DNA from: an uncultured bacterium
Lineage (GTDB): Bacteria > Patescibacteriota > Microgenomatia > Levybacterales > UBA12049
Direction: 5' to 3'
NCBI GenBank assembly: GCA_963826535.1
Contig: CAWGXL010000010.1
Location: 42,814 to 106,813, forward strand
Length of the DNA: 64,000 nt
Shown: positions 1 to 64,000 of the stretch, one piece after another
Layout of the letters: every line of letters starts with the position of its first letter
Numbering within the stretch: the first letter of the stretch is position 1
Translations under genes and position numbers: made by a program
Notes under the pieces: generated by a model
What the model was told of the DNA's origin: nothing
Seen by the model: the letters and a program-made list of their open reading frames with translations, nothing else
The model's database searches: none

Positions 1-380
1 TTAAATAAATCTGCTTTAAAAGCATAAAATAATGTTGTCAGAATAATACCCACCCCAATAAGTACAGGGGCAATACCGATCATTAGTCTTCTGAAAGGAT
101 CTGTTTTCTCTACAGATACGCTTCCCAATCTTAAACTGTTTCCATTTAGCTTAGGCAAGAGCGATATTTGACCTGTAGAAACAAAAAGAAGTCTGGCTAC
201 TAGCCAATGGGCAAATTCATGAAGAAAAGTCCCGGGCAAAAAAATAAAAGCCAATAGATATGCCGTGAAGTTCTTATTTCTTGTCAGTCGATAGAAAAAA
301 CTAGAAAAAAGTACGGTAATATTTTGCGAAAGTAAATAAAGTAAAAACAGTTCAAAAACGAATAATCCTGCAAATTGCAT
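1..380 (-). CDS. Membrane metalloprotease, M50/S2P-like (HExxH); partial, C-terminus runs off the window start
   Basis: Hand translation of the minus strand from ATG 380..378 gives an open frame to position 1: MQFAGLFVFELFLLYLLSQN...LHEFAHWLVARLL... The LHEFAHW motif matches the HExxH site of RseP/SpoIVFB-type site-2 proteases, and the protein is hydrophobic. Not in the supplied ORF track because it lacks an in-window stop. Confidence 0.4.
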   Translation of the reverse strand, partial: MQFAGLFVFELFLLYLLSQNITVLFSSFFYRLTRNKNFTAYLLAFIFLPGTFLHEFAHWLVARLLFVSTGQISLLPKLNGNSLRLGSVSVEKTDPFRRLMIGIAPVLIGVGIILTTLFYAFKADLF

Positions 381-436
381 ATACTTTAAGAGAATTATGT
401 CAAATCTGAAGTAGTCGTGCAAATGACAAAAAACCC

Positions 437-466
437 GCCTGCCCTGCGGGTTTTTTGTCTGTTGTC
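437..466. terminator. GC-rich hairpin flanked by A-run and T-run (bidirectional terminator-like)
   Basis: aaaaacccgcctgccctgcgggttttttgt: stem ACCCGC/GCGGGT with A/T tracts on both sides; sits between the minus-strand gene start (380) and the plus-strand gene (630). Confidence 0.35.
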
Positions 467-535
467 GTTTACGTAAACTATTTATAGTATACAGATATTA
501 AAATGGGATAAAAAGACTGTAAGGGTTAAGTAACA

Positions 536-576
536 ATCTCCCAACCCCCTTTACTAAAGGGGGCGAAGGGGGATTT
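536..576. repeat. Short variant of the nested palindromic element (copy 1 of 3), intergenic
   Basis: atctcccaaccccctttactaaagggggcgaagggggattt shares the CCCCCTTTAyTAAAGGGGG core and the ...GGGGGATTT arm with the copies at 20565 and 24399. Confidence 0.6.
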
Positions 577-629
577 TTAAAATGCCCCTTGCAATTCTTT
601 AAAAACATGTTCTATACTAAATATTAGAT

Positions 630-1223
630 ATGCCAAGAAAGACTCTCGCCCTTATTTCTGGGCTTGTATTAATTACATTTATTCTATTCGTTATTGCGCT
701 TAAGAGCACCAAAACAGCACCGCCCCCTGCGTCCATGACACCACCTCTTGAGAATCAGGCAATATCTGTACCTACTGCGACACCCTTGGTTCCCGTTCAT
801 TCTGTCTTGAGTCTTTCTCCTAATCCAGTCAGCGTCGCACCTGGCCAATCTGGAAGTGTTGCAGTAAATATTGATACCTCAGATAATGAAGTTACAGCTG
901 TTCAGCTGGAAATAGCCTACGATCCCAATGTTGTTTCTAACGTGCAAGTTGTACCTGGGGCGTTATTCACTAATCCGGTTGTGCTCATTAATAAAAATTC
1001 TGTGAAGGAAGGAAGATTTACATATGCATTTGGTATTACGCCCAATCACACGCCGATCCAGGGGAACGGCACAGCTGCGACAATAACTTTTAAAGTACTT
1101 AATAAACCCGGGGAGGTTTCGCAAATGACGCTTCTTCCGACAACGCTCGTTACCGCCAGAGGTATTTCAAACTCAGTTCTTAAATCAGCCACAGGAACAC
1201 TTGTCCAGATTACAAATATTTAA
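630..1223 (+). CDS. N-terminally anchored, probably secreted protein with a cohesin-like beta-sandwich region
   Basis: N-terminal TM/signal segment (LALISGLVLITFILFVIAL), then a Pro-rich linker and a cohesin-like pattern (VAVNIDTSDNEVTAVQLEIAYDPNVV...TITFKVLNKPG). Confidence 0.4.
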   Translation: MPRKTLALISGLVLITFILFVIALKSTKTAPPPASMTPPLENQAISVPTATPLVPVHSVLSLSPNPVSVAPGQSGSVAVNIDTSDNEVTAVQLEIAYDPNVVSNVQVVPGALFTNPVVLINKNSVKEGRFTYAFGITPNHTPIQGNGTAATITFKVLNKPGEVSQMTLLPTTLVTARGISNSVLKSATGTLVQITNI

Positions 1224-1262
1224 GCAAGTGCCTCAGACAAAATAATATAGTATAATATCCCT

Positions 1263-2789
1263 ATGATCCTCATCATTGATTTCGGCTCACAAACTACACA
1301 TCTCATCGGCAGACGCCTCAAAGAATTCGGCGTACAAGTATCCATAGTCCAACCGCAACAAGCTTTTTCTGAACTCAAAAAAACCAAACCTGCCGGAATC
1401 ATTCTCTCAGGAGGTCCTTCCTCAGTCTACGAAAAAGGGGCACCTACGATCAATGCAAAGATTTTTAGCCAGAATATTCCTATCCTCGGTATTTGTTATG
1501 GAATGATGCTCATACCTAAACTATTGGGTGGCAAAGTAATTCCCGGCCGCAAAGAATACGGTCCCGCATTGCTCAATTTGAAAAATGGCAAAAGTAAAAT
1601 ATCTTTGAATTTACCCAAATCGTGTACTGTCTGGATGAGCCATGGAGATGAAGTCACTGCAATCCCGCAAGGATTTGAAACTATTGGTTCTACAGATTAT
1701 GTTCCGTTCGCTTTTGTCCAAAATGCCAATAAACAAATCTATGGTGTACAATTCCATCCGGAAGTAGAACATACCCAAGGGGGAGATTTGATTCTGAAAA
1801 ACTTCGTTAACATTTGCAAAATCAAATCTCAAATACAGGAAATTAATATTAAAACTCTCATAAAAGAAATACAGGAGAAAGTTGGAAATAACTATGTAAT
1901 AGGTGCCGTCTCCGGTGGAGTAGACTCAACTGTCGCCGGAGTTTTGACAGCAAAAGCTATTGGTAAGCGTTTTATTCCGGTTTTTGTTGAAAATGGACTA
2001 ATGCGGCCCGGTACCGCAATCGACGTAAAAAAAATATTCCAAGCTCAAGGCATTAAACCAATTATTGTAGATGTTGAGGGCGAAATGATCACCAAACTTA
2101 AAGGCATTTCTGAACCTGAGAAAAAACGCAAACTGATCGGTGGTTTTTATATTCAAATGTTTGAAGCTGAAATGGAAAAATTAAGTGCCAAAAATATACC
2201 GGTCAAATTCCTCATGCAGGGAACGATTTACTCAGATGTTATAGAAAGCAAAGGTACCAAAAATGCAGCCAAAATAAAAAGCCATCATAATGTTGGCGGC
2301 TTACCCAAGGATATGAAACTTGAACTACTTGAACCACTCCGCTATTTCTACAAAGATGAAGTGCGTAAAATCGGTAAATTATTAGATCTCCCGGATGAAT
2401 TTATCCACAAACAAGTTTTCCCCGGTCCTGGGTATGCAGTCAGGATCCGTGGAGAAGTCACGCCAGTTCGTCTGGCAAAAGAAAAACAGGCAGATACAAT
2501 AGTTCTTGAAGAAATGAAAAAAGCCGGCTGGCTTACCAAAGTGTATATGTCATTTCCAATAATGTCCGGCGCTTCCTCCACAGCAGTGAAAGGTGACGGC
2601 CGGTTTTTCGGTGAAGTCATTGCCCTCCGTATAATTGAATCCCGCGATGTCATGACCAGCACCTGGTCCCATCTCCCTTATGATCTACTTCAAAGAATTT
2701 CCTCCCGCATCGTCAACGAAGTTCCAGCCATTTCCCGCGTAGTTTATGACATCACTACCAAACCCCCGGCCACTATGGAATGGGAGTAA
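1263..2789 (+). CDS. guaA: GMP synthase (glutamine-hydrolysing)
   Basis: N-terminal class-I glutamine amidotransferase (ILIIDFGSQTTHLIGRRLKEFGV, GICYGMM), a central ATP-PPase SGGVDS motif, and a C-terminal GMP synthase dimerisation domain; full length 508 aa. Confidence 0.9.
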   Translation: MILIIDFGSQTTHLIGRRLKEFGVQVSIVQPQQAFSELKKTKPAGIILSGGPSSVYEKGAPTINAKIFSQNIPILGICYGMMLIPKLLGGKVIPGRKEYGPALLNLKNGKSKISLNLPKSCTVWMSHGDEVTAIPQGFETIGSTDYVPFAFVQNANKQIYGVQFHPEVEHTQGGDLILKNFVNICKIKSQIQEINIKTLIKEIQEKVGNNYVIGAVSGGVDSTVAGVLTAKAIGKRFIPVFVENGLMRPGTAIDVKKIFQAQGIKPIIVDVEGEMITKLKGISEPEKKRKLIGGFYIQMFEAEMEKLSAKNIPVKFLMQGTIYSDVIESKGTKNAAKIKSHHNVGGLPKDMKLELLEPLRYFYKDEVRKIGKLLDLPDEFIHKQVFPGPGYAVRIRGEVTPVRLAKEKQADTIVLEEMKKAGWLTKVYMSFPIMSGASSTAVKGDGRFFGEVIALRIIESRDVMTSTWSHLPYDLLQRISSRIVNEVPAISRVVYDITTKPPATMEWE

Positions 2790-2937
2790 TTTATACCACT
2801 CTGCTTTTATACTACAAATTTATGATACCTAACGAGCCTCTCATAGCGGGGCAAAGTGTTATAAATATTCATTTTCTTATTATTTTCTTACTTGATTTTA
2901 TCGGTATTATCTCTTTTTATGAATAAACTAACTTACT

Positions 2938-3510
2938 ATGCCAAGATTAAAACCTAGGGAAGCCACAATTTATAATAAAGAGATTACCGGCATTCCGCCT
3001 GCTTTGGGAAATGCCAGAATAACTCGTAAACAAACATTTGAGCATGATGTTACACAGAATGGAAATGTGGAAAATATATCGGCAAAACAGGTAGAAAATC
3101 AGCGGCACGAATCCCATTTAAAAATGAGCGAAATTTCAAAGAGTCGAACTGATGTTCTTTTTCAAGCCAGAACTGTTTTCCCATTCGATCTTTTTCCAAA
3201 AGTACTGACAATCAGCTCTACAAAAATAGAAGCAAAGTTAAATTCATTTTTTTACACTTATAGTACAGTCACTATCCCATTGCAGGACATAGCAAACGTA
3301 GAGCTTAATTCTTCTCTCTTTTTTTCTACTTTAAACGTTATTAATATAAGATCCAAGGACCCGCTTGTTATGCGTTTTTTGTGGAATAGGGATGCGATCA
3401 AAGGTAAAAAACTTATAAATGGATTGTTGATCGCCCAGGAATCAGGTGTAGACGTATCAGTTATAGAACCAAAAAAGCTTCTACCGCAATTAGAAGGATT
3501 GGGAGCCTAA
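2938..3510 (+). CDS. Hypothetical protein
   Basis: 190-aa ORF with no recognisable motifs; start codon uncertain. Confidence 0.35.
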   Translation: MPRLKPREATIYNKEITGIPPALGNARITRKQTFEHDVTQNGNVENISAKQVENQRHESHLKMSEISKSRTDVLFQARTVFPFDLFPKVLTISSTKIEAKLNSFFYTYSTVTIPLQDIANVELNSSLFFSTLNVINIRSKDPLVMRFLWNRDAIKGKKLINGLLIAQESGVDVSVIEPKKLLPQLEGLGA

Positions 3511-3566
3511 TTTATAGTGGAGAAACATCTTCAAAGATGGTATAATATACGTGGCATAAATATAGT

Positions 3567-5870
3567 ATGGAGAAAAATTTAGCTGTTATAAAAAAGACAG
3601 CATTAATGGTTAAAGTTCCAAAAGAAGTTGAGAATTCGTATGAGAAATTTACCTCTTTTTTCAATGATCTACATAAATTCATTAAAGATAGAAAGGAATT
3701 AAGCCACAGTCAAAAGACAATAAGTATCGAACTGGTTCTTAGGGAGAATTATCTTCATTATTTTATTATTCTTGAACCGATTTTGGCGCATGTGGTAAAA
3801 AGCCTACTTTTCACACGATTTCCCGACACGGAAATTATGGATTTGGCACCTCCTGAGTTACCCAAAACAAATACTGCTAGAAGGTATAAAGAGTATAAAT
3901 TAAAACATTCAAATTATTTACCTTTAAGAATGGGATTCACTTATCAAAACGACCCCTATTTAACACTTTCTGCAGTCCTTTCCAAATTGGAGCATTTTAA
4001 TGAAGGCATAATAATTCAAATACTTATTTCTCCAGGTGATGAATCGTGGAACACAGAATTTGTACGACAGAATTTATCTCACCTCGTGGGTAGAATGGAA
4101 AGCATCAAATTATTTTTAGAGAAACCATTTATATCACGCGAGACGATTGATTATGAAACAGAAATGCAAAAGAAATTCGCTCACGGTGAAGATTTTTTCT
4201 ATACAAATATCCGAATTGCATACTATGGCCAAGACGAACTGGAGCTCCATCAAAATGTAATGCTTCTAGAAAAAGCTTTTGAAAAATTCAGAACTGGGGA
4301 AGACGGCAATATTAATGAGCTAGTGCCCCTTAAAATGCCGGAGGCAAAGATTCAAAATAATTTTACCAATCGAACTTTTTCCCCTCACAAAATGCTTCTA
4401 AACGTTAAAGAAATAGCTACACTTTACCATTTTCCAAATACTGCTACAGGTATTGAAGCAGTTGAAGAGGTAAAATCAAAAAAAATTGAGCCGCCGAAAG
4501 AGCTACCTGTCGCGAAATTCCTTACAAATCCCGAAATTTCGACTTTTGCCAGAACATGGTCAAGAGGAAACAGCCTGGAATTTGGAGTAAAAAGACTTGA
4601 TAGAGGCAAGCATCTTTACATAGTTGGTAAAACCGGAATGGGAAAAAGCGGCCTTATTGAACTTCTGACGATCTCGGATATATATCAGGATCAAGGCTTT
4701 TGCGTAATTGATCCGCACGGCGATTTGGTAAATGAGATATTGCGTTATATACCTGAGAGGAGGGTTAAGGATGTTATTTATTTTAATCCGGCGGATAGCG
4801 AGTTTCCGATTGGATTTAATCCGCTTGAATGTTTTTCGCCAGAGGATAAACATCAGGTTGTTACAGGATTTGTGTCAATATTTAAAAAGCTCTTCGCGGC
4901 AACCTGGACAAACCGACTGGAACATGTATTGCGCTTTACTGTTCTCGCACTTATTGAAGCAGGCGACGCAACTATTGTAGATATTGTAAAACTCCTGACA
5001 GATATTAATTTTCGCCAACAAGTTGTTAAAAAAATTCAGGATCCGATGGTCAAAAATTTCTGGACGCATGAATTTTCTTCCTGGAATGAGCGCTTCGATA
5101 ATGAAGCGGTTATACCGATTATCAATCAGGTCGGACAATTCTTGTCCAATGATTATATAAGAAATGTTGTAGGACAAAGAAAATCCCGCATTGACTTTTT
5201 TAAGTCAATGAATGAGGGCAAAATTATTATCATTAATCTTGCCAAGGGAAAATTGGGAGAAGAGAATGCTTCGCTTTTGGGATCAATGATGATCACCAAG
5301 ATACAGGAAGCAGCCATGGCGCGGATCGCCTTGCCGAAGAATCAAAGACGACCGTTTTATCTGTATGTTGATGAGTTTCAAAATTTTGCCACAGAATCAT
5401 TCGATGAAATTCTCTCAGAGGCGAGAAAATTTAATTTATTTTTGACTATTGCGCATCAATATATTGATCAGCTGACTGAAGCCATTCGTAAAACAGCATT
5501 TGGTAATATAGGATCAATTATTTGTTTTCGTGTCGGCTCTGAAGATGCTCATTTTTTGGGTCGTGAATTTGCTCCTTATTTCACACCGGACGATATTATA
5601 AGTCTTGACTTTAGAGAAGCCTGTGTTAAACTTTCAATTGATGGTAAAACTTCGGATCCTTTTTCAAGTTTCACAATTGAAATACCAACACCGAAAGAGA
5701 ACCATGTTGAAGAGATTATTGCTTACTCAAGACAGCAATACTCATTAACGAAAAAAGAAGTTGAAAAAGAGATGTATAAAGATTCAGACGCAATGACGCA
5801 CATTGCAGGAGAACAAAAGGTTGATTCCAGCGAAGCTGACGATACATTTGATGAACCATTAATAAACTAG
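3567..5870 (+). CDS. P-loop NTPase of the VirD4/TraG/HerA-FtsK class (coupling-protein-like ATPase, no TM segments)
   Basis: Walker A GKTGMGKSG, Walker B hhhhDEF (FYLYVDEFQNF), then RKFNLFLTIAHQYIDQL resembling the TraG/VirD4 C-terminal motif; 767 aa; its stop abuts the next ORF. Confidence 0.55.
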   Translation: MEKNLAVIKKTALMVKVPKEVENSYEKFTSFFNDLHKFIKDRKELSHSQKTISIELVLRENYLHYFIILEPILAHVVKSLLFTRFPDTEIMDLAPPELPKTNTARRYKEYKLKHSNYLPLRMGFTYQNDPYLTLSAVLSKLEHFNEGIIIQILISPGDESWNTEFVRQNLSHLVGRMESIKLFLEKPFISRETIDYETEMQKKFAHGEDFFYTNIRIAYYGQDELELHQNVMLLEKAFEKFRTGEDGNINELVPLKMPEAKIQNNFTNRTFSPHKMLLNVKEIATLYHFPNTATGIEAVEEVKSKKIEPPKELPVAKFLTNPEISTFARTWSRGNSLEFGVKRLDRGKHLYIVGKTGMGKSGLIELLTISDIYQDQGFCVIDPHGDLVNEILRYIPERRVKDVIYFNPADSEFPIGFNPLECFSPEDKHQVVTGFVSIFKKLFAATWTNRLEHVLRFTVLALIEAGDATIVDIVKLLTDINFRQQVVKKIQDPMVKNFWTHEFSSWNERFDNEAVIPIINQVGQFLSNDYIRNVVGQRKSRIDFFKSMNEGKIIIINLAKGKLGEENASLLGSMMITKIQEAAMARIALPKNQRRPFYLYVDEFQNFATESFDEILSEARKFNLFLTIAHQYIDQLTEAIRKTAFGNIGSIICFRVGSEDAHFLGREFAPYFTPDDIISLDFREACVKLSIDGKTSDPFSSFTIEIPTPKENHVEEIIAYSRQQYSLTKKEVEKEMYKDSDAMTHIAGEQKVDSSEADDTFDEPLIN

Positions 5871-5872
5871 TT

Positions 5873-6151
5873 ATGGAAAGAACATGTAAACGCTGCGGAG
5901 CCAAATTTAAGATGATCAAGCAGGAGCTTGAATTCTATAAGGAAATGGGACTCCCTCATCCTGATAATTGCCCGACATGTAGACAGGAACTCCGCGAAGC
6001 AATGCGTAATGAAAGAAAATTCTATAAATATCCCTGTGCCAAATGCGGCAAAGACATGGTAACAACCCATAACCCCGATAAAAAGTTAATCGTTTATTGC
6101 ATCCCCTGTTATACGGAGTTTCGCAACACCGTAGACCTGACAAAAGAGTAA
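5873..6151 (+). CDS. Double zinc-ribbon protein (4 x CxxC)
   Basis: CKRC...CPTC and CAKC...CIPC pairs in 92 aa; starts 3 nt after the ATPase stop and ends immediately before the first Cys-rich paralog. Confidence 0.6.
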   Translation: MERTCKRCGAKFKMIKQELEFYKEMGLPHPDNCPTCRQELREAMRNERKFYKYPCAKCGKDMVTTHNPDKKLIVYCIPCYTEFRNTVDLTKE

Positions 6152-7042
6152 ATGACCTTTCTCCAAAAATACGAGCTTCTGAAGAAATCCATTCCAGTCC
6201 CTGCTATGGCAAATGACACACAATCTATCGGTTGTGAATACTCAGATGGGATGGTTGCAAGTAAAAACTGTTTCTTCTGTGAGGGAGGCTGGCAGGAGGA
6301 TTGTATTTATGCTCATTTCTCTCCTTTTAATAATAAAGTTGTAGATAGTCTACATACGTCTAATTCGGAAAAATGTTTTATGTGTGTTAATTGCGACAAG
6401 TGTCATAGCTCTACATATTTAATTGATTGTGTTAGCTGTACTGATTGCCATTTCTCTGCCTTATTAAGCTCATGTACCGATTGCTTCGGCTGCGTTGACC
6501 TAACCCGCAAAAAATATTGTATTTTTAATAAACAATTTACTAAGGAAGAATATTTTAAAAAAGTTGAGGAATTAAAAAAAGAAAAACCGGAAAGTATTCT
6601 TAAGCAAATGTTTGAGATAAAAAAGAAAGTGCCACATCCGGCAAGTCAACAATTCAATAATGAAAATTGTCTATATGGCAATCATATGTATAATTCAAAG
6701 AATTGTTTTTGGGCTTTCAATAGTTGGACTAGCGAAGATTCTGGATACATTTTTAATTGCCCTTCAGTCGTAAATTGTTGGGATCAACATAGGGTTTCTC
6801 ATAGTGAGCGCTGCTATGAGATGGTCCAATCGCCCTATAATTATGAGTGCGCATTTCTATTTGATTGCGAAAGGTCTAAAAACTGCTTTTATAGTACAAG
6901 GCTTATAAACTGTACCGATTGTTTCGGCTGTGTGGCTTTAAAAAATAAAAAATATTGCATTTTAAATAATCAACTATCCAAAGAGCAATACGAAAAAGCA
7001 GTAATAGTGATTAAAAAAGAATTAGGCTGGCAAATATCGTGA
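6152..7042 (+). CDS. Cys-rich repeat protein, paralog 1 of 4 (unassigned family)
   Basis: About 12% Cys; N-terminus MTFLQKYELLKKSIP; repeated C-x2-C-x2-S-x2-L units; each half ends CFGCV(D/G)L..KKYCI(F/L)N.Q(F/L/Y)(T/S)KE(E/Q)Y; C-terminal IKKELGWQIS. Confidence 0.7.
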   Translation: MTFLQKYELLKKSIPVPAMANDTQSIGCEYSDGMVASKNCFFCEGGWQEDCIYAHFSPFNNKVVDSLHTSNSEKCFMCVNCDKCHSSTYLIDCVSCTDCHFSALLSSCTDCFGCVDLTRKKYCIFNKQFTKEEYFKKVEELKKEKPESILKQMFEIKKKVPHPASQQFNNENCLYGNHMYNSKNCFWAFNSWTSEDSGYIFNCPSVVNCWDQHRVSHSERCYEMVQSPYNYECAFLFDCERSKNCFYSTRLINCTDCFGCVALKNKKYCILNNQLSKEQYEKAVIVIKKELGWQIS

Positions 7043-7073
7043 TAACCCATGTTACCTGCTATAATATTGAACA

Positions 7074-7982
7074 ATGACTTTTCTTGAGAAATTCGAACTC
7101 CTGAAAAAATCAATCCCTATCCCGTCTGTAATTGCCAGCTCCTCTGTTGACTGCGATTATACTGATTTTGTCGATCGATGCAAGAATTGCTACTATTCCT
7201 TCGATGCGTATTATCTTGAAAATAATATATATACATATTATGGAGCATATAACAAAATGTTATTAGATTGTCATGGAATGGGTGAATCGGAAAAATGTTA
7301 TGAAAGCGTAGATTGCACAAAGTGCCACAGCTGTACCTATTTAATAAACTGCAATGGAAGTAGTGACTGTCATTTTTCAGCCTACTTAAACTCATGCAGT
7401 GATTGCTTCGGGTGTGTTGATTTAACTCATAAAAAATATTGCATATTTAACCGTCAATATACAAAGGAGGAATACTTCAAAAAAATTGAAGAGCTAAAAA
7501 CAGAAAATCCAAAGAATTTACTAGAGCAAATGTCAGATCTCGAACGAAAGTTGCCGCATCCTGCAACTTACCAATCCAATAGCGAAAATTGTCCATACGG
7601 TAATAATATTTATAATTCAAAGAATTGTTTTTGGTCTTTCAATACATATTATTTTGAAAACTCGGGCTATTCTTATTATGTATCATACGCAAAGAATTGT
7701 TGGGATGTCTCTGAATTTGGAGGAAACCCGGGAGTAAAAACAATTTCGGAGAGATGTTATGAGAATTTAAATACAGAGACTTGTTACGATTGCGCGTTTC
7801 TTGTGTCAAGCAAAAACTGCACAAACTGCCACTACAGTGACCAGCTAATAAACTGTTCCGACTGTTTCGGTTGCGTAGGGTTAAAAAGTAAAAAATACTG
7901 TATATTAAACAATCAACTTACAAAAGAACAATATTCACAAGCCCTAAAAGAAATCAAAAAAGAACTTGGGTGGAAGACTTAG
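7074..7982 (+). CDS. Cys-rich repeat protein, paralog 2 of 4
   Basis: Aligns along its full length with paralog 1 (MTFLEKFELLKKSIP..., CFGCVDLTHKKYCIFNRQYTKEEYFKK, ...IKKELGWKT). Confidence 0.7.
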   Translation: MTFLEKFELLKKSIPIPSVIASSSVDCDYTDFVDRCKNCYYSFDAYYLENNIYTYYGAYNKMLLDCHGMGESEKCYESVDCTKCHSCTYLINCNGSSDCHFSAYLNSCSDCFGCVDLTHKKYCIFNRQYTKEEYFKKIEELKTENPKNLLEQMSDLERKLPHPATYQSNSENCPYGNNIYNSKNCFWSFNTYYFENSGYSYYVSYAKNCWDVSEFGGNPGVKTISERCYENLNTETCYDCAFLVSSKNCTNCHYSDQLINCSDCFGCVGLKSKKYCILNNQLTKEQYSQALKEIKKELGWKT

Positions 7983-8011
7983 CAATTATTAATTTTTCTC
8001 TAAATTTAAAT

Positions 8012-8917
8012 ATGAACTTTCTTGAAAAATATGCACTCCTCAAAAAATCCATTCCAGTTCAGGCTGTTTCGGTGCGTTCATCTGTAGATTGTGAATATGC
8101 AGATATCGCCGTAAGTTGTAAGAATTGCTACTACTGCTTCGATTGTTACAAGTTAGAAGGTGGAATGTATACAAATTTCGGCTGGGGGAATAAGTTGGTG
8201 GACTGTCGTTCAGTGATAGAATCAGAAAAATGCTATCAATCTGCGGATTGCAACAAATGCCATAGCTCTACTTACCTTTTTGATTGTAATAGCAGCACAG
8301 ATTGTCATTTCTCCGCTTTTTTGAACTCTTGTGCCAATTGTTTTGGTTGTGTAGGTTTAACACATAAAAAATTTTGTATTTTGAACACTCAATATACCAA
8401 AGAAAAATATCAGGAAAAGTTGGAAGAATTAAAGAAGGAAAACCCTGATAAGCTAATTAAGCAAATGTTAGATTTGAAACAAAAGATCCCGCATCCCGCT
8501 AGTCAGCAGTTCAATTCCGAAAATTGCCCTTATGGTGACTATATGTATGATTCAAAAAATTGCTACTGGGGTTTTTTGATAAATTATTCTGAAAACTCCG
8601 GCTATATTTATGAGAGTGGTACTATGAAGAACTGCTGGGATGTCTTTTTCTCAGGTGGTAACTACAGCCAAAAAACTTTCTCAGAGCGCTGTTATGAGAA
8701 TGTTAATACTGATACTTGCTACGACTCAGTATTTCTAAAAGATAGTGAAAATTGCACGAACTGCTATTATAGTGAAAATATCTTAAACTGTTCCGACTGC
8801 TTCGGTTGTGTAGGACTAAAAAATAAAAAATACTGTGTGCTAAATAACCAACTAACCAAAGACCAATTTACCCAAGCTCAAAAAGAAATCAAGAAAGAGC
8901 TTGGATGGAGGATTTAA
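8012..8917 (+). CDS. Cys-rich repeat protein, paralog 3 of 4
   Basis: The track ORF starts at 7970, but the conserved N-terminus MNFLEKYALLKKSIP begins at ATG 8012; ends ...IKKELGWRI; overlaps/abuts neighbours. Confidence 0.65.
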   Translation: MNFLEKYALLKKSIPVQAVSVRSSVDCEYADIAVSCKNCYYCFDCYKLEGGMYTNFGWGNKLVDCRSVIESEKCYQSADCNKCHSSTYLFDCNSSTDCHFSAFLNSCANCFGCVGLTHKKFCILNTQYTKEKYQEKLEELKKENPDKLIKQMLDLKQKIPHPASQQFNSENCPYGDYMYDSKNCYWGFLINYSENSGYIYESGTMKNCWDVFFSGGNYSQKTFSERCYENVNTDTCYDSVFLKDSENCTNCYYSENILNCSDCFGCVGLKNKKYCVLNNQLTKDQFTQAQKEIKKELGWRI

Positions 8918-8921
8918 TACT

Positions 8922-9827
8922 ATGACATTTCTTGAAAAATACGAACTATTGAAAAAATCTATTCCTGTTGCCGCAGTATCAAATGATTTAAATACAGTTA
9001 ACTGTGAATACATAGACTATGTTTATCAAAGTAAAAATTGTTATTACTGCTTCGATTCAGTAGAGATTGAAGATTGTATTTATACAATAATGGCTAGGGG
9101 AAATAAACTTATAGACTGCACCTCTGTATTCGAATCAGAAAAGAGTTATATTTGTATAGATTGCACGAAGTGTTATAACTCTACATATTTATTAAAAAGT
9201 AATAATTCTACTGATTGCCACTTCTCTGCTTTTTTAAATTCATGCACCGAATGTTTCTGCTGCGTCGGACTAACTCATAAGAAATATTGCATTTTTAACC
9301 GTCAATACTCCAGGGATGAATATATAAAAAAAGTAGAAGAATTAAAAAACGAGAACCCGGAAAAGATTCTCGCCCAAATGATCGAATTAAAACAAAAAGT
9401 TCCTCATCCTGCTAGCCAACAACTTAATAGCGTTGGGTGTCCGTATGGTGATGGTATAGATAACTCAAGAAGCAGTTATTGCTCTTTTAACGTTACCAAT
9501 ATTGAAAACTCCGGCTATATTTATTTAAGTAGTAATATCAAGAATAGTTGGGATATTTATTTTACCGGTGGTACAGGTACAAAAACTTTTACAGAACGAT
9601 GTTATGAACTTGTGGATTGTGGGTTTAGTTATAATAGCGCATTTCTCTACAATTGCATAGATTGTACAAATTGTTATTACGGTTTAAGTCTTACACACTG
9701 TTCTGATTGCTTCGGTTGCGTTGGGTTATCAAAAAAGAAATACTGCATATTAAATAACCAACTAACCAAAGACCAATACAATATAGCCATAAATGAGATT
9801 AAAAAAGAGCTCGGCTGGAAATCTTAA
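8922..9827 (+). CDS. Cys-rich repeat protein, paralog 4 of 4
   Basis: The track ORF starts at TTG 8901, but the conserved N-terminus MTFLEKYELLKKSIP begins at ATG 8922, 4 nt after paralog 3's stop; ends ...IKKELGWKS. This is the most divergent copy (CFCCVGL variant). Confidence 0.65.
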   Translation: MTFLEKYELLKKSIPVAAVSNDLNTVNCEYIDYVYQSKNCYYCFDSVEIEDCIYTIMARGNKLIDCTSVFESEKSYICIDCTKCYNSTYLLKSNNSTDCHFSAFLNSCTECFCCVGLTHKKYCIFNRQYSRDEYIKKVEELKNENPEKILAQMIELKQKVPHPASQQLNSVGCPYGDGIDNSRSSYCSFNVTNIENSGYIYLSSNIKNSWDIYFTGGTGTKTFTERCYELVDCGFSYNSAFLYNCIDCTNCYYGLSLTHCSDCFGCVGLSKKKYCILNNQLTKDQYNIAINEIKKELGWKS

Positions 9828-9865
9828 CTTGCATTTTCGGGTAAAAAGGTGTAAATTCAGGCCGT

Positions 9866-10561
9866 ATGCCAAGCCATGAAGGATTAAGTATAGGTGAACA
9901 AGCAGCAAGATTTAGCGTTGGTAAACACTACCTGCCTGATAACGGACAGATTAGAATTGAAAGAAAAAAAGTGGAACAATTCCTACCACTCCCTCCAGTA
10001 GGTCATACTGCGAAAGCTGAAGCTAGTCATGCAGTTCTTGCTTTAGAGACCGGTACAGATGTGGAAGAGGTCTCGGTAATTCCTGGACCAGGTTATAATG
10101 GTATAACAAAATTAGCTCACTATAATGGAATTGCAGCAGCAGCACACATAGATGAAGGCGGAGGAGCGTTTGATGCTTTTGTGATTGAATCACAGGGAGA
10201 TAGTGTATCAGCAATGAAAAGTATTGCTAACGGTATAAAAGCGCGTAAAAGTGAAGAAATACATATTGTTGCTCATCATTTGGAGAAGAAAAAGCCGACA
10301 CTAAGTGGTGGTGAGGTAGTAAATGTAATAGAAGTCTTTCATGCGAAAAAGAAAAAGGCTGAAGAAGCTAAGAATAAAGCTACGGCACACATTAAAGACC
10401 GAGATGGATTTGAACACGTAATAAAAAATCTACCAATTGAGAATGGTAATGTTGAACTGCCTGCTAAAGTGATTGATATTTTTTCAAGAAGAGAATATAA
10501 CATTTCCCGAAAAACCTTGCCACCGCCGGCAAATTCTGATATATTTGACGTCGCTGCATGA
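9866..10561 (+). CDS. Hypothetical protein (Ala/Gly/Lys-rich)
   Basis: 231-aa ORF 39 nt downstream of the Cys-rich array; no recognised motif. Confidence 0.4.
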   Translation: MPSHEGLSIGEQAARFSVGKHYLPDNGQIRIERKKVEQFLPLPPVGHTAKAEASHAVLALETGTDVEEVSVIPGPGYNGITKLAHYNGIAAAAHIDEGGGAFDAFVIESQGDSVSAMKSIANGIKARKSEEIHIVAHHLEKKKPTLSGGEVVNVIEVFHAKKKKAEEAKNKATAHIKDRDGFEHVIKNLPIENGNVELPAKVIDIFSRREYNISRKTLPPPANSDIFDVAA

Positions 10562-10689
10562 AAACTCTAAGGAATATAAAAAATACAATAACCGTCATTG
10601 GTTTTACTATTTTGATTATCACACTGATAATCAAAAAACTAGCCCCGAAAAAAAAGAAAAATTCTTCAGCTCGCTGAGAAATCTTTTAT

Positions 10690-10732
10690 ACCTTTATACT
10701 TAATACGTAATACTTTATACTTAATACTTACC
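10690..10732. repeat. Short AT-rich tandem repeat (ATACTTAATAC-like units) upstream of the nucleotidyltransferase gene
   Basis: ctttatacttaatacgtaatactttatacttaatacttacc. Confidence 0.4.
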
Positions 10733-10734
10733 TT

Positions 10735-11757
10735 ATGAAATATAAATATCAATCCGGTGTTTTAGGTGGAACATTTGATCATCTCCACTTAGGTCACAAA
10801 GACCTGCTTGATACAGCTTTTAGCCAGTCAGAAAAAGTAACAATTGGTCTGGCTACAAAAAAAATATATCAGCAAAAATTTCTTTCTCATATTATTGAGT
10901 CATATAAAATTCGTGAACTTGAACTTAAAAAATATTTAAAGGAAAAAAAATACCTGCTTGCCTCGCCGCCAGGCGGGTCTCGCGTCGAAATAATTCCTTT
11001 AAATGATATTTTTGGAACGACGTTAGAAATTAAAAACTTCAGCGCGATTTTTGTCACTAAGACAACACTTCCCAATGCTCTCATTATCAATGACAAGCGT
11101 AATATAAAAGGCTTAACACCTTTGGAAATTATTAAAGTTCCGCTTAGAAAAGATGAGTCAGGTCATGCGATTACTTCAGAAAGAATCCGTTTAGGTGAAA
11201 TTGATCGCGCCGGTCATGTCTATATGAATATTTTCAAAGGAAAAACCGAATTAAAACTCCCGGCACATCTGCGGCAAGCAATGCGTGATCCAATAGGCAA
11301 AACAATAAAAGATGTAATAAAAATAAAAACAAGTAAACCCGAAAAATCATTATTAATCACAGTAGGAGATATAGTTACAAAATCCCTGAAAGAAATTCAT
11401 GTATTTCCCGATATTGAATTCATAGATTTTAAAACTCGAAGACTCCCAATGGACATAAAATCATTTGAAGACTATAAATTAAAGAAAAAAAAGATGTACA
11501 ACAACCCCGCCGGATCAATTCAGACTGAAGCGGTAAATATCTATAGTGAGGCGATAGCAGCTTGCATATCGGATCAAGTTAAACAAAGAATAGTAATAGA
11601 CGGAGAAGAAGATTTACTTACCTTACCGGCGATTCTCCTCGCTCCATTGGGTTCCTATGTTTGTTACGGTCAATTTGACTTAAACGCCGTTATACTTGTC
11701 GAGGTCACGGAAGAAAATAAAAAACATATTTTCGACCTTCTTCAACAATTCGAATAA
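10735..11757 (+). CDS. Fusion of a cytidylyltransferase-like nucleotidyltransferase (archaeal-type PPAT-like, HxGH) and a DUF359-like (archaeal GTP-dependent dephospho-CoA kinase-like) domain
   Basis: N-terminal GGTFDHLHLGH (HxGH nucleotidyltransferase signature); C-terminal half carries ITVGDIVT and IDGEEDLLTLPAILLAP, which resemble DUF359/COG1909 motifs as I recall them. Confidence 0.5.
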   Translation: MKYKYQSGVLGGTFDHLHLGHKDLLDTAFSQSEKVTIGLATKKIYQQKFLSHIIESYKIRELELKKYLKEKKYLLASPPGGSRVEIIPLNDIFGTTLEIKNFSAIFVTKTTLPNALIINDKRNIKGLTPLEIIKVPLRKDESGHAITSERIRLGEIDRAGHVYMNIFKGKTELKLPAHLRQAMRDPIGKTIKDVIKIKTSKPEKSLLITVGDIVTKSLKEIHVFPDIEFIDFKTRRLPMDIKSFEDYKLKKKKMYNNPAGSIQTEAVNIYSEAIAACISDQVKQRIVIDGEEDLLTLPAILLAPLGSYVCYGQFDLNAVILVEVTEENKKHIFDLLQQFE

Positions 11758-11785
11758 GCTAACCCACAGCAATCTGATAGTGTAT

Positions 11786-11888
11786 TGTCATTCCGAGCGA
11801 CCAAAGGGAGTCGAGGAATCTCATACCACCTTAGCTACTAATTGGGGTGAGATCCCTCCACTACGCTATCGCTTCGGTCGGGATGACA
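11786..11888 (+). mobile_element. MITE-like repeat, type 1, copy A (TIR TGTCATTCCGAGCG / CGGTCGGGATGACA)
   Basis: Near-identical to the reverse complement of 13837..13938, including the internal GAGTCGAGGAATCTCATACCAC...GGTGAGATCCCTCCACTACGC; fills the spacer between convergent genes. Confidence 0.75.
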
Positions 11889-11933
11889 AGATTTTACAAT
11901 CCAAGCAAGGAGGAATTAAGGTTTAGAAAAAGA

Positions 11934-12938
11934 TTAAAGCATCCTTATTTCCTCTTCTATAAAAGAATTTAAATCGCCATCCAGCACAGCAGCCGTATTA
12001 GATGTTTCATAGTTGGTTCTCAAATCCTTCACCATATGATAGGGATGTAGCACATAGGAGCGAATCTGATTTCCCCATCCCGGGGTTTTGTAAACACCTT
12101 TTAACTTAGCTTCTTGTGCCCTTCTTTTCTCGTCTTCGAGCAGCCATAGTTTAGCGCGAAGTATTTTCATTGCATACTCACGATTTTGCGCTTGATAACG
12201 TTGGGTTTGGGCCGTGACGATAATTCCGCTTGGTTTGTGTTTCAGTCGGACAGCAGTTGATACCTTATTTACATTTTGTCCTCCATGACCGCCGCTGCGA
12301 AAAGCTTCAAATTCTATATCATCATCGCGGATTTTCATAACCGCGTTTTGTTCAACATCCGGCAGTACTTCGACTAGCGCGAATGAAGTCTGACGTAATT
12401 TGTCGGCGTTGAATGGAGACTGCCGTACAAGACGATGCACTCCGGCTTCATGCTTGAGGTATCCAAACGCATAATTGCCTGTAATTTCAATAGTAATACT
12501 CTTGAGACCTGCTTCTTCTCCGGGTGTTTGCTCAATAACATTATGTTTCCAACCTTTTGTTTCAAAGTAGCGGGTATACATACGGAAAAGCATTTCCGCC
12601 CAGTCCATTGCCTCCACCCCTCCTTGCCCCGCATGAATTGATAGGATCACGTTTGATTTGTCATTAGCTGAAGAAAAATACAGAAGAGTTTCCATACTTT
12701 TCAATAATTTTTCCGCTTCTTTATATTCACCATCCTCTAACCATAATTGAAGTAGTTCGATTTCCTCAACTTCTTTTTGCAGAGCAGCCAACTCTTTCAT
12801 CTTTTTGGCCGCCTTTTGGGAATCATTCCAGAAACCGGGGTGCATACTTTCAGCTTCAAGCTCGCGGATTTTTTTGCGCTTTTCTTCTACCTGTACTTTT
12901 TCGATAAGTTTTTGAGCTCTATATTTTAAATCATCCAT
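11934..12938 (-). CDS. prfB: Peptide chain release factor 2
   Basis: GGQ motif ([10 protein letters not shown]) and RF2-type SPF tripeptide (RQSPFNA); a complete N-terminus in one frame, so no programmed +1 frameshift. Confidence 0.9.
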
Positions 12939-12998
12939 CGTAGGTTATATTCTAACCTAACAACGCATAAAACTCAAAACTTTAACAATGAATATTTC

Positions 12999-13256
12999 TT
13001 ATTTACCTGGCGTCTGAGGCGATTCAAAAATAACTATTGGTGGTGGCTTACCGCAATTTATATCTATTCTTAATGGGCCATCTGACTCCATAACAGGTCC
13101 TCTTGATTTCGATTTATCTTCTATTTTTGCTTTTTGTCGTGCAGGAGGTTCAGACTGACTAAGGACATATGCCTCCATACTCATCAAAGCAATAAAACCG
13201 ACAGTAGCACTTGTAACCATTTGTGCCCTAGATAACTCTTTTGATTCAGGTCTCAT
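12999..13256 (-). CDS. Hypothetical small protein
   Basis: 85-aa ORF; weak support. Confidence 0.3.
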   Translation of the reverse strand: MRPESKELSRAQMVTSATVGFIALMSMEAYVLSQSEPPARQKAKIEDKSKSRGPVMESDGPLRIDINCGKPPPIVIFESPQTPGK

Positions 13257-13465
13257 ATTTTCACCACCTTATAAATCCTGATAAGCCTACAATATAAACG
13301 TATTTTACCATAAAAATCCACTAATCTCAACTATAGGCTAAAGGATAAGTATAATTGGATGAGTATTCTGTTTTTCTCAGCTGGAAACATTTTGCAACTC
13401 TATGCAACAAGTAGTCCACTAATTAGCAACTGGACTCAAAACATTAAATAAAATTTGCAGGAAAA

Positions 13466-13810
13466 CTATTTTTTACCAAAATTTTCTACCTGACCTTTTA
13501 CATTTTCCTGGAGAGAGCGGAAATCATTAGCTATTTTTTGATATCCGTGGTAAATATTCACAAGATCTCCTATTTTTAAATTTAGCGCTTGCTTTTGTGC
13601 AAGAATTATACCGTTATCAATATCGGTTTTTAATTGACCTGAAATACTCCCAACATTATTCGTACTCAAACCTTTGACATCCGGAAGAGCCGGTTTAACA
13701 CCTTGAACTGAGGAGATAATTTTATCTCTAATGTCCGGCCTATTGAAAGTAAATACACCTCCGCCAATGATGATGAAAACAATACACAGCTTTATGAATT
13801 TGAGCAGCAT
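13466..13810 (-). CDS. Hypothetical N-terminally anchored small protein
   Basis: N-terminal TM segment (LCIVFIIIGGGVF). Confidence 0.4.
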   Translation of the reverse strand: MLLKFIKLCIVFIIIGGGVFTFNRPDIRDKIISSVQGVKPALPDVKGLSTNNVGSISGQLKTDIDNGIILAQKQALNLKIGDLVNIYHGYQKIANDFRSLQENVKGQVENFGKK

Positions 13811-13836
13811 GACATTTATTTTATCCTTCTCACAAA

Positions 13837-13938
13837 TGTCATCCCGACCGAAGCGAAGCGTAGTGGAGGGATCTCACACCAATGAGTTGCTTAAGTGGTA
13901 TGAGATTCCTCGACTTCCGTTGGTCGCTCGGAATGACA
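13837..13938 (-). mobile_element. MITE-like repeat, type 1, copy B (inverted relative to copy A)
   Basis: tgtcatcccgaccgaagcg...ggtatgagattcctcgact...gctcggaatgaca; the reverse complement matches copy A. Confidence 0.75.
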
Positions 13939-13955
13939 AAATTGCGTAACATTAG

Positions 13956-15821
13956 TTATTCTATCAGCTTTTTCACTTTCGCAACAATTTGTTTCGCGCT
14001 GATACCGGCGGCGTCTAAAAGTTCCTCAGATTTGCCCGATGAAGAAATTTTTGTCACAGCTATTTTTTCAACATGAGCGCCGGTGTTTGAAAGGCTAGAT
14101 AAAACGAAATCGCCCAAGCCTCCGTGCTCATAATGATCTTCAACGGTAATTACAGTTTTTTGTTTTGTTTCCCTCAGACTCTGCTTTAATGTTTTTGAAT
14201 CTATTGGTTTAATACAGTAGCAATCGATAACTCTGATATTTACCCCATCATTTTTAAGTGTGTCATAAGCCTTTAACGCTTCAAAAACGGTAATACCCGC
14301 AGCTACCACGGACAAAACGTCTTTTTGAGATTTTTTGAGAATTTTTGAACCCCCTATTGAAAAATTTTCATTTGTTTCATATAAAACAGGAGTCTTAGGA
14401 CGAAGAGTGCGTAGATAAGTAATTCCATCATAATTTGCGATCAGAGGTATAACTTTGGCCGTTGATACGGCATCTGACGGATGAAATATGATTGAGTCCG
14501 GAATCGCTCCAAAGATCGCAAAATCTTCAAGTGCCATTTGCGATGGCCCGTCTTCACCGATTGAGACACCAGCGTGAGAACCAATGAATTTTAAATTGGC
14601 GCGACCAATTGAGGCCATTCTGACTTGATCAACTGCGCGTGTTAGAAACGCGGCAAATGTAGAAACAAAAGGAATTTTCCCAAGGCGTTGTAAACCAACC
14701 GCGAGCCCAACCATATTCTGCTCGGCAATAAAACACTCAATAAAGCGGTCTGGTAGAACTTTCAAGAATTCCTGACTATAAGTGGAATTTTTTACTTCCG
14801 CATCAAGCGCGTATATATTCTTGTTTAATTCGCCTAATTTAGCTAACGCCTGTCCATAAACCTCCCGTGTCGCATGTTGCTGATCTTTTGAAAAATTAAT
14901 TTTTAAATTTTCGGGTGACTTTATTTTTTTTGTAAACTCCAATTTTTTGGGCTTTTTTAAACTGAACTTCAAATTATCATTAACTTTACCCAGCTCCATT
15001 AGCGCTTTGTCTAGCTCTTCTTTTTTTAGAGGCTTACCGTGCCAGCTATCTTTATTTTCTATAAAAGAAATGCCGCGGCCTTTGAAAGTCCTGGCAATTA
15101 TCACGAATGGCTTGCCTGTACCTGCCCGTCCGGCAGGCGGGTTATTTTTTACAGCCTGCGAGAACGCGCGGTCGACTTCGAATAAATTATTTCCGTCAAT
15201 AGCAATTGCTTCAAATCCAAAAGCTTTGAACCGGCTGATATATTCTTCCAAGTGGTGACCGAACATGGTCTCCTGGCTTTGACCGAGACGGTTAATATCT
15301 GCGATAGCAATGAGATTATCCAATTTATTCAAACTCGCAAAATTAGCGGATTCCCAAACCTGTCCTTCAGCTAATTCTCCATCACCTAAGAGTACGTATG
15401 TTTTATATGGTAAATTTTCCCGCTTAGCAAGTAAGCTTAAACCTGCTCCGATAGATAGGCCTTGTCCCAGTGAGCCGGTAGCAGCTTCCGCATATGGATA
15501 TTTCGCCGGAGTTGGATGCCCTTCAAGTCGGCTGCCAAATTTTCGGAGAGTTTTTAGTTCTTCAAGCGGATACGCCCCAGCCATAGCAAAAAGTGTATAT
15601 AAAAGTGGAGATGCATGGCCTTTTGAAAGTATAAACCTGTCGTTATAAAGATTAAGTGGATTTTTCAAGTCATAAGTAAAATATTTATCAAAAAGAACTG
15701 TACACAAATCTGCAGCAGATAAACAAGAAGTTGGATGACCTGAACCAGCCTCAGTAGTTGAAACCAAACACCATTTACGGACTAATTTAGCTTTTTCGAG
15801 TAATTCTTTTTGATTAAACAT
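13956..15821 (-). CDS. tkt: Transketolase
   Basis: N-terminal TPP-binding region (GSGHPTSCLSAADL, GHASP), 621 aa, with typical pyrimidine-binding and C-terminal domains. Confidence 0.9.
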   Translation of the reverse strand: MFNQKELLEKAKLVRKWCLVSTTEAGSGHPTSCLSAADLCTVLFDKYFTYDLKNPLNLYNDRFILSKGHASPLLYTLFAMAGAYPLEELKTLRKFGSRLEGHPTPAKYPYAEAATGSLGQGLSIGAGLSLLAKRENLPYKTYVLLGDGELAEGQVWESANFASLNKLDNLIAIADINRLGQSQETMFGHHLEEYISRFKAFGFEAIAIDGNNLFEVDRAFSQAVKNNPPAGRAGTGKPFVIIARTFKGRGISFIENKDSWHGKPLKKEELDKALMELGKVNDNLKFSLKKPKKLEFTKKIKSPENLKINFSKDQQHATREVYGQALAKLGELNKNIYALDAEVKNSTYSQEFLKVLPDRFIECFIAEQNMVGLAVGLQRLGKIPFVSTFAAFLTRAVDQVRMASIGRANLKFIGSHAGVSIGEDGPSQMALEDFAIFGAIPDSIIFHPSDAVSTAKVIPLIANYDGITYLRTLRPKTPVLYETNENFSIGGSKILKKSQKDVLSVVAAGITVFEALKAYDTLKNDGVNIRVIDCYCIKPIDSKTLKQSLRETKQKTVITVEDHYEHGGLGDFVLSSLSNTGAHVEKIAVTKISSSGKSEELLDAAGISAKQIVAKVKKLIE

Positions 15822-15873
15822 GAAGTATTGCCTGAACTTTACTATATTATCGAGAGTTAAGTCAAGTAGACCA

Positions 15874-16479
15874 TTATTTTAATTTATAAACTAACGCGGC
15901 CACAGCGGCACCCAGAAATGGACCTACCAGATAAATTATTAGGTTTGTAAGATTCGCATTTATTTGATTTGCATCCAGTAGAATTGGACCTATCGCAACA
16001 GCCGGATTAAATACACCGCCTGAGATAGGTCCGCCGGCAAAAGCTCCAACCATAAGAGCGAGCCCTATTGCCAGTCCAAAATAACTATTACCTTTAGTTT
16101 TTTCAGTCACGGCAACATGAAGTACTACGCTACACAAAAGAAAAGTAAATAATGCTTCAACAAGCATAGCCTGGGTCGGAGTTACATTTTGTGCAACCGC
16201 AGGGACGAAATAAATTCCTTTCAAAAATATAAAAACAATAGCCGCGACCAGCCCGCCTAGTAACTGAGCTACCATATACACAACTGCAGGTTTAGGTTTA
16301 ATATTTTTCGTGAGTAAGACCGCAAGCGTTACAGCCGGATTATAATGCCCGCCGGATATATAACCTCCCATATAAACCAGCGCAGCCAGCACAAAACCAA
16401 TTGCAATAGGATCGCCGGTAATAGCAATAGTCAATACCAAAAAGAACGCCCCTATAAATTCAATCAAATATTTTTTCAT
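15874..16479 (-). CDS. MIP-family channel (aquaporin/glycerol facilitator)
   Basis: Two NPA boxes (GGHYNPAVT, GGVFNPAVA) and six TM segments; the start is probably MKKYLIEF (16479) rather than the track start at 16515. Confidence 0.85.
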   Translation of the reverse strand: MKKYLIEFIGAFFLVLTIAITGDPIAIGFVLAALVYMGGYISGGHYNPAVTLAVLLTKNIKPKPAVVYMVAQLLGGLVAAIVFIFLKGIYFVPAVAQNVTPTQAMLVEALFTFLLCSVVLHVAVTEKTKGNSYFGLAIGLALMVGAFAGGPISGGVFNPAVAIGPILLDANQINANLTNLIIYLVGPFLGAAVAALVYKLK

Positions 16480-16570
16480 TAATTTATTATTACATGAAAT
16501 CAATAAAAAATACAACAGCCGAGTTTGGTTGACACTTTTTGAATTGGTATGTTAGCATGAAGTCTAGCTT

Positions 16571-16972
16571 ATGAAAACTATTGTGCGAGCAATTGCAATC
16601 TATACTCTTGCTTTATTTCTTCTGCCTCAACTTATTCCGGGAGTTCAAATTACAGGTGGATTTTTAACTCTCATAATAGGCGGCGCAGCTCTAGCACTCT
16701 TGTTTTTGATTTTAAAACCAATACTAAATATTATCAGTTTTCCCGTTAACTTGATCACTCTGGGGCTGTTCTCTATGTTTACGAATGTAATTATTCTTTA
16801 TCTTTTGACCGTGTTTGTAATTGGAATTTCCATCCACTCTTTTACTTATCCTAGTGTAGGAATTTTTGGGTTTATTATCCCACAGATCTCTTTTCCACTG
16901 TTATTTGCTTACATTTACACATCGTTTGTGCTATCATTCATTGATTCATTTTTCTCGTGGCTGGTGAAATAA
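16571..16972 (+). CDS. Hypothetical polytopic membrane protein
   Basis: About four hydrophobic segments in 133 aa. Confidence 0.45.
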   Translation: MKTIVRAIAIYTLALFLLPQLIPGVQITGGFLTLIIGGAALALLFLILKPILNIISFPVNLITLGLFSMFTNVIILYLLTVFVIGISIHSFTYPSVGIFGFIIPQISFPLLFAYIYTSFVLSFIDSFFSWLVK

Positions 16973-16978
16973 GTATTT

Positions 16979-17090
16979 TGTCATTCCCCTGGACAGGGGA
17001 ATCCAGAAGATATAAATAATTCTTCCTTATTAAGCAATAAGAGGAATAGACTTTTTTTACCTACTGGATTCCCGCGTTCGCGGGAATGAC
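16979..17090 (+). mobile_element. MITE-like repeat, type 3 (TGTCATTCCCCTGGACAGGGGAATCC ... GGATTCCCGCGTTCGCGGGAATGAC)
   Basis: Terminal hairpins share the TGTCATTCC/GGAATGAC ends with types 1 and 2; the track ORF 16981..17223(-) across it is spurious. Confidence 0.6.
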
Positions 17091-17128
17091 GATTATCAGT
17101 GTAACAGGAGTTAAGAAGAAATTTAAAT

Positions 17129-18121
17129 ATGATTGATAATTTATTGATAAAAGATAAGAGAATAGTTTGCCTGGGCGGTGGAATAGGTACATGTAATCTT
17201 ATAAGGGGTTTAAAAAAATACAATCCAAAATTGACTGTAGTAACTTCTATGGCAGACGACGGCGGATCATCAGGTAGGTTGAGAAAAGCTTACAATATCA
17301 TGCCGCCCGGAGATTTAATATCATGTATTGCAGCATTAATTGCTGATGAAAATCAAGAACTGGCTTCATTACTAACTTATCGTATTCCCGGAATAAACCG
17401 CGAAAATAAAGCAATTGACGGACAAAAATTTGGCAACCTGCTCATGCTCACTGAGATATTGAGAACAAAAGACATTTATAAAGCACTTAAGGTTACAAAA
17501 AGAATGTTTGGTGTGACCGCTGACATACTTCCCGCAACAGACATAAGAGTGCGTCAAAGCGCTATAACGAAAGACGGCAGGATAGTGCATAGCGAGACAG
17601 CGCTTGATTTAGGCAAATATGCAGAGCCGCACGGTTTGAAAAAAACTTATCTCACACCCAAAAACCCTATTGTAAACATTAAAGTCATAAAAAATTTACA
17701 AAATGCGGACGTCATCATCAGCGGACCGGGCGATTTATATACAAACCAATTACCGGTACTTATTGTCCCTAAAATAAAAGAACAATTGCAGGCTGCTAAG
17801 TGCAGGAAAATATTTATTTTGAATATTGCCAATAAACCATGTGAAACAGAAAATTATAGTTTGAAAAGTTTTATTAACGCAATAAAGGAACATCTTGGTC
17901 TTTTTCCCTTCGATACAATTATCGTAAATAATAACGCGTCTCATCTTATTCCAAAAAAATATAACAAATATAAATATATAAAAATTGATGAAGAGTTTAG
18001 ACGCGAAAAACAAGAGTTTAAACTTATAGAAGCAGACTTAGTAAAAGAGGACTTCCCAATTTATCATAATTCCGAAAAACTTGCAGAAATAGTTATAAAA
18101 AATATAGACACCTCATCTTAA
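17129..18121 (+). CDS. YvcK/CofD-family (UPF0052) protein
   Basis: CLGGGIGTCNLIRGL ... SMADDGGSSGRLR signature of 2-phospho-L-lactate transferase / gluconeogenesis factor family. Confidence 0.75.
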   Translation: MIDNLLIKDKRIVCLGGGIGTCNLIRGLKKYNPKLTVVTSMADDGGSSGRLRKAYNIMPPGDLISCIAALIADENQELASLLTYRIPGINRENKAIDGQKFGNLLMLTEILRTKDIYKALKVTKRMFGVTADILPATDIRVRQSAITKDGRIVHSETALDLGKYAEPHGLKKTYLTPKNPIVNIKVIKNLQNADVIISGPGDLYTNQLPVLIVPKIKEQLQAAKCRKIFILNIANKPCETENYSLKSFINAIKEHLGLFPFDTIIVNNNASHLIPKKYNKYKYIKIDEEFRREKQEFKLIEADLVKEDFPIYHNSEKLAEIVIKNIDTSS

Positions 18122-18194
18122 AAACTTGAAGAGTATAATACCTGAGCGTTGCAATCATCTTGTAACAATTCACAGTTATGACACAATTTTGTTA

Positions 18195-18259
18195 TCGTGA
18201 TCCCGATTTAATCGGGAGTGGAGATCAATAAAGATTGTTTCCCCCGCTGAGCGGGGTCG
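18195..18259. repeat. Partial MITE-like copy (right end ...GTCGCAATGACAT, CCCCGCTGAGCGGGG hairpin)
   Basis: Right TIR resembles type 2 (ctcgcaatgaca); the ccgctgagcgg hairpin also occurs at 39172 and 45468. Confidence 0.4.
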
Positions 18260-18350
18260 CAATGACATGTTTATGTTAGAAGTGAGAACAGTTACTCATT
18301 TGATAATTTTTGCAAAATGAGTGTGTAGTGGTATATAATATAGTCCTGTT

Positions 18351-18578
18351 ATGCTGGAAAGTGTTTTAAATATTTCACAGATTATTATTTCGGTTCTGCT
18401 CATTGTAGTTATATTACTTCAAACTCCTGAAGGGGGATTATCGCCAGTTTTCGGTGGTGGAGGAGAAATGTTCCGGAGCAGAAGAAGTGTGGAAAAATTA
18501 TTGGTTGCTGCAACGATATTTTTGTCTGTTGTTCTCGCTTTATTATCAATAATTCTTCTTTTTCCGCAATTTAAATAA
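18351..18578 (+). CDS. secG: Preprotein translocase subunit SecG
   Basis: 75 aa with two TM segments and the glycine-rich loop LQTPEGGLSPVFGGGG typical of SecG. Confidence 0.7.
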   Translation: MLESVLNISQIIISVLLIVVILLQTPEGGLSPVFGGGGEMFRSRRSVEKLLVAATIFLSVVLALLSIILLFPQFK

Positions 18579-18581
18579 AAT

Positions 18582-19949
18582 ATGGCTGTTCGACGAAGAC
18601 TTATATTCTGGCTGTTCCGGGCTTATATAGAAAAGAGGGGCAAGACGATCCTTTTTTCTTTTTTGGCCGGACTTATAGTTTTTTTTATTTTCCTTTTTAC
18701 CTCCCGCTTTTATGTAAACCTAATTCCGATTTATAAACACACTATAGTCGGAGTTACTGGTGCGTATACCGGGGACAACCTACCGCTTTTTATTGTTGAA
18801 AAGATATCTAGAGGATTGACTTCTGTAAATAAAGACGGAGCGGTAAAACCGGCAATTGCCTCGTCATGGGACATCCTTGATAATGGAAAAACCTATGTTT
18901 TTCATTTAAAAAAAGATTTATATCTTTCTAATGGGAAGAATATTACTTCCGATCTAATAAATTACAATTTTTCCGATGTTACAGTAGAAAGACCAGACAA
19001 ATATACTATTATATTTAAATTGAAAGAAACATACGCGCCATTCTTGATCACAGTATCACGTCCTATTTTTCAACCGGGTTTGGTCGGAGCAGGTGATTAT
19101 AAAATTGATGATATTAAATTGAATGGTGATTTTGTACAATCTTTGACCATAATAGGTGTAAAAGATAGGTTTGACGTCAAAACATATGAGTTTTATCCGA
19201 GTACGGAAGCATTAAAATATGCCTATGTATTGGGTGAGGTTAATCAAGCGGTCGAGCTTATAAATGATGGATTTCATGACACAACTTTTGATAAGTTCAG
19301 TAATACTAAAGTTAACAAAAAAATAAATTATAGTAAATTAGTTACTCTGTTTTATAATAATAACGATAATATTCTTTCTGATAAAAAGGTCAGGCTGGCT
19401 CTTTCATACGCTTTACCGAATGATTATTCTGATGGAGAGAATGCGTTCCTTCCTTACCCGCCGGATTCTATTTATTACAATAAAGATCTTGAAGAAAAAA
19501 AGCAAAATTTTGAACACGCAAAATTGCTTTTAACAGCTGCAAACACTGCAAGTGAATCCGCGAAAACCTCTGACCAGCTAAATTTAACTATCAAGACTTT
19601 ACATAAGTATAGACTGTTAGCAAATGATATAGCCAAAAATTTTGTTGAAATTGGTGTAAAAACAAATATTGAAGAAGTCGATGAAGTCCCTGCTGACTTC
19701 CAATTGTATTTAGGAGATATTATACTTTCAGATGACCCTGATCAGTATTCATTATGGCATTCGGCACAAATAAAAAATATTACAAAATACAAAAATTTAC
19801 GTATTGATAAATTGCTTGAAGATGGAAGAAAGACTATAAATATAAATTCCCGTAAAAAAATTTATGCCGATTTCCAGAGGTTTTTAACAGAAGACGTTCC
19901 CGCTTCATTTCTCTATTTTCCCACTGAGTATGAGCTGGCGAGAAAGTAA
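18582..19949 (+). CDS. ABC transporter substrate-binding protein, family 5-like (peptide/nickel), N-terminal TM anchor
   Basis: PAIASSWDILDNGKTYVFHLKKDL matches the SBP_bac_5 N-terminal signature (ESWe.sdDGKTYTFhLRk). Confidence 0.55.
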   Translation: MAVRRRLIFWLFRAYIEKRGKTILFSFLAGLIVFFIFLFTSRFYVNLIPIYKHTIVGVTGAYTGDNLPLFIVEKISRGLTSVNKDGAVKPAIASSWDILDNGKTYVFHLKKDLYLSNGKNITSDLINYNFSDVTVERPDKYTIIFKLKETYAPFLITVSRPIFQPGLVGAGDYKIDDIKLNGDFVQSLTIIGVKDRFDVKTYEFYPSTEALKYAYVLGEVNQAVELINDGFHDTTFDKFSNTKVNKKINYSKLVTLFYNNNDNILSDKKVRLALSYALPNDYSDGENAFLPYPPDSIYYNKDLEEKKQNFEHAKLLLTAANTASESAKTSDQLNLTIKTLHKYRLLANDIAKNFVEIGVKTNIEEVDEVPADFQLYLGDIILSDDPDQYSLWHSAQIKNITKYKNLRIDKLLEDGRKTININSRKKIYADFQRFLTEDVPASFLYFPTEYELARK

Positions 19950-19956
19950 GTAGGTA

Positions 19957-21486
19957 TTAGAGAATACTGGATAGGGCGGATTTACTGCGGAGTTTCTTGT
20001 GGTAGGTTATGGCGAAGCGATGTGCTTCGTCCCGGATGCGCATAATTAAATGGAGAGAAGGGGAGCTTTTGGGAAGTGAAATTTCTTGATAATGCTCTCC
20101 CTCTTTTGTCATTGCGAGCGAACGAAGTGAGCGCGGCAATCCTGCCCGATTATTTGTCAATTTTTCTTTTAATAGAGATTGCTTCGTCTCCTCCATCCGG
20201 CGGATCCTCGCAATGACAGGAACTATTATTGTCTCTTCTCTCTTGGCCAATCCAATCAGGGGTATATTCATATTATTTTCTTGTAAAACTTTAAGCGCTG
20301 CTGATACCTGCCCCTTGCCCCCGTCAACGATTATTAAATCAGGCAAGTCCCATTCAGTATGTTTTAGTCTCCGCGTTATCACTTCTTGCATCATTGCAAA
20401 ATCATTTGGTTTGCCCGATATTCGAATTTTAAATTTACGATATTGCGAACCCTCTTTTTCACCGTTTATAAATACCACCATTGACCCCGTCGCATTTGTG
20501 CCTTGTGTATTGGAGATATCATAACACTCAATTCTGTTTAGTTTTTTCATATCCCCCCAACTCCAATCCCCCAAGCCCCCTTTATTAAAGGGGGTGTCCG
20601 AAGGACGGGGGATTTTTGCAGCATCCGGAAGCAAAGTTGATTCTTGAATATTCTGGGCAGTGGGAATTTTGTGAGTTTGATTCAATGCTTCCATCAACCC
20701 ATTTAATTCCTGTTGTCTTAGGTCCGCGCGGAGATTAGGATTTGTATCATATTCAAAAGGCGTGTGGATTGGTGTTGTTATTAAACCAAGTGCATCTATT
20801 TTTTTCTGGATTTTAAGCGCTTCTTCAAAGTTCTCGTACTTACTTAATTTATCACGCTCTTTTTCCAGCTCACCCATTATTTTTCGGGACTGACCTTCTA
20901 ATATACGAATAATATTGCGGATAGTCTTTTTATAATCTTTAGCCGCCTCCACCGAATCAAAAACCTGTGGACATGGACATAAACCCAGGTGATTATATAG
21001 GCAAATTCGCTTAGAGTGATTTAGAGCTGAAACATAAGGAAAAACACGTCGGATTGTTTTGAGCACCAACCGTACAGAAGAAGTACTTGGATATGGGCCA
21101 AAATAGATTGCCTTGCTATCTTGCTCTAGTCTAGCCAAAGTAATACTTGGATATTTATCTTTTATAGTAATCTTAATTCGGATATATGATTTGTTATCTC
21201 TTAAAGTTATATTATATTTTGGCTGGTATTTTTTAATATAATAGGCTTCGAGAAGTAAAGCTTCCAGCTCTGATTCAACGACGGTTATTTTTATCTTTTT
21301 TATTTGCGAAACAAGCACCCGGGTTTTGTCACCTAAATCTTTGTTAATATAATACGAAGAAACTCGCGCTTTCAGATCGTTGGCTTTTCCAACATAAAGT
21401 ACAATATTACCTGCGTCTAAAAATCTGTAGACGCCCGCTTTTGAGGGCAATGATGAGTATGATAATACAGAGTATACCAATTCCAA
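19957..21486 (-). CDS. uvrC: Excinuclease ABC subunit C, carrying two in-frame repeat insertions and lacking the C-terminal HhH region
   Basis: GIY-YIG domain (GVYRFLDAGNIVLYVGKANDLKARVSSY), UvrC core, EAHRFAI motif; the ORF ends about 20 aa after EAHRFAI; the start is probably downstream of the track TTG at 21486. Confidence 0.8.
   Translation of the reverse strand: MELVYSVLSYSSLPSKAGVYRFLDAGNIVLYVGKANDLKARVSSYYINKDLGDKTRVLVSQIKKIKITVVESELEALLLEAYYIKKYQPKYNITLRDNKSYIRIKITIKDKYPSITLARLEQDSKAIYFGPYPSTSSVRLVLKTIRRVFPYVSALNHSKRICLYNHLGLCPCPQVFDSVEAAKDYKKTIRNIIRILEGQSRKIMGELEKERDKLSKYENFEEALKIQKKIDALGLITTPIHTPFEYDTNPNLRADLRQQELNGLMEALNQTHKIPTAQNIQESTLLPDAAKIPRPSDTPFNKGGLGDWSWGDMKKLNRIECYDISNTQGTNATGSMVVFINGEKEGSQYRKFKIRISGKPNDFAMMQEVITRRLKHTEWDLPDLIIVDGGKGQVSAALKVLQENNMNIPLIGLAKREETIIVPVIARIRRMEETKQSLLKEKLTNNRAGLPRSLRSLAMTKEGEHYQEISLPKSSPSLHLIMRIRDEAHRFAITYHKKLRSKSALSSIL
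20107..20218 (+). mobile_element. MITE-like repeat, type 2 (TIR TGTCATTGCGAGCG.../...CTCGCAATGACA), inserted in-frame in uvrC
   Basis: The reverse complement translates without stops to PVIARIRRMEETKQSLLKEKLTNNRAGLPRSLRSLAMT, which is residues ~420-459 of the UvrC ORF, between the conserved GLAKREE and RDEAHRFA segments. Confidence 0.7.
20565..20615. repeat. Nested palindromic element, copy 2, in-frame in uvrC
   Basis: aatcccccaagCCCCCTTTATTAAAGGGGGtgtccgaaggacGGGGGATTT; read on the minus strand it encodes ...DTPFNKGGLGDWSWGD within UvrC. Confidence 0.7.
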
Positions 21487-23257
21487 TTCCTCCTCCGACC
21501 GTCCACCATTTTTTAATAAGTAATGGGGAAATATCGATTGTTTGCGTTAATGTCTGATTGCTTACACGTATTGTAAAACTCTTTATTTTATTTGTCAAAA
21601 AAGGTTCTTTCTTAAATGAAACGTTTAGACTTGCTGACCCAAAAGGAGGAATTAGGGGTACATTGAGTATTTGTTCACTAGGAGAAAGTTTGGATGATGA
21701 AATTGTTAATACCTGTGGAGATAATAGGCTTTGGCTGGCATTCTTTATTGTGATTTTACCTTTAATCGGTAAAGCAGCCATCGCATGTTTTGGCAGAGAC
21801 GAAATAATATCAAAATTAGCATCAATCGGGGGCGTGTTTTGACTGAAGTCAACCGAGACATCTTTGGTATATTTATCTGAAATAAATTTGTATCCTCCGG
21901 CAGGAATTGGGTAATTGCTATCCATTCCTTTTATAACAAAAGCAAAGTGATCAAAATCAAGTGTTGAGAAATAATCAATTCCACCTGTTGTACTTCCCCA
22001 CGTCGGATCAACCATAATCCATGTTTTTTTCTGATCATCATAATATTCCGGCCAGGCATGCAGAATATCCTTGACTAAAGAAAGAGGCCGTTGTTTGGTA
22101 TTTTGAGTGTAGGCGAATCCGTCAACTTCACGGGCTGGGATCCCGGCTGCACGGGCTAAAGCTATGAATAGATCGGTATACTCCAGGCAAACTGCGGAAT
22201 CGGGATTTTTCAACGCATTTAGAGCTCCTAAGCGGGGCTTGTCCTCCGTTACTCTTGTAAAGTCATATTTTAGTGCTTTAATTACAAATTTGTAAATTGC
22301 GTCCGGAGTTTTTAGCTCCTGTGCTAGTTGTTTTAATTCATTTGAATCTGCCTGCCAATATGGTTTTTCTTCCAGATATTTAATTCTGGACTCCTGCGAT
22401 AATTCTTCCGGCATGGGATTAAGCAGTATTTCTGCTTTACCATCAACAGTTACATCCATTTTTTGCGATGGCCCAAGATTAAAACTGGCAAGCCAATTTT
22501 TATCTTTATCAAGTACAACATTCTCGGGCAAAGGGCGAATGTCTTGAATAAAGACATTTTGATAGTTTGTCGTTGGGGGTATAGCAATTTCTGTTTTTAC
22601 AGGATAGAGATTATCATTTTTTATATGATAGGTAAGATGAAAAGAATAAATTTGCTTGTCGCCAAAGGAAATCGAAATACCGGATTTTCCAAGTTGTTTT
22701 TTATCAAAGACAAGACTTTCAAAAGAATTGACCTGCCTGCCGGCAGGCAGGTAGGGTTTAGTGTATGCCGGCTTACCAAAAGACGGCGGGACTTTAATTT
22801 CAACAGCAAATGTATCAAATTCGTCAGGATTTGATATTCCCGGTACATTAATTTCCCAGATTTTCCCGTATTGTTTGGCTACATCAGGGGTATCAAAAGT
22901 AATAGTAAAGTCTAATTTCTTACCTTGCCCTGGGGCTTTTTTGTTGAATGTTAAATTTATAATATATCCATCATCATTTTTTTCTATAACCGGATTTATT
23001 TTTCCGTCAGGATCAACGGCCGAAATATTGGTAATATTATCAAAACCCACCTGAATTTTATAAGAAGACGCGTAATACTCTGAAGTCTTATTAGTCAAGC
23101 TCACTTTTAAAGTGGCATGAGTTATTCCACTGGTCGCAGTTGAGTAAGTAACATTATAATCAGTGATAAAGTTGGAGGCAGCGGAAACAGGATACCGAGC
23201 AGATATTAAGAAAAAAGATACTATTATTGCAATTAAAAATGTAATTTTACTAAACAT
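21407..23257 (-). CDS. Transglutaminase-like cysteine protease domain protein, secreted, C-terminal TM anchor
   Basis: N-terminal signal peptide, transglutaminase core (CLEYTDLFIALARAAGIPAREVDGF), C-terminal hydrophobic anchor plus RRR tail; the 3' end overlaps the annotated uvrC start by ~80 nt. Confidence 0.65.
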   Translation of the reverse strand: MFSKITFLIAIIVSFFLISARYPVSAASNFITDYNVTYSTATSGITHATLKVSLTNKTSEYYASSYKIQVGFDNITNISAVDPDGKINPVIEKNDDGYIINLTFNKKAPGQGKKLDFTITFDTPDVAKQYGKIWEINVPGISNPDEFDTFAVEIKVPPSFGKPAYTKPYLPAGRQVNSFESLVFDKKQLGKSGISISFGDKQIYSFHLTYHIKNDNLYPVKTEIAIPPTTNYQNVFIQDIRPLPENVVLDKDKNWLASFNLGPSQKMDVTVDGKAEILLNPMPEELSQESRIKYLEEKPYWQADSNELKQLAQELKTPDAIYKFVIKALKYDFTRVTEDKPRLGALNALKNPDSAVCLEYTDLFIALARAAGIPAREVDGFAYTQNTKQRPLSLVKDILHAWPEYYDDQKKTWIMVDPTWGSTTGGIDYFSTLDFDHFAFVIKGMDSNYPIPAGGYKFISDKYTKDVSVDFSQNTPPIDANFDIISSLPKHAMAALPIKGKITIKNASQSLLSPQVLTISSSKLSPSEQILNVPLIPPFGSASLNVSFKKEPFLTNKIKSFTIRVSNQTLTQTIDISPLLIKKWWTVGGGIGIGILCIIILIIALKSGRLQIFRRR

Positions 23258-23261
23258 GAAT

Positions 23262-23400
23262 TAAAATCAAAAATCCAAAATTACAAATTCCAAATAAATT
23301 CAAATATTTAAATTCAAATATCAAAACATGTTTTGGATTTAATTATTTGAATTTTGATATTATTTGTAATTTGGTGCTTTGAATTTGTAATTTATAGATC
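23262..23400. promoter_or_regulatory. ~130 bp AT-rich imperfect palindrome centred on a perfect CAAAACATGTTTTG, between uvrA (3' end) and the transglutaminase-like gene (5' end)
   Basis: aaatccaaaattacaaattccaaata...tcaaaacatgttttggatttaat...ttgtaatttggtgctttgaatttgtaattt; the arms share AAATCCAAAA/TTTTGGATTT and ATTACAAATTC motifs. Confidence 0.4.
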
Positions 23401-23405
23401 CTAAT

Positions 23406-26339
23406 CTATTTTAATACATTCTTGAGGAATTTGCCTGTCCAAGAGTTGGGGTTAGCAGCAATTTCTTCGGGTGTGCCGGTTGCTACAACTTGTCCTCCTT
23501 TTTCTCCTCCTTCAGGACCTAAGTCAATAATGTAATCGGCATTTTTTATTACATCTAAATTATGTTCAATAACAATGACCGAATTACCAAGACTTACTAA
23601 TCTTTGTAATACATATAATAATTTTTCCAGATCAGCAAAGTGCAAGCCTGTAGTTGGCTCATCCAATATATAAAGGGCATCCCCGCCTTTTTTCGAAAGT
23701 TCAGCAGCAAGTTTGACTCTCTGGGCTTCTCCCCCTGAAAGTGTTGGAGCGGCCTGACCCAACTTGATGTAGGATAGGCCCACATCATTAAGCGTTGCCA
23801 GCCTATGCGTTAGTCCGGGAATATGCGCGAAGAAATTTAAGGCTTGTGTTACGCTCATATCCAGTACATCGGCAATATTTTTATTATTAAATAATATCTC
23901 TAACGCTTCATTGTTATATCGTTTCCCCCGGCAAACTTCGCATGTTACATAAACGTCAGCAAGAAACTGCATTTCAATTTTTATTTGACCCTCTCCTTGG
24001 CATCCCTCACAACGGCCGCCTTTTACATTAAAGGAAAATCTACCCGGACCATAGCCACGCAGTTTTGCCTCTTTTGTAGCAGCAAAGAGACTACGGATAT
24101 AGGAAAAGGCACCGGTATATGTAACACAATTACTCCTTGGTGTCCGACCAATAGGCGATTGGTCGATAGCAAAGACATGCCTCACATTCTCATGTCCCTG
24201 AAGTCCAATAAATTTACCCGCCTTTTGCGGGTGGAACGAGTTTTTTAATTGCATTAAGGCATGGAAAAGAATATCGTTTACCAGAGTTGATTTTCCGCTG
24301 CCTGAGACGCCCGTTACTACGACTAATTTATTTAAAGGGAAATCAACAGTAATCTTTTTAAGATTATGCTCTGAAGCTCCAATTAGTTTTAGGAATTTAA
24401 ATCCCCCGTCCTGCGGGACACCCCCTTTATTAAAGGGGGTAAGGGGGATTTCTTTTGCTTCTGATTTATTTATTTGTATTTTCTTTCTTCCCGACAAATA
24501 AGCACCGGTAATAGAATTTTTATTTTTCTTAATTTCCGCAATAGTTCCCTGCGCAACGATTTTTCCTCCATCTTCACCCGCTCCGGGTCCGAAGTCAAAA
24601 ATATAATCTGATTCTTCCATGGTTTCCTGGTCATGTTCAACGACCAATATTGTGTTTCCCAGATCCCGAAGCTTTTTAAGCGTCAGAATTAATTTAGAAT
24701 TGTCCCGTTGATGCAATCCAATAGACGGCTCATCCAGAACATACAAAACTCCGGTTAATCCGCTACCTATTTGTGATGCAAGGCGAATTCTTTGTGCTTC
24801 ACCTCCGGCCAAAGAAGCGGCTCCGCGGGCTAAAGTCAAGTATTCAAGCCCGACATCTATTAGAAAGCTTAAACGCTGTCGTATCTCACGCAAAATCATT
24901 TTGCCTATATCCTGTTCTCTTTTTGAAAGCACTGCGTTTTCTAGGCTGTCGATAAATTTGAGCGCCTGATCAATAGGAAAATTTGCAACATCTACTATAG
25001 ATTTATCATATATAGTAACCGCCAGTGCCTCTTTTTTAAGTCGTGCCCCATTGCAGCGCGGACAAATATCAAAACGCATAAATTTATCGATTTGGGTTCT
25101 GATAAATTGCGAGTCGGATTCATTATAGCGATTCTTGAGCTCATGATTAATGCCGCGAAACGGCTCATAAATTTCAGTTGTGCGCCCCCAGCGGTTTTCT
25201 CCTTCAACCCGGTATTCTTTTTTTCCTGTTCCGTAAATCAACAAATCTTTTTTTTCTTTGGGTACATCACTTAATTTTGTACTAAGCGGGACATCGTTCT
25301 CCTTACAGAAAGTTTTAAAAGTACGCGAAAACCAAGTGTCGCTCTCTGTCAAATTAAAAAATGGCAAGACCCCACCTTCGTTAATTGTCATTTTGTTATT
25401 GAATACCAAATCCCTGTCAACATTTAGTACCCGGCCCAAGCCGGCGCAATCCGGACATGCTCCATGAGGTGTGTTAAACGAGAAAATTCTAGGTTCAATT
25501 TCCGGAAGGGAAATGTTGCAAACAGGACAGGCAAACTTTTCGGAGAATAGTTGGTCTTCCATTTCCTTAGGCTTTTCCGGTAAATTGAACGAAGAATCTT
25601 GTATTATAGAGACAATCATTTCACCATCGCCATACTGTAATGCCTGCTCAACATCGGTGACAATACGGATCCGGTCTGTATCTTTTGTAAGCACTAAGGA
25701 ATCAATAATTACTTCGATCGTGTGCTTGTTTGTTTTAATAAGCACAAGCTTTTCATCAAGAGTAAAGACCTCTCCATCTATTCTTACCTTGCGGTATCCG
25801 CGCTTTTTCAAACTATTAAATAATTCCGTATACTCACCTTTCCTGTCTTTGACCACTGCTGCCATAAGCATAATACGCAGGTCTGCCCGTCCGGGCATTT
25901 TATGTTTTTTTAACATGTCAAATATAGTATTGGCGATTTGTTCTTTAGACTGACGGGCTATCTCACGCCCGCAATTTGGACAATGCGGATGGCCAATGCG
26001 CGCGAAAAGCAAACGAAGATAGTCATAAATTTCCGTCACCGTACCGACAGTTGAACGGGGATTATGACTTGTTGATTTCTGATCAATGGATATAGCAGGA
26101 GACAAGCCTTCAATAAGATCAATATCCGGCTTTTTCATCGTCCCCAAAAATTGGCGCGCATAAGATGAAAGACTCTCCACATAACGGCGCTGCCCCTCCG
26201 CGTATATTGTGTCAAAAGCAAGTGAAGATTTCCCGCTCCCGGAAAGCCCGGTCAAAATAACCAGCTTATTTTTAGGAATCTCCATGTCAATATTTTTGAG
26301 ATTATGTTCCCGAGCGCCTTTGATAACGAGTTTATCCAT
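23406..26339 (-). CDS. uvrA: Excinuclease ABC subunit A, with an in-frame palindromic-element insertion
   Basis: Two ABC ATPase modules ([23 protein letters not shown]; [13 protein letters not shown]) and zinc-finger CxxC pairs; 977 aa. Confidence 0.9.
24399..24452. repeat. Nested palindromic element, copy 3, in-frame in uvrA
   Basis: AAATCCCCCgtcctgcgggacaCCCCCTTTATTAAAGGGGGtaaGGGGGATTTc; encodes [16 protein letters not shown] in UvrA, in the linker before the second ABC module. Confidence 0.7.
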
Positions 26340-26509
26340 AAATTTTTTTGGGGAAAAAGATTATATATTATACCTCGAATTGCAACACAAGGCAATTGCC
26401 TCACTCTTGCAAAATGGGAAATCTTGGTTTCACTTAATAAATAGAGTATAATTCTGGAATTGTACACAGCAGCACTAAAAACACAAGCGGTTCTTTTTGC
26501 TTAATCTAT

Positions 26510-27058
26510 ATGACAGAAGTCTTGAGTGGAGAGTGGATACCTAAACGAGAATTCACAACTAAGCGAAAAAGTTTCTTACAAAAGCTAGAAGAAGTCGACA
26601 AGGAATTAGCCAACAATCCTCTTGTTGCCCTCATGGAAGGGGAGGAGAGTAGGTATGATATACCTCATGAGAAACTTGTAGGTTTTATCAAAGGTGTTTT
26701 AACGCAGGCGCGTGCTGACTATGAGAATGAGGGGTTGGAATTTGACCCTGTAGTGTGGATAGGAAAACGTTTAACATCAAGAACTATTCGTAGTGAGAGA
26801 GGTTTTATTCATAAACGCCCGAAATTAGGCGTATCGCTCAGCTATGCATGGGATGCGATCTCTGAACCTTATATTAAGAGTCAAGATTATAGAAGAATTA
26901 TAAAATACATTCTGAGATCAGAGACAGCAAGCGCAGGAAGTAATCTAGTTACCTTAGAGCCTGGGGCGGTCAAGTTTTTAGACGCAATGGCTGAAGCTGT
27001 TGATATTCCCTATACTCGCGGGGTGGCAACTTTTGACTTGCTGAAAAACATTCGGTAG
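26510..27058 (+). CDS. Hypothetical protein
   Basis: 182-aa ORF, no motif recognised. Confidence 0.35.
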   Translation: MTEVLSGEWIPKREFTTKRKSFLQKLEEVDKELANNPLVALMEGEESRYDIPHEKLVGFIKGVLTQARADYENEGLEFDPVVWIGKRLTSRTIRSERGFIHKRPKLGVSLSYAWDAISEPYIKSQDYRRIIKYILRSETASAGSNLVTLEPGAVKFLDAMAEAVDIPYTRGVATFDLLKNIR

Positions 27059-27090
27059 AATGCTAACGACTTATTTCGACACTAAAGCAA

Positions 27091-27312
27091 TTATATAAAA
27101 TCTTTTAGCTCTTCATACTCCATTGCCGCCTGTTTCAAAATACTTTTCAGCGTTCCTAATGCTACCTCTTTGTGTTTTGGAACAATTACTGTTTGCATTT
27201 TTCCAAATCGAAGTCCTCTTAATTTAACATGACTTCCTTTTGTAGAATATATATAAAATCCCATTCGCACTAAAGCTTTTATAATTTTTTCTCCGGAGTA
27301 TAATTTGGACAT
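27091..27312 (-). CDS. hicA: HicA-family toxin (mRNA interferase)
   Basis: MSKLYSGEKIIKALVRMGFYIYSTKGSHVKL: YcfA/HicA fold signature (KGSHxxL); 73 aa; the stop overlaps the partner gene's start. Confidence 0.7.
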   Translation of the reverse strand: MSKLYSGEKIIKALVRMGFYIYSTKGSHVKLRGLRFGKMQTVIVPKHKEVALGTLKSILKQAAMEYEELKDFI

Positions 27313-27530
27313 TAATTCAAAGCGAAGATCTGTGTTGTAACCTCCTCAATCATAGGGAACTGAAGATTATTTATATTTTCATCTTCCCTATACAAGTCAA
27401 ATGCCTCTTTTAAATTTTGTGTCGCTTCTTTTTTAGTATGTCCCTGGCTTGCCAGTTCAAGTTCCAGAAATTTAGCTATGAATAGCTTATCTTCTTTCCA
27501 AGTTATAATATGCAAAATTTGCTTTTTCAT
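27312..27530 (-). CDS. hicB: HicB-family antitoxin
   Basis: 72 aa, upstream of and overlapping hicA; HicB/UPF0150-like (IAKFLELELASQGHTKKEATQNLKEA). Confidence 0.6.
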   Translation of the reverse strand: MKKQILHIITWKEDKLFIAKFLELELASQGHTKKEATQNLKEAFDLYREDENINNLQFPMIEEVTTQIFALN

Positions 27531-27610
27531 AATTATTAGAATTTTAGCATTTTAATTGCCGCTTTACAAATATGTTCCTTTCATTATAATAGTTAAGGGA
27601 TAATGACTTA

Positions 27611-28669
27611 ATGTCAAAGGTTTTTTATAAATATCTAGGTAAAACTGAGACTTGGCCGCATCTTACAAACGTTTATCCGAGTTCTTTGACGTACGATGAC
27701 GTGTATCTTGTTCCACAAACTTCACCCATTGCTTCAAGAACTATAGTTGATACATCTGTAAAACTCGGGCCGTATACTTTATCTAAACCAATTATTTCAG
27801 CGCCAATGGATACCATAACTGGCGAACGGATGATCAGAGAGCTTGCACGGCTTGGTGCCATTGGCACACTTCCCCGTGGTGATTTGGAAGAAAGAAAAGC
27901 TATTTGCAAGCGACTGACGGTCGAAAATATTCCTTGTATGTACGCGATTAGTTTGAAGAACGGATATGAAGAAGCAGTAGAATTGAAAAAAAAAGGCGCA
28001 CAGTTAGTTGTCGTTGACGTTGCGCACGGAGGTTCTATCCCCGCACAAGAACTGGCGCAGAAAATAAAGAAGAAATTAAAACTATTTGTAGTAGTTGGGA
28101 ATGTAGTGACATATACCGAGGTGCTTTCTTATAAAAAGTATGATATTGATATTGCCAAGGTTGGCGTTGGGCCGGGAGGGTTATGCACTACGCGTATTGT
28201 TGCCGGGACCGGCTTCCCCCAATTATCTGCGATTTTTGAGACCATAGAGTCAGGACTACCTGTTATTGCCGATGGAGGAATTAAACAAGCAGGTGATTTC
28301 GCCAAAGCAATTGCTGCCGGGGCAACTGTGGGCATGATCGGAAGCTTGTTTGCCGGTACCGATGAAACTCCCGGAGAATATACTATGAATGGCAAAAAAC
28401 TCGCCCGCGGTCAAGCGTCTTTGGCATATATGAATGATAATGGAATTATGACCAGTGAATTTCGCGCTGCTGAGGGTATAAGTGTTGAAATAGAACCGCG
28501 CGGGCCAGTCGTGAGAATTGTTGAACAATTAATGGGCGGTCTTAGAAGTGCTATGACATATGCGGGAGCAAAGAGTATTAAGGAGTTTCAGGAAAAAGCA
28601 CAGTTTATCGTAATAACAAATTCCAGCCAAGGAGAAGGAACTCCCTGGATAAAAAACCTCCTTCCCTAG
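27611..28669 (+). CDS. IMP dehydrogenase/GMP reductase family protein (no CBS subdomain)
   Basis: Catalytic loop [24 protein letters not shown] (Cys loop of IMPDH/GMPR) and a TIM barrel; 352 aa. Confidence 0.7.
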
Positions 28670-28680
28670 TAAATATTATT

Positions 28681-29139
28681 TTAAACTGTATTGTCAACTT
28701 TCTGTTCTACTTCTTTTTGCGTTACAGGTTTGATAATTTGCATTATATGTACTAAGCCATATGCTACAAGCGCATAGACTATCGCAGCAATAAGAGTTGA
28801 CCATTCAAGTACTGAAGCGCCGGAAATAGTATTGGCCAATATACCTCTGAATGGTATAGCGAGCGGATCACTAACTGCATAGATTAGACTGGTAAACTCG
28901 CTCGTTGGATTTGCACCAAGTGCCAATAGCGTCATACGAAATCCAAGCAATATTTCAACAACACCTAAAATATACCAAATTATTTGATAAGTTCTAAAAA
29001 TTGTCTTTTTCTTGTTAAATACTTGCTGAGCAGGTTCGGTTTTAACAGGAGGAGGAGTAGTCGTTATTGTCTTTACTACTTGTTTAGGATTCGAAACAGT
29101 TGTAGTTTCCTTAATCTCAGTCCCTGCATCATCTACCAT
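28681..29139 (-). CDS. YggT-family membrane protein
   Basis: YGGT-like repeat (ILLGFRMTLLALGANP...FTSLIYAVSDPLAIPFRGIL) and 3-4 TM segments. Confidence 0.5.
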   Translation of the reverse strand: MVDDAGTEIKETTTVSNPKQVVKTITTTPPPVKTEPAQQVFNKKKTIFRTYQIIWYILGVVEILLGFRMTLLALGANPTSEFTSLIYAVSDPLAIPFRGILANTISGASVLEWSTLIAAIVYALVAYGLVHIMQIIKPVTQKEVEQKVDNTV

Positions 29140-29278
29140 AAAACTATCATGACAAGTTATTATAAATTTGTCAACTTTAGTTATTTTCTTATCGATAATA
29201 ATTTTACAAAAAATGGATTTTAAGTAAGGGTTAAACAGCCTTGTTGGAAATTATTGTTATTTTTGATAAAATCCACCT

Positions 29279-29737
29279 ATGCTTAACCCCGAGATGGAAG
29301 GTGGCCTTGATTCACCATTGCGAAGAGTTGAGTTGCATAGACTTTCGTCTACTCATGAAGACAACAGGAGAGTTCTGACGGAATTATTTTGCTCACCTGA
29401 TATTATAATTAGTGATGCAAAGATTATGAATATAAAAGCACCACCGCCTGGTAAGAGAACTGTTGTTGGCGGCCATGCAGAGAAAGGTCTTGAAATCCAG
29501 GTAGTTTTATCTGGAGAGATTACGCTTTTAGAATTAAAAGATGTTGTGACTGGAGAAGAAATAGAACACAAACATTTACAAGCGTGTACTAAAATAGTTC
29601 TCCCAGCAGGTGTAGTTCACAGATTAACCTTTTATAATGCTGCAACATTGTTAGTTTGCAATGAGATTCCTTTTAAACCTGATAAGCTTGTTAAGCACCC
29701 TTTTATAAAAGACCAATTAACAGCAGTGGCTAAGTAA
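29279..29737 (+). CDS. Hypothetical protein (possibly cupin-like)
   Basis: 152-aa ORF; start codon uncertain. Confidence 0.3.
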   Translation: MLNPEMEGGLDSPLRRVELHRLSSTHEDNRRVLTELFCSPDIIISDAKIMNIKAPPPGKRTVVGGHAEKGLEIQVVLSGEITLLELKDVVTGEEIEHKHLQACTKIVLPAGVVHRLTFYNAATLLVCNEIPFKPDKLVKHPFIKDQLTAVAK

Positions 29738-29742
29738 CTATG

Positions 29743-30420
29743 TTACCGCAAAAACTTGAAACTCACGAGGAATTTGTAGAAATCATCTAATTCTTGTTGT
29801 GATTTAAAATAATTACCAATTATATAAGTAAATCCGGATTTTTTAACCACTATTCGCCTATTAACCAATCCGTTACCCTGGAGTACATTATTGTTTTGAA
29901 TTAGGACTCCATCTATACCTGAGACAGGAATAGAAGCAAGTTTCTTAAATGTCCAGAATTCCGCATCCGGCCCAATTTGCAGATTAGCATTGTCATTGAT
30001 GGAATAAAGCTTATCAACTATTTCCTCAGACATGAAATGATAAACCTCCTTATCATTATTAAATCCATCAGGTATTACAGAAATATAAAATGTGGGAAAT
30101 CCCGTGGAACCGGACTGATTTTGTTTCATCACAAATGCTGTGCTATATGGAGTTTCAGAAAATTTTAAATAATCAGGGTAATTTACTGCAAAATTATATT
30201 TTTTATTTGTATACGTTTTCCAATTTGCAGATTGTATAATCTTAGAATCTTTTGTTTGGTCAGTAGGGTAGACATGTTGCAAAGTAACTTTCAAAACCCC
30301 GAATAAACAAACTACTCCAAAAATCGCAATAATTATTTTTATAAATAACGACATACCTTTACGCGGTGCCGGTGTAACCGTCTGCGGTGGTACTGTATTC
30401 TGAGGTGAGTTTTCCTCCAT
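29743..30420 (-). CDS. Hypothetical N-terminally anchored extracytoplasmic protein
   Basis: N-terminal TM segment (LFIKIIIAIFGVVCLFGVL). Confidence 0.4.
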   Translation of the reverse strand: MEENSPQNTVPPQTVTPAPRKGMSLFIKIIIAIFGVVCLFGVLKVTLQHVYPTDQTKDSKIIQSANWKTYTNKKYNFAVNYPDYLKFSETPYSTAFVMKQNQSGSTGFPTFYISVIPDGFNNDKEVYHFMSEEIVDKLYSINDNANLQIGPDAEFWTFKKLASIPVSGIDGVLIQNNNVLQGNGLVNRRIVVKKSGFTYIIGNYFKSQQELDDFYKFLVSFKFLR

Positions 30421-30646
30421 TAAATTAAGTATGTCAACTTAGACACGAATATGTCAAGATCACAAGCCGATGCTCATTCGCGCAGTTGAATTTCAAAGTT
30501 TCCCACTCAATATAGAAGCGGTTTACCTGTGAGTATTTCTTGTTGCATAAACATTGAAAATATCTCTAGAAAAAATACACTATAAAAGTTGACCTCTTAA
30601 CACAGAGTGTCTATAATTTACCTCATCTATTCAATGAGAATATAAT

Positions 30647-32524
30647 ATGAGTAAGTCAGAACGATCTAATAGAGTCGACGTCAGAGAGCCCAGAAGTGCT
30701 GCAGAAGCAAAAATTAAACGCGAAGTGCGCAAAGTCGATAGCATGCGTCTTTACGGAGAACCGAAAATTATTGTTCTTGATGGACCAACCCTTACAACCG
30801 GTAGCAAAACAGCACAAGAATCTCTGTTGGGTAAATTAAAATCGCAAGTGAGTTACGGTAAAAAACTTGTCATTATCGATGAGGGTGGTCAAGTACAAAA
30901 TAGATTGACAGGCATTCCTGAAACGAGTTTGTCAGTCGTATCATCAATGTCAGAAGTCCCGACATCTAAACCGGCAATTGCAACCCTCAGTTATCCCTAC
31001 CTACTCCCTGATAATATTTTGGCTGGGTTCTATGTCGGAGAGGGAGAACCACCTCAAGGTATGTATCAGACTCGCAAAACAGGGGCAGATGGAGCTGATG
31101 AAGTTTATGATCTCCTAGCTGCAGCTGCAGGGCAAGATAAAGCCGGTGCAGCTTTTCGCGCCGCCGGAAAGAAGCAGCCTATTCCTACAAGTTATCCCTA
31201 TGATAGAAATGTTCTTAGCGGGATTAGCATCACCCTTGCACCAATGACTCCTGAGAGAGTAACCCAAGTTGTGAGACAACATGAAGATCAAGTGAGAGAT
31301 TTTGAAGCTGGAAGAAGTAATGAATTACTGAAAAGAGCTATTGGTCCTATTCTTAAAGCATTTGCTGAGAACGGTGCAATTGCCGCAGCGCCTGAATATG
31401 CACATAATAGAGGATACTGGTTTCGATGGCTAAGAGATGAAGGCCAAATAGCAATCGCTGCAAAGAATTATGCAGAGGCAACAGACGATCCAGAATCGAA
31501 AAGCTTCCTTAATGAAAACTTAGGAAGAAATATGGAGTTTATTCGGGATTTCGCCAAACGGGAAGATATTCAAAAGAAGAAATTACTCGGTGTTAGTCGT
31601 TGCGAAATGGATGGGACTCCGATTGAATCATATGGTAATCCCCAAAACGACGGCCCCGCACATTCAGCATTGAATGTAATGCATAATCTTAAGGAGAATC
31701 ATGAAGCTGCATATGAAATAACAAAACCATATATTGACTTCTTCACTACAGAGGAAGGCACAGGTTTGACGTTTGATCCGTGGGAGTATGCAGTAGGGGA
31801 TATCTTTAACCCACTCAACCTTGGACGACGTGTACTGAAAAGAGGATCAGACTTGGCTCGAAAAAATGGAGATACACACACTGAGAGCTTCTATAAGATT
31901 AAAGCAGCTGCATTAGAAATACAACTGGAAAAGTTTTACGATAAGAAAAAAGGCTATATTGTCGCTGGAAAAGATTTTGTTAATCCATGGATAAGTGAAA
32001 CAAAAAATTTAGATATTAGCATTATTGGGAGTATTTTAACAGCGTATGATGTCACGGATAATTTTATGAATGTTGAGGATGAACGGGTAATGAAAACAAT
32101 GCTAGCTCTGGAGAACGAGTTTGCAGATAGGTGGCCAGTCAATATTGCCTGGAAACAAGCTGGTAATGAAGGAATGGGTATGGGACGGCGGCCTGAGGAT
32201 ACCAATGATGGTATTGGTTCAACCGGAGGCAATCCATGGACGTTTGCGACCCTTTGGGCTTCCCAATACTATTTGCGATTGATCCAACGATATGAATACC
32301 TTGCAACTAAGGGAGATGTCAGAGAATATGATAGAGAAGCATTAATGAAAAAAGCAGAAGGGTATCTTAAATTCACTCTTGCGCACTTACCGGTTGATAA
32401 TCTTACCGAGCAAATCGACGGACAGACAGGTAAGCCCAGGGGGGCAGATGAACTGGCTTGGGCACACGCGGAATTGATAAATACTTTGCTTATGTTAAAT
32501 GATACAAAAACTGCCCAACTTTAA
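30647..32524 (+). CDS. Glycoside hydrolase family 15-like (glucoamylase/glucodextranase six-hairpin) protein
   Basis: GYWFRWLRDEG and GGNPWTFATLWASQYY resemble GH15 catalytic-domain motifs (xRDxA...; GNPWFLcT.A.AeqlY). Confidence 0.45.
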   Translation: MSKSERSNRVDVREPRSAAEAKIKREVRKVDSMRLYGEPKIIVLDGPTLTTGSKTAQESLLGKLKSQVSYGKKLVIIDEGGQVQNRLTGIPETSLSVVSSMSEVPTSKPAIATLSYPYLLPDNILAGFYVGEGEPPQGMYQTRKTGADGADEVYDLLAAAAGQDKAGAAFRAAGKKQPIPTSYPYDRNVLSGISITLAPMTPERVTQVVRQHEDQVRDFEAGRSNELLKRAIGPILKAFAENGAIAAAPEYAHNRGYWFRWLRDEGQIAIAAKNYAEATDDPESKSFLNENLGRNMEFIRDFAKREDIQKKKLLGVSRCEMDGTPIESYGNPQNDGPAHSALNVMHNLKENHEAAYEITKPYIDFFTTEEGTGLTFDPWEYAVGDIFNPLNLGRRVLKRGSDLARKNGDTHTESFYKIKAAALEIQLEKFYDKKKGYIVAGKDFVNPWISETKNLDISIIGSILTAYDVTDNFMNVEDERVMKTMLALENEFADRWPVNIAWKQAGNEGMGMGRRPEDTNDGIGSTGGNPWTFATLWASQYYLRLIQRYEYLATKGDVREYDREALMKKAEGYLKFTLAHLPVDNLTEQIDGQTGKPRGADELAWAHAELINTLLMLNDTKTAQL

Positions 32525-32593
32525 TTTCCAAAGGGTGTAAATAACTTCAGCAACGGGATAATCAGCAGGTGCTAAGCAACTTTGTCGGACTTA

Positions 32594-33451
32594 TTATTGT
32601 ATTGGGACTCCATGCTTGTGGGATTCATATATAATCTCGAAAAAAAGTTTTTTTGTCTCCTTACTATTAAGCTTAAGTGATTCGTCAGTATTAATCGTGT
32701 GCGGACCCGATGTCCACGGCTCAAAGCAAATATAGTCTGGATTATCAGTCCAAATAACTAGCTTTCTAAATTCGTCGCTGTATTTTAGCCGAAAGGCACC
32801 TTTATTCGTAACAGAAAAGATAGTTTGTTCGGCAGGCGCACCTACTATGATAGATTTTTTTAATATTTCCGGATTATTTTCAAATCCTGGGATTGGAGTC
32901 GTAATATCTGTTGAATCTTTTTGGTCACGTGAAAAATAAGGATGAAAACCCAAGACATATGGCATTGCCTCTCCACGACTTCCTATATTTTTAACCTGAA
33001 CATCAAAACGCAACGATCTATCTGTTAAAGTAATCTTGTTTAGTAATTCAAAATCAAATGGAAAAATCGCCCTCGAATTGTTATTAGATACTAATCGAAA
33101 AGTGATACTATTTTTATTCTCACTATTTTGGTCAACCTCGGTAATTTCCCATAATAAGTCTCTAGCGAAACCGTGCAGCATTAACCGGCCTGAAATTTCA
33201 TCGCTACCTGCTGCACCGGCGATCGGAAAAAGGATAGGAATTCCACCTCTGTAAATATCCATTGGTAGGCTAGGGTGGTCATCATGAACTTTAGGATAAG
33301 TTATTAAATTATTCTCGCCGATCCGCCATGATGTGACAGTTGCACCTACCGGAGAAATTGTAACTTCAGCTCTTCCGACATTTAATCTAGTCTCATGAAT
33401 ATTTTGGGGTATTTTCCCTACACATAATCCTGCATATCCCAATTGTTCTAT
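32594..33451 (-). CDS. Aldose 1-epimerase-family (hexose mutarotase-like) protein
   Basis: HGFAR...W signature and beta-sandwich-like composition; the start is probably at MIEQLGY. Confidence 0.5.
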   Translation of the reverse strand: MEQLGYAGLCVGKIPQNIHETRLNVGRAEVTISPVGATVTSWRIGENNLITYPKVHDDHPSLPMDIYRGGIPILFPIAGAAGSDEISGRLMLHGFARDLLWEITEVDQNSENKNSITFRLVSNNNSRAIFPFDFELLNKITLTDRSLRFDVQVKNIGSRGEAMPYVLGFHPYFSRDQKDSTDITTPIPGFENNPEILKKSIIVGAPAEQTIFSVTNKGAFRLKYSDEFRKLVIWTDNPDYICFEPWTSGPHTINTDESLKLNSKETKKLFFEIIYESHKHGVPIQ

Positions 33452-33524
33452 CATGAATAAATTATAGCTAAGATTTAACAAACAAACTATGAAATTATTT
33501 TGTTTGTATATATTTTATTATATA

Positions 33525-34001
33525 TCACTTTTCTATAAGCGAGCGTTCTAGTTTTATATTAAAAGGTTGAAAGCCTTCACGTTCATAAAATTGAATTGCC
33601 TTTTTGTTTGGAGTATAAGCTGTTACAGACACTTTTTGTGCACCGATTTTCTTTCCCCAGTCAATAAATACATCTACTAATTTTTTGCCAATGCCTTGAT
33701 TCCTAAAATCCTCTTTTACATAAAGATTAACAACAAAAACGACTTTAATAGTCCGGTATGAATTATCTTCTATTTCACCCATGATAAAGCCAAGAGGTTC
33801 ATTTTCTATTTCAGCTATAAAGCATATGCCTTTTGTAGCATCTATTTTTTCAGTGTAATACTTTTTACCTTCATCAGTTTCTCCCCATTTGACATCAACC
33901 TGCTCATTAAAGGGTAAATCTGAGATATTCAATTCTTCAACTAATGCCATTATTTTAGGTATATCTTCAGCTGTTGTTTTTCTGATAGAAAGTGTATTCA
34001 T
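33525..34001 (-). CDS. GNAT-family N-acetyltransferase
   Basis: Motif A RNQGIGKKLV; 158 aa. Confidence 0.75.
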   Translation of the reverse strand: MNTLSIRKTTAEDIPKIMALVEELNISDLPFNEQVDVKWGETDEGKKYYTEKIDATKGICFIAEIENEPLGFIMGEIEDNSYRTIKVVFVVNLYVKEDFRNQGIGKKLVDVFIDWGKKIGAQKVSVTAYTPNKKAIQFYEREGFQPFNIKLERSLIEK

Positions 34002-34159
34002 ACAGTAATTATACCAAAATTCGAATCCTTGTCAGTGTAAAGGATTTTTTGAAGCTAAAATCGTTGCAGGCACAGGTTGACGATTTCCGAACTACAAAAT
34101 GGAGGGAATCCATTTCATATCCGGAGCTTACTTATCTTAAGTCAAATCAGTATGTGAAA

Positions 34160-34804
34160 TTAATCGTTGTATAAATCTGTTTTGTTCAAAATATTTTTGA
34201 TTTTTTCCCTTCGCTTTTTCCCAAAATTGTTTCTGTATTCTATATAATATTTTGCATTATCAAAATTGTTGACGTAGTCCATAATGTTTTTCGGAAATCG
34301 ATAGGTCTGATAAGTAAGTTTTTCATCAACCTTTTCACCACCTGAAAGATTGAATGCTCTACCATGTCTTTCTACCCATGCCTTTGTTACATTTTCGCTT
34401 TCCTTTTCCCATTCTGTATGTTCAGTAACAGGCTGTATTTTTATAATTCGCCGTTTTGTAAAAAAACGCCAAACAGTTTTCTCCGGTATTGAAATTAGTA
34501 AAACAGGCTTATCAATAGAACCGGAACCGCCCCTTTCATTCCGTACGGTAATCTCAAGTTCAAACTCCAACACGCTGTTTTTGAGTTCTTCCAATATGCG
34601 TCCATTCCAATCTCTTGCTACCCAATCAGGAATTATAAGGTGCGTTTCTTCGACCGTGATTTTCGGAGTGTTATATTTGAAGCTAAACCAGCTTACGATT
34701 AAGCCAACAATACCAGTTATTGAACCAAGAATACCCCAAAAATTTGCCTGCCAAAAAGTGTTCCCTTGCTGAGTAAATATGCCAATAAGCGCCTGTATGT
34801 CCAT
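34160..34804 (-). CDS. Hypothetical single-TM protein (third gene of a LexA-box-controlled operon)
   Basis: N-terminal TM segment (ILGSITGIVGLIVSWFSF); abuts the stop of the upstream DUF2188 gene. Confidence 0.4.
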   Translation of the reverse strand: MDIQALIGIFTQQGNTFWQANFWGILGSITGIVGLIVSWFSFKYNTPKITVEETHLIIPDWVARDWNGRILEELKNSVLEFELEITVRNERGGSGSIDKPVLLISIPEKTVWRFFTKRRIIKIQPVTEHTEWEKESENVTKAWVERHGRAFNLSGGEKVDEKLTYQTYRFPKNIMDYVNNFDNAKYYIEYRNNFGKKRREKIKNILNKTDLYND

Positions 34805-34806
34805 TT

Positions 34807-35046
34807 TTAATGTTCCGTATCCCTTGGAGGATTTGGGTTGTTACTGTTTATGGTATCTTTGCTACGGATAGGTCCGTGTTGGCTTTGAGTTATTAGTTCT
34901 CCGCCACTATTATTTTGAAGCACGTTGCGTGCATAATCTTCTGCTTCTCTTTGTGTATCGAAAACTCGTGATGCTCGTTCAGCTCCTTCTCGTTGTGCCT
35001 TCCAGCCGTTAGTATCGGGTGAAACCCAATAATTACTTTTTTTCAT
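34807..35046 (-). CDS. DUF2188-like small protein
   Basis: WVSPDTNGWKAQREGAERASRVFDTQREAEDYARNV matches the DUF2188 pattern (W.V..eGgWkvkreGaerassvhdTk.eA...Are.A). Confidence 0.55.
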   Translation of the reverse strand: MKKSNYWVSPDTNGWKAQREGAERASRVFDTQREAEDYARNVLQNNSGGELITQSQHGPIRSKDTINSNNPNPPRDTEH

Positions 35047-35972
35047 GTCCGGTCACCTCCTTTGTCAATAATCTCTTTTACTTTTTCTTCCCAATATTCT
35101 CGATGAACGACCCGTGCTTTTTGAAGGCTCTCGTTTAGTATCTGAGCCTTTGTCATTTGCGAAAGTTTCTCCCAATCTTCATCGAAGAGGTAAGTGGCAT
35201 TGCCGTAATACATACTTTCCAGCACATAAATCTTTTTTTTGGTGAAGCCATGCACTATGTACCCATGAAACCCTCCGGTTCCAATCGCTCTGAAGTCCGG
35301 TTTGAGTGAATTGACGGTCTCTAGCCGGTAATAAAGTACTTTTCTGTTGCCTTCCGGTGCATTTTTTACAATAGGGTCTATCTCTTCTTTGAATTGTGCC
35401 CAAGGCATTTCTCCTTGAGGCAAGACTGTCCAATTCAGTCTTCGCAAGGGAGTTTTTATGATTGCCTCCAAGTCTTTTGTAAAAAATTGGCATTCTCCAA
35501 ATAATTCCAAGAAAAGATTTACAGTATGCGTTAGTAGCTCAATATCACTTTCTCCTTTTTCAAACACAGGTGATGTAAGAAGCAAACGTCCTTCAGGTGA
35601 TTTGACAATAGAGAGCTCTACTGCCGGTGGTTCAACAAAAGTTCGTGGATATCTTTGGTAAGGGACATCGACTATTTTGGAGTGTCTCGTTCCGTCCCAT
35701 TCTTCCCACTCCCAGTCAGTTTGACGGTAGGCTGTTTCCATCGGCTGGTCTTTGTGAACAATATTTTTTCCTTCAGCATTGTATCGACTTACAGGTCCGA
35801 TGTCTGCCGGAAGTATGGATTGTCCGCTTTCATAAGGCTCAGAGAAGCCAATACTTTTTAGTATCGTAGAAAATTTTTGTAGGTCAGTAATTCCGAGGAT
35901 AATTTTTGAACCGTTCTGAATATGACGGGTATAGGGGATGATGTTTCGGATACGTTTTTTCTGTATAATCAT
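35043..35972 (-). CDS. Hypothetical protein (first gene of the divergent LexA-box-controlled operon)
   Basis: 309 aa with no motif recognised; overlaps the next gene by 4 nt. Confidence 0.4.
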   Translation of the reverse strand: MIIQKKRIRNIIPYTRHIQNGSKIILGITDLQKFSTILKSIGFSEPYESGQSILPADIGPVSRYNAEGKNIVHKDQPMETAYRQTDWEWEEWDGTRHSKIVDVPYQRYPRTFVEPPAVELSIVKSPEGRLLLTSPVFEKGESDIELLTHTVNLFLELFGECQFFTKDLEAIIKTPLRRLNWTVLPQGEMPWAQFKEEIDPIVKNAPEGNRKVLYYRLETVNSLKPDFRAIGTGGFHGYIVHGFTKKKIYVLESMYYGNATYLFDEDWEKLSQMTKAQILNESLQKARVVHREYWEEKVKEIIDKGGDRT

Positions 35973-36035
35973 GATCGTAATAATTGCAGTCTTTCATAGT
36001 GAAAGGCTGAGGCAAGTATAAGGCACATTTCGTGA

Positions 36036-36082
36036 TTTGTCAAGAACAAAACAGTAGAACAAGAAATTCTGTTCTTGACAAA
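36036..36082. promoter_or_regulatory. Palindromic operator overlapping divergent sigma70-type promoters (TTGACA-17-TATAAT toward lexA-like; TTGACA-17-TATACT toward the minus-strand operon)
   Basis: TTTGTCAAGAACA-aaacagtagaacaagaaat-TGTTCTTGACAAA; the right arm contains TTGACA (36075-36080), 17 bp before TATAAT (36098-36103) and ATG 36116; the left arm (rc) gives TTGACA, with TATACT (rc of 36015-36020) 17 bp away toward the gene at 35972. Confidence 0.6.
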
Positions 36083-36115
36083 CATCAAGTCCTGCCCTAT
36101 AATATAACTTATAGT

Positions 36116-36736
36116 ATGCAACCCTTACATCCTGTCCAAAAAAAGCTTTTGGAAGTTCTAAAAGCAAACATGGACGACCCTCTTACAATAAGACAACTTA
36201 TGAAATTGGCAAGTGCTTCCTCTCCGAGCGTAATTCATCACCATATTACCCAATTAGAAAAAAAAGGACTTTTAAGGAGAAATCCCTCTAACCCATCTGA
36301 CTATCAGGTTCTTATGGGAGAGCCAGAAAAAGAGATTGCTTTTTTAAACCTTTATGGTCTTGCTCAATGCGGTCCAAAAGGGTCAATTTTAGACGGTAAC
36401 CCAGTAGACAGAATAAGAATATCGTCTAAATTCCTAGGCTTTTCTGCTCTTGATGCGTTTGCTGTAAAAGCAAAAGGCACATCAATGTTACCTAAAATAA
36501 AGCCTGGCGACTTGGTAATCGCTAAAAGGTCAAACACATTTAATAATGGAGATGTTGTTATTTGTGTAAATAATGGTGAGGCATTGATAAAAAAAGTACA
36601 GATAATCACTAAAGATGATGAACATATTGCTTATAACCTTATTTCGGTTAATTCACAAAATTACCCTCCTTTTTTAGCAGGTGAAGATTTTAGAGTAGAA
36701 GGTATTGTGCGAGGAGTTTTGACTTATTCGGTATAA
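36116..36736 (+). CDS. lexA: LexA-like repressor (winged-helix DNA-binding domain + S24 peptidase)
   Basis: N-terminal LexA DNA-binding-like region (LTIRQLMKLASASSPSVIHHHITQLEKKGLLRR); C-terminal S24 Ser/Lys dyad context (AKGTSMLPKIKPGDLV...ALIKKV); true start MQPLHPV at 36116 (the track start 36032 lies in the operator). Confidence 0.75.
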   Translation: MQPLHPVQKKLLEVLKANMDDPLTIRQLMKLASASSPSVIHHHITQLEKKGLLRRNPSNPSDYQVLMGEPEKEIAFLNLYGLAQCGPKGSILDGNPVDRIRISSKFLGFSALDAFAVKAKGTSMLPKIKPGDLVIAKRSNTFNNGDVVICVNNGEALIKKVQIITKDDEHIAYNLISVNSQNYPPFLAGEDFRVEGIVRGVLTYSV

Positions 36737-36835
36737 ATAATTTATGGTAATGCCCCCCTCAGGGTGGATTAGCTTGACACATATTCTTTTAAAGTATTCT
36801 CTAATATTTTGTGATCCTTTTTAAACATTTGATAA

Positions 36836-37114
36836 TTATTCTCTATTTTTTTCTCCATTAAAATATTCTCTAAGCATTAATCTTAGAGTTGTTTTGCCTT
36901 TGGTTGTTTTAAAATAATCCTCTCTCCGTTTAGCATCCTTTATTTTCCTGTATGCCTCATAATGGATTAACTCAAGTGGAAGATAGGCTTTTGTAGATGT
37001 GACTGCACCATTATTGTGAGATATCACTCGTGCTTTTAAATCTTCAGAGTAGCCGGCATACACGAATTTTTTCAACGAATTATGGAGAATATAGACGTAA
37101 TAAAACTTCATGGT
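36836..37114 (-). CDS. GIY-YIG nuclease-family protein (UPF0213/YhbQ-like)
   Basis: FYYVYILHNSLKKFVYAGYSEDLKARVISHN: GIY-YIG motif; start at MKFYYVYIL. Confidence 0.65.
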   Translation of the reverse strand, partial: TMKFYYVYILHNSLKKFVYAGYSEDLKARVISHNNGAVTSTKAYLPLELIHYEAYRKIKDAKRREDYFKTTKGKTTLRLMLREYFNGEKNRE

Positions 37115-37249
37115 TGTAGACGTACTAGTCACTATCGTTCCAGTACATCTCTGCCTCACCACTCATTTGCTTTATAGTTAAACTCTAATCCTTTGCCTAA
37201 TTAATTTAAGGGCGAAGCGATGAACCCAAACGAAGTGAGTGGTTCGTTG

Positions 37250-37321
37250 CAGGGACGCACGGATTCGAACCGTGAAAAGCAGTTTTGGAGACTGCTGTGA
37301 TAACCGTTTCACCACGTCCCT
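37250..37321 (-). tRNA. tRNA-Trp (CCA)
   Basis: Cloverleaf on the reverse complement: acceptor AGGGACG/CGTCCCT, D-stem GTGA/TCAC, anticodon stem GCAGT/ACTGC with loop CTCCAAA, T-stem CACGG/CCGTG; no encoded 3'-CCA. Confidence 0.8.
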
Positions 37322-37393
37322 AAGTTAGCAAATAGTAAATAGCATATAGAATATGGTTTTATTTACCATTCGCCATAAGCTATTCGCCATTTA

Positions 37394-37573
37394 CTATTTA
37401 AGCTTGTCCGTCTCTTTATGGTCTGTTTTTTTACGGCAGTGCCTGCAATATTTTTTTAATAATAACTTTTCCGGTGTTTCCAGTTTATTTTTTTGAGTTA
37501 TATAATTCCTATTTTTACAAACAGAACAGACAAGACCTATTTTTATTCTATGTTCACCTTTTTTTGGCATACT
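37394..37573 (-). CDS. rpmG: 50S ribosomal protein L33
   Basis: MPKKGEHRIKIGLVCSVCKNRNYITQKNKLETPEKLLLKKYCRHCRKKTDHKETDKLK: L33 CxxC...CxxC zinc ribbon; the track ORF is over-extended upstream into the tRNA; RBS AGGAGG before the ATG. Confidence 0.85.
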   Translation of the reverse strand, partial: SMPKKGEHRIKIGLVCSVCKNRNYITQKNKLETPEKLLLKKYCRHCRKKTDHKETDKLK

Positions 37574-37609
37574 CCTCCTTTCAATATATATTATCTTTTT
37601 ACATATTTG

Positions 37610-37681
37610 AGCCGAAGGCGGGAATCGGACCCGCGACCTAGTTCTTACCAAGAACTCGCTCTACCACTGAGCCACTTCGGC
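37610..37681 (-). tRNA. tRNA-Thr (GGT)
   Basis: Acceptor GCCGAAG/CTTCGGC, D-arm GCTC-AGTGGTA-GAGC, anticodon loop TTGGTAA, T-arm GCGGG-TCCGATT-CCCGC. Confidence 0.8.
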
Positions 37682-37702
37682 TTTTGCCGCAAAGCGGCTT
37701 TG

Positions 37703-37786
37703 TGCTGAGGGAGGGAATTGCACCCCCGGAGTCCGAACGGACGCGTGGTCTACAGCCACGTGCAATTGCTACTCTGCCACCTCAGC
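37703..37786 (-). tRNA. tRNA-Tyr (GTA) with long variable arm
   Basis: Acceptor GCTGAGG/CCTCAGC, anticodon stem CGTGG/CCACG with loop CTGTAGA, 16-nt variable arm, T-arm GGGGG-TGCAATT-CCCTC (unusual T-loop). Confidence 0.7.
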
Positions 37787-37861
37787 GCATTTAGCTAGTT
37801 GCTATTAGCTGTCAGCTCTCTGACAACAAAAAATCTGAAAGCAGAAAGTTAACAGCAGATA

Positions 37862-37933
37862 GCAAATATTGAGCCGACAGAGGGATTTGAACCCCCGACC
37901 CATGCTTTACAAAAGCATTGCTCTACCACTGAG
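37862..37933 (-). tRNA. tRNA-Thr (TGT)
   Basis: Acceptor GCCGACA/TGTCGGC, anticodon stem ATGCT/AGCAT with loop TTTGTAA, T-arm GGGGG-TTCAAAT-CCCTC. Confidence 0.8.
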
Positions 37934-38025
37934 CTATGTCGGCGATTTTGCAATGCAAAACCTAGAACCTGACGATTCAGAAAATACAAGCATAATTTTA
38001 GCAGACATAGGGGGGCTTCAGCAAC

Positions 38026-38971
38026 CTGTCGGATTATTCTCCGTAGAAATCCGACAGTAAGCGGCAGAGAAAAGATATACTATGAATATGCAACAAATAA
38101 CGAAAGTTTCTCTCGCCTGGGAATTGTTTGAACAAGGGATGCCAAAGACTCATATTGCCAAGCAGCTTGGCATTCATCGGGAAACTGTTCATTTATGGAT
38201 CTGTGGTATTCTCAATAATCCACAAGGGCTTATGGGATTCCTAGACTACTATCTTGTGGCTAAGAAAGGAGACCGTCCTAAACGGCAAGTGAATGCAATT
38301 CTAAAAAGGTGGGTCTGGCAGATTAGAGAGCGTGAGATGGATTGTTGCGGAGATAAAATACAATACTTTCTCAAAAAAGAACACGCCGTTTCTATCTCAA
38401 TTCCTAAGATTTATGAGATATTAAAAGAGAAGTACGTTCTTCGGAAGAGACGAGGCAATAACATAAAACGTGGGCCGGTACCAAAAGCGGTAAAACCTCG
38501 GGAAGTAATTCAAATGGATACAATTGACTTTGGAGAACTCTTTGCCTTTACAGCAGTTGATATCTTTTCCAGAGAAGCAGATGTTGTCCTTCGCCCATCC
38601 CTAACCAGTAATGATGGTGTTATTTTCCTGGATACCTGTATGAGAAGACGCTTCAATGGGCATAGCGATTTAATACAGGCAGATGGCGGGCCGGAGTTTA
38701 AAGACAAATTTGCAGAAAAAGTCTATACTTACACAGATAGATTTCGTATTTCAAGACCTTACAAGAAAAATGAACAATCTTTCATTGAAAGCTTTAACAA
38801 AACAGTAAGAAAAGAATGCCTGGGGTGGAACAAGTATAGAAAATCAGAACTTTTAGAAGCAAAAAGCCTTATTGAAGCATTTCTTCAAAGATATCATTAT
38901 CATAGACCGCATATTAGTTTAGGAATGAAACCGCCGCTTACCAGCTAAACTAAAGTGTCGGATATTTACGG
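38026..38971 (+). mobile_element. IS481-like insertion sequence (single transposase ORF; imperfect terminal inverted repeats CCGTAGAAATCCGACAG / GTGTCGGATATTTACGG)
   Basis: Left-end hairpin ctgtcggatt-attctccgtagaa-aatccgacag (38026-38057); right end gtgtcggatatttacgg (38955-38971) is the imperfect reverse complement of the left inner arm; inserted ~90 bp from tRNA-Thr. Confidence 0.55.
38082..38948 (+). CDS. Transposase, DDE integrase core (rve), IS481-like
   Basis: N-terminal HTH (THIAKQLGIHRETVHLWI); rve core with QMDT...D...ESFNKTVRKE catalytic pattern; 288 aa. Confidence 0.75.
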   Translation: MNMQQITKVSLAWELFEQGMPKTHIAKQLGIHRETVHLWICGILNNPQGLMGFLDYYLVAKKGDRPKRQVNAILKRWVWQIREREMDCCGDKIQYFLKKEHAVSISIPKIYEILKEKYVLRKRRGNNIKRGPVPKAVKPREVIQMDTIDFGELFAFTAVDIFSREADVVLRPSLTSNDGVIFLDTCMRRRFNGHSDLIQADGGPEFKDKFAEKVYTYTDRFRISRPYKKNEQSFIESFNKTVRKECLGWNKYRKSELLEAKSLIEAFLQRYHYHRPHISLGMKPPLTS

Positions 38972-39369
38972 AAACATTCCGCCTGTTAGAGGTGGATGAT
39001 ATAGATATAGTATTAATAACTATATTAGTTACTTAAAATCATCCGTTGCGCATGGCTTTTATATAGCAGATAAATTCTTCTCTTTGATATGGGCTTGGTT
39101 GGTATTTTCCCCGAGATACACTTAGGAAGGTTATTTGTACCGCCACGGCGATGCAAAAATTACCTCGTTGCCCGCTGAGCGGGCTACCTCAGGATTTTTG
39201 AATTTGTAGAGAAAAATACTACAACCAAACTTCCAATATCAAAGAGCAGAAATAGTATAAATATCTATACTTGAAAAGTCAAGAATAATTAAACTCCATT
39301 GACAAAATATTCACACTTCTGTAATATCTTAACTACATTCAGACCCATGAACGTAGTCAAATATAGTTT

Positions 39370-40284
39370 ATGACAAAAGCACGAATAAAAGTAATTCCAA
39401 ATAAGTCCTTCGCCATCGCTAAGGATAAAAATCGTATTGAGCAGACAAAAGCATATAATTTTGTGGAATTTTCCCAAATTGCCGAATACAGAAAAGTTAA
39501 CCGAGAACTAATATTGACAGCCCTCCAATTTTTACCAAAAAATATTAAAAAGCTAACGCATGTTGATAATGGGACAGGGACTGGGCTTGTGCCACAACTT
39601 GCTGCGGAATTGTATCATGATCGTGGAATAGCAGCGACTATTATTGGTATAGATCCTGATCTTTATGCTTTAAAAAATTCCGGAGAATCTATGCGAAATT
39701 TTGAACATATAAATATTCTCATGATCCAGGGTTATGGACAGCATTTGGAAGAATTATTAAAAGAACATATTCCAAGTATTGGCGTAGATGTGGTCAGCAT
39801 ACATGACGCTATTCATGAAATACCCGGCCGCGATATTAAGCGCGCAATATTCGCGTCCCAAGCTAAAATACTCAAGCCGGGTGGAGTACAAACATATAAT
39901 AGTTCATTTACGACAATAGGAAATGCCGATGCGGCTTTCAAATGGGGAAGATGGAAGATGGACGCATTTGCTTATTTTAAAGAGAATAGAAATAGGAATA
40001 TTACAGCAATGGAAGTTTTTAGTCCCGAGGAGTATACTAAAATGATTACCGATAGCGGTTTGAAAATTGTTCACGAGGATGTAAAAACTGTTGTTCTTTC
40101 ACTTGATGCCCTGAAGGCGATTTCAAGATATCCTGAATACGTAAATGGCATATTTAGAGATATGGAAAATACTGAAAAATACACACTGCTCGAAAAAAGT
40201 AAAGTACTTATTGCAGTCTTGGAAAAAGAAGGCGTTACAGCCTTACCAAGACAGTGGCATGAAATAGTCGCGCAAAAACCCTGA
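39370..40284 (+). CDS. Class I SAM-dependent methyltransferase-like protein
   Basis: HVDNGTGTGLVP (GxGxG SAM-binding motif I) and Rossmann-like alternation. Confidence 0.45.
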   Translation: MTKARIKVIPNKSFAIAKDKNRIEQTKAYNFVEFSQIAEYRKVNRELILTALQFLPKNIKKLTHVDNGTGTGLVPQLAAELYHDRGIAATIIGIDPDLYALKNSGESMRNFEHINILMIQGYGQHLEELLKEHIPSIGVDVVSIHDAIHEIPGRDIKRAIFASQAKILKPGGVQTYNSSFTTIGNADAAFKWGRWKMDAFAYFKENRNRNITAMEVFSPEEYTKMITDSGLKIVHEDVKTVVLSLDALKAISRYPEYVNGIFRDMENTEKYTLLEKSKVLIAVLEKEGVTALPRQWHEIVAQKP

Positions 40285-40305
40285 AGTTCTTCTCAGAAAG
40301 TCTTT

Positions 40306-41196
40306 ATGTTAAATTCCAAACAAATGACTGCCAATGACCCTCTGATACATTTAAGAAATATACTTGAAAAAGATCCGGAGCTTTATTTTGGAAGAATTAA
40401 ACAACTTTTTCAATTATCTAAAGATTTTAATAAATATATTAAAAAATTTTCTGAATTGATTAATAATGGCTATGTACCTGTTATTTATTCCAACCACCAG
40501 AGTCATACAGATGGAGTAATTCTCTCTATTTTAATTGAAGAGATAAGAAAGCATCTGGCACCGGATCGGCTGAATGGATTTTTGTGTCCGGTAGCGGCTT
40601 CCATGGCGAGCGGTGATCAAAATGATAGAGTACAAGGAGGCACTTTTATATTCCAACCTATTTTTAACAGAATAGGTTTTATCCATGTTCCCATTATCCG
40701 CGAAGATGACAGGCGTAAATATGGTATGGAAGGTTCAAATAGGGAAGCTATAGAGAGATTAATCTACGCGCCTCGGGACAATTACGGCCTAGTAGTTTTC
40801 CCGGAAGGAACTGTTCAGGGAGGAAGAGCAGGTAAAGATGGGCGAATCAATGGTATGCAGCAAGTTGAAGGTGGAGGAATTTTATTGCGTTGTATCAGTT
40901 TCTGGAGGGATCAGGGCAAAAAGAGTGTTTTGCTCCCTGTCGGTATTGTAAATAGTTACCAGATTTTTAACCCTGACAGGTACGATTTGCCGAAGGCTTT
41001 AATGGAAATGATAGGAGGTGAAAGTAAAGTTTCACAACTTGTCAATGTAGTTGTAGGTGAGCCTATTACAAGTGATGAAATAAATCAAAACTTAGGAAAA
41101 ATGCTCGATCCAAAGAAACAGGAACACATAGATTATCTAATGAAAAAAATTGCCCTCCTTCTCCCCGTAGAAGCTCGTGGATATTATGGCGGCTAG
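40306..41196 (+). CDS. Lysophospholipid (1-acyl-glycerol-3-phosphate) acyltransferase, PlsC-like
   Basis: HX4D motif NHQSHTDG and the FPEGT box (VVFPEGTVQGG). Confidence 0.6.
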   Translation: MLNSKQMTANDPLIHLRNILEKDPELYFGRIKQLFQLSKDFNKYIKKFSELINNGYVPVIYSNHQSHTDGVILSILIEEIRKHLAPDRLNGFLCPVAASMASGDQNDRVQGGTFIFQPIFNRIGFIHVPIIREDDRRKYGMEGSNREAIERLIYAPRDNYGLVVFPEGTVQGGRAGKDGRINGMQQVEGGGILLRCISFWRDQGKKSVLLPVGIVNSYQIFNPDRYDLPKALMEMIGGESKVSQLVNVVVGEPITSDEINQNLGKMLDPKKQEHIDYLMKKIALLLPVEARGYYGG

Positions 41197-41963
41197 AGGT
41201 ACTCTTTGGCGACTACTTTTGCCATCTCATTTCGCACGAAAGCGTCTACATCTGAAAGCTTACCCTTAACCTCCGGTCTGTCGAGTAGCTCAGAGAGAGA
41301 AAAATAATTCCCAATATTAATTATATAAGTTTTACCAAAATTCATACCTCCTACTTCTTTTTTCTTGTAACTATTGGCGTTTTTTATAGCAAAACCGACA
41401 AGTAGAAATCCAAATTCCTTAACTCCTAAAGCTTGCAATGAAGCTATAAAATATCCAATAGGTTTTTGTTTGTCCTCCAGATCCAGCTTTTCTTTTCTGG
41501 AAGCGTTAATGGCCAGAGTAACTGATCCTCCCCGGCTGAGTACTTTACTGCTGGCGATTATAAATTCCCGTAGACCCTTGCCTTTTGTTAGATGTTCGTA
41601 CCCTTTCTTGGTAATCGTACTATTATTAACAATAGGAGAGAATGTTCCGTGGTAGAATTTTGCCATAAATTCCATGAATTTATTGAATTGATGATATGAA
41701 AGAGGATTGACAGCTTCTCTATTTCTAAGAACCGGAGCTCTAAAAATTATTGACCTGTTTACCTCCATAGCGTCGCGCAGGCTAAAGTGAGTAAAGATAA
41801 CAACGAGTCCTGCACCTGTTTTAGCGGCTAGACTTGCTTTTTTGAGCGCTTTTGTTTTATCGATAAAAATTCTTGGAAAGAATATACGAAGAAAAAAATC
41901 TGAAATTAATCTACCATATAACGACCAAAGAGGAATTTGTGCAATATTGGCACTGGGCTTCAT
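41193..41963 (-). CDS. Acyltransferase-like protein (HX4D)
   Basis: THFSLRD fits HX4D; convergent with and overlapping the PlsC-like gene by 4 nt; weaker support. Confidence 0.35.
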   Translation of the reverse strand: MKPSANIAQIPLWSLYGRLISDFFLRIFFPRIFIDKTKALKKASLAAKTGAGLVVIFTHFSLRDAMEVNRSIIFRAPVLRNREAVNPLSYHQFNKFMEFMAKFYHGTFSPIVNNSTITKKGYEHLTKGKGLREFIIASSKVLSRGGSVTLAINASRKEKLDLEDKQKPIGYFIASLQALGVKEFGFLLVGFAIKNANSYKKKEVGGMNFGKTYIINIGNYFSLSELLDRPEVKGKLSDVDAFVRNEMAKVVAKEYL

Positions 41964-42772
41964 TGTCTTTTTTTGTAGCCGGAACGCACTAATCCGGCAA
42001 TTCCTATTATCCCGCCATCCAACCCGCCGTCAATCGCAATAGCTTGTCCGGTAATATACGCAGCTTTGGAGCTTGCCAGGAATACAATCGCATTGGCAAT
42101 ATCTTCCGGCGTACCAAGTCTTCCCGCCGGTGTCGCGTCTATAAGCACTTCTTTCATTTCCTCACTGAGATCACTTGTCATATCGGTCTCAACAAAACCC
42201 GGTAGCACTGCATTCACGCGTATATTGCGTCTACCCAAATCAATCGCCGCTGAATGGGTGAGTCCTATGATACCAGCTTTGGCCGCAGCATAATTTGCCT
42301 GCCCGGTATTACCATAAACACCCACAATGCTGCTTATGTTAACAATTGCTCCTCCATCACTCCGGGAAAAGGAGCCGACTGATTCACGAATCATCAAATA
42401 AGCCGCTCTCAGGTTTGTATTCAGAACTTTATCCCAATCAAAAGCCGAGATTGCATTTATCGGCTTATCAACTTTCGCTCCTGCATTATTCACAACAATA
42501 TCAACTTTACCAAACGTACTGCGTGTTTTCTGAATAATTTTCTGTGGCGTTTCAGGATCTGTAATATCTCCTCCTATCCATATAGCCTGTGCCCCTAACT
42601 TTTTTATTTGAGAAACTACAGATTGAGCCGATGACTCGCTTTGCTCACGAGAGGTTATGACTATCCCCCTAGCTCCTTCTTGGGCAAATTTCCTGGCTGC
42701 TTCCGCGCCAATCCCCTTAGGACTGCTCGCTCCCGTGATGACTACAACTTTTCCACTAAATTCTTTTGTCAT
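41960..42772 (-). CDS. fabG: SDR-family 3-oxoacyl-ACP reductase-like
   Basis: TGASSPKGIGAEAARKFA (Rossmann), NNAG, and the YAAAKAG catalytic Y-x3-K. Confidence 0.7.
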   Translation of the reverse strand: MTKEFSGKVVVITGASSPKGIGAEAARKFAQEGARGIVITSREQSESSAQSVVSQIKKLGAQAIWIGGDITDPETPQKIIQKTRSTFGKVDIVVNNAGAKVDKPINAISAFDWDKVLNTNLRAAYLMIRESVGSFSRSDGGAIVNISSIVGVYGNTGQANYAAAKAGIIGLTHSAAIDLGRRNIRVNAVLPGFVETDMTSDLSEEMKEVLIDATPAGRLGTPEDIANAIVFLASSKAAYITGQAIAIDGGLDGGIIGIAGLVRSGYKKRQ

Positions 42773-42858
42773 TTTTGTTCCGCCAGCTGGCGGATTGATA
42801 TTTATTGTTGTGATGAGACTATAGCAATTAACAGTATTACTGTCAATATTTTAGAGGT

Positions 42859-43326
42859 TCACAATTTTGTATTTTCAAAATTCTGTCCCAAGTTAATAGC
42901 AGTAGTTGAATTATATTGTACTTTGTAATCCCTTGAAGTATAAGACCTAGGTAAGCTATTAACACGAATAGCTTCAGCTTTAGCTTCACGTTCTTCCATT
43001 TTAAATCCTATTGCAAATGCTATTCCACCAGCAATTAGTAAGGCCAGTTCAAGCTTTCTTCTATAAGAAAATAAATGATATGTCTGATCATTTCTACTTT
43101 CAACTCTTGTCCAGAATTCACTCTCTCGATTTTCTACCTCGGTGGGGGGAGGAAATACTTGTTGTATACCCCCTGCTGCTGTCGCTCTTCTATTTATTAA
43201 GTCAACCCCAGCATCTACAACAGCTCCAGTAACTAATATGCAGCCTGCAAAAATAGGTGCTAAATAACCTTTCTGTTCTCTTGCGCTAAGCTTATCTACC
43301 CTATATGGTCTTTCCTCTTTTGACAT
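42859..43326 (-). CDS. Hypothetical membrane protein (paralog of 43494..43931)
   Basis: Shares IFAGCILVTGAVVDAG / QQVFPPPTE segments with the paralog, and a near-identical promoter region. Confidence 0.45.
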   Translation of the reverse strand: MSKEERPYRVDKLSAREQKGYLAPIFAGCILVTGAVVDAGVDLINRRATAAGGIQQVFPPPTEVENRESEFWTRVESRNDQTYHLFSYRRKLELALLIAGGIAFAIGFKMEEREAKAEAIRVNSLPRSYTSRDYKVQYNSTTAINLGQNFENTKL

Positions 43327-43493
43327 AGACGCAATTATACTATGTTTTATAAGTTTATCAACAACCCATAGTAATTATTTAAGATAAAACTCTCTTTTTT
43401 TGCAAGTTTTAATACTTTTGAGAGGAAAGTCAGAAAAACAATTGGCCGGCTTTTGATGTATTATGAAATCAATGGAGCTTTAGAATTTTATAG

Positions 43494-43931
43494 CTATTCA
43501 TCATTTCTATGTCTTCTTTCTGACTCATCATCAAGCCATTTCAAAGCTGTTATCATCATTGCAAAACCAGAAACCTTAAGGATGCCATCAATCCATTCTC
43601 CATTAGGATGCTCCATCTTATATCTTTCATCAACTTTAGCTTGGAAATTTTTTTCCTGCACGCTTATCTCTAAAGCCTCCCGTACTTTTTCTAGGTCATT
43701 TAGTTTACTCTCCGGCTCCATAACATGCACATCATTGGCAAATGCTCGTGCGTTCTCAGAGGGTCGAGGAACTACTTGTTGTAGTCTTGTTGATATTAAA
43801 TTTCTGTCACGCCAGCTATCTAGTGGGCCAGCAACAGCTACTACAACGCCTGCGACAAAAGTTTTTAAAATTCTCCTCCTACCTGGAGATGGAAGTTCAT
43901 CTGGTCTAGGTAAATTTGCTTCTGGAGTCAT
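43494..43931 (-). CDS. Hypothetical membrane protein (paralog of 42859..43326)
   Basis: TFVAGVVVAVAGPLD / QQVVPRPSEN; upstream acgcaattatactat...tatcaacaacc.atagtaa is duplicated at 43320-43380 and 43928-43990. Confidence 0.45.
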   Translation of the reverse strand: MTPEANLPRPDELPSPGRRRILKTFVAGVVVAVAGPLDSWRDRNLISTRLQQVVPRPSENARAFANDVHVMEPESKLNDLEKVREALEISVQEKNFQAKVDERYKMEHPNGEWIDGILKVSGFAMMITALKWLDDESERRHRNDE

Positions 43932-44034
43932 AAACGCAATTATACTATATTTAACAAATATATCAACAACCTATAGTAAAATAAAGTATTTATTACTATA
44001 GGTTTGCAGTTGCTTATGTCACTATGGTATAATT

Positions 44035-44877
44035 GTGACCATGACAAGGGTAAGTGAAGCGCGGAGTGGTCCTTTTGATGTAAACTTGTTAAAGAAGGTA
44101 TTAAGTGAATTGGGATATAAGTTTTATTACTATCCCAAAACAGACAGCACTATGAAAACAATAGAAGAACGTACTTTAGCAGGGGCAAGCGGAGCCATAG
44201 TTGCCTTAACCGATCACCAAACAGTAGGGGTTGGACGGGAAGGTCGCAAATGGCTGGACAGTCCGAATTGTTCGCTTTTGTTTAGCGTTTTATATCAGAT
44301 CCCGCAATCGGCTGTAGCCGCTTTTGCCGACTTAGTCGCTCTGACAATATGCCAAGCTCTAAGAAGTGAGACAGGCACCCCAATACAAATTAAATATCCC
44401 AATGATTTAGTAGTTGAAGACAAAAAATTTGGGGGAATTCTGGTTAAAAATATTTACAATGAAAAACTTCATTACTTAGGCACCAATGTGGGTATAGGCT
44501 TAAACGTTCACTATACACTAGAAGAATTAGACAACTTCCCGACTGATTATCCGGCAACATCACTGGATGTTTTTACGAAATCTTTTGTCTCAAGACAGGA
44601 TCTGTTAATTGAGATATTGCGGTCATTACGTTTTTTAAGCACAGAAGTTAAAGTTTTTGAGGCAAATTCCAATGCATTAGAATCTTTTGAGAAAATATGG
44701 AAGGAAGCATCAAGTATTTTAGGAAGAAAGGTTTCTATTTCAAAGCATGATCAGAAAGTCGCGGAAGGGTTAGTCGTAAATACAGGTATAGGTAAAGGAA
44801 TTGAGTTGCAAACAAAGAAAGAGAAAGTTTGGTTCTCATTATATGGGACAGATATGAAAGCGAGGATCATAAATTAA
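44035..44877 (+). CDS. birA: Biotin--protein ligase (BirA-family, BPL_LplA_LipB)
   Basis: GVGREGRKWLDSPNCSLLFSVL matches the BirA GRGRRGRKW.SP.G.L..S signature; no N-terminal HTH. Confidence 0.75.
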   Translation: MTMTRVSEARSGPFDVNLLKKVLSELGYKFYYYPKTDSTMKTIEERTLAGASGAIVALTDHQTVGVGREGRKWLDSPNCSLLFSVLYQIPQSAVAAFADLVALTICQALRSETGTPIQIKYPNDLVVEDKKFGGILVKNIYNEKLHYLGTNVGIGLNVHYTLEELDNFPTDYPATSLDVFTKSFVSRQDLLIEILRSLRFLSTEVKVFEANSNALESFEKIWKEASSILGRKVSISKHDQKVAEGLVVNTGIGKGIELQTKKEKVWFSLYGTDMKARIIN

Positions 44878-44878
44878 T

Positions 44879-45442
44879 ATGTCAACAAAAAAGACACAAG
44901 AAAAGTTTATACCAAGAGTCAGCCCGTCTGATGTATATCCGCAAGTTGGAGAGGCGGCTGAAAAGCTAAAAGCGGTCATTCCTGTTTTTGGTGAGGAATT
45001 AATAAATGCCGTGATAAGCGCTATTACTACAGGACAAGTGCGTCATGGAGAATTGGAGCTAACAAGTCTCACAGAGCCCAAGCAAAAAGTGAAAGTTGCT
45101 TTCGACAATCCTATTGGTACGAAGGATATAAAAGTTGCTCTGAGAGGAGATTGGCGCCAAGTTACGGATATTTCGCTAGACAACCCTTTATACAGCCCAG
45201 TAAAGGGCATAGTTTATCGTAAGCGGGCTCCGGCTGATGAACAGCCTATCGCAGAAGAGGGACAAGTTATTGAGCCGGATGGTGCAATATGCGCTATTTC
45301 TCAAACAAAAAGTAATATTTGGTATTTACAGTTACCCGTGGATAAATTCCCCAAAGGTGGAATACTTACAAAATTCGTCATCTCCGATGGTAAGGAAGTA
45401 GAAAAGGGCGGAACGATTTGTTATGTCAAAAAGATTGAATAG
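44879..45442 (+). CDS. Biotinyl/lipoyl-domain protein (BCCP-like, atypical ...SQTKS... instead of EAMKM)
   Basis: C-terminal EGQVIEPDGAICAISQTKSNIWYLQ...KGGTICYVKKIE fits the hammerhead biotinyl-domain pattern; starts 2 nt after birA. Confidence 0.45.
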   Translation: MSTKKTQEKFIPRVSPSDVYPQVGEAAEKLKAVIPVFGEELINAVISAITTGQVRHGELELTSLTEPKQKVKVAFDNPIGTKDIKVALRGDWRQVTDISLDNPLYSPVKGIVYRKRAPADEQPIAEEGQVIEPDGAICAISQTKSNIWYLQLPVDKFPKGGILTKFVISDGKEVEKGGTICYVKKIE

Positions 45443-45449
45443 TATTTCT

Positions 45450-45559
45450 TGTCATTCCGAGCGGACCCCGCTCAGCGGGGGGAGTCGAGGAATCTCATGT
45501 CACTGATTTACAAGAGAAATAAAGTGGTATGGGATCCCTCCACTTCGGTCGGGATGACA
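45450..45559 (+). mobile_element. MITE-like repeat, type 1, copy C
   Basis: tgtcattccgagcggaccccgctcagcggggggagtcgaggaatctcat...gggatccctccacttcggtcgggatgaca. Confidence 0.7.
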
Positions 45560-45581
45560 GAGAAAGTTTAGTAAGTAAATT

Positions 45582-48500
45582 ATGACCATCAAAAAACTAT
45601 TCATTGCCAATCGCGGAGAAATCGCTGTTCGCGCCGCACGTGCTTGTGAAAAAAGAAAAATACAAGCTGTTATCCCTTACTCCTTTTCCGATAGTCAATC
45701 GCTGGCTACAAGAATTGCAGACCGCAATAGTGATAAAGGTTGGGAGCTGGCAGTACTTGGCGGCGTGAGTTCCGAAGAAACTTATGCTAATCCGAAAAAG
45801 ATGCTCCAAACAGCCCTATTACATCGTTGTGATGCAATCTTTCTAGGTTATGGATTCCTTTCCGAAAACGCGGAATTTGTACGCGCATGTGAAACAGCAG
45901 GACTGAAGGTGCTTTCGACTTCACCTACTAGCATGGAAATGGTAGGGAATAAGATTTCGGCGCGTGAAATCGCCAAAAAAATTAAAATCGGCGCTTTTGC
46001 TACGATCCCTATTCTGCAAGGTTCAGGAAATCTACAGACTTTTGAAGAAACAGTAAAAGCCGCACAGGATTTGGGATTCCCTGTGATGATGAAAGACCCG
46101 GATAAAGGCGGGGGAATGGGAAATATTGTTGCCAACAATGAAGCTGAATTGCAGCAAGCATACACAACTCTTAGAATGAACAGAAGTAATACCGGACTTT
46201 TTTTGGAGCGGTATATCCGGCGCGCTGTACATGTTGAAGTTCAAATTTTGGCAGATACTCATGGCAATGTAGTCCATTTAGGTGAGCGCGATTGTACCAT
46301 GCAGAGATTGAGTCAAAAACTTGTCGAAGAATCGCCGAGTCCGCACATTTCAAAGCATATCCGTGAGATTATCCAGTCCACGTCAGTGGATTTCGCCAAA
46401 CATGTGGGCTATCGTGGCGCGGGCACGTGGGAATTTATTGTTGATTTAGATAAAAAGGGAAGACACGGCCCCGCCTGGTATTTTATGGAAGTAAATCCAA
46501 GAATTCAGGTTGAACATGGAGTGACAGAGCAGCAAACAGGAATTGATATAGTGAACACCATGATTGATATTGCCGAAGGAAAAAAATTACCCTTCACTCA
46601 AGACCAAATAAAACCGGAGGGGCATACAATTGAAGTCAGGGTTTATGCGGAAAAACCCGAGGAGGGATTTAAACAAAGCTTTGGACGCCTTGAAGTTCTC
46701 AAATACCCCACCCTAAAAGGCGTACGTATAGACAAAGGTTGTGAGCAAGGCGATGAGATCTCTCCTTGGTTTGATCCCACAATCTGTAAACTTATTGCCC
46801 ACGGCACGACAAGAGAAGAAGCCAGACACCGCCTGTCTCTGGCGCTTTTAAATCTTGATATTGTCGGTGTACAAAATAACCGCGATTTTCTTATGGAACT
46901 TTTGAACACTGAAGAATTTAGGGGCGCGTCAGCAACAACTTCATTTGTGGAAATCTGGTGGCAAAAACAATTACAAGTGAAAATCTATGCGCTAGGTGGA
47001 CTTGTCAAAAGAGGTACATTTACCCCTCAACCAAGTAGGCGTACCTTTAAACCGATGCTTCTTCCTCAACAAGTTAGTGTTCCCTCCCGCAAGTCTTCGG
47101 ATCTTGTTTCGTATAGTCAATATTATGAATTGCAGCAAACAAAATCAGGTCAGAACTCCGCCGCGGAATTTGGTATTGCTGAACGTGACGGTATACAATT
47201 TGTTCTATATGAGTTGGATGATAGATTCGCAGCAGGGACACTTGGAGTCGCTGAAGGAATTGCCTTTGTTGACGCATGCCGCCTTGCCAATACAAATAAT
47301 CTTCCTTTAGTAACTATTTCGCGTTCAGGCGGAGCACGGCAACATGAGAATACTATGTCTCTATTCCAAATGGGCGCGACTATCAATGCTCTAAATAAAT
47401 ACCCGCCCCTTTTCCATATAAATATTTATTCGGGCGGCGTCTATGGCGGTGTACCTGCAAGTTTTGCCGGAGTCGCGGATATTCAAATTGCCGTGAATGT
47501 CAAAGAAACGAAAATCGGCTTCACCGGTCCTTATATTACGGCAAAAACTCTGGGAAAACAGCCAAAAAGTTTTTCTGCCTCTGATTCATATCAGGAATTG
47601 CCCGAGGGAACTCATACTCCTCTTCACGCGTTTCAAACAAGAAACATAGATATTTTAGCTGCAAGTCTTGAAGAAGCATCTGACAAAATAACTCATCTTT
47701 TACATATTTTGAAAATACCTTCAACTGTCACTGATCCGAATAAAGTCTTTGCCGTTTACGAGCATATTGGATTCCAGCAAATGCCTGGTACAGGGCAACG
47801 ATTTGACCGTCCGGGTATTGGTGTATTTGTTTGGCTTCGTAATAAAATTGGCAGTCTATTGTGGAAACAGCATAAGCCTGTTGCCAATGGTAATAAGAAT
47901 TCAAATTCTTATCCTCCATTATCAATTACCAACAGGAGAAAAGTTCTTATGCATGTTAATCGGCCAACAGCCGCAGATCTGATTGATAAAAATGCTGGGA
48001 TTTTCGATGACACTATTGCGCTTACTTCTGTATTACATATAGATGGCGCCGAACAATACCCTCCTATAATTGCCGCCGTTGCGAAACTCGGCGATAGGAC
48101 AGTATTTATTCTAGGGCAACAAACCCAAAGGGTTATTGATGAAAAATCTGGAAAAAAAGTTAAAGTTTATGATCCCCAAAAACCCGCTGATTGGGAATAT
48201 ACAGAGCGTATGATCGCTATTGCAGACAGGCTACATCTTCCTATTATTCTCATCGGTGATACGCTTGGAGCTGATTGTTTGCCTGATTCGGAAGACCGCA
48301 ATCAATCGCATAAGATTGCGCACGTTATTAAAGCCCTTGATAGTTACCCTTATCCTGTAATTAGTGTTAATATTGGTTTCAAAGGTAGCGGCGGAGGAGA
48401 AACATTTATCCGCCCCTTTGATGCTGCTGCTGATTTTGAAAACAGTTTAAGTTTTGTTTCTGATCCTATGGTCCAATATTGGATTTTGACCGGTAGATGG

Positions 48501-48797
48501 ATTGACAAGTCGTCAACGCCAGAATCTCAACAGGAACTATCACGTTTTATTGAACAACTAAAAGATTCAACAGCCCAAACCCGCTTACATACACATCAAA
48601 TTGATGCTATTATTCGGGAAGGGAAAGGCGGCGCTCATGTTGACCCGACAATTATTATAGCTAATTTAAGACCATGGATTAAGAAACAATTATCTCAACT
48701 TGAGAAATATTCATCCGTTGATCTTCTTAATCGCCGTCATGAACGAATAGAGCGCACGAATAACACAGTCACTGTTGAAGCATCAAATTTGTTATGA
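45582..48797 (+). CDS. Fused biotin carboxylase - carboxyltransferase (AccC-like N-terminus + AccD/AccA-like C-terminus), 1071 aa
   Basis: N-terminal ATP-grasp biotin carboxylase (KLFIANRGEIAVRAARACEK, ...FMEVNPRIQVEHGVTE); C-terminal crotonase-fold CT motifs (SGGARQHENTMSLFQMGAT; GDTLGADCLPDSEDRNQSHKIAHVIKAL). Confidence 0.75.
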   Translation: MTIKKLFIANRGEIAVRAARACEKRKIQAVIPYSFSDSQSLATRIADRNSDKGWELAVLGGVSSEETYANPKKMLQTALLHRCDAIFLGYGFLSENAEFVRACETAGLKVLSTSPTSMEMVGNKISAREIAKKIKIGAFATIPILQGSGNLQTFEETVKAAQDLGFPVMMKDPDKGGGMGNIVANNEAELQQAYTTLRMNRSNTGLFLERYIRRAVHVEVQILADTHGNVVHLGERDCTMQRLSQKLVEESPSPHISKHIREIIQSTSVDFAKHVGYRGAGTWEFIVDLDKKGRHGPAWYFMEVNPRIQVEHGVTEQQTGIDIVNTMIDIAEGKKLPFTQDQIKPEGHTIEVRVYAEKPEEGFKQSFGRLEVLKYPTLKGVRIDKGCEQGDEISPWFDPTICKLIAHGTTREEARHRLSLALLNLDIVGVQNNRDFLMELLNTEEFRGASATTSFVEIWWQKQLQVKIYALGGLVKRGTFTPQPSRRTFKPMLLPQQVSVPSRKSSDLVSYSQYYELQQTKSGQNSAAEFGIAERDGIQFVLYELDDRFAAGTLGVAEGIAFVDACRLANTNNLPLVTISRSGGARQHENTMSLFQMGATINALNKYPPLFHINIYSGGVYGGVPASFAGVADIQIAVNVKETKIGFTGPYITAKTLGKQPKSFSASDSYQELPEGTHTPLHAFQTRNIDILAASLEEASDKITHLLHILKIPSTVTDPNKVFAVYEHIGFQQMPGTGQRFDRPGIGVFVWLRNKIGSLLWKQHKPVANGNKNSNSYPPLSITNRRKVLMHVNRPTAADLIDKNAGIFDDTIALTSVLHIDGAEQYPPIIAAVAKLGDRTVFILGQQTQRVIDEKSGKKVKVYDPQKPADWEYTERMIAIADRLHLPIILIGDTLGADCLPDSEDRNQSHKIAHVIKALDSYPYPVISVNIGFKGSGGGETFIRPFDAAADFENSLSFVSDPMVQYWILTGRWIDKSSTPESQQELSRFIEQLKDSTAQTRLHTHQIDAIIREGKGGAHVDPTIIIANLRPWIKKQLSQLEKYSSVDLLNRRHERIERTNNTVTVEASNLL

Positions 48798-49852
48798 ATC
48801 AGGCCGTTAAACCAATAAATTTTGGAACAGGCATATATTTACCGGAACTAGTTCTCGATAATGCGGAGCTTGAGCGTAGAAAGATAATTCTCCGCAGCGG
48901 AAACCAACTGCGCGCCACACAAATCCTCGCAAAAATAGGTGTTGAGAGACGCCATATTGCACCCGACAATCAAACAGTAGCCGATATGGGCTACTTAGCC
49001 GCCAATGAAGCATTGTCAGATAATAAAAAAATAGATCTGGTTATGGCCTCTTCAAGTCATCCTACTTCCTATCATGTGGCAGGTAGTATCGCGAAGCGCT
49101 TAAATTTAAACAAACCAGCGGTTTTGGATATTCATGCAGCTTGTTCCGGTTCCGCGCTTATGTTCGCCTATATTTTAGAAAAGCAAAAAGAGTTACAAGG
49201 TAAAAGGGTCATATTAGTGGCAACTGAAAAATTTAGTACGTCTGTTGTTAATTTATCACATCCCAATGCCTTGAGCCTTGATTCATCTCTTGGCCAAACT
49301 ATTTTCGGTGACGGCGCCGCGGCAGTACAATTCATAGTAGGAAAGGATATAATAATTCATCATGCAATTAACAAAGCCCTTCCTGATTTGAGCGGTATAA
49401 CAGACTTGATTTTAATGGCAATGGGTGAAAATAAATTTATCGAACCATGCTTAGTCTATCCAGTAGCTGTTTCCCCCTTAAACGAAGACTTTAAACTTGG
49501 CTATTTTACTCAGAACGGTCCCCGGGTTTTTGAGGATGTCCAAAACTCTATTCCCGTATTTATACGCGAAGCAGTGCAAGAAGCAGGATTTAAACCCAAA
49601 GACATTGATTTAGTCGTTCTGCACCCGGGCAGCAAGCGATTAGTCGAAGCTTTGAGAGAGCGTCTCGCGCCCGAATTCCAAGTATATTCCGATTACGCAG
49701 ACGCAAACATGTCCTCAGTTTCCTTATTATATTCTTTTATCAAGGCCTTGCGTGATAACCGTATCGGACGAGGAAGCAAAATAGTCCTAGCCGGCTTCGG
49801 CGCCGGCAGCCCGGATCTATATTCCTCTACTGTGGTAATTGAATTAAAGTAA
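48794..49852 (+). CDS. 3-oxoacyl-ACP synthase III-like (FabH/CHS-like condensing enzyme)
   Basis: Thiolase-fold KAS III pattern with active Cys in HAACSGSALMFAYI; overlaps the upstream gene by 4 nt. Confidence 0.6.
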   Translation: MNQAVKPINFGTGIYLPELVLDNAELERRKIILRSGNQLRATQILAKIGVERRHIAPDNQTVADMGYLAANEALSDNKKIDLVMASSSHPTSYHVAGSIAKRLNLNKPAVLDIHAACSGSALMFAYILEKQKELQGKRVILVATEKFSTSVVNLSHPNALSLDSSLGQTIFGDGAAAVQFIVGKDIIIHHAINKALPDLSGITDLILMAMGENKFIEPCLVYPVAVSPLNEDFKLGYFTQNGPRVFEDVQNSIPVFIREAVQEAGFKPKDIDLVVLHPGSKRLVEALRERLAPEFQVYSDYADANMSSVSLLYSFIKALRDNRIGRGSKIVLAGFGAGSPDLYSSTVVIELK

Positions 49853-49866
49853 TATTTTGCTATTAT

Positions 49867-50328
49867 CTAATTGGTTTGTTTCTCGAGTTTTTTTAAACGC
49901 TTCTCGTGATTGTCTATTCGCGTTTCTATTTCTTTTTTCTCATGTTTCTCAAACAATCTATCCTCGCGTAGCTGAGCTAACTCTCCAACAACTTGATCCA
50001 TTTTAGTAAGTATTTCATCACGGTACCCTCGTGCCTTATCATCAATATCCATTTTTGTTTTTTCCAGCATCATCTCCACTTTTATAGTAGTTGGATAATT
50101 GCTTAGCTCCTTTTTAAGGTCATCCTTTGTTGGATAATTGCTCAACTCTTTCTTAAGGTCATCTTTAGTTGGGTAATTACTTAGTGTCTTCTTAAGATCG
50201 TCTTTAGTAGCATATTTGGCTAATTCTTTCTTAAGTTCTTCACGAAGAATGCTTTTTGTAACAACAGGATCGTTAGTTGTAATTTGTTTCATAACAAAAA
50301 GTATAATAAGTTGAGAGAGAAAAAACAA
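49867..50328 (-). CDS. Coiled-coil protein with tandem 13-aa repeats (YPTKDDLKKELSN x3-4)
   Basis: Encoded by four 39-bp tandem DNA repeats at ~50089-50244. Confidence 0.5.
   Translation of the reverse strand: MFFLSQLIILFVMKQITTNDPVVTKSILREELKKELAKYATKDDLKKTLSNYPTKDDLKKELSNYPTKDDLKKELSNYPTTIKVEMMLEKTKMDIDDKARGYRDEILTKMDQVVGELAQLREDRLFEKHEKKEIETRIDNHEKRLKKLEKQTN
50089..50244. repeat. 4 x 39-bp tandem repeat within CDS
   Basis: gttggataattgcttagctcctttttaaggtcatccttt / gttggataattgctcaactctttcttaaggtcatcttta / gttgggtaattacttagtgtcttcttaagatcgtcttta / gtagcatatttggctaattctttcttaagttcttcacga. Confidence 0.7.
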
Positions 50329-50469
50329 TAGAACAAACTATAACAATACTAGCTTCACTCCGCCCGTCACTGTTTACGGTATTGTCACACATTGTCTGAC
50401 TAAGCATTGAAAACGATTTACTCTGATTTGAAATTATAATATTTATTTGCTTTATGTTAAAATAATGCA

Positions 50470-52122
50470 GTGATAAAACCACTTTCAAAGAGTACTGTTG
50501 TTGTCACCGGCGGCAGCCGTGATATTGGCGGAGGGATTGTACTTGAACTTGCAAAAGCAGGTGCTAAAGTAGAGGCAGTTTTCCGCTCACATGAACAACG
50601 GGCGCAAAAAATTGCGGGTGTTGCTAAAAAATCCGGGCAGGAAATCATTTTAGTTCAGGCAGATTTGACTACGGATTCCGGACGCGAAACTGTATTTAAT
50701 AGTTGGAATGAGAAATTCGGAAACAATATTGATATTTTGGTTCTCTGTGCATCTGGTGCGACAATGGAAATCAATGTTGATGCGAATATGGCGCTCATAG
50801 ATAAATTTCTCGCCCTAAGAAAAGAGCGAATAAAAAATGGTGAAACTTTATCAACTGGCACAATTATTTTCCTTCAAAGCGAACCCGGGCATTATCACCG
50901 TGTCATTGACGGTGTTTTTGATTTTCTTGAATATTATCGCACAAAAGTAGGACCTGCCAAACGGGCAGGAGAAGACGCGTTTAAGCAGAGGCACGCGGCT
51001 ATGGACGAGGTAAATGTGCGCGGGATTGTCGTCTGTCCACCTGAAGTAACAGACACATTTAATATGAAATTATTTGAGCTCCAAAATAAAGAAGCAAGAG
51101 AAAAAAGCCGCGAATTGTCAGCTATGCTCGGAACCCAATCTTTCGTTACCATTGCGACTGTTGCAATGACTGTAAAAGAAATTATACAAGACGCGGGTAT
51201 GCAAAACGGAAGTATTAAATTGTTTGGAAATGTCACAGACGGTCTTACAGCTCTTAGCTCAATTTATGGTGATGAAGCAATTTATGTGCACACATTTGAG
51301 AAAGTGGGTGAGCATAAAGGAGAAGGTCGTGTAATTGTCAATCCAAAACTTTGGAAACGGGATAAAGAACCCTCGTTCGCCGGAGAAATTAAAAGCAAGA
51401 CAAGTGACCAAATTATTTCATCTCTTACATTATCAAAAGATCATATGAAGGGACATTTCCGTTCAGATATTGTCTCTCTTTTTCCAGGACACAAATCAAT
51501 TCGCACAGCAGCTATCACGCTTGGCCGGTTTTTAACAACAGACGCAGAGTTTGATCCAAAGCAAATATATTTAACCCAATATAAATCAGTAAAATTCCGT
51601 AGCCCCGTACTGCCGGGACAAACACTCACCTCCAAAGTTACTTTAGCGGAGAAGTCAGACGTTGAGGTAACAGGAGACGCTGTTCAGGAAAATATTGATA
51701 AAGAAAGTATGGATATCCGTGGAATGGTTGTTAAGCGCGTATTAAATAAGGAGGATGAAAGCGTTCTACTATTAGATCAATTGGTTGAATCAGCAGCACA
51801 AACCGTTGGCATGTATTTATTAGTGAGCTTGCAAAATGAACAAGTTCTCCCTCTTTTTCATAGCACAGGCAATGCTGAGCTTATTAAGAATGTGCAGCCC
51901 GGAGATAATCTACTTATAAAAGCTAATAATGTAAAAATATCAAAAATGGGTTCAATGAACGTATTCTCAACAGATTTGGAAATAACCAGAGCAATTATTG
52001 GTGTTGTTTCTGAAAAAAATGAGAAAGTTCAGAAAGTCGTTAGGGAAGAACTGATAGCTACAATTAAGAGCCTTCAGGGATTACTACTGCCAAAAGAAGA
52101 AGCGCTTAAAAAATTGACTTAA
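50470..52122 (+). CDS. SDR-like Rossmann domain fused to a C-terminal hotdog-like domain (putative reductase/dehydratase of the fatty-acyl locus)
   Basis: N-terminal VVVTGGSRDIGGGIVLELAKAGAKV; the ~250-aa C-terminus has a hotdog-like composition; the domain assignment of the C-terminus is tentative. Confidence 0.4.
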   Translation: MIKPLSKSTVVVTGGSRDIGGGIVLELAKAGAKVEAVFRSHEQRAQKIAGVAKKSGQEIILVQADLTTDSGRETVFNSWNEKFGNNIDILVLCASGATMEINVDANMALIDKFLALRKERIKNGETLSTGTIIFLQSEPGHYHRVIDGVFDFLEYYRTKVGPAKRAGEDAFKQRHAAMDEVNVRGIVVCPPEVTDTFNMKLFELQNKEAREKSRELSAMLGTQSFVTIATVAMTVKEIIQDAGMQNGSIKLFGNVTDGLTALSSIYGDEAIYVHTFEKVGEHKGEGRVIVNPKLWKRDKEPSFAGEIKSKTSDQIISSLTLSKDHMKGHFRSDIVSLFPGHKSIRTAAITLGRFLTTDAEFDPKQIYLTQYKSVKFRSPVLPGQTLTSKVTLAEKSDVEVTGDAVQENIDKESMDIRGMVVKRVLNKEDESVLLLDQLVESAAQTVGMYLLVSLQNEQVLPLFHSTGNAELIKNVQPGDNLLIKANNVKISKMGSMNVFSTDLEITRAIIGVVSEKNEKVQKVVREELIATIKSLQGLLLPKEEALKKLT

Positions 52123-52124
52123 AA

Positions 52125-53633
52125 ATGAAGAGAATAATACCCTCCACCATGGCATCTCAACACCCCGATCATGCGAACATTCCCTACTGGCACAACAAAG
52201 AATTCATCACCGCCCAACACGAACACAAAGAATGTTACCTCATGTATTCAGATTTGGGAATCCAGGAATACAAATGGGATTGGGAAGGAAAAATTGTAGA
52301 TGAATCCATTATGGAAAGATTACTAAGTCTTTATTATGATTATTTTAGAGCTAATCCGCTTGGAAAAGAAAAATTTCTCACTTTTAGATTGCCTAATCCT
52401 AAAGCTGAGACAGAATTCCGCCTGGCTCGGGCTTTCATGGGAATTCTAAGCGCTGCGTCCTTGACCAAGCAAGTCGGCTTGCACACTCCACCCCTATTTG
52501 AAGTAATTCTGCCCATGACCGAAAGCGCCGCTGAAATGATTGCGATCCAAGAGGCATTCCAGGAAATCACACAGCTAAAACACGAACTTTACCGCTTTGA
52601 AACCAATACATTAAAAAACATAGAAGTAATTCCACTCTTCGAACAAGTGTCAACCATAATTAACTCCGATCAAATACTTAAAGACTATGTAGCTATGCAT
52701 ATCCAAAAATTCAAAAAAGTACCTGCATATTTACGGCCATACGTTGCCCGTTCTGACCCGACATTAAATTCGAGCTTAGTTCCCACAGTCCTCGCGATAA
52801 AAATAGCATTATCGCGCTACAAACTATTTACCCAAGAGTCAGGAATCCCGCTATACCCAATCATTGGCTCAGCCTCACTTCCATTTCGCGGAGGACTGAC
52901 TCCGCATACTGTTAATCAATTTATTAAAGAATATCAAGGCATAAAAACCGCCTTAATTCAAAGCGCGTTCCGTTATGATTACGACAAATTAGATGTTAAG
53001 AAGGCAATAAAAACTCTAAATAATTCACTCCCGGCTGGCCTTGCTGCCGAGATAACAACGAAGGAAGAAAAAGACCTGATATCGATTATTTCTTTCTTTG
53101 AACTTCCATATAAAAAAGTTATTGAAGAAATAGCCCCCATAATCAATAAAATCGCATCATCGCTTCCCCCAAGGCGAGAAAGAGTCCAGCACACCGGCTT
53201 ATTTGGTTATTCCAGAGGCATGGGGAAAGTAACACTCCCGCGGGCGATCTCGTTTACAGGATCCCTATATTCAATCGGCATCCCTCCGGAGTTAATCGGT
53301 ACCGGACACGGAATTAAAAAAACTATAGAGGCAGGCAAAATAGATCTCTTGGAAAAATTCTATATTAATTTAAAACAAGATCTAATCACCTCAGGTAAGT
53401 TCCTCAACAAAAAATTACTAAAAACACTCGCTATTCAATATCCTATATTTAAAGATGTCATTGATGACATAAAATATATAGAAGAGTACCTCGGAACCGA
53501 ATTAGGCCCGGAAAGCCCCGAAGAAAAAGAACATTCCAAACTCACGGAAAAAATATATAAAGGCTTCACACAAGACAATATCCCCCAAGATATTCTAACC
53601 CGCGCAGCAGTTCTCCGAAAAAGCATGGGTTAG
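52125..53633 (+). CDS. ppcA: Archaeal-type phosphoenolpyruvate carboxylase (PpcA family)
   Basis: N-terminal IPSTMASQHPDHANIPYWH matches the archaeal-type PEPC start (IP..MSTQHPDN) and the ~500-aa length. Confidence 0.6.
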   Translation: MKRIIPSTMASQHPDHANIPYWHNKEFITAQHEHKECYLMYSDLGIQEYKWDWEGKIVDESIMERLLSLYYDYFRANPLGKEKFLTFRLPNPKAETEFRLARAFMGILSAASLTKQVGLHTPPLFEVILPMTESAAEMIAIQEAFQEITQLKHELYRFETNTLKNIEVIPLFEQVSTIINSDQILKDYVAMHIQKFKKVPAYLRPYVARSDPTLNSSLVPTVLAIKIALSRYKLFTQESGIPLYPIIGSASLPFRGGLTPHTVNQFIKEYQGIKTALIQSAFRYDYDKLDVKKAIKTLNNSLPAGLAAEITTKEEKDLISIISFFELPYKKVIEEIAPIINKIASSLPPRRERVQHTGLFGYSRGMGKVTLPRAISFTGSLYSIGIPPELIGTGHGIKKTIEAGKIDLLEKFYINLKQDLITSGKFLNKKLLKTLAIQYPIFKDVIDDIKYIEEYLGTELGPESPEEKEHSKLTEKIYKGFTQDNIPQDILTRAAVLRKSMG

Positions 53634-53692
53634 AAATATCCAGAAATTTCTTACCCTTATAGAGTCTCAATATTGCTTGCTAAGAGTAGGGT

Positions 53693-53959
53693 GTGTATAA
53701 TAACACTATGATTAAACGTAAGGTTCTGCAATATACAGTTTTTTATACACCTGAACCAGAGGGAGGATTTACAGTTACTGTTCCATTCCTCCCCGGGTGT
53801 GTTACTTATGGGAAAAACTTGCAGGATGCAAAAAAAATGGCTGAAGATGCAATTCAACTTTATGTTAAAAGTTTACAAAAACACAATGAGCCAATTCCCA
53901 CAGAAGAAAATTCCTTCATCAGCTCTGTGAATTTGGAGACCCCTGCAACGCATGCCTAA
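53693..53959 (+). CDS. hicB: HicB-family antitoxin (UPF0150)
   Basis: YTVFYTPEPEGGFTVTVPFLPGCVTYGKNLQDAKKMAEDAIQLY: classic HicB/UPF0150 N-terminal domain. Confidence 0.7.
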   Translation: MYNNTMIKRKVLQYTVFYTPEPEGGFTVTVPFLPGCVTYGKNLQDAKKMAEDAIQLYVKSLQKHNEPIPTEENSFISSVNLETPATHA

Positions 53960-54167
53960 AACATACAAACCAAAAGAAGTTTTGAGGAAGTATAAAAAGC
54001 TCGGGTTCGAGGAGGATAGACAAAGCGGAAGCCATAAAATTTTGTATCATCCAACTACTAAGAAAAGGGCGGTTATTCCACATCATCTAAAAGAAATTGC
54101 CAAAGGAACATTGTCTGCAATTCTACGTGAATCGCAGGTTTCAAGAGAAGAATTCGAAAATGCGTGA
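53952..54167 (+). CDS. hicA: HicA-family toxin
   Basis: LRKYKKLGFEEDRQSGSHKILYHP: HicA signature; overlaps hicB by 8 nt. Confidence 0.7.
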   Translation: MPKTYKPKEVLRKYKKLGFEEDRQSGSHKILYHPTTKKRAVIPHHLKEIAKGTLSAILRESQVSREEFENA

Positions 54168-54192
54168 GGTAATCTAATGTTCTTATAAATAA

Positions 54193-55491
54193 TTAGACAC
54201 TTGTTTTTGAACTAAAAGGCTTTTTTCCGGCAAAACTCGCTTTGTCTCCCAATAGTTCCTCTATCCGAAGCAGCTCATTGTATTTACAATTTCTCTCTGA
54301 TCGCGAAAGTGAACCTGTTTTAATTTGTCCTGACGACAATCCGACAGCTAAATGAGCAATAGTCGTATCCTCAGTTTCGCCGGAGCGGTGGGAAATTACA
54401 GTATTCCAGCCAAATCTTTGCGCCATTTCGCAAGCCTTCATAGTCTCCGTCAAAGTGCCAATTTGATTCGGCTTGATAAGAATTGCGTTTGCAGCTTTTA
54501 GCCCGATGGCTTTATCTAAAAATTTAATATTAGTCACCAACAAATCATCCCCGACAATCTGTTTTTCTTTTCCTAATTTTGCAGTCAACAATTCCCAACC
54601 CTTCCAGTCGTTCTGATCAAGAGGATCTTCAAGCGAAAGAATCGGAAATTTCTGTGTTAATTGAATTATCCAATCAACCATTTCTTCAGACGTAAGTTTT
54701 TTTCCGTCTTTTTTTAGAATATAATGTGTTCCGTCAAAAAATTCAGACGCAGCGGCATCAATCCCCAGAACAATATCTTTCCCCAATGAATATCCGGCTT
54801 TTTCAACTCCCTGCGCAATTAATTCAAATGCTTCTAAATTACCTCCTTTTACCTTTGGAGCAAACCCACCTTCATCTCCCACAGTTGTCTCATACCCTTT
54901 TTCATTAATAATTTTTCCTAGAAAATGAAAAACTTCCGCGCCCATTCGCACAGCATCAGAGAATGAGCTAGCACCTACCGGAAGTATCATATACTCCTGA
55001 ATATCTGTCGAAAAATTAGCATGTTTTCCCCCATTTATAATATTCATCATAGGAAGTGGAAGTATATAAGAAGATTTTTCATTTATCCCGGCTATATAGT
55101 CAAAAAGAGGTTTACCCATAACATTTGCACTTGCTTTAGCGACTGCAAGCGACACAGACAGGATAGCATTCGCGCCCAATTTTCCCTTATTTTCCGTACC
55201 ATCCAAATCAATCATTGCCTGATCTATCTTCTCTTGATCCTGTGCATCCAAACCAACCACTGCTTTGGTAATCGGGGCATTAACATTATCAACTGCCTTC
55301 ATAACACCCTGGCCGAGATATTTTTTCGGATCACCATCTCGCAGCTCAACTGCCTCATTTACTCCTGTAGATGCTCCTGATGGGACAGCAGCTCGCCCAA
55401 TAACACCATTCTCAAGCTCCACATCGCATTCAACCGTAGGATTCCCCCGTGAATCCAGTATCTGTCTCGCATGTATTTTTTTTATTATCAT
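54193..55491 (-). CDS. eno: Enolase
   Basis: [21 protein letters not shown]...; 432 aa; catalytic-loop motifs SHRSGETED and KxNQIGT. Confidence 0.9.
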
Positions 55492-55778
55492 AAAAAGGAA
55501 AAGATAATTACAATTATTAATATAAAAATAAGTATATTAGAAATGCCTGCAAATAACCCAAAGTTGGACAATAGCCATATAACAAGGAGGATGATCGCCA
55601 AAGTACGAAAAATTCCGGGAAGAAAACCAATTACCCACACAATAAGTATTAAGATAAGGAGATTATATAAAGTAAACGGATGATTTAATATTGAAAAAAG
55701 CGAATAATTCAAAAACGGAATTTGAATAAAACCCAATAACCAAAAAATTATAAAGAGTACCAGGATCAACTGAACCAT
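55488..55778 (-). CDS. Hypothetical small membrane protein
   Basis: 96 aa, three hydrophobic segments; overlaps eno by 4 nt. Confidence 0.35.
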
Positions 55779-55854
55779 ATTATATATTTATTGTGGCAAC
55801 TTTTCATAAAAAAATCAAATCGCTCTGATAAAATAATACATGTTACGAAATACT

Positions 55855-55988
55855 TGTCATTCCGAGCGGAGCGATAGCGGAGTCGAGGCGACTCCACGAA
55901 GTGGATAGTGCCCTTGTGGTGAATCTCATACCACTGATATTTAAACATAAGATCCCTCCACTCGTCTGCGGACTCGGTCGGGATGACA
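55855..55988 (+). mobile_element. MITE-like repeat, type 1, copy D (longer variant)
   Basis: tgtcattccgagcggagcgatagcggagtcgaggcgactccacgaagtgg...gaatctcataccactg...gatccctccactcgtctgcggactcggtcgggatgaca. Confidence 0.7.
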
Positions 55989-56018
55989 GTGAGTAATATG
56001 AGATAATAAAAATCTATT

Positions 56019-56819
56019 ATGAGAAATAGACCAATTGGCATATTAGATTCCGGAATCGGAGGATTAACTGTTTTAAAAGAAATAGCCAAAGAATTACCAC
56101 AAGAATCTCTTATCTATATAGGCGATTCCCTAAATACACCATACGGAAACCGCTCCTCAGTAGAAATTTACAATCTCTCCAAAAAACTAGTTAATTTTTT
56201 GTTACAAAAAAAAGTAAAATTGATTGTTGTTGCCTGTAATACAATTACAGTAAATAGTATTAATGCCTTGAGAGCTGACTTTCCGGACATCCCATTTGTC
56301 GGCACTGTTCCGGTAGTTAAAACTGCCGCAGCCGTGACTAAAAATAAGAAGATTGGCATACTCTCTACCACACAAACAGCAACAAGCGAATATCAAAAAA
56401 AATTGATAAAAACATTTACAAATGGACATAAAGTCATAAATCTCGGAACTGACAAGCTAGTTCCACTTATCGAACAAGGAGAATTAACAGGCAAGAATAT
56501 TGAGGTAGAATTACTCAAAATATTATCAATATTTAAACAAGAAGATATTGATACTATCGCGCTTGGCTGCACGCATTTTGCATTTTTAAGAACACGGATA
56601 AAGCGAATATTAGGACCCAAGGTGCAAATACTTGACTCAGGTCCCGCAATAGCCAGACAAGTAAGACGAATTCTTCAAAATAACGAGGCTCTCAGCGCAA
56701 CAAAAAGTCCTGTCCATTCATTCTATATCACCAGTAATCCTGAATCTGCTCAAAAAACAGCTGCTCGATTCTTTGAAAATAAATTCCCCGGCAAACTCAA
56801 AAAAATAAAGCTAAGCTGA
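56019..56819 (+). CDS. murI: Glutamate racemase
   Basis: IGILDSGIGGLTVL and the second catalytic Cys in ALGCTHF; 266 aa. Confidence 0.8.
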   Translation: MRNRPIGILDSGIGGLTVLKEIAKELPQESLIYIGDSLNTPYGNRSSVEIYNLSKKLVNFLLQKKVKLIVVACNTITVNSINALRADFPDIPFVGTVPVVKTAAAVTKNKKIGILSTTQTATSEYQKKLIKTFTNGHKVINLGTDKLVPLIEQGELTGKNIEVELLKILSIFKQEDIDTIALGCTHFAFLRTRIKRILGPKVQILDSGPAIARQVRRILQNNEALSATKSPVHSFYITSNPESAQKTAARFFENKFPGKLKKIKLS

Positions 56820-56879
56820 AGCATAAATAAAGACCTATAGGTTATTGATATAGCCAATAATTATGGTATAATACCGTAT

Positions 56880-57368
56880 ATGCGCAGAGCTGAACAAGGC
56901 GGTACTCCTACTAGCCAAGACATATTTCAAAGTCCTTTGCGAAGGCGTATTCGACGCACACTTGCGGTAGTAGGTACCTTATCGGTATTAGGAGGGTGGG
57001 GGAGTGGAGCTTATACTGATTATATGAGTGGTGAAAAACAAGACGATATAAATCTAAAATACCCTAAACAAAGTGAGAAAATACTGATTTCTGCTCAAGT
57101 TACACTAGCCACGCACGTTAAGAAGGAATGTAAGGAGACAGTTGAGCCGAAATATAAAACAATAGTAGAAAACGCTCGAAACGTAATAGAACAAGAAAAA
57201 ACCAATAGGGACCAAAGAAACCATGAACTCGCCAAACTTTACGAAAGTAAGCCTGCTAGCCCTCTTGTAATTACTATATTTGGCATAGCAATGCTAGGAT
57301 TAGCAGGAATAGTTAGCAGGAAGGAGAATAACCTTACACATCTAAATCAACTAAGGCCACCCAAGTAG
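56880..57368 (+). CDS. Hypothetical membrane protein
   Basis: Two TM segments; start uncertain. Confidence 0.35.
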   Translation: MRRAEQGGTPTSQDIFQSPLRRRIRRTLAVVGTLSVLGGWGSGAYTDYMSGEKQDDINLKYPKQSEKILISAQVTLATHVKKECKETVEPKYKTIVENARNVIEQEKTNRDQRNHELAKLYESKPASPLVITIFGIAMLGLAGIVSRKENNLTHLNQLRPPK

Positions 57369-57447
57369 CCCTCTCTTTTAGCTTATTCGCTCAGTATTGA
57401 CAACAAGTTGAACCGCATGTAATACTGAACCATTACAAAACAAATCT

Positions 57448-58392
57448 ATGCCTCAGCAAATAAATAAATCAGCATTTCTTTTTCCCGGACAGGGATTATT
57501 GCCACATGATGTAATCGAATATTATTCCTTTCTTAAAACCAAAGACAAACTTAAAACCGAAAAATTTATTTCTACCCTCCAAACCAGTCTCGATGAAATT
57601 AACCTACAAGCCATGTTTAATGTAATTAAAATTTTAGAAAAAGAAACGGCATTGCAATGGAACCGGACCGATTTTGTACAGCCATTAACTTATACACTTA
57701 GTATTCTCACATACGAGTTGATGCGAGATAAGGGACAAAGCGACCCAAGTTACATGCTCGGACACAGCCTGGGCGCATTTTCAGCCCTTACAGCTGCAGG
57801 TTCGCTTCCATTTGAACGGGGATGCCGGATCGTTGCCGCCCGGGGCAAATTTATGCAAGAAGAAAGTGAGATGACCAATGAGGGTATGATCGCTGTTATC
57901 GGATTGACAGAAGATAAAATCAAAAATTTAAGTGAAAAAACCAAATCCGCAATAGCATTGATAAACGGCCCAACAGCCTTTGTCTTAGGCGCCCCAAGAG
58001 ATAGTTTCTCCCAAATTGAACAAGAAGCGGTACTTTTGGGAGCAAGTAAAACAATCCGTCTGGCTACATCCGGAGCTTTTCATACAGATGCAATGCTAGG
58101 AGCCTATAAAAAATTCAAAGGGTTTTTAGAACAAGACAAACTCCAAAAACCCCGTGTACCCGTTGTGGTCAATATGAAAGGCACTGCCTCTCTAGATCCC
58201 GACGAACTGAAGAACGACATTATTGAAAGCATAATAAATCCTATCAACTGGACGCGCATGATGGACTTTTTGAAAAGCAACTCTGTGGATTCATATATTG
58301 AAGTAGGTCCGGGAACCTCTTTAACCTCTTTGAGCCGGATAAACGGTGTCGAACGGGATAGAATATCACATGCGAGAACTATACTTGAATAA
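57448..58392 (+). CDS. fabD: Malonyl-CoA:ACP transacylase
   Basis: FLFPGQG N-terminus and GHSLGAFSALTAAG (GHSLGE-type nucleophile elbow). Confidence 0.8.
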   Translation: MPQQINKSAFLFPGQGLLPHDVIEYYSFLKTKDKLKTEKFISTLQTSLDEINLQAMFNVIKILEKETALQWNRTDFVQPLTYTLSILTYELMRDKGQSDPSYMLGHSLGAFSALTAAGSLPFERGCRIVAARGKFMQEESEMTNEGMIAVIGLTEDKIKNLSEKTKSAIALINGPTAFVLGAPRDSFSQIEQEAVLLGASKTIRLATSGAFHTDAMLGAYKKFKGFLEQDKLQKPRVPVVVNMKGTASLDPDELKNDIIESIINPINWTRMMDFLKSNSVDSYIEVGPGTSLTSLSRINGVERDRISHARTILE

Positions 58393-58425
58393 GATATTCT
58401 AGTATGTTAGCATGAGTCACACAAT

Positions 58426-59805
58426 ATGGATTGGACAAAGAACGGGGTCGATTTAACGGATAAAATTAAAGAGCTAAACATACAGTCAGGTGATAAACCA
58501 TCTGATACTGTTGTAATCACCGGATATGCCCAACTTACACCTTTGGGTAATACAACTGAAACCGAAAAAGCAGAATTCGCGGGTATTTCGGGAACGAAAA
58601 AATACGATGTCAAGAATTTTAGAAGCAATATCGCAGGCCCGATAAATTTCCGTCCGGAAGATCATTTTTCAGAAAAAGAATTAAGAGGTTTATCACGTAT
58701 AGGAGCTTTAGGAATTGTACTGGCCAAGGAGGCAGGCAAGATGGCTCTGGTATTAGATGATACAGGCAAATTAAAGAATGACTTTGACCCCCTCAAAGCA
58801 GGTTGTACTGTTAGTACCGGCATTGGCGCGCACTCGAAAATGGTTGACGTTTATGTAAAAATCCATTGGAAAACTGATCCAAATACCGGAAAAATGCAAC
58901 CTGCAGATCCGGTGGAAGGATCACGATTACTTTCTCCGTTTATTGGCCTTCAATTATTTCCTGAAGAACTGGGAGGTGACATTGAAGCGTCCCTCGGACT
59001 ACAGGGATGGGGCATAAATTCCGCTGAGGCTTGTGCCACCGGGCTGTCAAGTATAACAGACGCGTATCACCTAATAAAAACTGGGAAAAATGATATTGTA
59101 TTTGCGGGAGGTATAGAAGACGTTATATCTGAACGCCCGGATCTTTCTATAGGCGTCTTTGCTGCAATGAGAGGACCTCTATCCAGTAGGAATGATGAGC
59201 CGGAAAAAGCCAGCCGCCCGTTTGACCGCGACCGCGACGGTTTTGTTTTATCTGCCGGCGGTGGAGTCATTGTACTCGAAAGACTTGACTCGGCGCTCGC
59301 CAGAAAAGCTCCGATTTATGCCGTTGTGTTAAGTGCTGAAAAAGGAAGCGACGGATATAGTCCAACCAATCTCGAAACAAATCGTGTTGCGAAACTTATT
59401 CTTAAAACATTGAAATTACCGGAAGAAAAAAACCTGACATATCCGATTGATGCGATCTTCGCACACGCTACTGCAACCAAAGCAGGAGACCTGGCTGAAA
59501 TTACTACGCTCAGGACAGCTTTGGGTGATGATTATTTAAACAAAATTCCAATTACCGCCATCAAATCAATGCACGGACATTTGGCTGGAGGAGCAGGAGC
59601 AGTAAATGCGATCTCCGCTATCCGGGCGATTGAAAAAGGCTTTATTCCCCCGATTGTAAATCTGGACAACATTGACGAGCCCTTTAAAGATTTAAATTTA
59701 GTAAAAGGAAAAGCGCTAAAAGGAAATTTCAATACCGCACTAGTCCTAGCCTACGGCTTCCATGGGAAAGACGCGATAGTACTGCTTGGCAAATACCAAC
59801 CCTAG
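58426..59805 (+). CDS. fabF: Beta-ketoacyl-ACP synthase I/II-like condensing enzyme with ~100-aa N-terminal extension
   Basis: Active-site Cys region AEACATGLSSI and His motifs in MHGHLAGGAGAVNAISAI. Confidence 0.65.
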   Translation: MDWTKNGVDLTDKIKELNIQSGDKPSDTVVITGYAQLTPLGNTTETEKAEFAGISGTKKYDVKNFRSNIAGPINFRPEDHFSEKELRGLSRIGALGIVLAKEAGKMALVLDDTGKLKNDFDPLKAGCTVSTGIGAHSKMVDVYVKIHWKTDPNTGKMQPADPVEGSRLLSPFIGLQLFPEELGGDIEASLGLQGWGINSAEACATGLSSITDAYHLIKTGKNDIVFAGGIEDVISERPDLSIGVFAAMRGPLSSRNDEPEKASRPFDRDRDGFVLSAGGGVIVLERLDSALARKAPIYAVVLSAEKGSDGYSPTNLETNRVAKLILKTLKLPEEKNLTYPIDAIFAHATATKAGDLAEITTLRTALGDDYLNKIPITAIKSMHGHLAGGAGAVNAISAIRAIEKGFIPPIVNLDNIDEPFKDLNLVKGKALKGNFNTALVLAYGFHGKDAIVLLGKYQP

Positions 59806-60470
59806 TGAAGTGCAGAAATTGCTTCTTTTAAATTTTTAAATACTCCGTCTGCCTTAGAAAAATCCTGTTTTTGAGTAAATTCATTAGGTACAGCAAAACA
59901 AAATAAACCCGCTGATTTAGCTGCACTTACTCCGTATTGAGTATCTTCAAAAGCAATACATTTTTCAGGATTTAAACCAAGAGATTCAACTGTGGATAAA
60001 TATATATCGGGAAAGGGCTTACCTCGTTTAACATCACTTCCGGAAACAACAGTTTGAAATAAAGTTAATATTCCTGTTTTCTCCAATTTTAATCGAGTTT
60101 CATCTTTAGGACTGCCGCTCGCGCAGGCAACTTTGATTTTCTTTTTCAGAAAAAATTTTATTGCGTCTTTTGCATTAGGCATAAGCTGTATTTGTTTTGT
60201 ATTTATCCAATCAAACAATAGCTCTTCCTTTTTTAAATATAAAGTTTTCTCATCGATTTTTAAATTGAGGTCATGAATAAGTTCAGCTTCAATAATATCT
60301 CCACGTTTACCTGCATATAAAAAATATTGTTGTTTCGTTAGTGACTTACCATAGGGCTTTAATACCTCACGCCATCCCTGCCATTGGAAATATTCAGTAT
60401 CAACCAAAACCCCATCAACATCAAATACTGCCCCTTGCAGATTGCCTAGTTTTAATTCAGGATTTTTCAT
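59802..60470 (-). CDS. HAD-superfamily hydrolase (beta-phosphoglucomutase-like)
   Basis: Motif I AVFDVDGVLVDTE (DxDGxLxDT). Confidence 0.7.
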   Translation of the reverse strand: MKNPELKLGNLQGAVFDVDGVLVDTEYFQWQGWREVLKPYGKSLTKQQYFLYAGKRGDIIEAELIHDLNLKIDEKTLYLKKEELLFDWINTKQIQLMPNAKDAIKFFLKKKIKVACASGSPKDETRLKLEKTGILTLFQTVVSGSDVKRGKPFPDIYLSTVESLGLNPEKCIAFEDTQYGVSAAKSAGLFCFAVPNEFTQKQDFSKADGVFKNLKEAISALH

Positions 60471-60553
60471 AAATTTAATTATACAATATGTATGATAACT
60501 TTCATTAATTGCTTGTTGTTATTATCTAATTGTATCTATACAATAAGCAATAA

Positions 60554-61594
60554 ATGATAAAGGTAAGACAAGAGCATATTATCTATAGATACAAAAAGCA
60601 CAAAACCAAAAAAATTAAATCCAAAAATATTTATACGAGCCCTATACCACACTTCATATTTTTAGCAATTTTATTCTTCCTCATAATTTTTTCAGGAATT
60701 TATCCGTTCCATTCCGACAATATTGAAACCTCTGCAGAATTGTCTGAAATCACAACTTTACAGCCCCTTAATTCAATTATTTATAACAATAAAAAATCAA
60801 CCACTAAATTACCTTTATTCGCCAATATATTGTCAACCATGAGCGCATCTTTAAGTCCAAGACCGAAAATAAAACATGACTCTTTGCATATACCGGTTGC
60901 CCAAGCGCAAGCTAATACTTCAGATGATTATTGCTTAAATGTGCCCGTTTTACTTTATCATCATATTCAACCCTTATCGCTTGCCAGGGAATTAGGCCAC
61001 GCGCAATTTACCGTAGGTGACAATTATTTTGATATGCAGATGTCTTACCTTGCAGAAAACAATTATCACGCAATTTCAGCTGATGAGTTGGCATATGCCC
61101 TTATTCATCATACTTCGCTTCCACCAAAAAGCATAGTAATAACCATAGATGATGCTTATGATGATAACTATAAATACGCTTATCAGATTTTAAAAAAATA
61201 TTATTTAGCCGGAAATTTCATGATACCTACGGGTCTAATTGAAAATAAGGGCTATATGACTTGGGTTGAGCTAAAAGAGATGTCGGAAAATCCTCTTATA
61301 ACTATTTATAATCATACTTTATCCCATGCATATTTAGGAGGAGAAACAAGAGAAAAAATTGAATTTGAGATAACTTCAGCAAATAACCAACTTGAAAGCA
61401 ATTTGGGAAAATCCAGTAATATTTTTACCTATCCATATGGCTCATATAGTCCTCTGGCTATAGATGTATTAAAAAAGTTAGGCTTTGTAGCGGCATTTTC
61501 AACCCTCGACGGGACTATACAATGCGAATCATATATTTTTGCGCTTAAACGCCTTCACATCGGCAACGCCCCATTAAATTCATACGGGTTATAA
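60554..61594 (+). CDS. Polysaccharide deacetylase (NodB-homology) with N-terminal TM anchor
   Basis: NodB motifs ITIDDAYDD (TFDDG-like) and YNHTLSHAYL (H-x4-H metal site). Confidence 0.55.
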   Translation: MIKVRQEHIIYRYKKHKTKKIKSKNIYTSPIPHFIFLAILFFLIIFSGIYPFHSDNIETSAELSEITTLQPLNSIIYNNKKSTTKLPLFANILSTMSASLSPRPKIKHDSLHIPVAQAQANTSDDYCLNVPVLLYHHIQPLSLARELGHAQFTVGDNYFDMQMSYLAENNYHAISADELAYALIHHTSLPPKSIVITIDDAYDDNYKYAYQILKKYYLAGNFMIPTGLIENKGYMTWVELKEMSENPLITIYNHTLSHAYLGGETREKIEFEITSANNQLESNLGKSSNIFTYPYGSYSPLAIDVLKKLGFVAAFSTLDGTIQCESYIFALKRLHIGNAPLNSYGL

Positions 61595-61599
61595 TTTTT

Positions 61600-62412
61600 T
61601 TATTCCCTTTGACAAATGAAGGATATTTCGGTAAGCGTTTTTTCTTTTTCTTCCCTAGAAAGTGGAAGCAGGTCAAGTAAATTCGGATTCTCATGAATAT
61701 CTTTACATATAACGATGTGATTATTCAGCAAAGTTATTTTGTGTGTTTGCGCGAGCGTAGTGAGCATGGTTATGGGATGGAGGCGTGACTTTTCTATTAA
61801 ATCCCTAAGACTTCCTTCTTCAGGAAAGCTCCAGCTAATAATTTTAAGACCTGAGCATAGAGCATATGTATTGGCATCTATGGTAGTTTTGGTATTGGTG
61901 ACAAGCCAGGCCTCATCTAACAAATTTTTTTCCTTTACATCTTGAAACCTCGCATGTGTATATAAGGCCACGTGAACCTCGGAGCGTGTGCCAATGTTAT
62001 TATGAAATTTAGCTTCAATCATACTGGTTTTATTCTCTTTTTTAGCAATTACATCAATCTCGTGACTAATGCACTTTCCCATCAATATTTGTCTCACTTT
62101 TGTCTCGTAACCCAATGCTTGTAGAATTTTGGCAATAAAGTCCTCAAACGGATATCCTGTGGGACCAAGCATCATAATTGCTTCTTTAAGGCTATACCTC
62201 GTGCGATTATATGGATGTTCGGATTTTCCTAAGAATTCCAGTATATGTTGATAAATTTCTCTCGTCGGAATCCCGTCGTACAATTTACTTCTTACATGAA
62301 TTAATACCTCTGTTGACAAGCCTTGCGGAATCCTAGCTCTTTTAATCGAGCTCATAACTTTTACTTCATCGTATGGCTCCCTCTCGCCGTTGGCTTTGAG
62401 AACTTGCAGCAT
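61600..62412 (-). CDS. ATP-cone domain protein with C-terminal PD-(D/E)xK restriction-endonuclease-like domain
   Basis: N-terminal ATP-cone (VLKANGEREPYDEVKVMSSIKRA); C-terminal HEIDVIAKKENKTSMIEAKF fits a D...(E)xK nuclease core. Confidence 0.4.
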   Translation of the reverse strand: MLQVLKANGEREPYDEVKVMSSIKRARIPQGLSTEVLIHVRSKLYDGIPTREIYQHILEFLGKSEHPYNRTRYSLKEAIMMLGPTGYPFEDFIAKILQALGYETKVRQILMGKCISHEIDVIAKKENKTSMIEAKFHNNIGTRSEVHVALYTHARFQDVKEKNLLDEAWLVTNTKTTIDANTYALCSGLKIISWSFPEEGSLRDLIEKSRLHPITMLTTLAQTHKITLLNNHIVICKDIHENPNLLDLLPLSREEKEKTLTEISFICQRE

Positions 62413-62421
62413 TATATTATT

Positions 62422-63987
62422 TTATACCCCTTTTTTTCTAAAAACAATGAACTTATCCTTTTCTAAATCTATGTAATACTCATTATTTAGTTTAAGTTTT
62501 TCAACCATTTCTTTTTCCGCCTTTTCTGAGCCGGAGTTAGTCAATAAAAATATTACCATATCTGCTTCATTCATGCCTTGCGGAACAGTATATATTTGCG
62601 CGCGTTGCGCAAGGTGTGAGCCGACATTATTTGTCCCGGAGACACTGAAACTGTCTGGTATACCGGACAAATAATTATCAATTAAACTTTTATCATTTAC
62701 CGGCCTGGTAAACATATCCAAATTCGCAGCTTTTGCGCCGGGTAATGGCCCAAATAGATATGCACCAATTAATGAAAACGTCAAAAGATATATAACTAAG
62801 AACGCGTTAGTTAATCTCAGTTTTTTTCTCAATAAATTCAAGCCAAAAATTGCGGTTATGAAAATAAATGGGCTGATGGCCGATGTATATTGGTAATAAA
62901 TTTGGTGTAGTTGTTCATTATTGCTAAGAAGATTTATCAGTAAATCCGGCAGAGCAAAAAGTAGATTCAATGGCGCGAATATTGATAAAAAGCCAACCGG
63001 AAGAAAAAGTTGGTTGAGGTAAGACAAACGGCTTTGCTGGAATATTATTTCAACTATCTTTTGCGGTGAAAAAATAATAGTTTTTAATATATTCCCCGGC
63101 GAGTCGCCAAATTCGCTGTAATAATCCAGGGCAAAATGTTGCGACCCAAGAGCATTTGGAATCGCGTGCCAAATTAGAAAATAAAACATTAAAGAAGAAA
63201 CTGCAAAAATAGTCAATCCAAATATTTTTTTGCGCTGAAAGAAAAAAATGAATATGCCAAAAAGAGCTATGACCGCCCATATCTGTTCTTTTGTAATGGC
63301 TGCAAGTATTGCGAATAACAGGAAGAATAAATATTTTTTCCTGCGGTAAAAATAGTAGGTTCCCAACAAAAAAAATGTCGCCAATGTTACAGGATGGAAA
63401 TCGTATAGATTTGCCCGCTCAATACTCGGATTTATTAAGTACATAAATGAAAATATCAAAGCCAAATTTTTATTTTTTAATATATCGCGTGCTAATAGAA
63501 AAACAAAAAAAGCCCCTCCGGCAACTACAATAGTTTGTATAAGCAGTAATATTTTTGGATTTTCCCAAATATAATAAAACGGAGCCAACAAGATAAGAAT
63601 GAAGTCAGAGTGAAATGCGAGTCTTGATATTGTTTCAGTTGCATTAGGATTTGTAAATTCAAAGATTCTTCCCTGGCTTGTATTCCAGACCGTCTGAGCC
63701 ATATTTCCCAAGTCGAATCTGCCGGTATAAAAATTGTCATAACGAAGGAAACTGGTTATCGTGAAGTATATGCAATATAGTAGAAATAAACAGAAAAGGA
63801 TAGTTTCCTGTTTATGACCCGATATCCATTTTTCTAATTCTACAAATTTTTTGGAGGTGATTTTTGACCAGATAATTGTTATTGCTATAAATATTAACTC
63901 GGCCAAAATCAAGATAATTCTCCCGAAAAGCGACACGAAAGCTGCCGGACTGGAAGACAAAATTTTTGCCAGCCCAATTGTTACCAC
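62422..63987 (-). CDS. Large polytopic membrane protein (DUF2079-like / possible glycosyltransferase-like)
   Basis: More than 10 hydrophobic segments; 521 aa; family assignment tentative. Confidence 0.35.
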   Translation of the reverse strand: MVTIGLAKILSSSPAAFVSLFGRIILILAELIFIAITIIWSKITSKKFVELEKWISGHKQETILFCLFLLYCIYFTITSFLRYDNFYTGRFDLGNMAQTVWNTSQGRIFEFTNPNATETISRLAFHSDFILILLAPFYYIWENPKILLLIQTIVVAGGAFFVFLLARDILKNKNLALIFSFMYLINPSIERANLYDFHPVTLATFFLLGTYYFYRRKKYLFFLLFAILAAITKEQIWAVIALFGIFIFFFQRKKIFGLTIFAVSSLMFYFLIWHAIPNALGSQHFALDYYSEFGDSPGNILKTIIFSPQKIVEIIFQQSRLSYLNQLFLPVGFLSIFAPLNLLFALPDLLINLLSNNEQLHQIYYQYTSAISPFIFITAIFGLNLLRKKLRLTNAFLVIYLLTFSLIGAYLFGPLPGAKAANLDMFTRPVNDKSLIDNYLSGIPDSFSVSGTNNVGSHLAQRAQIYTVPQGMNEADMVIFLLTNSGSEKAEKEMVEKLKLNNEYYIDLEKDKFIVFRKKGV

Positions 63988-64000
63988 TCCCTCTCGTACT

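Follow-up and report, generated by a model that had tools for sequence, protein, structure and literature searches.

Among the closest described counterparts of the repeats reported here is the NTS/SRM-Ssn system (Chenal et al., Nat Commun 2025, PMC11893778), in which the repeats flank the gene of their partner protein, a member of CDD family cd10448, in the arrangement SRM-ssn-SRM. Binding and cutting by Ssn are specific to single-stranded DNA (ssDNA), and SsnA binds the DNA form of the repeat and not RNA. Mutagenesis showed that the GTC positions on the 5′ side and the C on the 3′ side govern both cleavage and binding; cleavage still proceeds when the loop is changed or extended. The same study reported that transforming DNA carrying the repeat integrates less in Neisseria, and it condensed the repeat into the degenerate SRM pattern HGTCWYN(0-2)YYVSBRHN(0-5)WNVSBRGN(0-2)RNCYNB. 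A second point of reference is the CGTC-tagged REP superfamily, which includes Neisseria dRS3 and Rickettsia RPE-4 and RPE-6 (Di Nocera, De Gregorio, Rocco, BMC Genomics 2013, PMC3733652). Its members carry the tag CGTC, often TGTC or CCTC, and a tail with the consensus CCA.

We examined a 64-kb stretch of DNA from an uncultured bacterium (the window), which the names of its homologues (Levybacteria, Patescibacteria) suggest is a candidate-phyla-radiation, Patescibacteria-like genome. The window does contain a family of short repeats, 70–135 bp long, that are palindromic and non-coding. Copies were present at every place where an initial annotation had put them, to within 2 nt, giving seven elements in total (Table 1). 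Allowing ≤2 mismatches, the end motif TGTCATTSCGAGCG matched the window 11 times against 0.49 expected, a count reached in 0 of 100 shuffles, and a definition combining tag, stem, and C recovered 10 real units plus two apparently chance matches, compared with 0.43 in shuffles. Two boundaries were revised: the type 3 copy given as 16979–17090 ends at 17091 and carries CGTC instead of TGTC as its right tag, while the supposed fragment at 18195–18259 proved to be a complete though decayed dimer.

Table 1. Repeat elements, their units, and associated genes in the window
Feature	Coordinates	Strand	Remarks
Type 1 head-to-head dimer	11786..11888	.	Between convergent stop codons; neighbors are a gene at 10735-11757 (+) and a release-factor gene at 11934-12938 (-)
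Left unit of 11786-11888 element	11786-11822	+	TGTC ATTCC GAGCG..GTCGA GGAAT CTC
Right unit of 11786-11888 element	11849-11888	-	TGTC ATCCC GACCG..GTGGA GGGAT CTC
Type 1 dimer, orientation opposite to 11786-11888	13837..13938	.	Downstream of transketolase gene 13956-15821 (-)
Type 3 dimer	16979..17091	.	Canonical CGTC-1/NTS-type units
Left unit of type 3 dimer	16979-17006	+	TGTC ATTCCCCT GGAC AGGGGAAT CCAG
Right unit of type 3 dimer	17064-17091	-	CGTCATTCCCGCGAACGCGGGAATCCAG; exact N. meningitidis NTS consensus (PMC11893778)
Short decayed dimer	18196..18267	.	Left unit without tag: cGTG ATCCC GA..GGAGAT C
Right unit of 18196-18267 dimer		-	TGTC ATTGC GA CCCCGC TCA GCGGGG GAA ACAAT C; one closing-stem mismatch
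uvrC	19957..21486	-	Host gene of type 2 copy
Type 2 dimer	20107..20218	.	Both arms TGTC ATTGC GAG..; inside uvrC
Small single-domain GIY-YIG gene, 91 aa	36836..37111	-	Sole one in window
Type 1 dimer	45450..45559	.	Extra CCCCGCTCAGCGGGG hairpin in loop of left unit; 187-aa ORF on one side, fused acetyl-CoA carboxylase gene on other
Type 1 dimer, 134 bp	55855..55988	.	Left unit with long insert and degenerate closing half (GTGAATC); genes on either side divergently oriented

All seven elements are inverted pairs of hairpin units with their tags facing outward. Every unit follows the same plan: a [C/T]GTC tag (TGTC in 11 units and CGTC in 1, unpaired in every unit fold), a basal stem AT-Y-S-C/G-S-R-AT, then a C, and then a short tail. 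The GTC abutting the 5′ side of the stem and the C abutting its 3′ side are kept in every intact unit in the window. In types 1 and 2, the basal stem is 5 contiguous base pairs long, a GA step is usual, and the insert varies from 10 to 45 nt; in the window units, 12–30 nt separate the contiguous pairs from the closing half, and the 3′ tail is CTC, CCT, or CCC. Only the two type 3 units have a stem of 8 bp with a 4-nt loop, and both end in CCA. The shared ends of 8–9 nt are not terminal inverted repeats of the transposase kind; they are the tag and basal stem of a hairpin unit. GAGTCGAGGAATCTCATACC and GGTATGAGATTCCTCGACT had been taken for the two arms of a hairpin within one copy; they are a single segment read in the oppositely oriented copies 11786 and 13837, which are 92% identical over 83 nt. 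Elsewhere, the tagged unit can also stand singly, form half-unit or tandem arrays, or lie on the flanks of genes for small GIY-YIG nucleases.

The right unit of the type 3 dimer matches the NTS consensus CGTCATTCCCGCGMAVGCGGGAATCYRG and also fits the SRM pattern (shuffle mean, 0.06). It was the only match when both patterns were run over the window, and no type 1 or 2 unit was recovered. Types 1 and 2 fail the SRM pattern because of their 5-bp stem, usual GA step, and long variable insert. In other respects the elements resemble NTS/SRM repeats: they share the GTC tag, the AT-initiated palindrome, and the 3′ C, their loop content is free, in line with the tolerance of loop changes in the cleavage work, and they are mostly, though not solely, intergenic and found in many phyla. 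They differ in host, as Ssn homologues were placed mainly in Pseudomonadati (PMC11893778). With CGTC-tagged REPs (PMC3733652) they share an unpaired CGTC/TGTC tag, a stem starting with AT, a 3-nt tail (CCA in type 3), an organization mostly as head-to-head dimers with 20–100 bp spacers and no linked transposase, and a location near ORF 3′ ends, with in-frame copies in DNA-repair genes such as uvr genes. The 8–9 bp stem and 4–5 nt loop of that superfamily are, however, found here in type 3 only and not in types 1 and 2, whose tail is CTC/CCT rather than CCA, and whereas CGTC-tagged REPs were described from five phyla, mostly alpha-proteobacteria, the termini studied here reach about 20 phyla and viral contigs. 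This is a known kind of repeat in a variant architecture. We put at roughly 80% the probability that the elements are head-to-head pairs of units of the CGTC/TGTC-tagged REP superfamily, that is, NTS- and Ssn-related motifs.

Most copies lie just past stop codons, and the description of the family as filling intergenic spacers holds for the majority. It does not hold for the type 2 copy, which is in frame within the RNase H-like endonuclease domain of uvrC, where its minus strand encodes VIARIRRMEETKQSLLKEKLTNNRAGLPRSLRSLAMT. Separately, a second palindromic repeat also has an in-frame copy in uvrC (~20565–20615), and this second family is present in both uvrC and uvrA.

Folded in full, the elements gave long hairpins with imperfect pairing (z −2.6 to −5.3), and the minimum-energy fold of a whole dimer was one long hairpin; type 1 and 2 units folded alone scored like shuffles (z about 0). 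Since isolated units fold like shuffles and the whole dimer folds as one hairpin, the local-hairpin reading rests on covariation. This was scored in 139 distinct elements sampled across many phyla, on halves that had not been used in sequence selection. In the basal stem, left-arm S/S′ was complementary in 126 of 127 elements. The variant on the right arm does not match that on the left, yet right-arm Y/R was complementary in 112 of 116. The initial annotation had held that conserved covariation would mark the copies as a structured non-coding RNA family. The covariation is present, but what it fits is the ssDNA hairpin recognized by the known partner nuclease rather than an RNA family of the Rfam type.

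We consider it rather improbable that the repeats are merely the genes of a structured RNA acting after transcription, whether a terminator, an mRNA stabilizer, or a small RNA. Strong stem covariation and the position of most copies right after stop codons would suit such an RNA, and many REPs have been argued to be transcribed (PMC3733652). Against this, searches of Rfam 15 at the gathering threshold returned only tRNAs in the window and 18 related loci, and E-value searches gave nothing better than generic hairpin (miRNA-precursor) models, all of them far below threshold. No terminator-like call and no T-run was found at any copy. The copies are found in either orientation, including between divergently oriented genes and within a coding sequence, and each dimer has one unit per strand; the binding of SsnA to DNA and not RNA also speaks against an RNA. 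Effects of the elements on flanking transcripts may occur, as a secondary matter.

The same termini were found across about 20 phyla, in at least 120 stretches of genome sequence, and also in 18 viral contigs. The elements vary in presence between relatives: the copy at 45450 is missing from the matching spacer in two of them, where the spacers are too diverged for exact insertion boundaries to be read. A search of a plasmid collection gave one weak match, from Novosphingobium and without annotation, and a full-text literature search for the terminal sequences gave unrelated primers only. Such variable presence would suit classical MITEs, deletion derivatives of a DDE insertion sequence whose transposase moves them in trans by recognizing TGTCATT... 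terminal inverted repeats; the initial annotation had read the elements as MITE-like. The inverted TG...CA ends, the length of 100–135 bp, and the mostly intergenic placement agree with that interpretation, and an rve-type (IS481-like) transposase gene lies within the window at 38082–38948. As in the MITEs of DDE insertion sequences (such as Correia and Nezha), the elements are small and non-coding, have palindromic ends, and have a longer gene-carrying form. We nonetheless judge this origin very improbable. Target-site duplications of ≥4 nt were absent from all seven copies, with a single 3-nt AAA at one copy, in AT-rich sequence. No transposase recurred beside the termini in a set of 138 loci sharing them, and all-against-all ORF clustering of these loci for recurrent neighbors yielded ABC ATPases as the only large cluster. 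The supposed ends are autonomous hairpin units, which may stand singly or form half-unit or tandem arrays; they are conserved over about 20 phyla, unlike the ends of insertion sequences; and the gene found between them encodes a GIY-YIG nuclease, not a DDE transposase. To call the elements the non-autonomous partner of something is fair, because their end architecture is the same as that of the gene-carrying version elsewhere. Mobilization as REP/REPIN sequences by RAYT (a Y1 HUH transposase of the IS200/IS605 superfamily) fits the layout of REPIN/BIME-RAYT systems, with a tetranucleotide tag, hairpin, inverted doublets acting as ssDNA, 20–100 bp spacers, and a single-copy repeat-flanked partner gene, but is scarcely credible, as the tag is CGTC/TGTC and not GTAG (GT[AG]G), no tyrosine transposase lies beside CGTC repeats in PMC3733652, no Y1-type neighbor recurs in the 138 loci, and the flanked gene is GIY-YIG, which differs from HUH-Y1 in fold and chemistry.

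Motif and HMM searches identified three small GIY-YIG genes in the 138 loci (L054, L093, and L129), too few to rank in the ORF clustering, and all three are 14–94 bp from units. Among 80 metagenomic homologues of the small GIY-YIG gene, 76 had a unit within 300 bp and 53 had units on both sides; unit density was 7.8 per kb within 150 bp of the gene vs 0.2–0.4 per kb beyond 1 kb. In the commonest arrangement, seen at 26 of these 53 two-sided loci, the units on either side of the gene had their tags facing outward. Type 1-, 2-, and 3-like forms were all represented near these genes, and the flanking units also keep the GTC 5′ and the C 3′ of the palindrome, though none of the 80 loci had units matching the published SRM pattern. 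The flanked proteins belong to Pfam PF01541; NCBIfam gave nothing specific, and relatives in the PDB were weak UPF0213 matches only. The exact unit types are therefore tightly associated with small GIY-YIG genes in other genomes, and it is in these related loci, not in the window, that repeats lie on both sides of small single-domain GIY-YIG genes as in NTS/SRM-Ssn.

No unit-flanked nuclease gene was found in the 64-kb window. The one small single-domain GIY-YIG gene there encodes a product 31% identical to that of a unit-flanked gene and is a possible partner, but it is itself unflanked, lying 8.3 kb from the nearest unit. Its relatives adjoin tRNA genes, and what is conserved around them is another leader and hairpin; TGTC units are missing there, and the window holds no further copy of that leader. 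Given this different context, it is probably not the cognate enzyme.

If the elements are Ssn-related motifs, a unit in ssDNA would fold through its basal stem AT-Y-S-C/G-S-R-AT, leaving the 5′ [C/T]GTC tag and the 3′ C with its short tail unpaired and tolerating a variable upper part. By analogy with the characterized system, a single-domain GIY-YIG nuclease of ~95 aa (Ssn) would bind the hairpin on one strand only and cut that single strand on the 5′ side of the tag, a few nucleotides from it. Each dimer would offer one site per strand, because its two units lie on opposite strands. Types 1 and 2 are thus putative substrates of an Ssn-like nuclease, whose gene we would expect elsewhere in this genome or to have been present once, and the spread of the repeat would depend on that nuclease. 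As the gene-carrying form, unit-ssn-unit, has the same outward tags, the 70–135 bp dimers relate to it as a MITE does to an insertion sequence. More tentatively, and with the balance tilting against it, unit-ssn-unit loci could be true autonomous mobile elements of a bacterial class so far undemonstrated, mobilized by a ~95-aa GIY-YIG single-strand nuclease. The 70–135 bp dimers would then be their non-autonomous derivatives, spread over about 20 phyla and phages and repeatedly hitting one uvrC loop in candidate-phyla-radiation bacteria, and the unit with a 5-bp stem, GA step, and variable insert would represent a separate class of substrate that the current SRM pattern overlooks.

These data offer an explanation for a very common "junk" repeat, a source of spurious metagenome peptides such as VIARSEATKQSL or ...SLRSLAMT, and link it to a family of nucleases that was first described in 2025. 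Natural variants combining a GTC tag, a 5-bp stem, and a free loop could inform efforts to engineer enzymes that cut single-stranded DNA at specific sites. The element lying in frame within uvrC, together with the second palindrome in uvrC and uvrA, provides a clean case of an old puzzle, the presence of repeats inside excision-repair genes. Finally, the pairing of tagged hairpins with Ssn appears to reach a Patescibacteria-like genome and a unit architecture outside the published pattern, so that current censuses probably undercount it.

The seven short repeats of the window are best explained as head-to-head dimers of tagged hairpins of the kind associated with Ssn nucleases. Inspection of the sequence confirmed the described ends at all seven sites. 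A search with TGTCATTSCGAGCG, allowing ≤2 mismatches, returned 11 matches in the window against 0.49 expected, and no shuffle reached 11. The initial annotation had placed the copies between genes, which held for five copies directly after stop codons and one between divergent genes, but not for the type 2 copy, which lies inside uvrC. The most similar pair, at 11786 and 13837, stands in opposite orientation with 92% identity over 83 nt, and encloses a 2-kb segment with a release-factor gene and two small ORFs. In two relatives, whose carboxylase is ~78–79% identical to that of the window, spacers of 40 and 48 nt were found versus 139 nt in the window, where the spacer holds a 110-bp element; one of these relatives has a unit, but at another site. 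Copies therefore vary among lineages. The best named relatives of the window proteins are Levybacteria and Patescibacteria, and by its sequence the window looks like part of a candidate-phyla-radiation genome.

Coordinates of the repeats and of other features (window positions unless a locus from another genome, L-numbered, is named)
Feature	Location	Remarks
Element, type 1	11786–11888	
Element, type 1	13837–13938	
Element, type 3	16979–17091	
Element	18196–18267	
Element, type 2	20107–20218	
Element, type 1	45450–45559	
Element, type 1	55855–55988	
Type 3 unit		TGTC ATTCCCCT GGAC AGGGGAAT CCAG
Type 3 unit	minus strand	CGTC ATTCCCGC GAAC GCGGGAAT CCAG
Second palindrome	~536–586	Directly upstream of ORF starting at 630
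Second palindrome	20565–20615	In frame inside uvrC, encodes ..PFNKGGLG..
Second palindrome	24399–24450	Inside ORF of uvrA (23406–26339)
Tandem paralogous genes	6152–9827	Four to five, ~300 aa each; period ~920 bp; 68–80% DNA identity among copies
LexA-like repressor gene	36032–36736	Near tRNA cluster and transposase gene
tRNA-linked GIY-YIG gene with leader	36836–37250 (−); L141 7700–8274; L143–L145	
Four-tRNA cluster	37250–37943 (−)	Adjoins rve-type (IS481-like) transposase gene, 38082–38948
Runs of half-termini	L093 1–180 and 640–880; L043, L053, L100, L104, L127; L005, L018, L056, L059, L076	

Each element is built from one unit and its inverted copy, both with a conserved tetranucleotide pointing outward. 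From outside to inside, the unit comprises the tag (C/T)GTC, a basal stem AT-Y-S-C ... G-S-R-AT, and a C with two further tail bases. In type 3 units, the stem runs unbroken over 8 bp and closes on a 4-nt loop. The stem of type 1 and 2 units is limited to a basal 5 bp, followed by GA in most units, a variable insert of 12–30 nt that is often G+C-rich, and a purine-rich step preceding the closing half. In the predicted folds of all units, the basal stem formed and the tag and tail were unpaired; folded alone, type 3 units were more stable than shuffles (z −1.9 and −3.1), and type 1 and 2 units were no more stable (z about 0). Structure prediction gave a long imperfect hairpin for every whole element (z −2.6 to −5.3), this being the computed minimum-energy fold.

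Pairing was also scored across 139 distinct elements from other genomes, selected solely on the outermost 14 and 11 nt, using the parts of the sequence that had no role in selection. In the left arm, the inner and outer halves were complementary at the S position in 126/127 cases; in the right arm, the Y/R position was complementary in 112/116. The right arm often reads ATCSC/GSGAT while the left arm retains ATTSC/GSAAT, so each arm compensates internally rather than with the opposite arm. Such covariation favors two local hairpins, rather than one long hairpin, as the probable conserved structure. Conserved covariation had been named at the outset as the mark of a structured ncRNA. An RNA element is an unlikely reading of the copies, which may still have effects on neighboring transcripts: Rfam gave no match, no terminator-like features were found at the copies, and copies occur in every orientation, one of them inside coding sequence.

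The architecture recalls two published systems. CGTC-tagged REPs, a superfamily that includes Neisseria dRS3 and Rickettsia RPE-4/-6, occur mainly as head-to-head dimers with tags outside and spacers of 20–100 bp, near the 3′ ends of ORFs and within uvr, rec, and polymerase genes, without an associated transposase (Di Nocera et al. 2013, PMC3733652). NTS (CGTCATTCCCGCGMAVGCGGGAATCYRG), a longer form of dRS3, is bound and cut solely as single-stranded DNA and solely on one strand by SsnA, a GIY-YIG protein of 94 aa with a single domain; cleavage is controlled by the three bases 5′ of the palindrome, the C directly 3′ of it matters most for binding, and loop identity is dispensable, with extensions tolerated (Chenal et al. 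2025, PMC11893778). The motifs typically lie on both flanks of ssn genes (SRM-ssn-SRM), and in N. meningitidis the system reduces integration of repeat-carrying transforming DNA (PMC11893778).

In the window, the unit at 17064–17091 (−) is identical to the NTS consensus at 28/28 positions and fits the SRM pattern as well (shuffle mean 0.06). The GTC tag and 3′ C are retained in all intact units, and the repeat-gene-repeat layout at 11786–13938 resembles the Neisseria NTS-gene-NTS arrangement. A small GIY-YIG profile, run against every ORF of 138 related loci from other genomes and the window, found four matches, three of which (in loci L054, L093, and L129) lie 14–94 bp from unit heads with elements on both sides. 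Using the alignment of these three proteins as query, we retrieved 80 metagenomic homologues. A tagged hairpin lies ≤300 bp away in 76 of them and on both sides in 53, and units thin out from 7.8 per kb within 150 bp to 0.2–0.4 per kb at distances over 1 kb. Among the flanking units are type 2-like (TGTCATTGCGAG...GAAGCAATC), type 1-like (TGTCATTCCGAG...CGAGGAATC and TGTCATCCCGAG...GAGGGATC), and NTS-like (TGTCATTCCTGCGAAGGCAGGAATC) forms. The commonest layout, the gene between outward-tagged units (26 of the 53 two-sided loci), becomes that of the window dimers when the gene is removed. A RAYT-type REP is disfavored, given the different tag and that the gene actually found between units encodes a GIY-YIG protein. 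The classical MITE of the initial annotation is likewise disfavored, with target-site duplications absent from all seven window copies and no transposase found recurring among the neighbors in the 138 loci.

As Ssn-type dimers, the elements would act as single-stranded DNA structures, recognized by a small GIY-YIG nuclease through the tag, basal stem, and 3′ C. The 64-kb window holds no unit-flanked nuclease gene; we infer a cognate enzyme elsewhere in this genome that would drive spread of the repeat. Unit-ssn-unit modules may be mobile elements in their own right. The sole small GIY-YIG gene of the window, 36836–37111 (−), is 31% identical to the unit-flanked type and immediately follows a tRNA gene. 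Levybacteria-like relatives share a conserved ~140-nt leader of this GIY-YIG gene (AACGAACCACTCACTTCGTT.GGGTTCATCGCTTCGC, then a GAGATGTACTGGAA..ACTAGTACGTC hairpin, duplicated in L143), which has no relationship to the units. Many homologues of the gene, at 70–78% identity, are found on very short contigs and suggest that it belongs to another kind of multicopy or mobile unit.

The type 2 copy is enclosed by an ORF at 19957–21486 (−), identified as uvrC by its GIY-YIG and UvrC RNase H-like domains. Translated as VIARIRRMEETKQSLLKEKLTNNRAGLPRSLRSLAMT, it forms an in-frame 37-aa insert in the endonuclease domain, where alignment to Thermotoga UvrC places 45 residues in the window protein versus 3. 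Among 68 homologues from the same bacterial group (within P0179–P0297), the loop after ...LAKREETIIVP is 6–65 residues long, and in at least eight it opens with unit-encoded peptides such as VIARSEATKQSL (VIAR..), VIASEAKQS, or NTS-like VIPAKVGIQ. These sequences suggest that the loop is a probable insertion hot spot; the inserts may reflect one old insertion or repeated ones. A second palindromic family of ~50 nt (AATCCCCC..CCCCCTTTATTAAAGGGGG..GGGGGATTT) also occurs in uvrC and in uvrA, and thus, with the type 2 copy, three palindromic inserts lie in two excision-repair genes.

The pattern TGTCATTSCGAGCG-N70-100-TCGSRATGACA, for which our own arithmetic gives a chance expectation well under one in the collection, matched 18 IMG/VR contigs and at least 120 genome stretches. 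Judged by record titles, the taxa among the matches listed include Chloroflexota, Bacteroidota (many Mucilaginibacter), Bacillota (Oscillospiraceae), Acidobacteriota, Planctomycetota, Verrucomicrobiota, Nitrospirota, Cyanobacteriota (Nostoc), Gemmatimonadota, Desulfobacterota, Omnitrophota, Spirochaetota, Calditrichota, KSB1, Actinomycetota, Pseudomonadota, and Patescibacteria. Tandem element-plus-spacer arrays were seen in a Desulfobacteraceae genome (L038 1–720) and in L114 (4740–5650), repeating every 170 and 154 bp. Half-termini also occur duplicated in runs, such as TTTGTCATTGCGAGCGCAGCG three times or ..CTCGCAATGACA every 22–24 nt, on the flanks of GIY-YIG genes and full elements; repeated cutting and repair could have left such footprints.

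Full-text literature searches for the terminal sequences found no sequence description of types 1 and 2. Their units keep the experimentally important positions of NTS/SRM yet fail two published definitions, that of stem/loop size and the SRM pattern. As printed, the latter matches none of the units beside the 80 metagenomic genes, and the type 1/2 architecture therefore falls outside the published search definition. The kind itself is not new: tagged REPs have been known since 2013, and the nuclease that partners them since 2025. Type 3 belongs to it outright, and types 1 and 2, which on sequence appear to behave as members, are rated as a variant of the known tagged hairpins.

What the first reader, a model, noticed from the sequence alone, without database searches (positions are those of the whole stretch)
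20107..20218. A complete MITE-like element (with both inverted-repeat ends) is inserted in-frame inside uvrC
The 112-bp element with TIRs TGTCATTGCGAGCG.../...CTCGCAATGACA lies entirely inside the uvrC reading frame. Its reverse complement translates without stops to PVIARIRRMEETKQSLLKEKLTNNRAGLPRSLRSLAMT. This adds ~38 residues between the conserved GLAKREE and RDEAHRFA segments. The element belongs to the same TGTCATT(C/G)C-ended family that sits in intergenic spacers elsewhere in the window. This is the Rickettsia-palindromic-element style of gene colonisation, seen here in a different lineage and element family.
Basis: seen in the sequence. Interest (0 to 1): 0.7.

Follow-up and report, generated by a model that had tools for sequence, protein, structure and literature searches.

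The report
Palindromic repeat translated inside uvrC gene
A 112-bp selfish palindromic DNA repeat sits in-frame inside the DNA-repair gene uvrC of a candidate-phyla-radiation bacterium and is read as 37 extra amino acids on a surface loop; this is real, but the same kind of event is already known from Rickettsia and other bacteria.

Summary
Window 20107-20218 is a 112-bp palindrome with perfect 12-bp ends (TGTCATTGCGAG/CTCGCAATGACA). It lies inside an intact uvrC (19957-21486, minus strand) and adds residues V424-T460.

The insert sits at the tip of a beta-hairpin in the RNase H-like nuclease domain, in a loop that is 3 residues long in Thermotoga UvrC and 9 in many orthologs.

It is better described as a head-to-head pair of TGTC-tagged REP-like units than as a classical MITE. 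I found no target-site duplication, no matching transposase and no consistently linked gene.

These are the hallmarks of the "CGTC/TGTC-tagged REPs" of Di Nocera et al. 2013, which include Rickettsia RPE-4/RPE-6. That paper already reports such repeats in-frame in uvrA/B/C. The unit geometry here (5-bp stem, 12-27-nt interior) fits none of the four published families.

What is new:
- The host lineage (Patescibacteria).
- Exact copies of the same ends occur in more than ten phyla and in some viral contigs.
- The same UvrC loop has been colonised repeatedly in orthologs, by single units, dimers and decayed remnants.
- This uvrC carries a second repeat family in another loop, and uvrA carries that family too.

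A cross-phylum link to uvr genes seen in one sample did not replicate in a second.

The parts
20107..20218 (-). The 112-bp palindromic element: a head-to-head dimer of two TGTC-tagged units. It is translated within uvrC as V424-T460 (VIARIRRMEETKQSLLKEKLTNNRAGLPRSLRSLAMT).
20175..20218 (-). Unit 1, first in gene orientation: TGTC + ATTGC + 27-nt interior (with its own mini-hairpin ATCCGCCGGAT) + GCAAT + tail CTC.
20144..20174 (-). AT-rich spacer between the two units; it forms the loop of the whole palindrome.
20107..20143 (+). Unit 2, inverted relative to unit 1: TGTC + ATTGC + 20-nt interior + GCAAT + tail CCT.
19957..21486 (-). Host gene uvrC (509 codons from a TTG; the public record aa). 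It has GIY-YIG and RNase H-like nuclease domains and no (HhH)2 domain. All family-invariant residues are present.
20565..20614 (-). Second in-frame insert in the same uvrC, from another repeat family (F2: ATCCCCC-GTCCnnnGGAC-CCCCCTTTAnTAAAGGGGG-GGGGGAT). It is read as IPRPSDTPFNKGGLGD inside the extra segment at about aa 271-312.
24400..24451 (-). F2 copy in-frame in uvrA (ORF 23406..26339), read as [16 protein letters not shown] in the linker before the second ATPase module.
536..574 (.). Intergenic F2 copy.
11786..11888 (.). Intergenic head-to-head dimer of the sister type (units TGTC-ATTCC...GGAAT-CTC and TGTC-ATCCC...GGGAT-CTC), between convergent genes.
13837..13938 (.). Intergenic head-to-head dimer of the same sister type.
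16979..17091 (.). Intergenic head-to-head dimer with the published CGTC-1 geometry: TGTC-ATTCCCCT-GGAC-AGGGGAAT-CCA and CGTC-ATTCCCGC-GAAC-GCGGGAAT-CCA.
   Evidence: definition from PMC3733652.
18190..18267 (.). Degenerate intergenic copy (TGTTATCGTGA...TCGCAATGACA).
45450..45559 (.). Intergenic head-to-head dimer, sister type.
55855..55988 (.). Intergenic head-to-head dimer, sister type, between divergent genes.

Best explanation
The 112-bp segment is a non-autonomous, REP-like selfish palindrome. It is a head-to-head pair of units, each made of a TGTC tag, a stem starting ATTGC, a variable interior, the closing GCAAT and a 3-nt tail.

Shown: it lies in a naturally length-variable surface loop of the RNase H-like endonuclease domain of UvrC. 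The reading frame is kept (37 added codons, no stop). The gene is otherwise fully conserved.

Inferred: the element is transcribed and translated as part of UvrC, where it forms a protruding and probably helical excursion that the enzyme tolerates. Selection has acted as a filter. Only copies whose net length keeps the frame, and whose reading frame gives a harmless peptide (the V-I-A...A-M-T frame), survive inside genes.

Shown in orthologs: the same loop has been colonised several times in related Patescibacteria, by single units, dimers and other unit families. Some copies have decayed into ordinary loop sequence.

Inferred only: spread happens through a hairpin/single-strand mechanism that leaves no target duplication, as proposed for REPs and HUH-type (RAYT-like) enzymes. 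The enzyme is unknown.
For: - Anatomy and significance.
- Intact UvrC: both domains are present and every invariant column of a 120-sequence alignment is kept, including D323, D362, D388 and H489.
- Insert position: query residues 422-466 correspond to 3 residues in 2NRT and 18 in 8B0Q.
- AlphaFold: core pLDDT above 90; the insert forms helices 426-442 and 452-458 at pLDDT 50-73, between paired strands 419-424 and 465-470.
- Orthologs at DNA level: L001 has a complete 76-bp dimer with the same 12-bp ends and the same frame, 3 codons downstream. Syntenic L002 has a single unit at the identical junction CC|TGTCATTGCGAGG.
- Core-only tree: insert-bearing and 9-residue-loop orthologs are interleaved. 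Entry points differ by 0-5 codons, and other unit types occupy the same loop.
- Family properties: no target-site duplication or target motif in 136 copies; no linked gene family; no Rfam family; both strands fold equally well; arms combine as homo- and heterodimers.
- Same phenomenon elsewhere: the UvrA linker and a transketolase loop of related genomes, and UvrA, UvrB and other proteins in other phyla.
- Published precedent: tagged REPs in-frame in uvrA/B/C, read as VIPAKAGI...IPAFAGMT (PMC3733652).
Against: - There are no expression data, so translation of the segment is inferred from the open frame and the conservation of the rest of the gene.
- The nearest ortholog is only 64-70% identical. 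No empty site at nucleotide resolution is available, so the insertion event and its exact boundaries cannot be reconstructed.
- The copy keeps perfect 12-bp ends. It may be recent and mildly harmful rather than neutral.
- The strong bias to one reading frame (V-I-A) in UvrC and UvrA orthologs is attributed to selection on the peptide, but this was not tested.
- The mobilising enzyme is unknown.
Confidence: 0.8

Rival explanations
1. It is a classical MITE: a deletion derivative of an insertion sequence, moved in trans by a DDE transposase that recognises the terminal inverted repeats.
For: The element is short, non-coding on its own, has perfect 12-bp terminal inverted repeats beginning TG...CA, and has multiple copies. 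A DDE (rve) transposase gene is present in the window at 38082-38948.
Against: Direct flank identity is at chance level for k = 1-9 in 136 copies, so there is no target-site duplication. The window's IS has ends TCCGTAGAAATCCGACA / TGTCGGATATTTACGGA, which share only TGTC with the element. No transposase family recurs in 120 loci carrying the element. The element is built from two self-contained tagged units that also occur singly.
Confidence: 0.05
2. The repeat is in uvrC, and others in uvrA/uvrB, because of a specific functional or mechanistic link with nucleotide excision repair. Examples would be modulating repair or mutation rate, or preferential integration at these loci, rather than mere tolerance.
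For: - All three genic copies of the two larger families in this window are in uvrC or uvrA, which make up about 8% of its coding DNA.
- In L002 the two genic units are in uvrA and uvrC.
- In 120 genome loci from other phyla, 2 elements are inside uvrA/uvrB and 2 lie 100-130 bp upstream of uvrC, against roughly 0.25-0.5 expected.
- Di Nocera et al. argued that hits in repair genes are not fortuitous.
Against: - An independent sample of 120 metagenome loci showed no element in or next to a uvr gene, and only one uvr gene overall, as chance predicts.
- A transketolase loop in related genomes carries the same kinds of inserts.
- Short hairpins sit in transketolase, a transglutaminase-like protein and a reductase/dehydratase-like ORF (SDR and FabA-like Pfam domains).
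- Per residue, UvrA is no richer in rare inserts than transketolase.
- The first-sample test was post hoc.
Confidence: 0.1
3. The insert is not a recent arrival. It descends from one ancient insertion in the ancestor of this UvrC clade, later lost or decayed in most lineages and kept 'fresh' here by gene conversion from other genomic copies.
For: - The identical junction CC|TGTCATTGCGAGG occurs in the window and in syntenic L002.
- Several orthologs in different clades start the insert directly after the same proline.
- One clade (P0010/21/27/48) keeps a recognisable but decayed insert.
- All use the same reading frame.
Against: - Entry points differ by up to 5 codons, and different unit families (RHSG...ARMT, VIPAK...) occupy the loop.
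- Insert-bearing sequences are interleaved with minimal-loop relatives. The window's nearest neighbours in the tree (P0008, P0099) have short loops without recognisable units.
- Interiors and lengths of the full copies differ: 112 bp vs 76 bp, with different right-arm frames.
Confidence: 0.2
4. The open frame is an artefact (assembly or sequencing error), or uvrC is a pseudogene split at this point.
For: None found.
Against: The ORF runs uninterrupted for 509 codons with all invariant residues. The identical protein is on record from a 494-kb contig. Analogous in-frame inserts are seen in many independent assemblies, and P0042 occurs in two assemblies.
Confidence: 0.02
5. The segment is removed after transcription or translation (intron, intein or translational bypass), so the mature UvrC lacks it.
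For: The segment forms a strong hairpin in the mRNA.
Against: At 112 nt it is far too small for a group I or II intron, and Rfam finds nothing. The 37-residue peptide has no intein-like ends (it starts with V, ends with T, and is followed by K). It is in-frame without stops, so bypass is not needed. Decayed remnants persist as ordinary loop sequence in orthologs.
Confidence: 0.01

Closest known systems
CGTC/TGTC-tagged REPs (Di Nocera, De Gregorio and Rocco 2013, BMC Genomics 14:522; includes Neisseria dRS3 and Rickettsia RPE-6 = CGTC-1, RPE-4 = CGTC-4)
   Same: - A (C/T)GTC tag at the outer end, a stem beginning with AT and a 3-nt tail.
- Mostly head-to-head dimers with 20-100-bp spacers.
- No dedicated transposase.
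- Mostly intergenic, just 3' of genes.
- A minority lie in-frame in genes, notably uvrA/B/C, polA, dnaE2 and truB.
- Dimers are read as V-I-x-A...A-M-T.
- One window copy (16979-17091) has the exact CGTC-1 geometry.
   Different: - The uvrC element's units have a 5-bp perfect stem and a 20-27-nt interior (12-20 nt typical across phyla), not an 8-9-bp stem with a 4-5-nt loop.
- The tail is mostly CTC/CCC rather than CCA.
- The paper did not cover Patescibacteria, Chloroflexota, Planctomycetota or Bacillota, where this family occurs.
- I could not see the paper's Figure 2 consensus sequences.
Rickettsia palindromic elements, RPE-1 type (Ogata et al. 2000, 2002; as summarised in PMC10969869)
   Same: Palindromic repeats of about 100-150 bp inserted in-frame in unrelated housekeeping genes, encoding a recurrent peptide, judged compatible with protein fold and function. 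No target duplication or transposase is known for them (my own knowledge).
   Different: Different sequence family and host (obligate intracellular alpha-proteobacteria). Sequence similarity to RPE-1 was not tested here. The present family is spread over many phyla.
REPINs / GTAG REPs mobilised by RAYT tyrosine transposases
   Same: Two inverted REP units form one long hairpin. There is a tetranucleotide tag next to the hairpin foot and no target duplication.
   Different: The tag is TGTC, not GTAG. No RAYT/Y1 transposase was found among the window's annotated ORFs or recurrently near the elements. REPIN families are usually species-specific, whereas this one keeps identical 12-bp ends across phyla.
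Bacterial MITEs that create in-frame fusions (Coxiella QMITEs, ERIC, Correia/NEMIS)
   Same: Short, non-autonomous, TIR-bearing elements that are occasionally read through in-frame within ORFs.
   Different: MITEs have target-site duplications and a cognate IS. Neither is found here.

Membership tests
CGTC/TGTC-tagged REP superfamily (PMC3733652) | Unpaired (C/T)GTC tetranucleotide at one end of each unit | tested here: met
   Both units of the uvrC element begin with TGTC. Across phyla, 268 of 286 units carry TGTC and 18 carry CGTC. The paper states that CGTC is 'changed to TGTC' in many repeats.
CGTC/TGTC-tagged REP superfamily (PMC3733652) | Stem with complementary A-T residues in the first and second positions | tested here: met
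   ATTGC...GCAAT in the uvrC copy; ATTCC/ATCCC/ATTCCCCT in the other window copies.
CGTC/TGTC-tagged REP superfamily (PMC3733652) | Stem of 8-9 bp and loop of 4-5 nt (families CGTC-1 to -4) | tested here: not met
   The uvrC units have a 5-bp perfect stem and interiors of 20 and 27 nt. In the cross-phylum set, 281 of 286 units have no pairing beyond 5 bp and interiors are mostly 12 or 18-20 nt. The feature is met only by the intergenic copy at 16979-17091 (8-bp stems, 4-nt loops).
CGTC/TGTC-tagged REP superfamily (PMC3733652) | Short unpaired 3-nt tail, consensus CCA | tested here: inconclusive
   A 3-nt tail starting with C is present: CTC and CCT in uvrC; across phyla CTC 47%, CCC 16%, CCA 5%. 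This fits the position and partly the composition, but not the consensus.
CGTC/TGTC-tagged REP superfamily (PMC3733652) | Predominantly head-to-head dimers (tags outside), homo- or heterodimers, spacer 20-100 bp | tested here: met
   All window elements are head-to-head pairs. There were 147 head-to-head dimers against 62 unpaired heads in loci that were, however, selected for containing a dimer. 45% are heterodimers. Single units exist in L002 uvrC and uvrA.
CGTC/TGTC-tagged REP superfamily (PMC3733652) | No dedicated transposase nearby | tested here: met
   No protein family is shared by more than 7 of 120 loci, and the top clusters are generic (histidine kinases, glycosyltransferases and so on). 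The window's only transposase has unrelated ends.
MITE | Terminal inverted repeats | tested here: met
   12-bp perfect TIRs.
MITE | Target-site duplication flanking the element | tested here: not met
   Direct flank identity is at chance level for k = 1-9 in 136 copies. There is none at the uvrC copy...GTTCC|T...A|AAAGAG.
MITE | A related autonomous insertion sequence with the same ends | tested here: not met
   None was found in the window or in 120 loci. The rest of the source genome could not be searched.
Rickettsia palindromic elements (RPE) | Palindromic repeat inserted in-frame in functional genes, encoding a recurrent peptide at a surface position | tested here: met
   The recurrent peptide frame is VIA(R/S)...KQS / ...LAMT or ...RND.
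Rickettsia palindromic elements (RPE) | Sequence similarity to an RPE consensus (RPE-1 to RPE-10) | not tested
   No RPE consensus sequences were available in the tools. Only the link RPE-4/6 = CGTC-4/1 is taken from PMC3733652.
REPIN/RAYT system | GTAG tag and a cognate RAYT (Y1/HUH) gene flanked by the repeats | tested here: not met
   The tag is TGTC. No Y1_Tnp hit appears among the window ORFs scanned or as a recurrent neighbour. The rest of the genome was not testable.
Structured RNA family (Rfam) | Match to a curated covariance model | tested here: not met
   Only tRNAs were found in the window and in 17 loci carrying canonical copies. Both strands fold equally well.

The most novel reading that the evidence does not exclude
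The TGTC-ATTGC palindromes may be a single REP-like family that spreads horizontally across more than ten bacterial phyla and into phage contigs, keeping identical 12-bp ends with no linked enzyme. On this reading, their repeated appearance inside or just upstream of uvrA, uvrB and uvrC, from Patescibacteria to Proteobacteria, Chloroflexota and Bacteroidota, reflects a real mechanistic or selective link with nucleotide excision repair. For example, hairpin repeats might dampen the repair system that would otherwise act on them, or these loci might be preferred integration sites. The alternative is passive tolerance of inserts in flexible loops.
Probability: 0.1. Interest if true: 0.75.

Novelty: new member of a known kind. 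Interest (0 to 1): 0.4.

Why it matters
It extends 'protein-coding palindromes' from Rickettsia and a few Proteobacteria to the Patescibacteria (CPR). These are bacteria with tiny genomes, where one would expect little room for selfish DNA inside conserved genes.

The ortholog series shows the whole life cycle at one protein loop: empty loop, single unit, dimer, decayed remnant. It is a ready-made natural experiment on how mobile repeats create new protein segments.

Practically, such inserts inflate and distort CPR protein alignments and generate many spurious 'hypothetical proteins'. Typical repeat-encoded peptides are VIARSEATKQS, LRSLAMT, ARNDG and PFNKGG. Recognising the family helps annotation.

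The very wide distribution of identical ends without any known enzyme is an open mechanistic question.

Tried and rejected
- **Rfam.** Searches of the window and of 17 loci with canonical copies returned only tRNAs.
- **Strand-specific RNA structure.** Both strands fold equally well, so there is no sign of it.
- **Target-site duplication or target motif.** None found.
- **Linked mobilising gene.** All-against-all BLAST of 2797 ORFs from 120 loci gave only generic families.
- **The window's rve transposase as autonomous partner.** Rejected, because its ends are unrelated.
- **GC-island scan for further inserts.** Too unspecific in a 38% GC genome.
- **Elements in L038/L045 lying inside full-length uvrC before the (HhH)2 domain.** Rejected; they lie upstream of the start codon.
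- **uvr enrichment across phyla.** Suggestive in the genome sample but not replicated in the metagenome sample.
- **NER-specific enrichment within CPR.** The control protein transketolase also carries such inserts.
- **Source organism name.** Look-ups for the source record and organism name returned nothing.
- **Literature.** I found no description of this family or of REPs in CPR. The Ogata 2002 paper is not held.
- **Long stop-free frames across elements in GC-rich genomes.** Most proved to be chance ORFs without Pfam domains.
Full report
**Observation**

Window 20107-20218 reads TGTCATTGCGAG...CTCGCAATGACA. The two 12-nt arms are perfectly complementary and 88 nt apart. The 112-nt segment folds at -40.7 kcal/mol, z = -3.9, and none of 200 shuffles folds as well. 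The end motif (TGTCATTSCGAG, up to 1 mismatch) occurs 7 times in the window against 0.25 expected.

The segment lies inside ORF 19957..21486 on the minus strand (509 codons). Pfam identifies the protein as UvrC, with a GIY-YIG domain and the UvrC RNase H-like endonuclease domain.

The element runs from the third base of codon 423 to the last base of codon 460. GTC...ACA is exactly 37 codons.

**Is it an insertion into a working gene?**

Aligned to solved structures, residues 422-466 correspond to 3 residues of Thermotoga maritima UvrC and 18 of the Deinococcus enzyme.

A search of the large protein collection returned the same protein from a 494-kb contig, then orthologs of at most 65% BLAST identity. 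They are 412-528 aa long and named by their sources as Levyibacteriota, Roizmanbacteria or Patescibacteria. The window (38% GC) is therefore from a Microgenomates-type CPR bacterium.

In a 120-sequence alignment the query keeps every invariant residue. These include the acidic and histidine residues of the C-terminal nuclease (D323, D362, D388, H489) and the GIY-YIG core. Many orthologs have only 9 residues in this loop.

AlphaFold gives mean pLDDT 83 with core blocks above 90. It places the insert as two helices (426-442 and 452-458, pLDDT 50-73) at the tip of a beta-hairpin formed by strands 419-424 and 465-470.

The gene therefore looks functional, and the extra segment is a surface excursion. 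An assembly artefact or pseudogene is very unlikely, also because analogous in-frame inserts occur in many independent assemblies.

**What the element is**

The other copies in the window are intergenic: 11786-11888, 13837-13938, 16979-17091, 18190-18267, 45450-45559 and 55855-55988. They share the ends but not the interior.

A formal scan shows that every one of them, and the uvrC copy, is a head-to-head pair of units. Each unit consists of a TGTC (once CGTC) tag, a stem starting with AT, an interior, the complementary stem and a 3-nt tail (13 units against 3.6 in shuffles).

The copy at 16979-17091 is TGTC-ATTCCCCT-GGAC-AGGGGAAT-CCA paired with CGTC-ATTCCCGC-GAAC-GCGGGAAT-CCA.

This is the architecture that Di Nocera, De Gregorio and Rocco (2013, PMC3733652) defined for CGTC-tagged REPs:
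- The tag is often changed to TGTC.
- The stem is 8-9 bp and begins with AT.
- The loop is 4-5 nt.
- The tail is about CCA.
- The units are mostly head-to-head dimers.
- There is no dedicated transposase.

Members include Neisseria dRS3 and Rickettsia RPE-6 and RPE-4.

The uvrC element is a dimer of TGTC-ATTGC...GCAAT-C(T/C)(C/T) units. Its stem is only 5 bp and its interiors are 20 and 27 nt. It shares the hallmarks of the superfamily but not the geometry of the four published families.

**Family-wide properties**

The hosts include Bacteroidota, Chloroflexota, Planctomycetota, Cyanobacteria, Alpha-, Gamma- and Deltaproteobacteria, Bacillota, Verrucomicrobiota, Gemmatimonadota, Omnitrophota and several CPR groups. 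32 viral contigs also carry it.

All copies share a modular plan: outer stem, variable segment (often its own mini-hairpin), inner stem CG(A/T)(A/G)GCAATC(T/C)C, and loop.

Other properties of the family:
- There is no target-site duplication and no target motif.
- No protein family recurs next to it.
- Rfam has no model for it.
- Both strands fold equally well.
- The two arms combine almost freely as homo- and heterodimers.

The only transposase in the window (rve type, 38082-38948) has unrelated ends. A classical MITE is therefore not supported. A REP-like element moved by an unknown mechanism that leaves no duplication is the best description.

**History at the uvrC loop**

At DNA level, ortholog P0042 (L001) has a complete 76-bp dimer with the same 12-bp ends and the same reading frame, 3 codons further downstream. 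The syntenic ortholog P0013 (L002) has a single complete unit at exactly the same junction as the window, CC|TGTCATTGCGAGG.

On a core-only tree, the loop states are interleaved with orthologs that have a minimal 9-residue loop:
- Full dimers: window, P0042, P0055, P0071, P0031.
- Single units: P0004, P0013, P0023, P0062, P0026, P0039, P0080, P0056.
- A decayed but recognisable insert: clade P0010/21/27/48.
- Other unit types: RHSG...ARMT in P0014, P0032 and P0087; VIPAK... in P0075.

Entry points differ by 0-5 codons. This indicates repeated colonisation of one permissive loop, with some copies fixed and decaying. An older shared insertion for the subset with the identical junction cannot be excluded.

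Nearly all copies are read in the V-I-A frame. I attribute this to selection on the encoded peptide, without a test.

**Not an isolated case**

The same uvrC carries a second in-frame insert, from a different GC-rich nested palindrome (20565-20614, read IPRPSDTPFNKGGLGD). It lies in the linker before the nuclease domain and is predicted disordered. That family has 3 copies in the window, seen as 12 overlapping strand and offset matches against 0.33 expected. One is intergenic and one is in-frame in uvrA (24400-24451, [16 protein letters not shown]), where Geobacillus UvrA has a gap.

Among 120 UvrA orthologs, that linker holds at least a dozen repeat-derived inserts, for example:
- P0203 VIARKNDEAIS...LAPRNDE
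- P0179
- P0173
- P0194
- the window's own copy

A control protein, transketolase, also has a loop with such inserts (P0255, P0261, and the window's PPAGRAG). UvrC has about 5-8 times more rare inserts per residue than either UvrA or transketolase. Colonisation is therefore general in this lineage, and UvrC is an especially tolerant host.

**The NER question**

Di Nocera et al. already noted that intragenic REPs lie strikingly often in uvrA/B/C/D, recBCD, polA, dnaE2 and truB. Their supplementary table lists a CGTC-1 unit in R. conorii uvrC and two units in uvrB, and dimers read VIPAKAGI...IPAFAGMT.

In my genome sample from other phyla, the verified in-frame copies were in:
- UvrA (L009)
- UvrB (L063)
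- a truB/cytidylyltransferase junction (L063)
- a PAS-GAF-HD protein (L092)
- an O-antigen ligase (L028)

. Two further elements lie 100-130 bp upstream of uvrC (L038, L045).

That makes 4 of 133 elements in or next to uvr genes, against roughly 0.25-0.5 expected. But the test was post hoc. An independent sample of 120 metagenome loci showed none, with one uvr gene in 661 kb, as chance predicts. I therefore treat a specific NER link as possible but unproven (about 0.1).

**Comparison and verdict**

The phenomenon is known: RPEs (Ogata 2000, via PMC10969869), intragenic tagged REPs including in uvr genes (PMC3733652), and in-frame MITE fusions in Coxiella.

The new elements are:
- The host lineage. 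No paper in the searchable library links REPs or MITEs with CPR.
- The ATTGC-stem unit type, and its distribution over many phyla with identical ends.
- The clear series of states at one loop.

I rate it a new member of a known kind, of moderate interest.

Noticed in passing
window 20565-20614 (uvrC), 24400-24451 (uvrA), 536-574 (intergenic): A second repeat family, a GC-rich nested palindrome (ATCCCCC-GTCCnnnGGAC-CCCCCTTTAnTAAAGGGGG-GGGGGAT). Two of its three copies are in-frame in NER genes, read as ...PFNKGG... Orthologs P0003 and P0042 carry PLEKGG/PFIKGG at the same UvrC linker.
   Followed up: partly
window 15121-15137, 22732-22751, 50953-50969: Three short hairpins CCTGCC-N(2-8)-GGCAGG, with about 0.003 expected by base composition. 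All lie inside ORFs: transketolase (PPAGRAG), a transglutaminase-like protein (LPAGRQV) and an SDR/FabA-like ORF (GPAKRAG). The same LPAGRQ signature appears in inserts of UvrC and UvrA orthologs (P0070, P0229).
   Followed up: partly
window 19957-21486 and all 120 orthologs: This UvrC family ends right after the RNase H-like domain and lacks the C-terminal (HhH)2 domain present in the solved UvrC structures. A UVR-domain Pfam hit is recorded for only a few members.
   Followed up: partly
window 36032-36736, with inverted repeat 36017-36051/36067-36101: A LexA homolog (LexA_DNA_bind + Peptidase_S24). A 35-nt imperfect inverted repeat containing CAAGAACA...TGTTCTTG spans its start and may be an autoregulatory SOS box.
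   Followed up: no
window about 38040-38972, next to tRNA genes 37250-37943: A small insertion sequence with an rve/rve_3 DDE transposase (38082-38948) and 17-nt inverted repeats TCCGTAGAAATCCGACA / TGTCGGATATTTACGGA. It sits beside a cluster of four tRNA genes and is unrelated to the TGTCATT repeats.
   Followed up: partly
window 3567-10561: A type IV secretion coupling-protein-like gene (TrwB_AAD_bind) is followed by five ORFs with no Pfam match. This may be a CPR conjugation-like or T4SS cluster.
   Followed up: no
window 18242-18256, 39170-39184, 45466-45480: A mini-hairpin (C)CCCGCT(G/C)AGCGGG(G) recurs. Two copies are nested in the variable arms of TGTCAT elements and one stands alone in an intergenic region. 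Similar nested mini-hairpins fill the variable arms of copies in other phyla.
   Followed up: no
window 23264-23386: A 55-nt AT-rich imperfect inverted repeat (75% complementary) lies in the spacer between the transglutaminase-like gene and uvrA.
   Followed up: no
L009 2834-2922; L063 781-890 and 3181-3314; L038 1570-1661; L045 5008-5093: In other phyla the same element lies in-frame in UvrA and UvrB, bridges truB and a cytidylyltransferase-like ORF in one open frame, and sits 100-130 bp upstream of uvrC in a Chloroflexota and a Bacteroidota genome. The excess near uvr genes was not reproduced in a second sample.
   Followed up: yes
(homologs of window 13956-15821): Beyond roughly the 30 closest hits, the best transketolase homologs (65-67% identity) are named Chitinophagales or Flavisolibacter (Bacteroidota). 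This hints at lateral transfer of this gene between CPR and Bacteroidota.
   Followed up: no
window 45582-48797: A single 1071-aa ORF combines biotin carboxylase domains with carboxyltransferase (Carboxyl_trans, ACCA) domains, an unusual fused acyl-CoA carboxylase. It lies upstream of a cluster of fatty-acid/polyketide-type genes (48794-59805).
   Followed up: no
UvrC orthologs, alignment position after query residue 359: A third hot loop in UvrC. P0076 (VIARKHDEAI...LPRSARND), P0061, P0100 and P0043 carry repeat-derived inserts there. About 15 others share a conserved KPxTKAEK...KHL segment of unknown origin.
   Followed up: no

Follow-up and report, generated by a model that had tools for sequence, protein, structure and literature searches.

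The uvrA and uvrC genes of the window, the whole 64-kb stretch of DNA analysed here, each carry an in-frame copy of the same hairpin element, and a third, shorter copy lies between genes. We put at roughly 0.78 the probability that the element belongs to a family of very small (~42-54 nt), non-autonomous and horizontally spread hairpin repeats, of which the uvrA and uvrC copies are tolerated passengers. The first-pass annotation had suggested tolerated selfish palindromes in surface loops, a suggestion supported by the insertion of both copies relative to orthologs, by their location in predicted disordered linkers, and by the dispersal of the family between genes and in many unrelated genes. 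The sequences of the three copies were read directly, and the features concerned are as follows.

535-576: short intergenic copy, AATCTCCC-AA-CCCCCTTTACTAAAGGGGG-CGAA-GGGGGATTT

19957..21486, minus strand: uvrC; GIY-YIG and UvrC RNase H domains by Pfam, C-terminal HhH domain absent; in the database the protein begins with the ATG at 21450

20565-20615 (51 nt), in uvrC: full copy, AATCCCCC-AAG-CCCCCTTTATTAAAGGGGG-TGTCCGAAGGAC-GGGGGATTT; outer arms 20565-20572 and 20607-20615, core hairpin 20576-20594, side hairpin GTCCGAAGGAC at 20596-20606; on the coding (minus) strand it encodes KIPRPSDTPFNKGGLGDW, residues 291-308 of the 509-aa ORF

23406..26339, minus strand: uvrA, 977 aa; UvrA by Pfam, full length against solved UvrA structures

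24399-24451 (53 nt), in uvrA: full copy, AAATCCCCC-GTCCTGCGGGACA-CCCCCTTTATTAAAGGGGG-TAA-GGGGGATTT; arms 24399-24407 and 24443-24451, side hairpin GTCCTGCGGGAC at 24408-24419, core 24421-24439; it encodes 18 residues, UvrA 630-647

Both full copies follow the pattern AATCCCCC–spacer–CCCCCTTTA-N-TAAAGGGGG–spacer–GGGGGATT. The short copy has a degenerate left arm (AATCTCCC, one arm mismatch), a C at the core centre and no side hairpin. A T-run follows its right arm, and it is placed between a terminator-like hairpin (425-459) on one side and a promoter-like site (589-618) with an ORF start at 630 on the other. The core with up to three mismatches was observed at three sites in the window against 0.02 expected by chance, and the full nested pattern at two against 0.00. 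Direct reading and this near-zero expectation confirm the earlier claim that one nested ~50-bp element sits in frame in both genes with a shorter copy between genes. The peptides quoted for it were also correct; the uvrA copy starts at 24399 as annotated but ends at 24451, one base short of the 24452 first given. The 19-bp core had been called a perfect palindrome; its 9+1+9 hairpin leaves the centre unpaired and is therefore not a strict palindrome.

The uvrA and uvrC copies are in opposite orientation, with the GTCC-loop-GGAC side hairpin 3' of the core in one and 5' in the other. Despite this, their central base on the coding strand is identical, and both are read in the same frame with the same central codon. 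Two frames per strand are stop-free and give Pro/Gly-rich loops (PPF-x-KGG or PPL-x-KG). The annotated P-F-(N/I)-K-G-G from either orientation thus holds for one frame; the second gives P-P-L-x-K-G and the third carries TAA. As single-stranded DNA, the two genic copies fold into a three-way junction with energies of -17.8 and -20.6 kcal/mol and z-scores of -4.3 and -5.5, and the fold energies of their sense-strand RNAs are -29.4 and -32.4 kcal/mol. The ~21 additional residues that precede the uvrC copy were considered as a possible older enclosing copy (AAAATTCCCAC ... GGGGGGATAT), an idea that a 151-nt fold, showing no outer pairing, did not support. Palindromes of other families were also observed in frame in the window, in the gene between uvrA and uvrC and at a second uvrC site.

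Compared with orthologs, both genic copies are inserted sequence. In the closest UvrA orthologs (P0002 and P0004, 84% identity) the linker reads KSEVKENKEPDKVLKLFGA and the insert is absent, and most of the 120 UvrC homologs also have no insert, reading LNxxGFxLxKLxRIECYD; the segments are thus not conserved protein sequence that merely resembles an insertion. DNA alignment with the syntenic locus L121, in which no element arm or core was found over the 15 kb searched, showed the uvrA element filling a gap with a net gain of 36 nt. About 18 nt were replaced rather than simply added to, so that this junction is not clean, and the comparisons yielded no clean empty-site/filled-site pair. Independent hits were seen in UvrC: related inserts occupy the same site in other homologs (a 12-residue segment in P0162, PLEKGG in P0123), and L132 has an insert with an identical side hairpin at a third UvrC site.

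The uvrA copy occupies the linker that joins the two ABC halves, and the uvrC copy the linker before the RNase H domain. Structural mapping, proposed in the first-pass annotation, was carried out on AlphaFold models and placed the 18 encoded residues in low-confidence coil between domains, with pLDDT <50 for UvrC 269-295 and UvrA 626-645. Both linkers are hypervariable across the whole clade, and we attribute the hits in these two genes to linkers that are long and tolerant. Pseudogenisation, including by frameshift, was ruled out, as both ORFs are intact and full length, with end-to-end alignment to solved UvrA and to the UvrC domains.

Elsewhere, 129 copies of the element were found in 120 species-representative loci from many phyla. 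The search query contained no arm requirement, and most copies nonetheless had the same outer arms. Carriers of the element with these arms include Nitrospirota, Desulfobacterota, Ignavibacteria, anammox Planctomycetota, Chloroflexota, Margulisbacteria, CPR bacteria, Acinetobacter and viral contigs (n=10); the element also occurs on Acinetobacter and cyanobacterial plasmids. Copies are mostly 42-49 nt long, their boundary logo is W-AATCCCCC ... GGGGGATT-W, and whole elements were seen nested in the loops of other copies (L038, L020).

Of the 129 sampled copies, 53 (~41%) lie inside ORFs, at least 40 codons deep, and strong Pfam matches identified 19 of 20 ORFs tested as ordinary conserved enzymes. 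The frame used is PF-x-KGG in 31 coding copies and PL-x-KG in 22. Length modulo 3, examined as a sign of selection on coding copies, does not cleanly separate these from non-coding ones (16/11/3 against 8/11/9), probably because insertions replace some host bases, as in uvrA. Carrier genes in other genomes include MetRS, AlaRS, PurL, AroA, AroC, KdsB, WaaA, XerC and CopA; they are unrelated to each other, as are the insert positions, and both orientations occur. On this distribution a repair-specific role was rejected, and the recombination or regulation site offered earlier as the other possibility is not supported. The sharing of the element by two NER genes, which had seemed significant, loses its weight against these carriers and the palindromes of other families in the neighbouring gene and elsewhere in uvrC. 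The oddities of uvrA and uvrC in the window are therefore not a repair-related signal.

As to how copies move, flanking mono- and dinucleotides showed no direct-repeat pattern and hence no target-site duplication, and as a target consensus nothing was conserved past the flanking A/T. All-against-all clustering of 1649 neighbouring ORFs gave no recurrent transposase, the yield being generic families and a DUF559 lead, and no parent insertion sequence with matching ends was seen in ~0.9 Mb of flanking DNA. In 6 distinct genomic contexts, small genes for DUF559, a Vsr-like PD-(D/E)xK nuclease, stood amid clusters of these hairpins; this is a biased sample in which two cases were found via the element and the rest are homologs at least 70% identical, whose flanks are possibly inherited. 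Hairpins end within ~35 nt of the gene start in four loci (L011, L155, L163, L173), lie up to ~100-190 nt from the gene in three (L145, L169, L174), and stand on both sides of it in L022, L169 and L174. All regex-defined hairpins in the DUF559 loci were within 250 nt of the gene, with none in the other 27 kb. The Vsr/DUF559 clade includes a known homing endonuclease (PMC3424549), and the literature searched held nothing specific on a link between DUF559 and palindromes. The 64-kb window contains no DUF559 gene, and most copies, including all three described here, have none nearby. Our best guess is that the mobilising activity would be a hairpin-recognising nuclease supplied in trans, for which the DUF559 cassette was the sole candidate seen.

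This association can also be read the other way round. The elements might not be mobile at all, being instead landing pads, existing hairpins targeted by a DUF559-type homing nuclease gene, or by-products of template-switch or hairpin-primed replication errors that arise locally and converge on G5/C5 blocks. DUF559 genes always lie inside hairpin clusters, side hairpins differ in length while their stems persist, and many half-elements were found (38 with the left arm only and 37 with the right arm only, of 153), all of which, like the missing target-site duplication, is consistent with such an origin. We nevertheless regard it as unlikely, since near-identical arms and core in at least eight phyla and in viral contigs would be hard to generate independently, some copies hold a further whole element in their loops, and the nuclease gene is not near most copies. 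That the repeated peptide itself was selected, TPFNKGG and its flanks being a protein module that adds a function such as an interaction loop to UvrA and UvrC, is far less credible still and is largely refuted. One peptide in two proteins of one pathway, in a common frame and with a common central codon, is what such a module would look like; but one copy is intergenic, 22 of the 53 coding copies are read in the other frame, PPL-x-KG, the carriers are functionally unrelated, the segments are predicted to be disordered, and the nearest orthologs do without them.

The stability of the structures (DNA z of -4.3 to -5.5, RNA at -29 to -32 kcal/mol) raises the further question of whether they act as nucleic acids, recruited to regulate uvrA and uvrC: by terminating or attenuating transcription, by stabilising mRNA, by pausing ribosomes at domain boundaries, or as recombination or regulation sites. 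A T-run follows the copy between genes and also, on the antisense strand, each genic copy; one Acinetobacter copy has a REP-like placement between genes of the pca operon, and ahead of DUF559 genes the Shine-Dalgarno position and the G-rich arm overlap. On the sense strands, however, the U-tract expected after an intrinsic terminator hairpin is absent, uvrC continuing with GGGGGAUUGGAG and uvrA with GGGGGAUUUAAAUUCC, and a terminator scan did not call even the intergenic copy. A search of the whole window against Rfam at the gathering threshold returned four tRNAs only, the element matching no family. With close orthologs of UvrA and UvrC working without the element, and with carriers elsewhere that share neither gene, position nor orientation, we judge such a nucleic-acid function improbable.

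We favour the spreading, tolerated repeat. Its unit consists of an outer stem AATCCCCC/GGGGGATT around the core hairpin CCCCCTTTA-N-TAAAGGGGG, with extra small hairpins between them in some copies. New copies would appear at sites flanked by A/T, whether between genes, within genes or inside the loop of a copy already present. A copy in a gene would survive only if it kept an open frame, two of three frames being stop-free on either strand, and if its 14-18 added residues landed in a flexible linker. Since CCC encodes Pro and GGG encodes Gly, and these codons are mutual reverse complements, a loop-forming Pro...Lys-Gly-Gly peptide results in either orientation. The uvrA copy in the inter-ABC linker and the uvrC copy in the pre-RNase H linker combine both features, and would therefore be tolerated passengers, probably near-neutral, with no repair-specific function.

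In-frame 'protein-coding palindromes' have so far been treated as a peculiarity of Rickettsia, and a 2024 review called similar events beyond this genus only conceivable (PMC10969869). Here, one ~45-nt element does likewise in many phyla, including the tiny-genome CPR bacteria, with core enzymes among its hosts, such as UvrA, UvrC, tRNA synthetases and enzymes of the shikimate and LPS pathways. If confirmed, such elements would be a source from which conserved proteins in general gain loop insertions. They would also explain why metagenome annotations contain odd low-complexity peptides and spurious small ORFs, and DUF559 would become a concrete candidate for a widespread family. No published description was found in the literature searched for the element, its peptides or palindromic insertions in CPR/Patescibacteria. 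Tentatively, and with rather more doubt than assurance, we propose that such ultra-small mobile hairpins might form a class of their own, cross-phylum and not described before. Their G5/C5 design would make them translatable in either orientation as Pro/Gly loops, and they would have seeded new surface loops in essential enzymes of at least eight bacterial phyla. Free-standing DUF559 nuclease cassettes would propagate them or co-evolve with them, a partnership like that of REP and RAYT but with a different enzyme fold.

Among known systems, the small dispersed repeats of Nostocales, in the work of Elhai and colleagues from 2008, and mitochondrial GC clusters or double-hairpin elements are reportedly similar in two ways: they are very small hairpins that insert into their own copies and give nested structures, and they are GC-rich palindromes of AT-rich genomes, where some occur within coding sequence. 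These families differ from the present element in sequence and host and are not known to extend beyond their lineages. Inverted repeats within protein-coding genes, with both arms translated, are also known from Nematomorpha mitochondria, but those are perfect, gene-specific repeats of great length (up to 284 bp) and do not form a dispersed short family (PMC6649704).

Like REP/BIME/REPIN sequences with their RAYTs (REPtrons), the element is a short GC-rich hairpin in many copies, often in operon spacers, and its repeats can flank a small gene, RAYT there and DUF559 here. REPs, however, are extragenic by definition (PMC12306157) and carry GTAG/CGTC tags (PMC3733652), whereas this family is found inside ORFs (two of the three window copies and 53/129 elsewhere) and ends in AATCCCCC/GGGGGATT without either tag; its candidate partner, putative in role, is a PD-(D/E)xK nuclease and not a Y1 HUH transposase. 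With bacterial MITEs (Correia, ERIC, Nezha and others; PMC10969869) it shares non-autonomy, terminal inverted repeats (AATCCCCC / GGGGGATT) and occasional in-frame intragenic copies, but it is at or below their lower size limit, and neither a target-site duplication nor, in the flanking DNA covered, a matching parent insertion sequence was found for it.

The closest parallel is with the Rickettsia palindromic elements (RPEs; Ogata et al. 2000, 2002, as summarised in PMC10969869), which that summary describes as ~100-150 bp long, confined to Rickettsia, and in nearly half of their copies in frame in unrelated housekeeping genes. Both are dispersed palindromic repeats whose genic copies preserve the ORF (53/129 here against 'nearly half') and lengthen the protein by a segment that the host fold accommodates, and for RPEs too, going by the same summary, no associated transposase or target duplication is known. 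The present element, at 42-54 nt, with G5/C5 blocks and a range of many phyla and viral contigs, differs from RPEs as that summary describes them, and its host in the window is, judging by the best protein matches, a CPR/Microgenomates-like bacterium. It is best read as an RPE-like, protein-coding selfish palindrome that is far shorter than those of Rickettsia and spans phyla.

Direct reading of the sequence identified three copies of a nested-hairpin motif in the window, in which outer arms surround a core hairpin. This bore out the first-pass annotation, which had noticed the motif within uvrC and uvrA and a shorter third copy.

Copies of the element in the window and the two genes that carry it
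19957-21486, minus strand: uvrC
20565-20615: uvrC copy, AATCCCCC-AAG-CCCCCTTTATTAAAGGGGG-TGTCCGAAGGAC-GGGGGATTT
23406-26339, minus strand: uvrA
24399-24451: uvrA copy, AAATCCCCC-GTCCTGCGGGACA-CCCCCTTTATTAAAGGGGG-TAA-GGGGGATTT
535-576: short copy, left arm degenerate, core centre C, side hairpin absent

With up to three mismatches allowed, the 19-mer core was found at 3 sites in the window against 0.02 expected, and the full nested pattern at 2 sites against 0.00 expected. The core had been taken for a perfect palindrome; it is instead a 9+1+9 hairpin that lacks strict palindromy. In one reading frame it encodes PF(N/I/T/S)KGG, in another PPL(L/I/V)KG, and the remaining frame contains TAA. Folded as single strands, both long copies form a three-way junction in which the outer stem closes over the core hairpin as well as a small GTCC/GGAC hairpin, with energies of -17.8 and -20.6 kcal/mol (z = -4.3 and -5.5); the sense-strand RNA folds reach -29.4 and -32.4 kcal/mol. 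In uvrC the side hairpin follows the core on its 3' side and in uvrA it precedes the core on its 5' side, so the two copies are oppositely oriented.

Both carrier genes encode recognisable repair proteins. The uvrC product contains the GIY-YIG and UvrC RNase H domains and could be aligned to solved fragments of UvrC to either side of two gaps, while UvrA aligned end to end with solved structures, its sole large excess being the stretch that joins the two ABC halves (39 query residues opposite Bst GKKFIPIPAERR...RPDG..RWLEVVGA). Given these alignments, pseudogene status was ruled out for both. UvrC proteins of this clade are short (412-528 aa in the window protein and homologues P0121-P0240), and stop directly after the RNase H domain without the C-terminal helix-hairpin-helix domain.

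Judged by sequence comparison with orthologues, the element segments in both proteins are insertions. Among 120 UvrA homologues, the segment was present only in the identical protein, and the nearest others (P0002 and P0004, 84% identity) read KSEVKENKEPDKVLKLFGA at the site. In the syntenic locus of a related genome (L121: uvrA, transglutaminase, uvrC, SBP), DNA alignment placed the element in a gap where about 18 nt of linker are replaced, a net gain of 36 nt; no arm or core-like sequence was found in the 15 kb of this locus. In most of 120 UvrC homologues the site carries no insert and reads LNxxGFxLxKLxRIECYD, the window protein being about 38 residues longer there. Independent, related inserts occupy the same UvrC site in other lineages (12 residues in P0162; PLEKGG in P0123), and in P0163 the insert comes from a different palindrome family (CHSEQSEESH). 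A third UvrC site, between YRKFKI and PNDFAMM, is occupied in a metagenomic UvrC (L132); the side hairpin of that copy, GTCCGAAGGAC, is identical.

In order to place these segments in the proteins, AlphaFold2 models were built from the homologue alignments, and in both the element-encoded residues were modelled as low-confidence coil. In UvrC, residues 269-295 (497-aa form, starting at a later ATG) have pLDDT below 50 and lie between helix 242-258 and strand 306-313. In UvrA, where residues 630-647 are element-encoded, pLDDT is below 50 for 626-645, within coil 617-648 between helix 610-616 and strand 649-655. Throughout the clade the linker of UvrA is hypervariable, and in other genomes it contains peptides characteristic of other palindromic repeats (for example P0083 NDEAISTKIAASLLAPRNDEK, P0109 DLPAGRQ, P0005 SPLSGGES...DKEGGGRV).

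The family extends well beyond this genome. A scan with the core only, arms left out of the query and one genome taken per species, returned at least 120 loci with at least 129 copies. The hosts listed include Nitrospirota, Thermodesulfobacteriota and other 'delta' lineages, Ignavibacteria, Brocadiia and Scalindua, Dehalococcoidia, Margulisiibacteriota, Peribacteria, Aminicenantes, Firestonebacteria and Acinetobacter lwoffii. The arms AATCCCCC(C) and (G)GGGGGATT flank most listed copies 2-6 nt from the core, conservation ending one A/T beyond them; a minority have longer spacers, which give extra hairpins. The element with its arms was also found on ten IMG/VR viral contigs, and partial relatives on plasmids of cultured bacteria, between pca operon genes in Acinetobacter and, in cyanobacteria, for example within a Planktothrix N6-methylase gene.

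Of the 129 listed copies, 53 lie at least 40 codons from both ends of a long open frame, 31 of them read as PF-x-KGG and 22 as PL-x-KG. A Pfam scan of 20 such ORFs identified 19 as conserved proteins, including MetRS, AlaRS, PurL, chorismate synthase, EPSP synthase, Kdo transferase, an XerC-type recombinase, P-type ATPase, MnmA, CbiG/methylase fusions, radical SAM, GH3 and molybdopterin oxidoreductase; KdsB occurred twice, with the same loop hit both times. In a KdsB locus (L038) and in L020, a whole element sits within the loop of another, which suggests that existing copies serve as insertion sites and could be how the nested architecture arose. In Ignavibacteria, three different secreted proteins (L026, L028, L042) carry the element within the C-terminal sorting domain (LYQNYPNPFNP...KVYDxLGNEV), another tolerant loop that is hit repeatedly.

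As to how the element moves, no target-site duplication was found at the copies, no recurrent transposase near them, and the L121 alignment at uvrA yielded no clean empty-site pair. Small DUF559 genes (PF04480, Vsr-like PD-(D/E)xK) directly adjoin copies in L011 and L022, and in four further contexts every DUF559 homologue retrieved lies within clusters of these hairpins (SIR2 / DUF559 / TANGO2; MFP / DUF559 / ABC; DsbA / DUF559 / nitroreductase; livK-like / DUF559 / livH-like). In L155, L163 and L173 the G-rich arm GGGGGATTT ends within about 10 nt of the DUF559 start codon, the Shine-Dalgarno position; a related CCTCC/GGAGG hairpin holds that position in L145 and L169, with the family hairpin about 50-130 nt upstream. 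Across eight DUF559 loci (these seven and L174) all regex-defined hairpins lie within 250 nt of the gene, and none was found in the remaining 27 kb. On CPR-like contigs (L005, L125/L131), other G/C-block palindromes lie to either side of the DUF559 genes. In all these loci the DUF559 genes are solitary inserts between unrelated genes, even within operons; the 64-kb window holds none. One known member of the Vsr/DUF559 clade is a homing endonuclease from a group I intron (PMC3424549). In a small and partly biased sample, the arrangement resembles that of REP hairpins and their RAYT transposase, and by this analogy DUF559 and the G5/C5 hairpins may form a similar partnership. We regard DUF559 as a lead, one testable candidate partner for mobilisation of the element.

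The codons CCC (Pro) and GGG (Gly) are mutually reverse-complementary. Either orientation would thus give Pro...Gly around an A/T-rich Lys/Asn/Phe/Leu centre, a loop-forming peptide, and we infer that the element is tolerated in genes because of this G5/C5 composition. Of the two explanations put forward at first pass, that of selfish palindromes tolerated in loops is supported by the insertions relative to orthologues, the low-confidence coil and the dispersed family, while that of a recombination or regulation site found no support. Nor is there support for a repair-specific meaning in the presence of two nucleotide excision repair genes: the long, tolerant linkers of UvrA and UvrC are what makes them carriers, the connection is coincidental, and the same 5-kb cluster holds in-frame palindromes of other families. 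One in uvrC spans about 110 nt (20108-20217, GTCATTGCGAG...CTCGCAATGAC); its peptide, VIARIRRMEETKQS...LPRSLRSLAMT, interrupts the RNase H domain between LAKREETIIVP and YQEISLPKSS, and this loop is an insert hot spot across homologues, many with VIARSEATKQS / LAMT-type inserts. The transglutaminase-like gene that separates uvrA from uvrC contains a perfect 22-nt palindrome (22731-22752, ACCTGCCTGCCGGCAGGCAGGT), which is translated as YLPAGRQV and lengthens the protein by 7 residues compared with its syntenic L121 orthologue; 'LPAGRQ' peptides also occur in linkers of UvrA and UvrC homologues (P0109, P0190).

Further repeats were observed in the window. A third palindromic family (GTCATTCCGAGCG ... 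CGGTCGGGATGAC, about 100-110 nt) has at least five intergenic copies (11785-11867, 13857-13939, 16980-17090, 45451-45558 and 55856-55987), the first two of which, 92% complementary, bracket the prfB region in inverted orientation. The protein of a transketolase-like ORF (13956-15821) includes 'NNPPAGRAGTGKP', possibly one more short insert of palindromic origin. Four to five diverged tandem repeats of about 920 bp (6150-9830; 60-80% identical), each starting at an ATG and alike at the N-terminus, appear to be an array of paralogous genes, and three to four tandem 39-nt repeats (50088-50241; 75-78% identical) probably form an in-frame 13-residue repeat inside a gene. Four tRNA genes cluster on the minus strand at 37250-37943.

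Open-access full texts yielded no published description of the element, its core or its encoded peptides, and an earlier account elsewhere is possible; nothing on this family appeared there under CPR/Patescibacteria palindromic gene insertions, small dispersed repeats, 'coding palindromes' or a DUF559-palindrome link. The closest parallel is with the Rickettsia palindromic elements (RPE), dispersed palindromes of which nearly half of the copies lie in-frame in unrelated housekeeping genes (PMC10969869). Our element is likewise dispersed, with many copies in-frame in such genes; unlike RPE, it is two to three times shorter, is built on G5/C5 blocks and is not restricted to one lineage. We would class it with the protein-coding palindromes known from Rickettsia, as a new and very short variant that crosses phyla.
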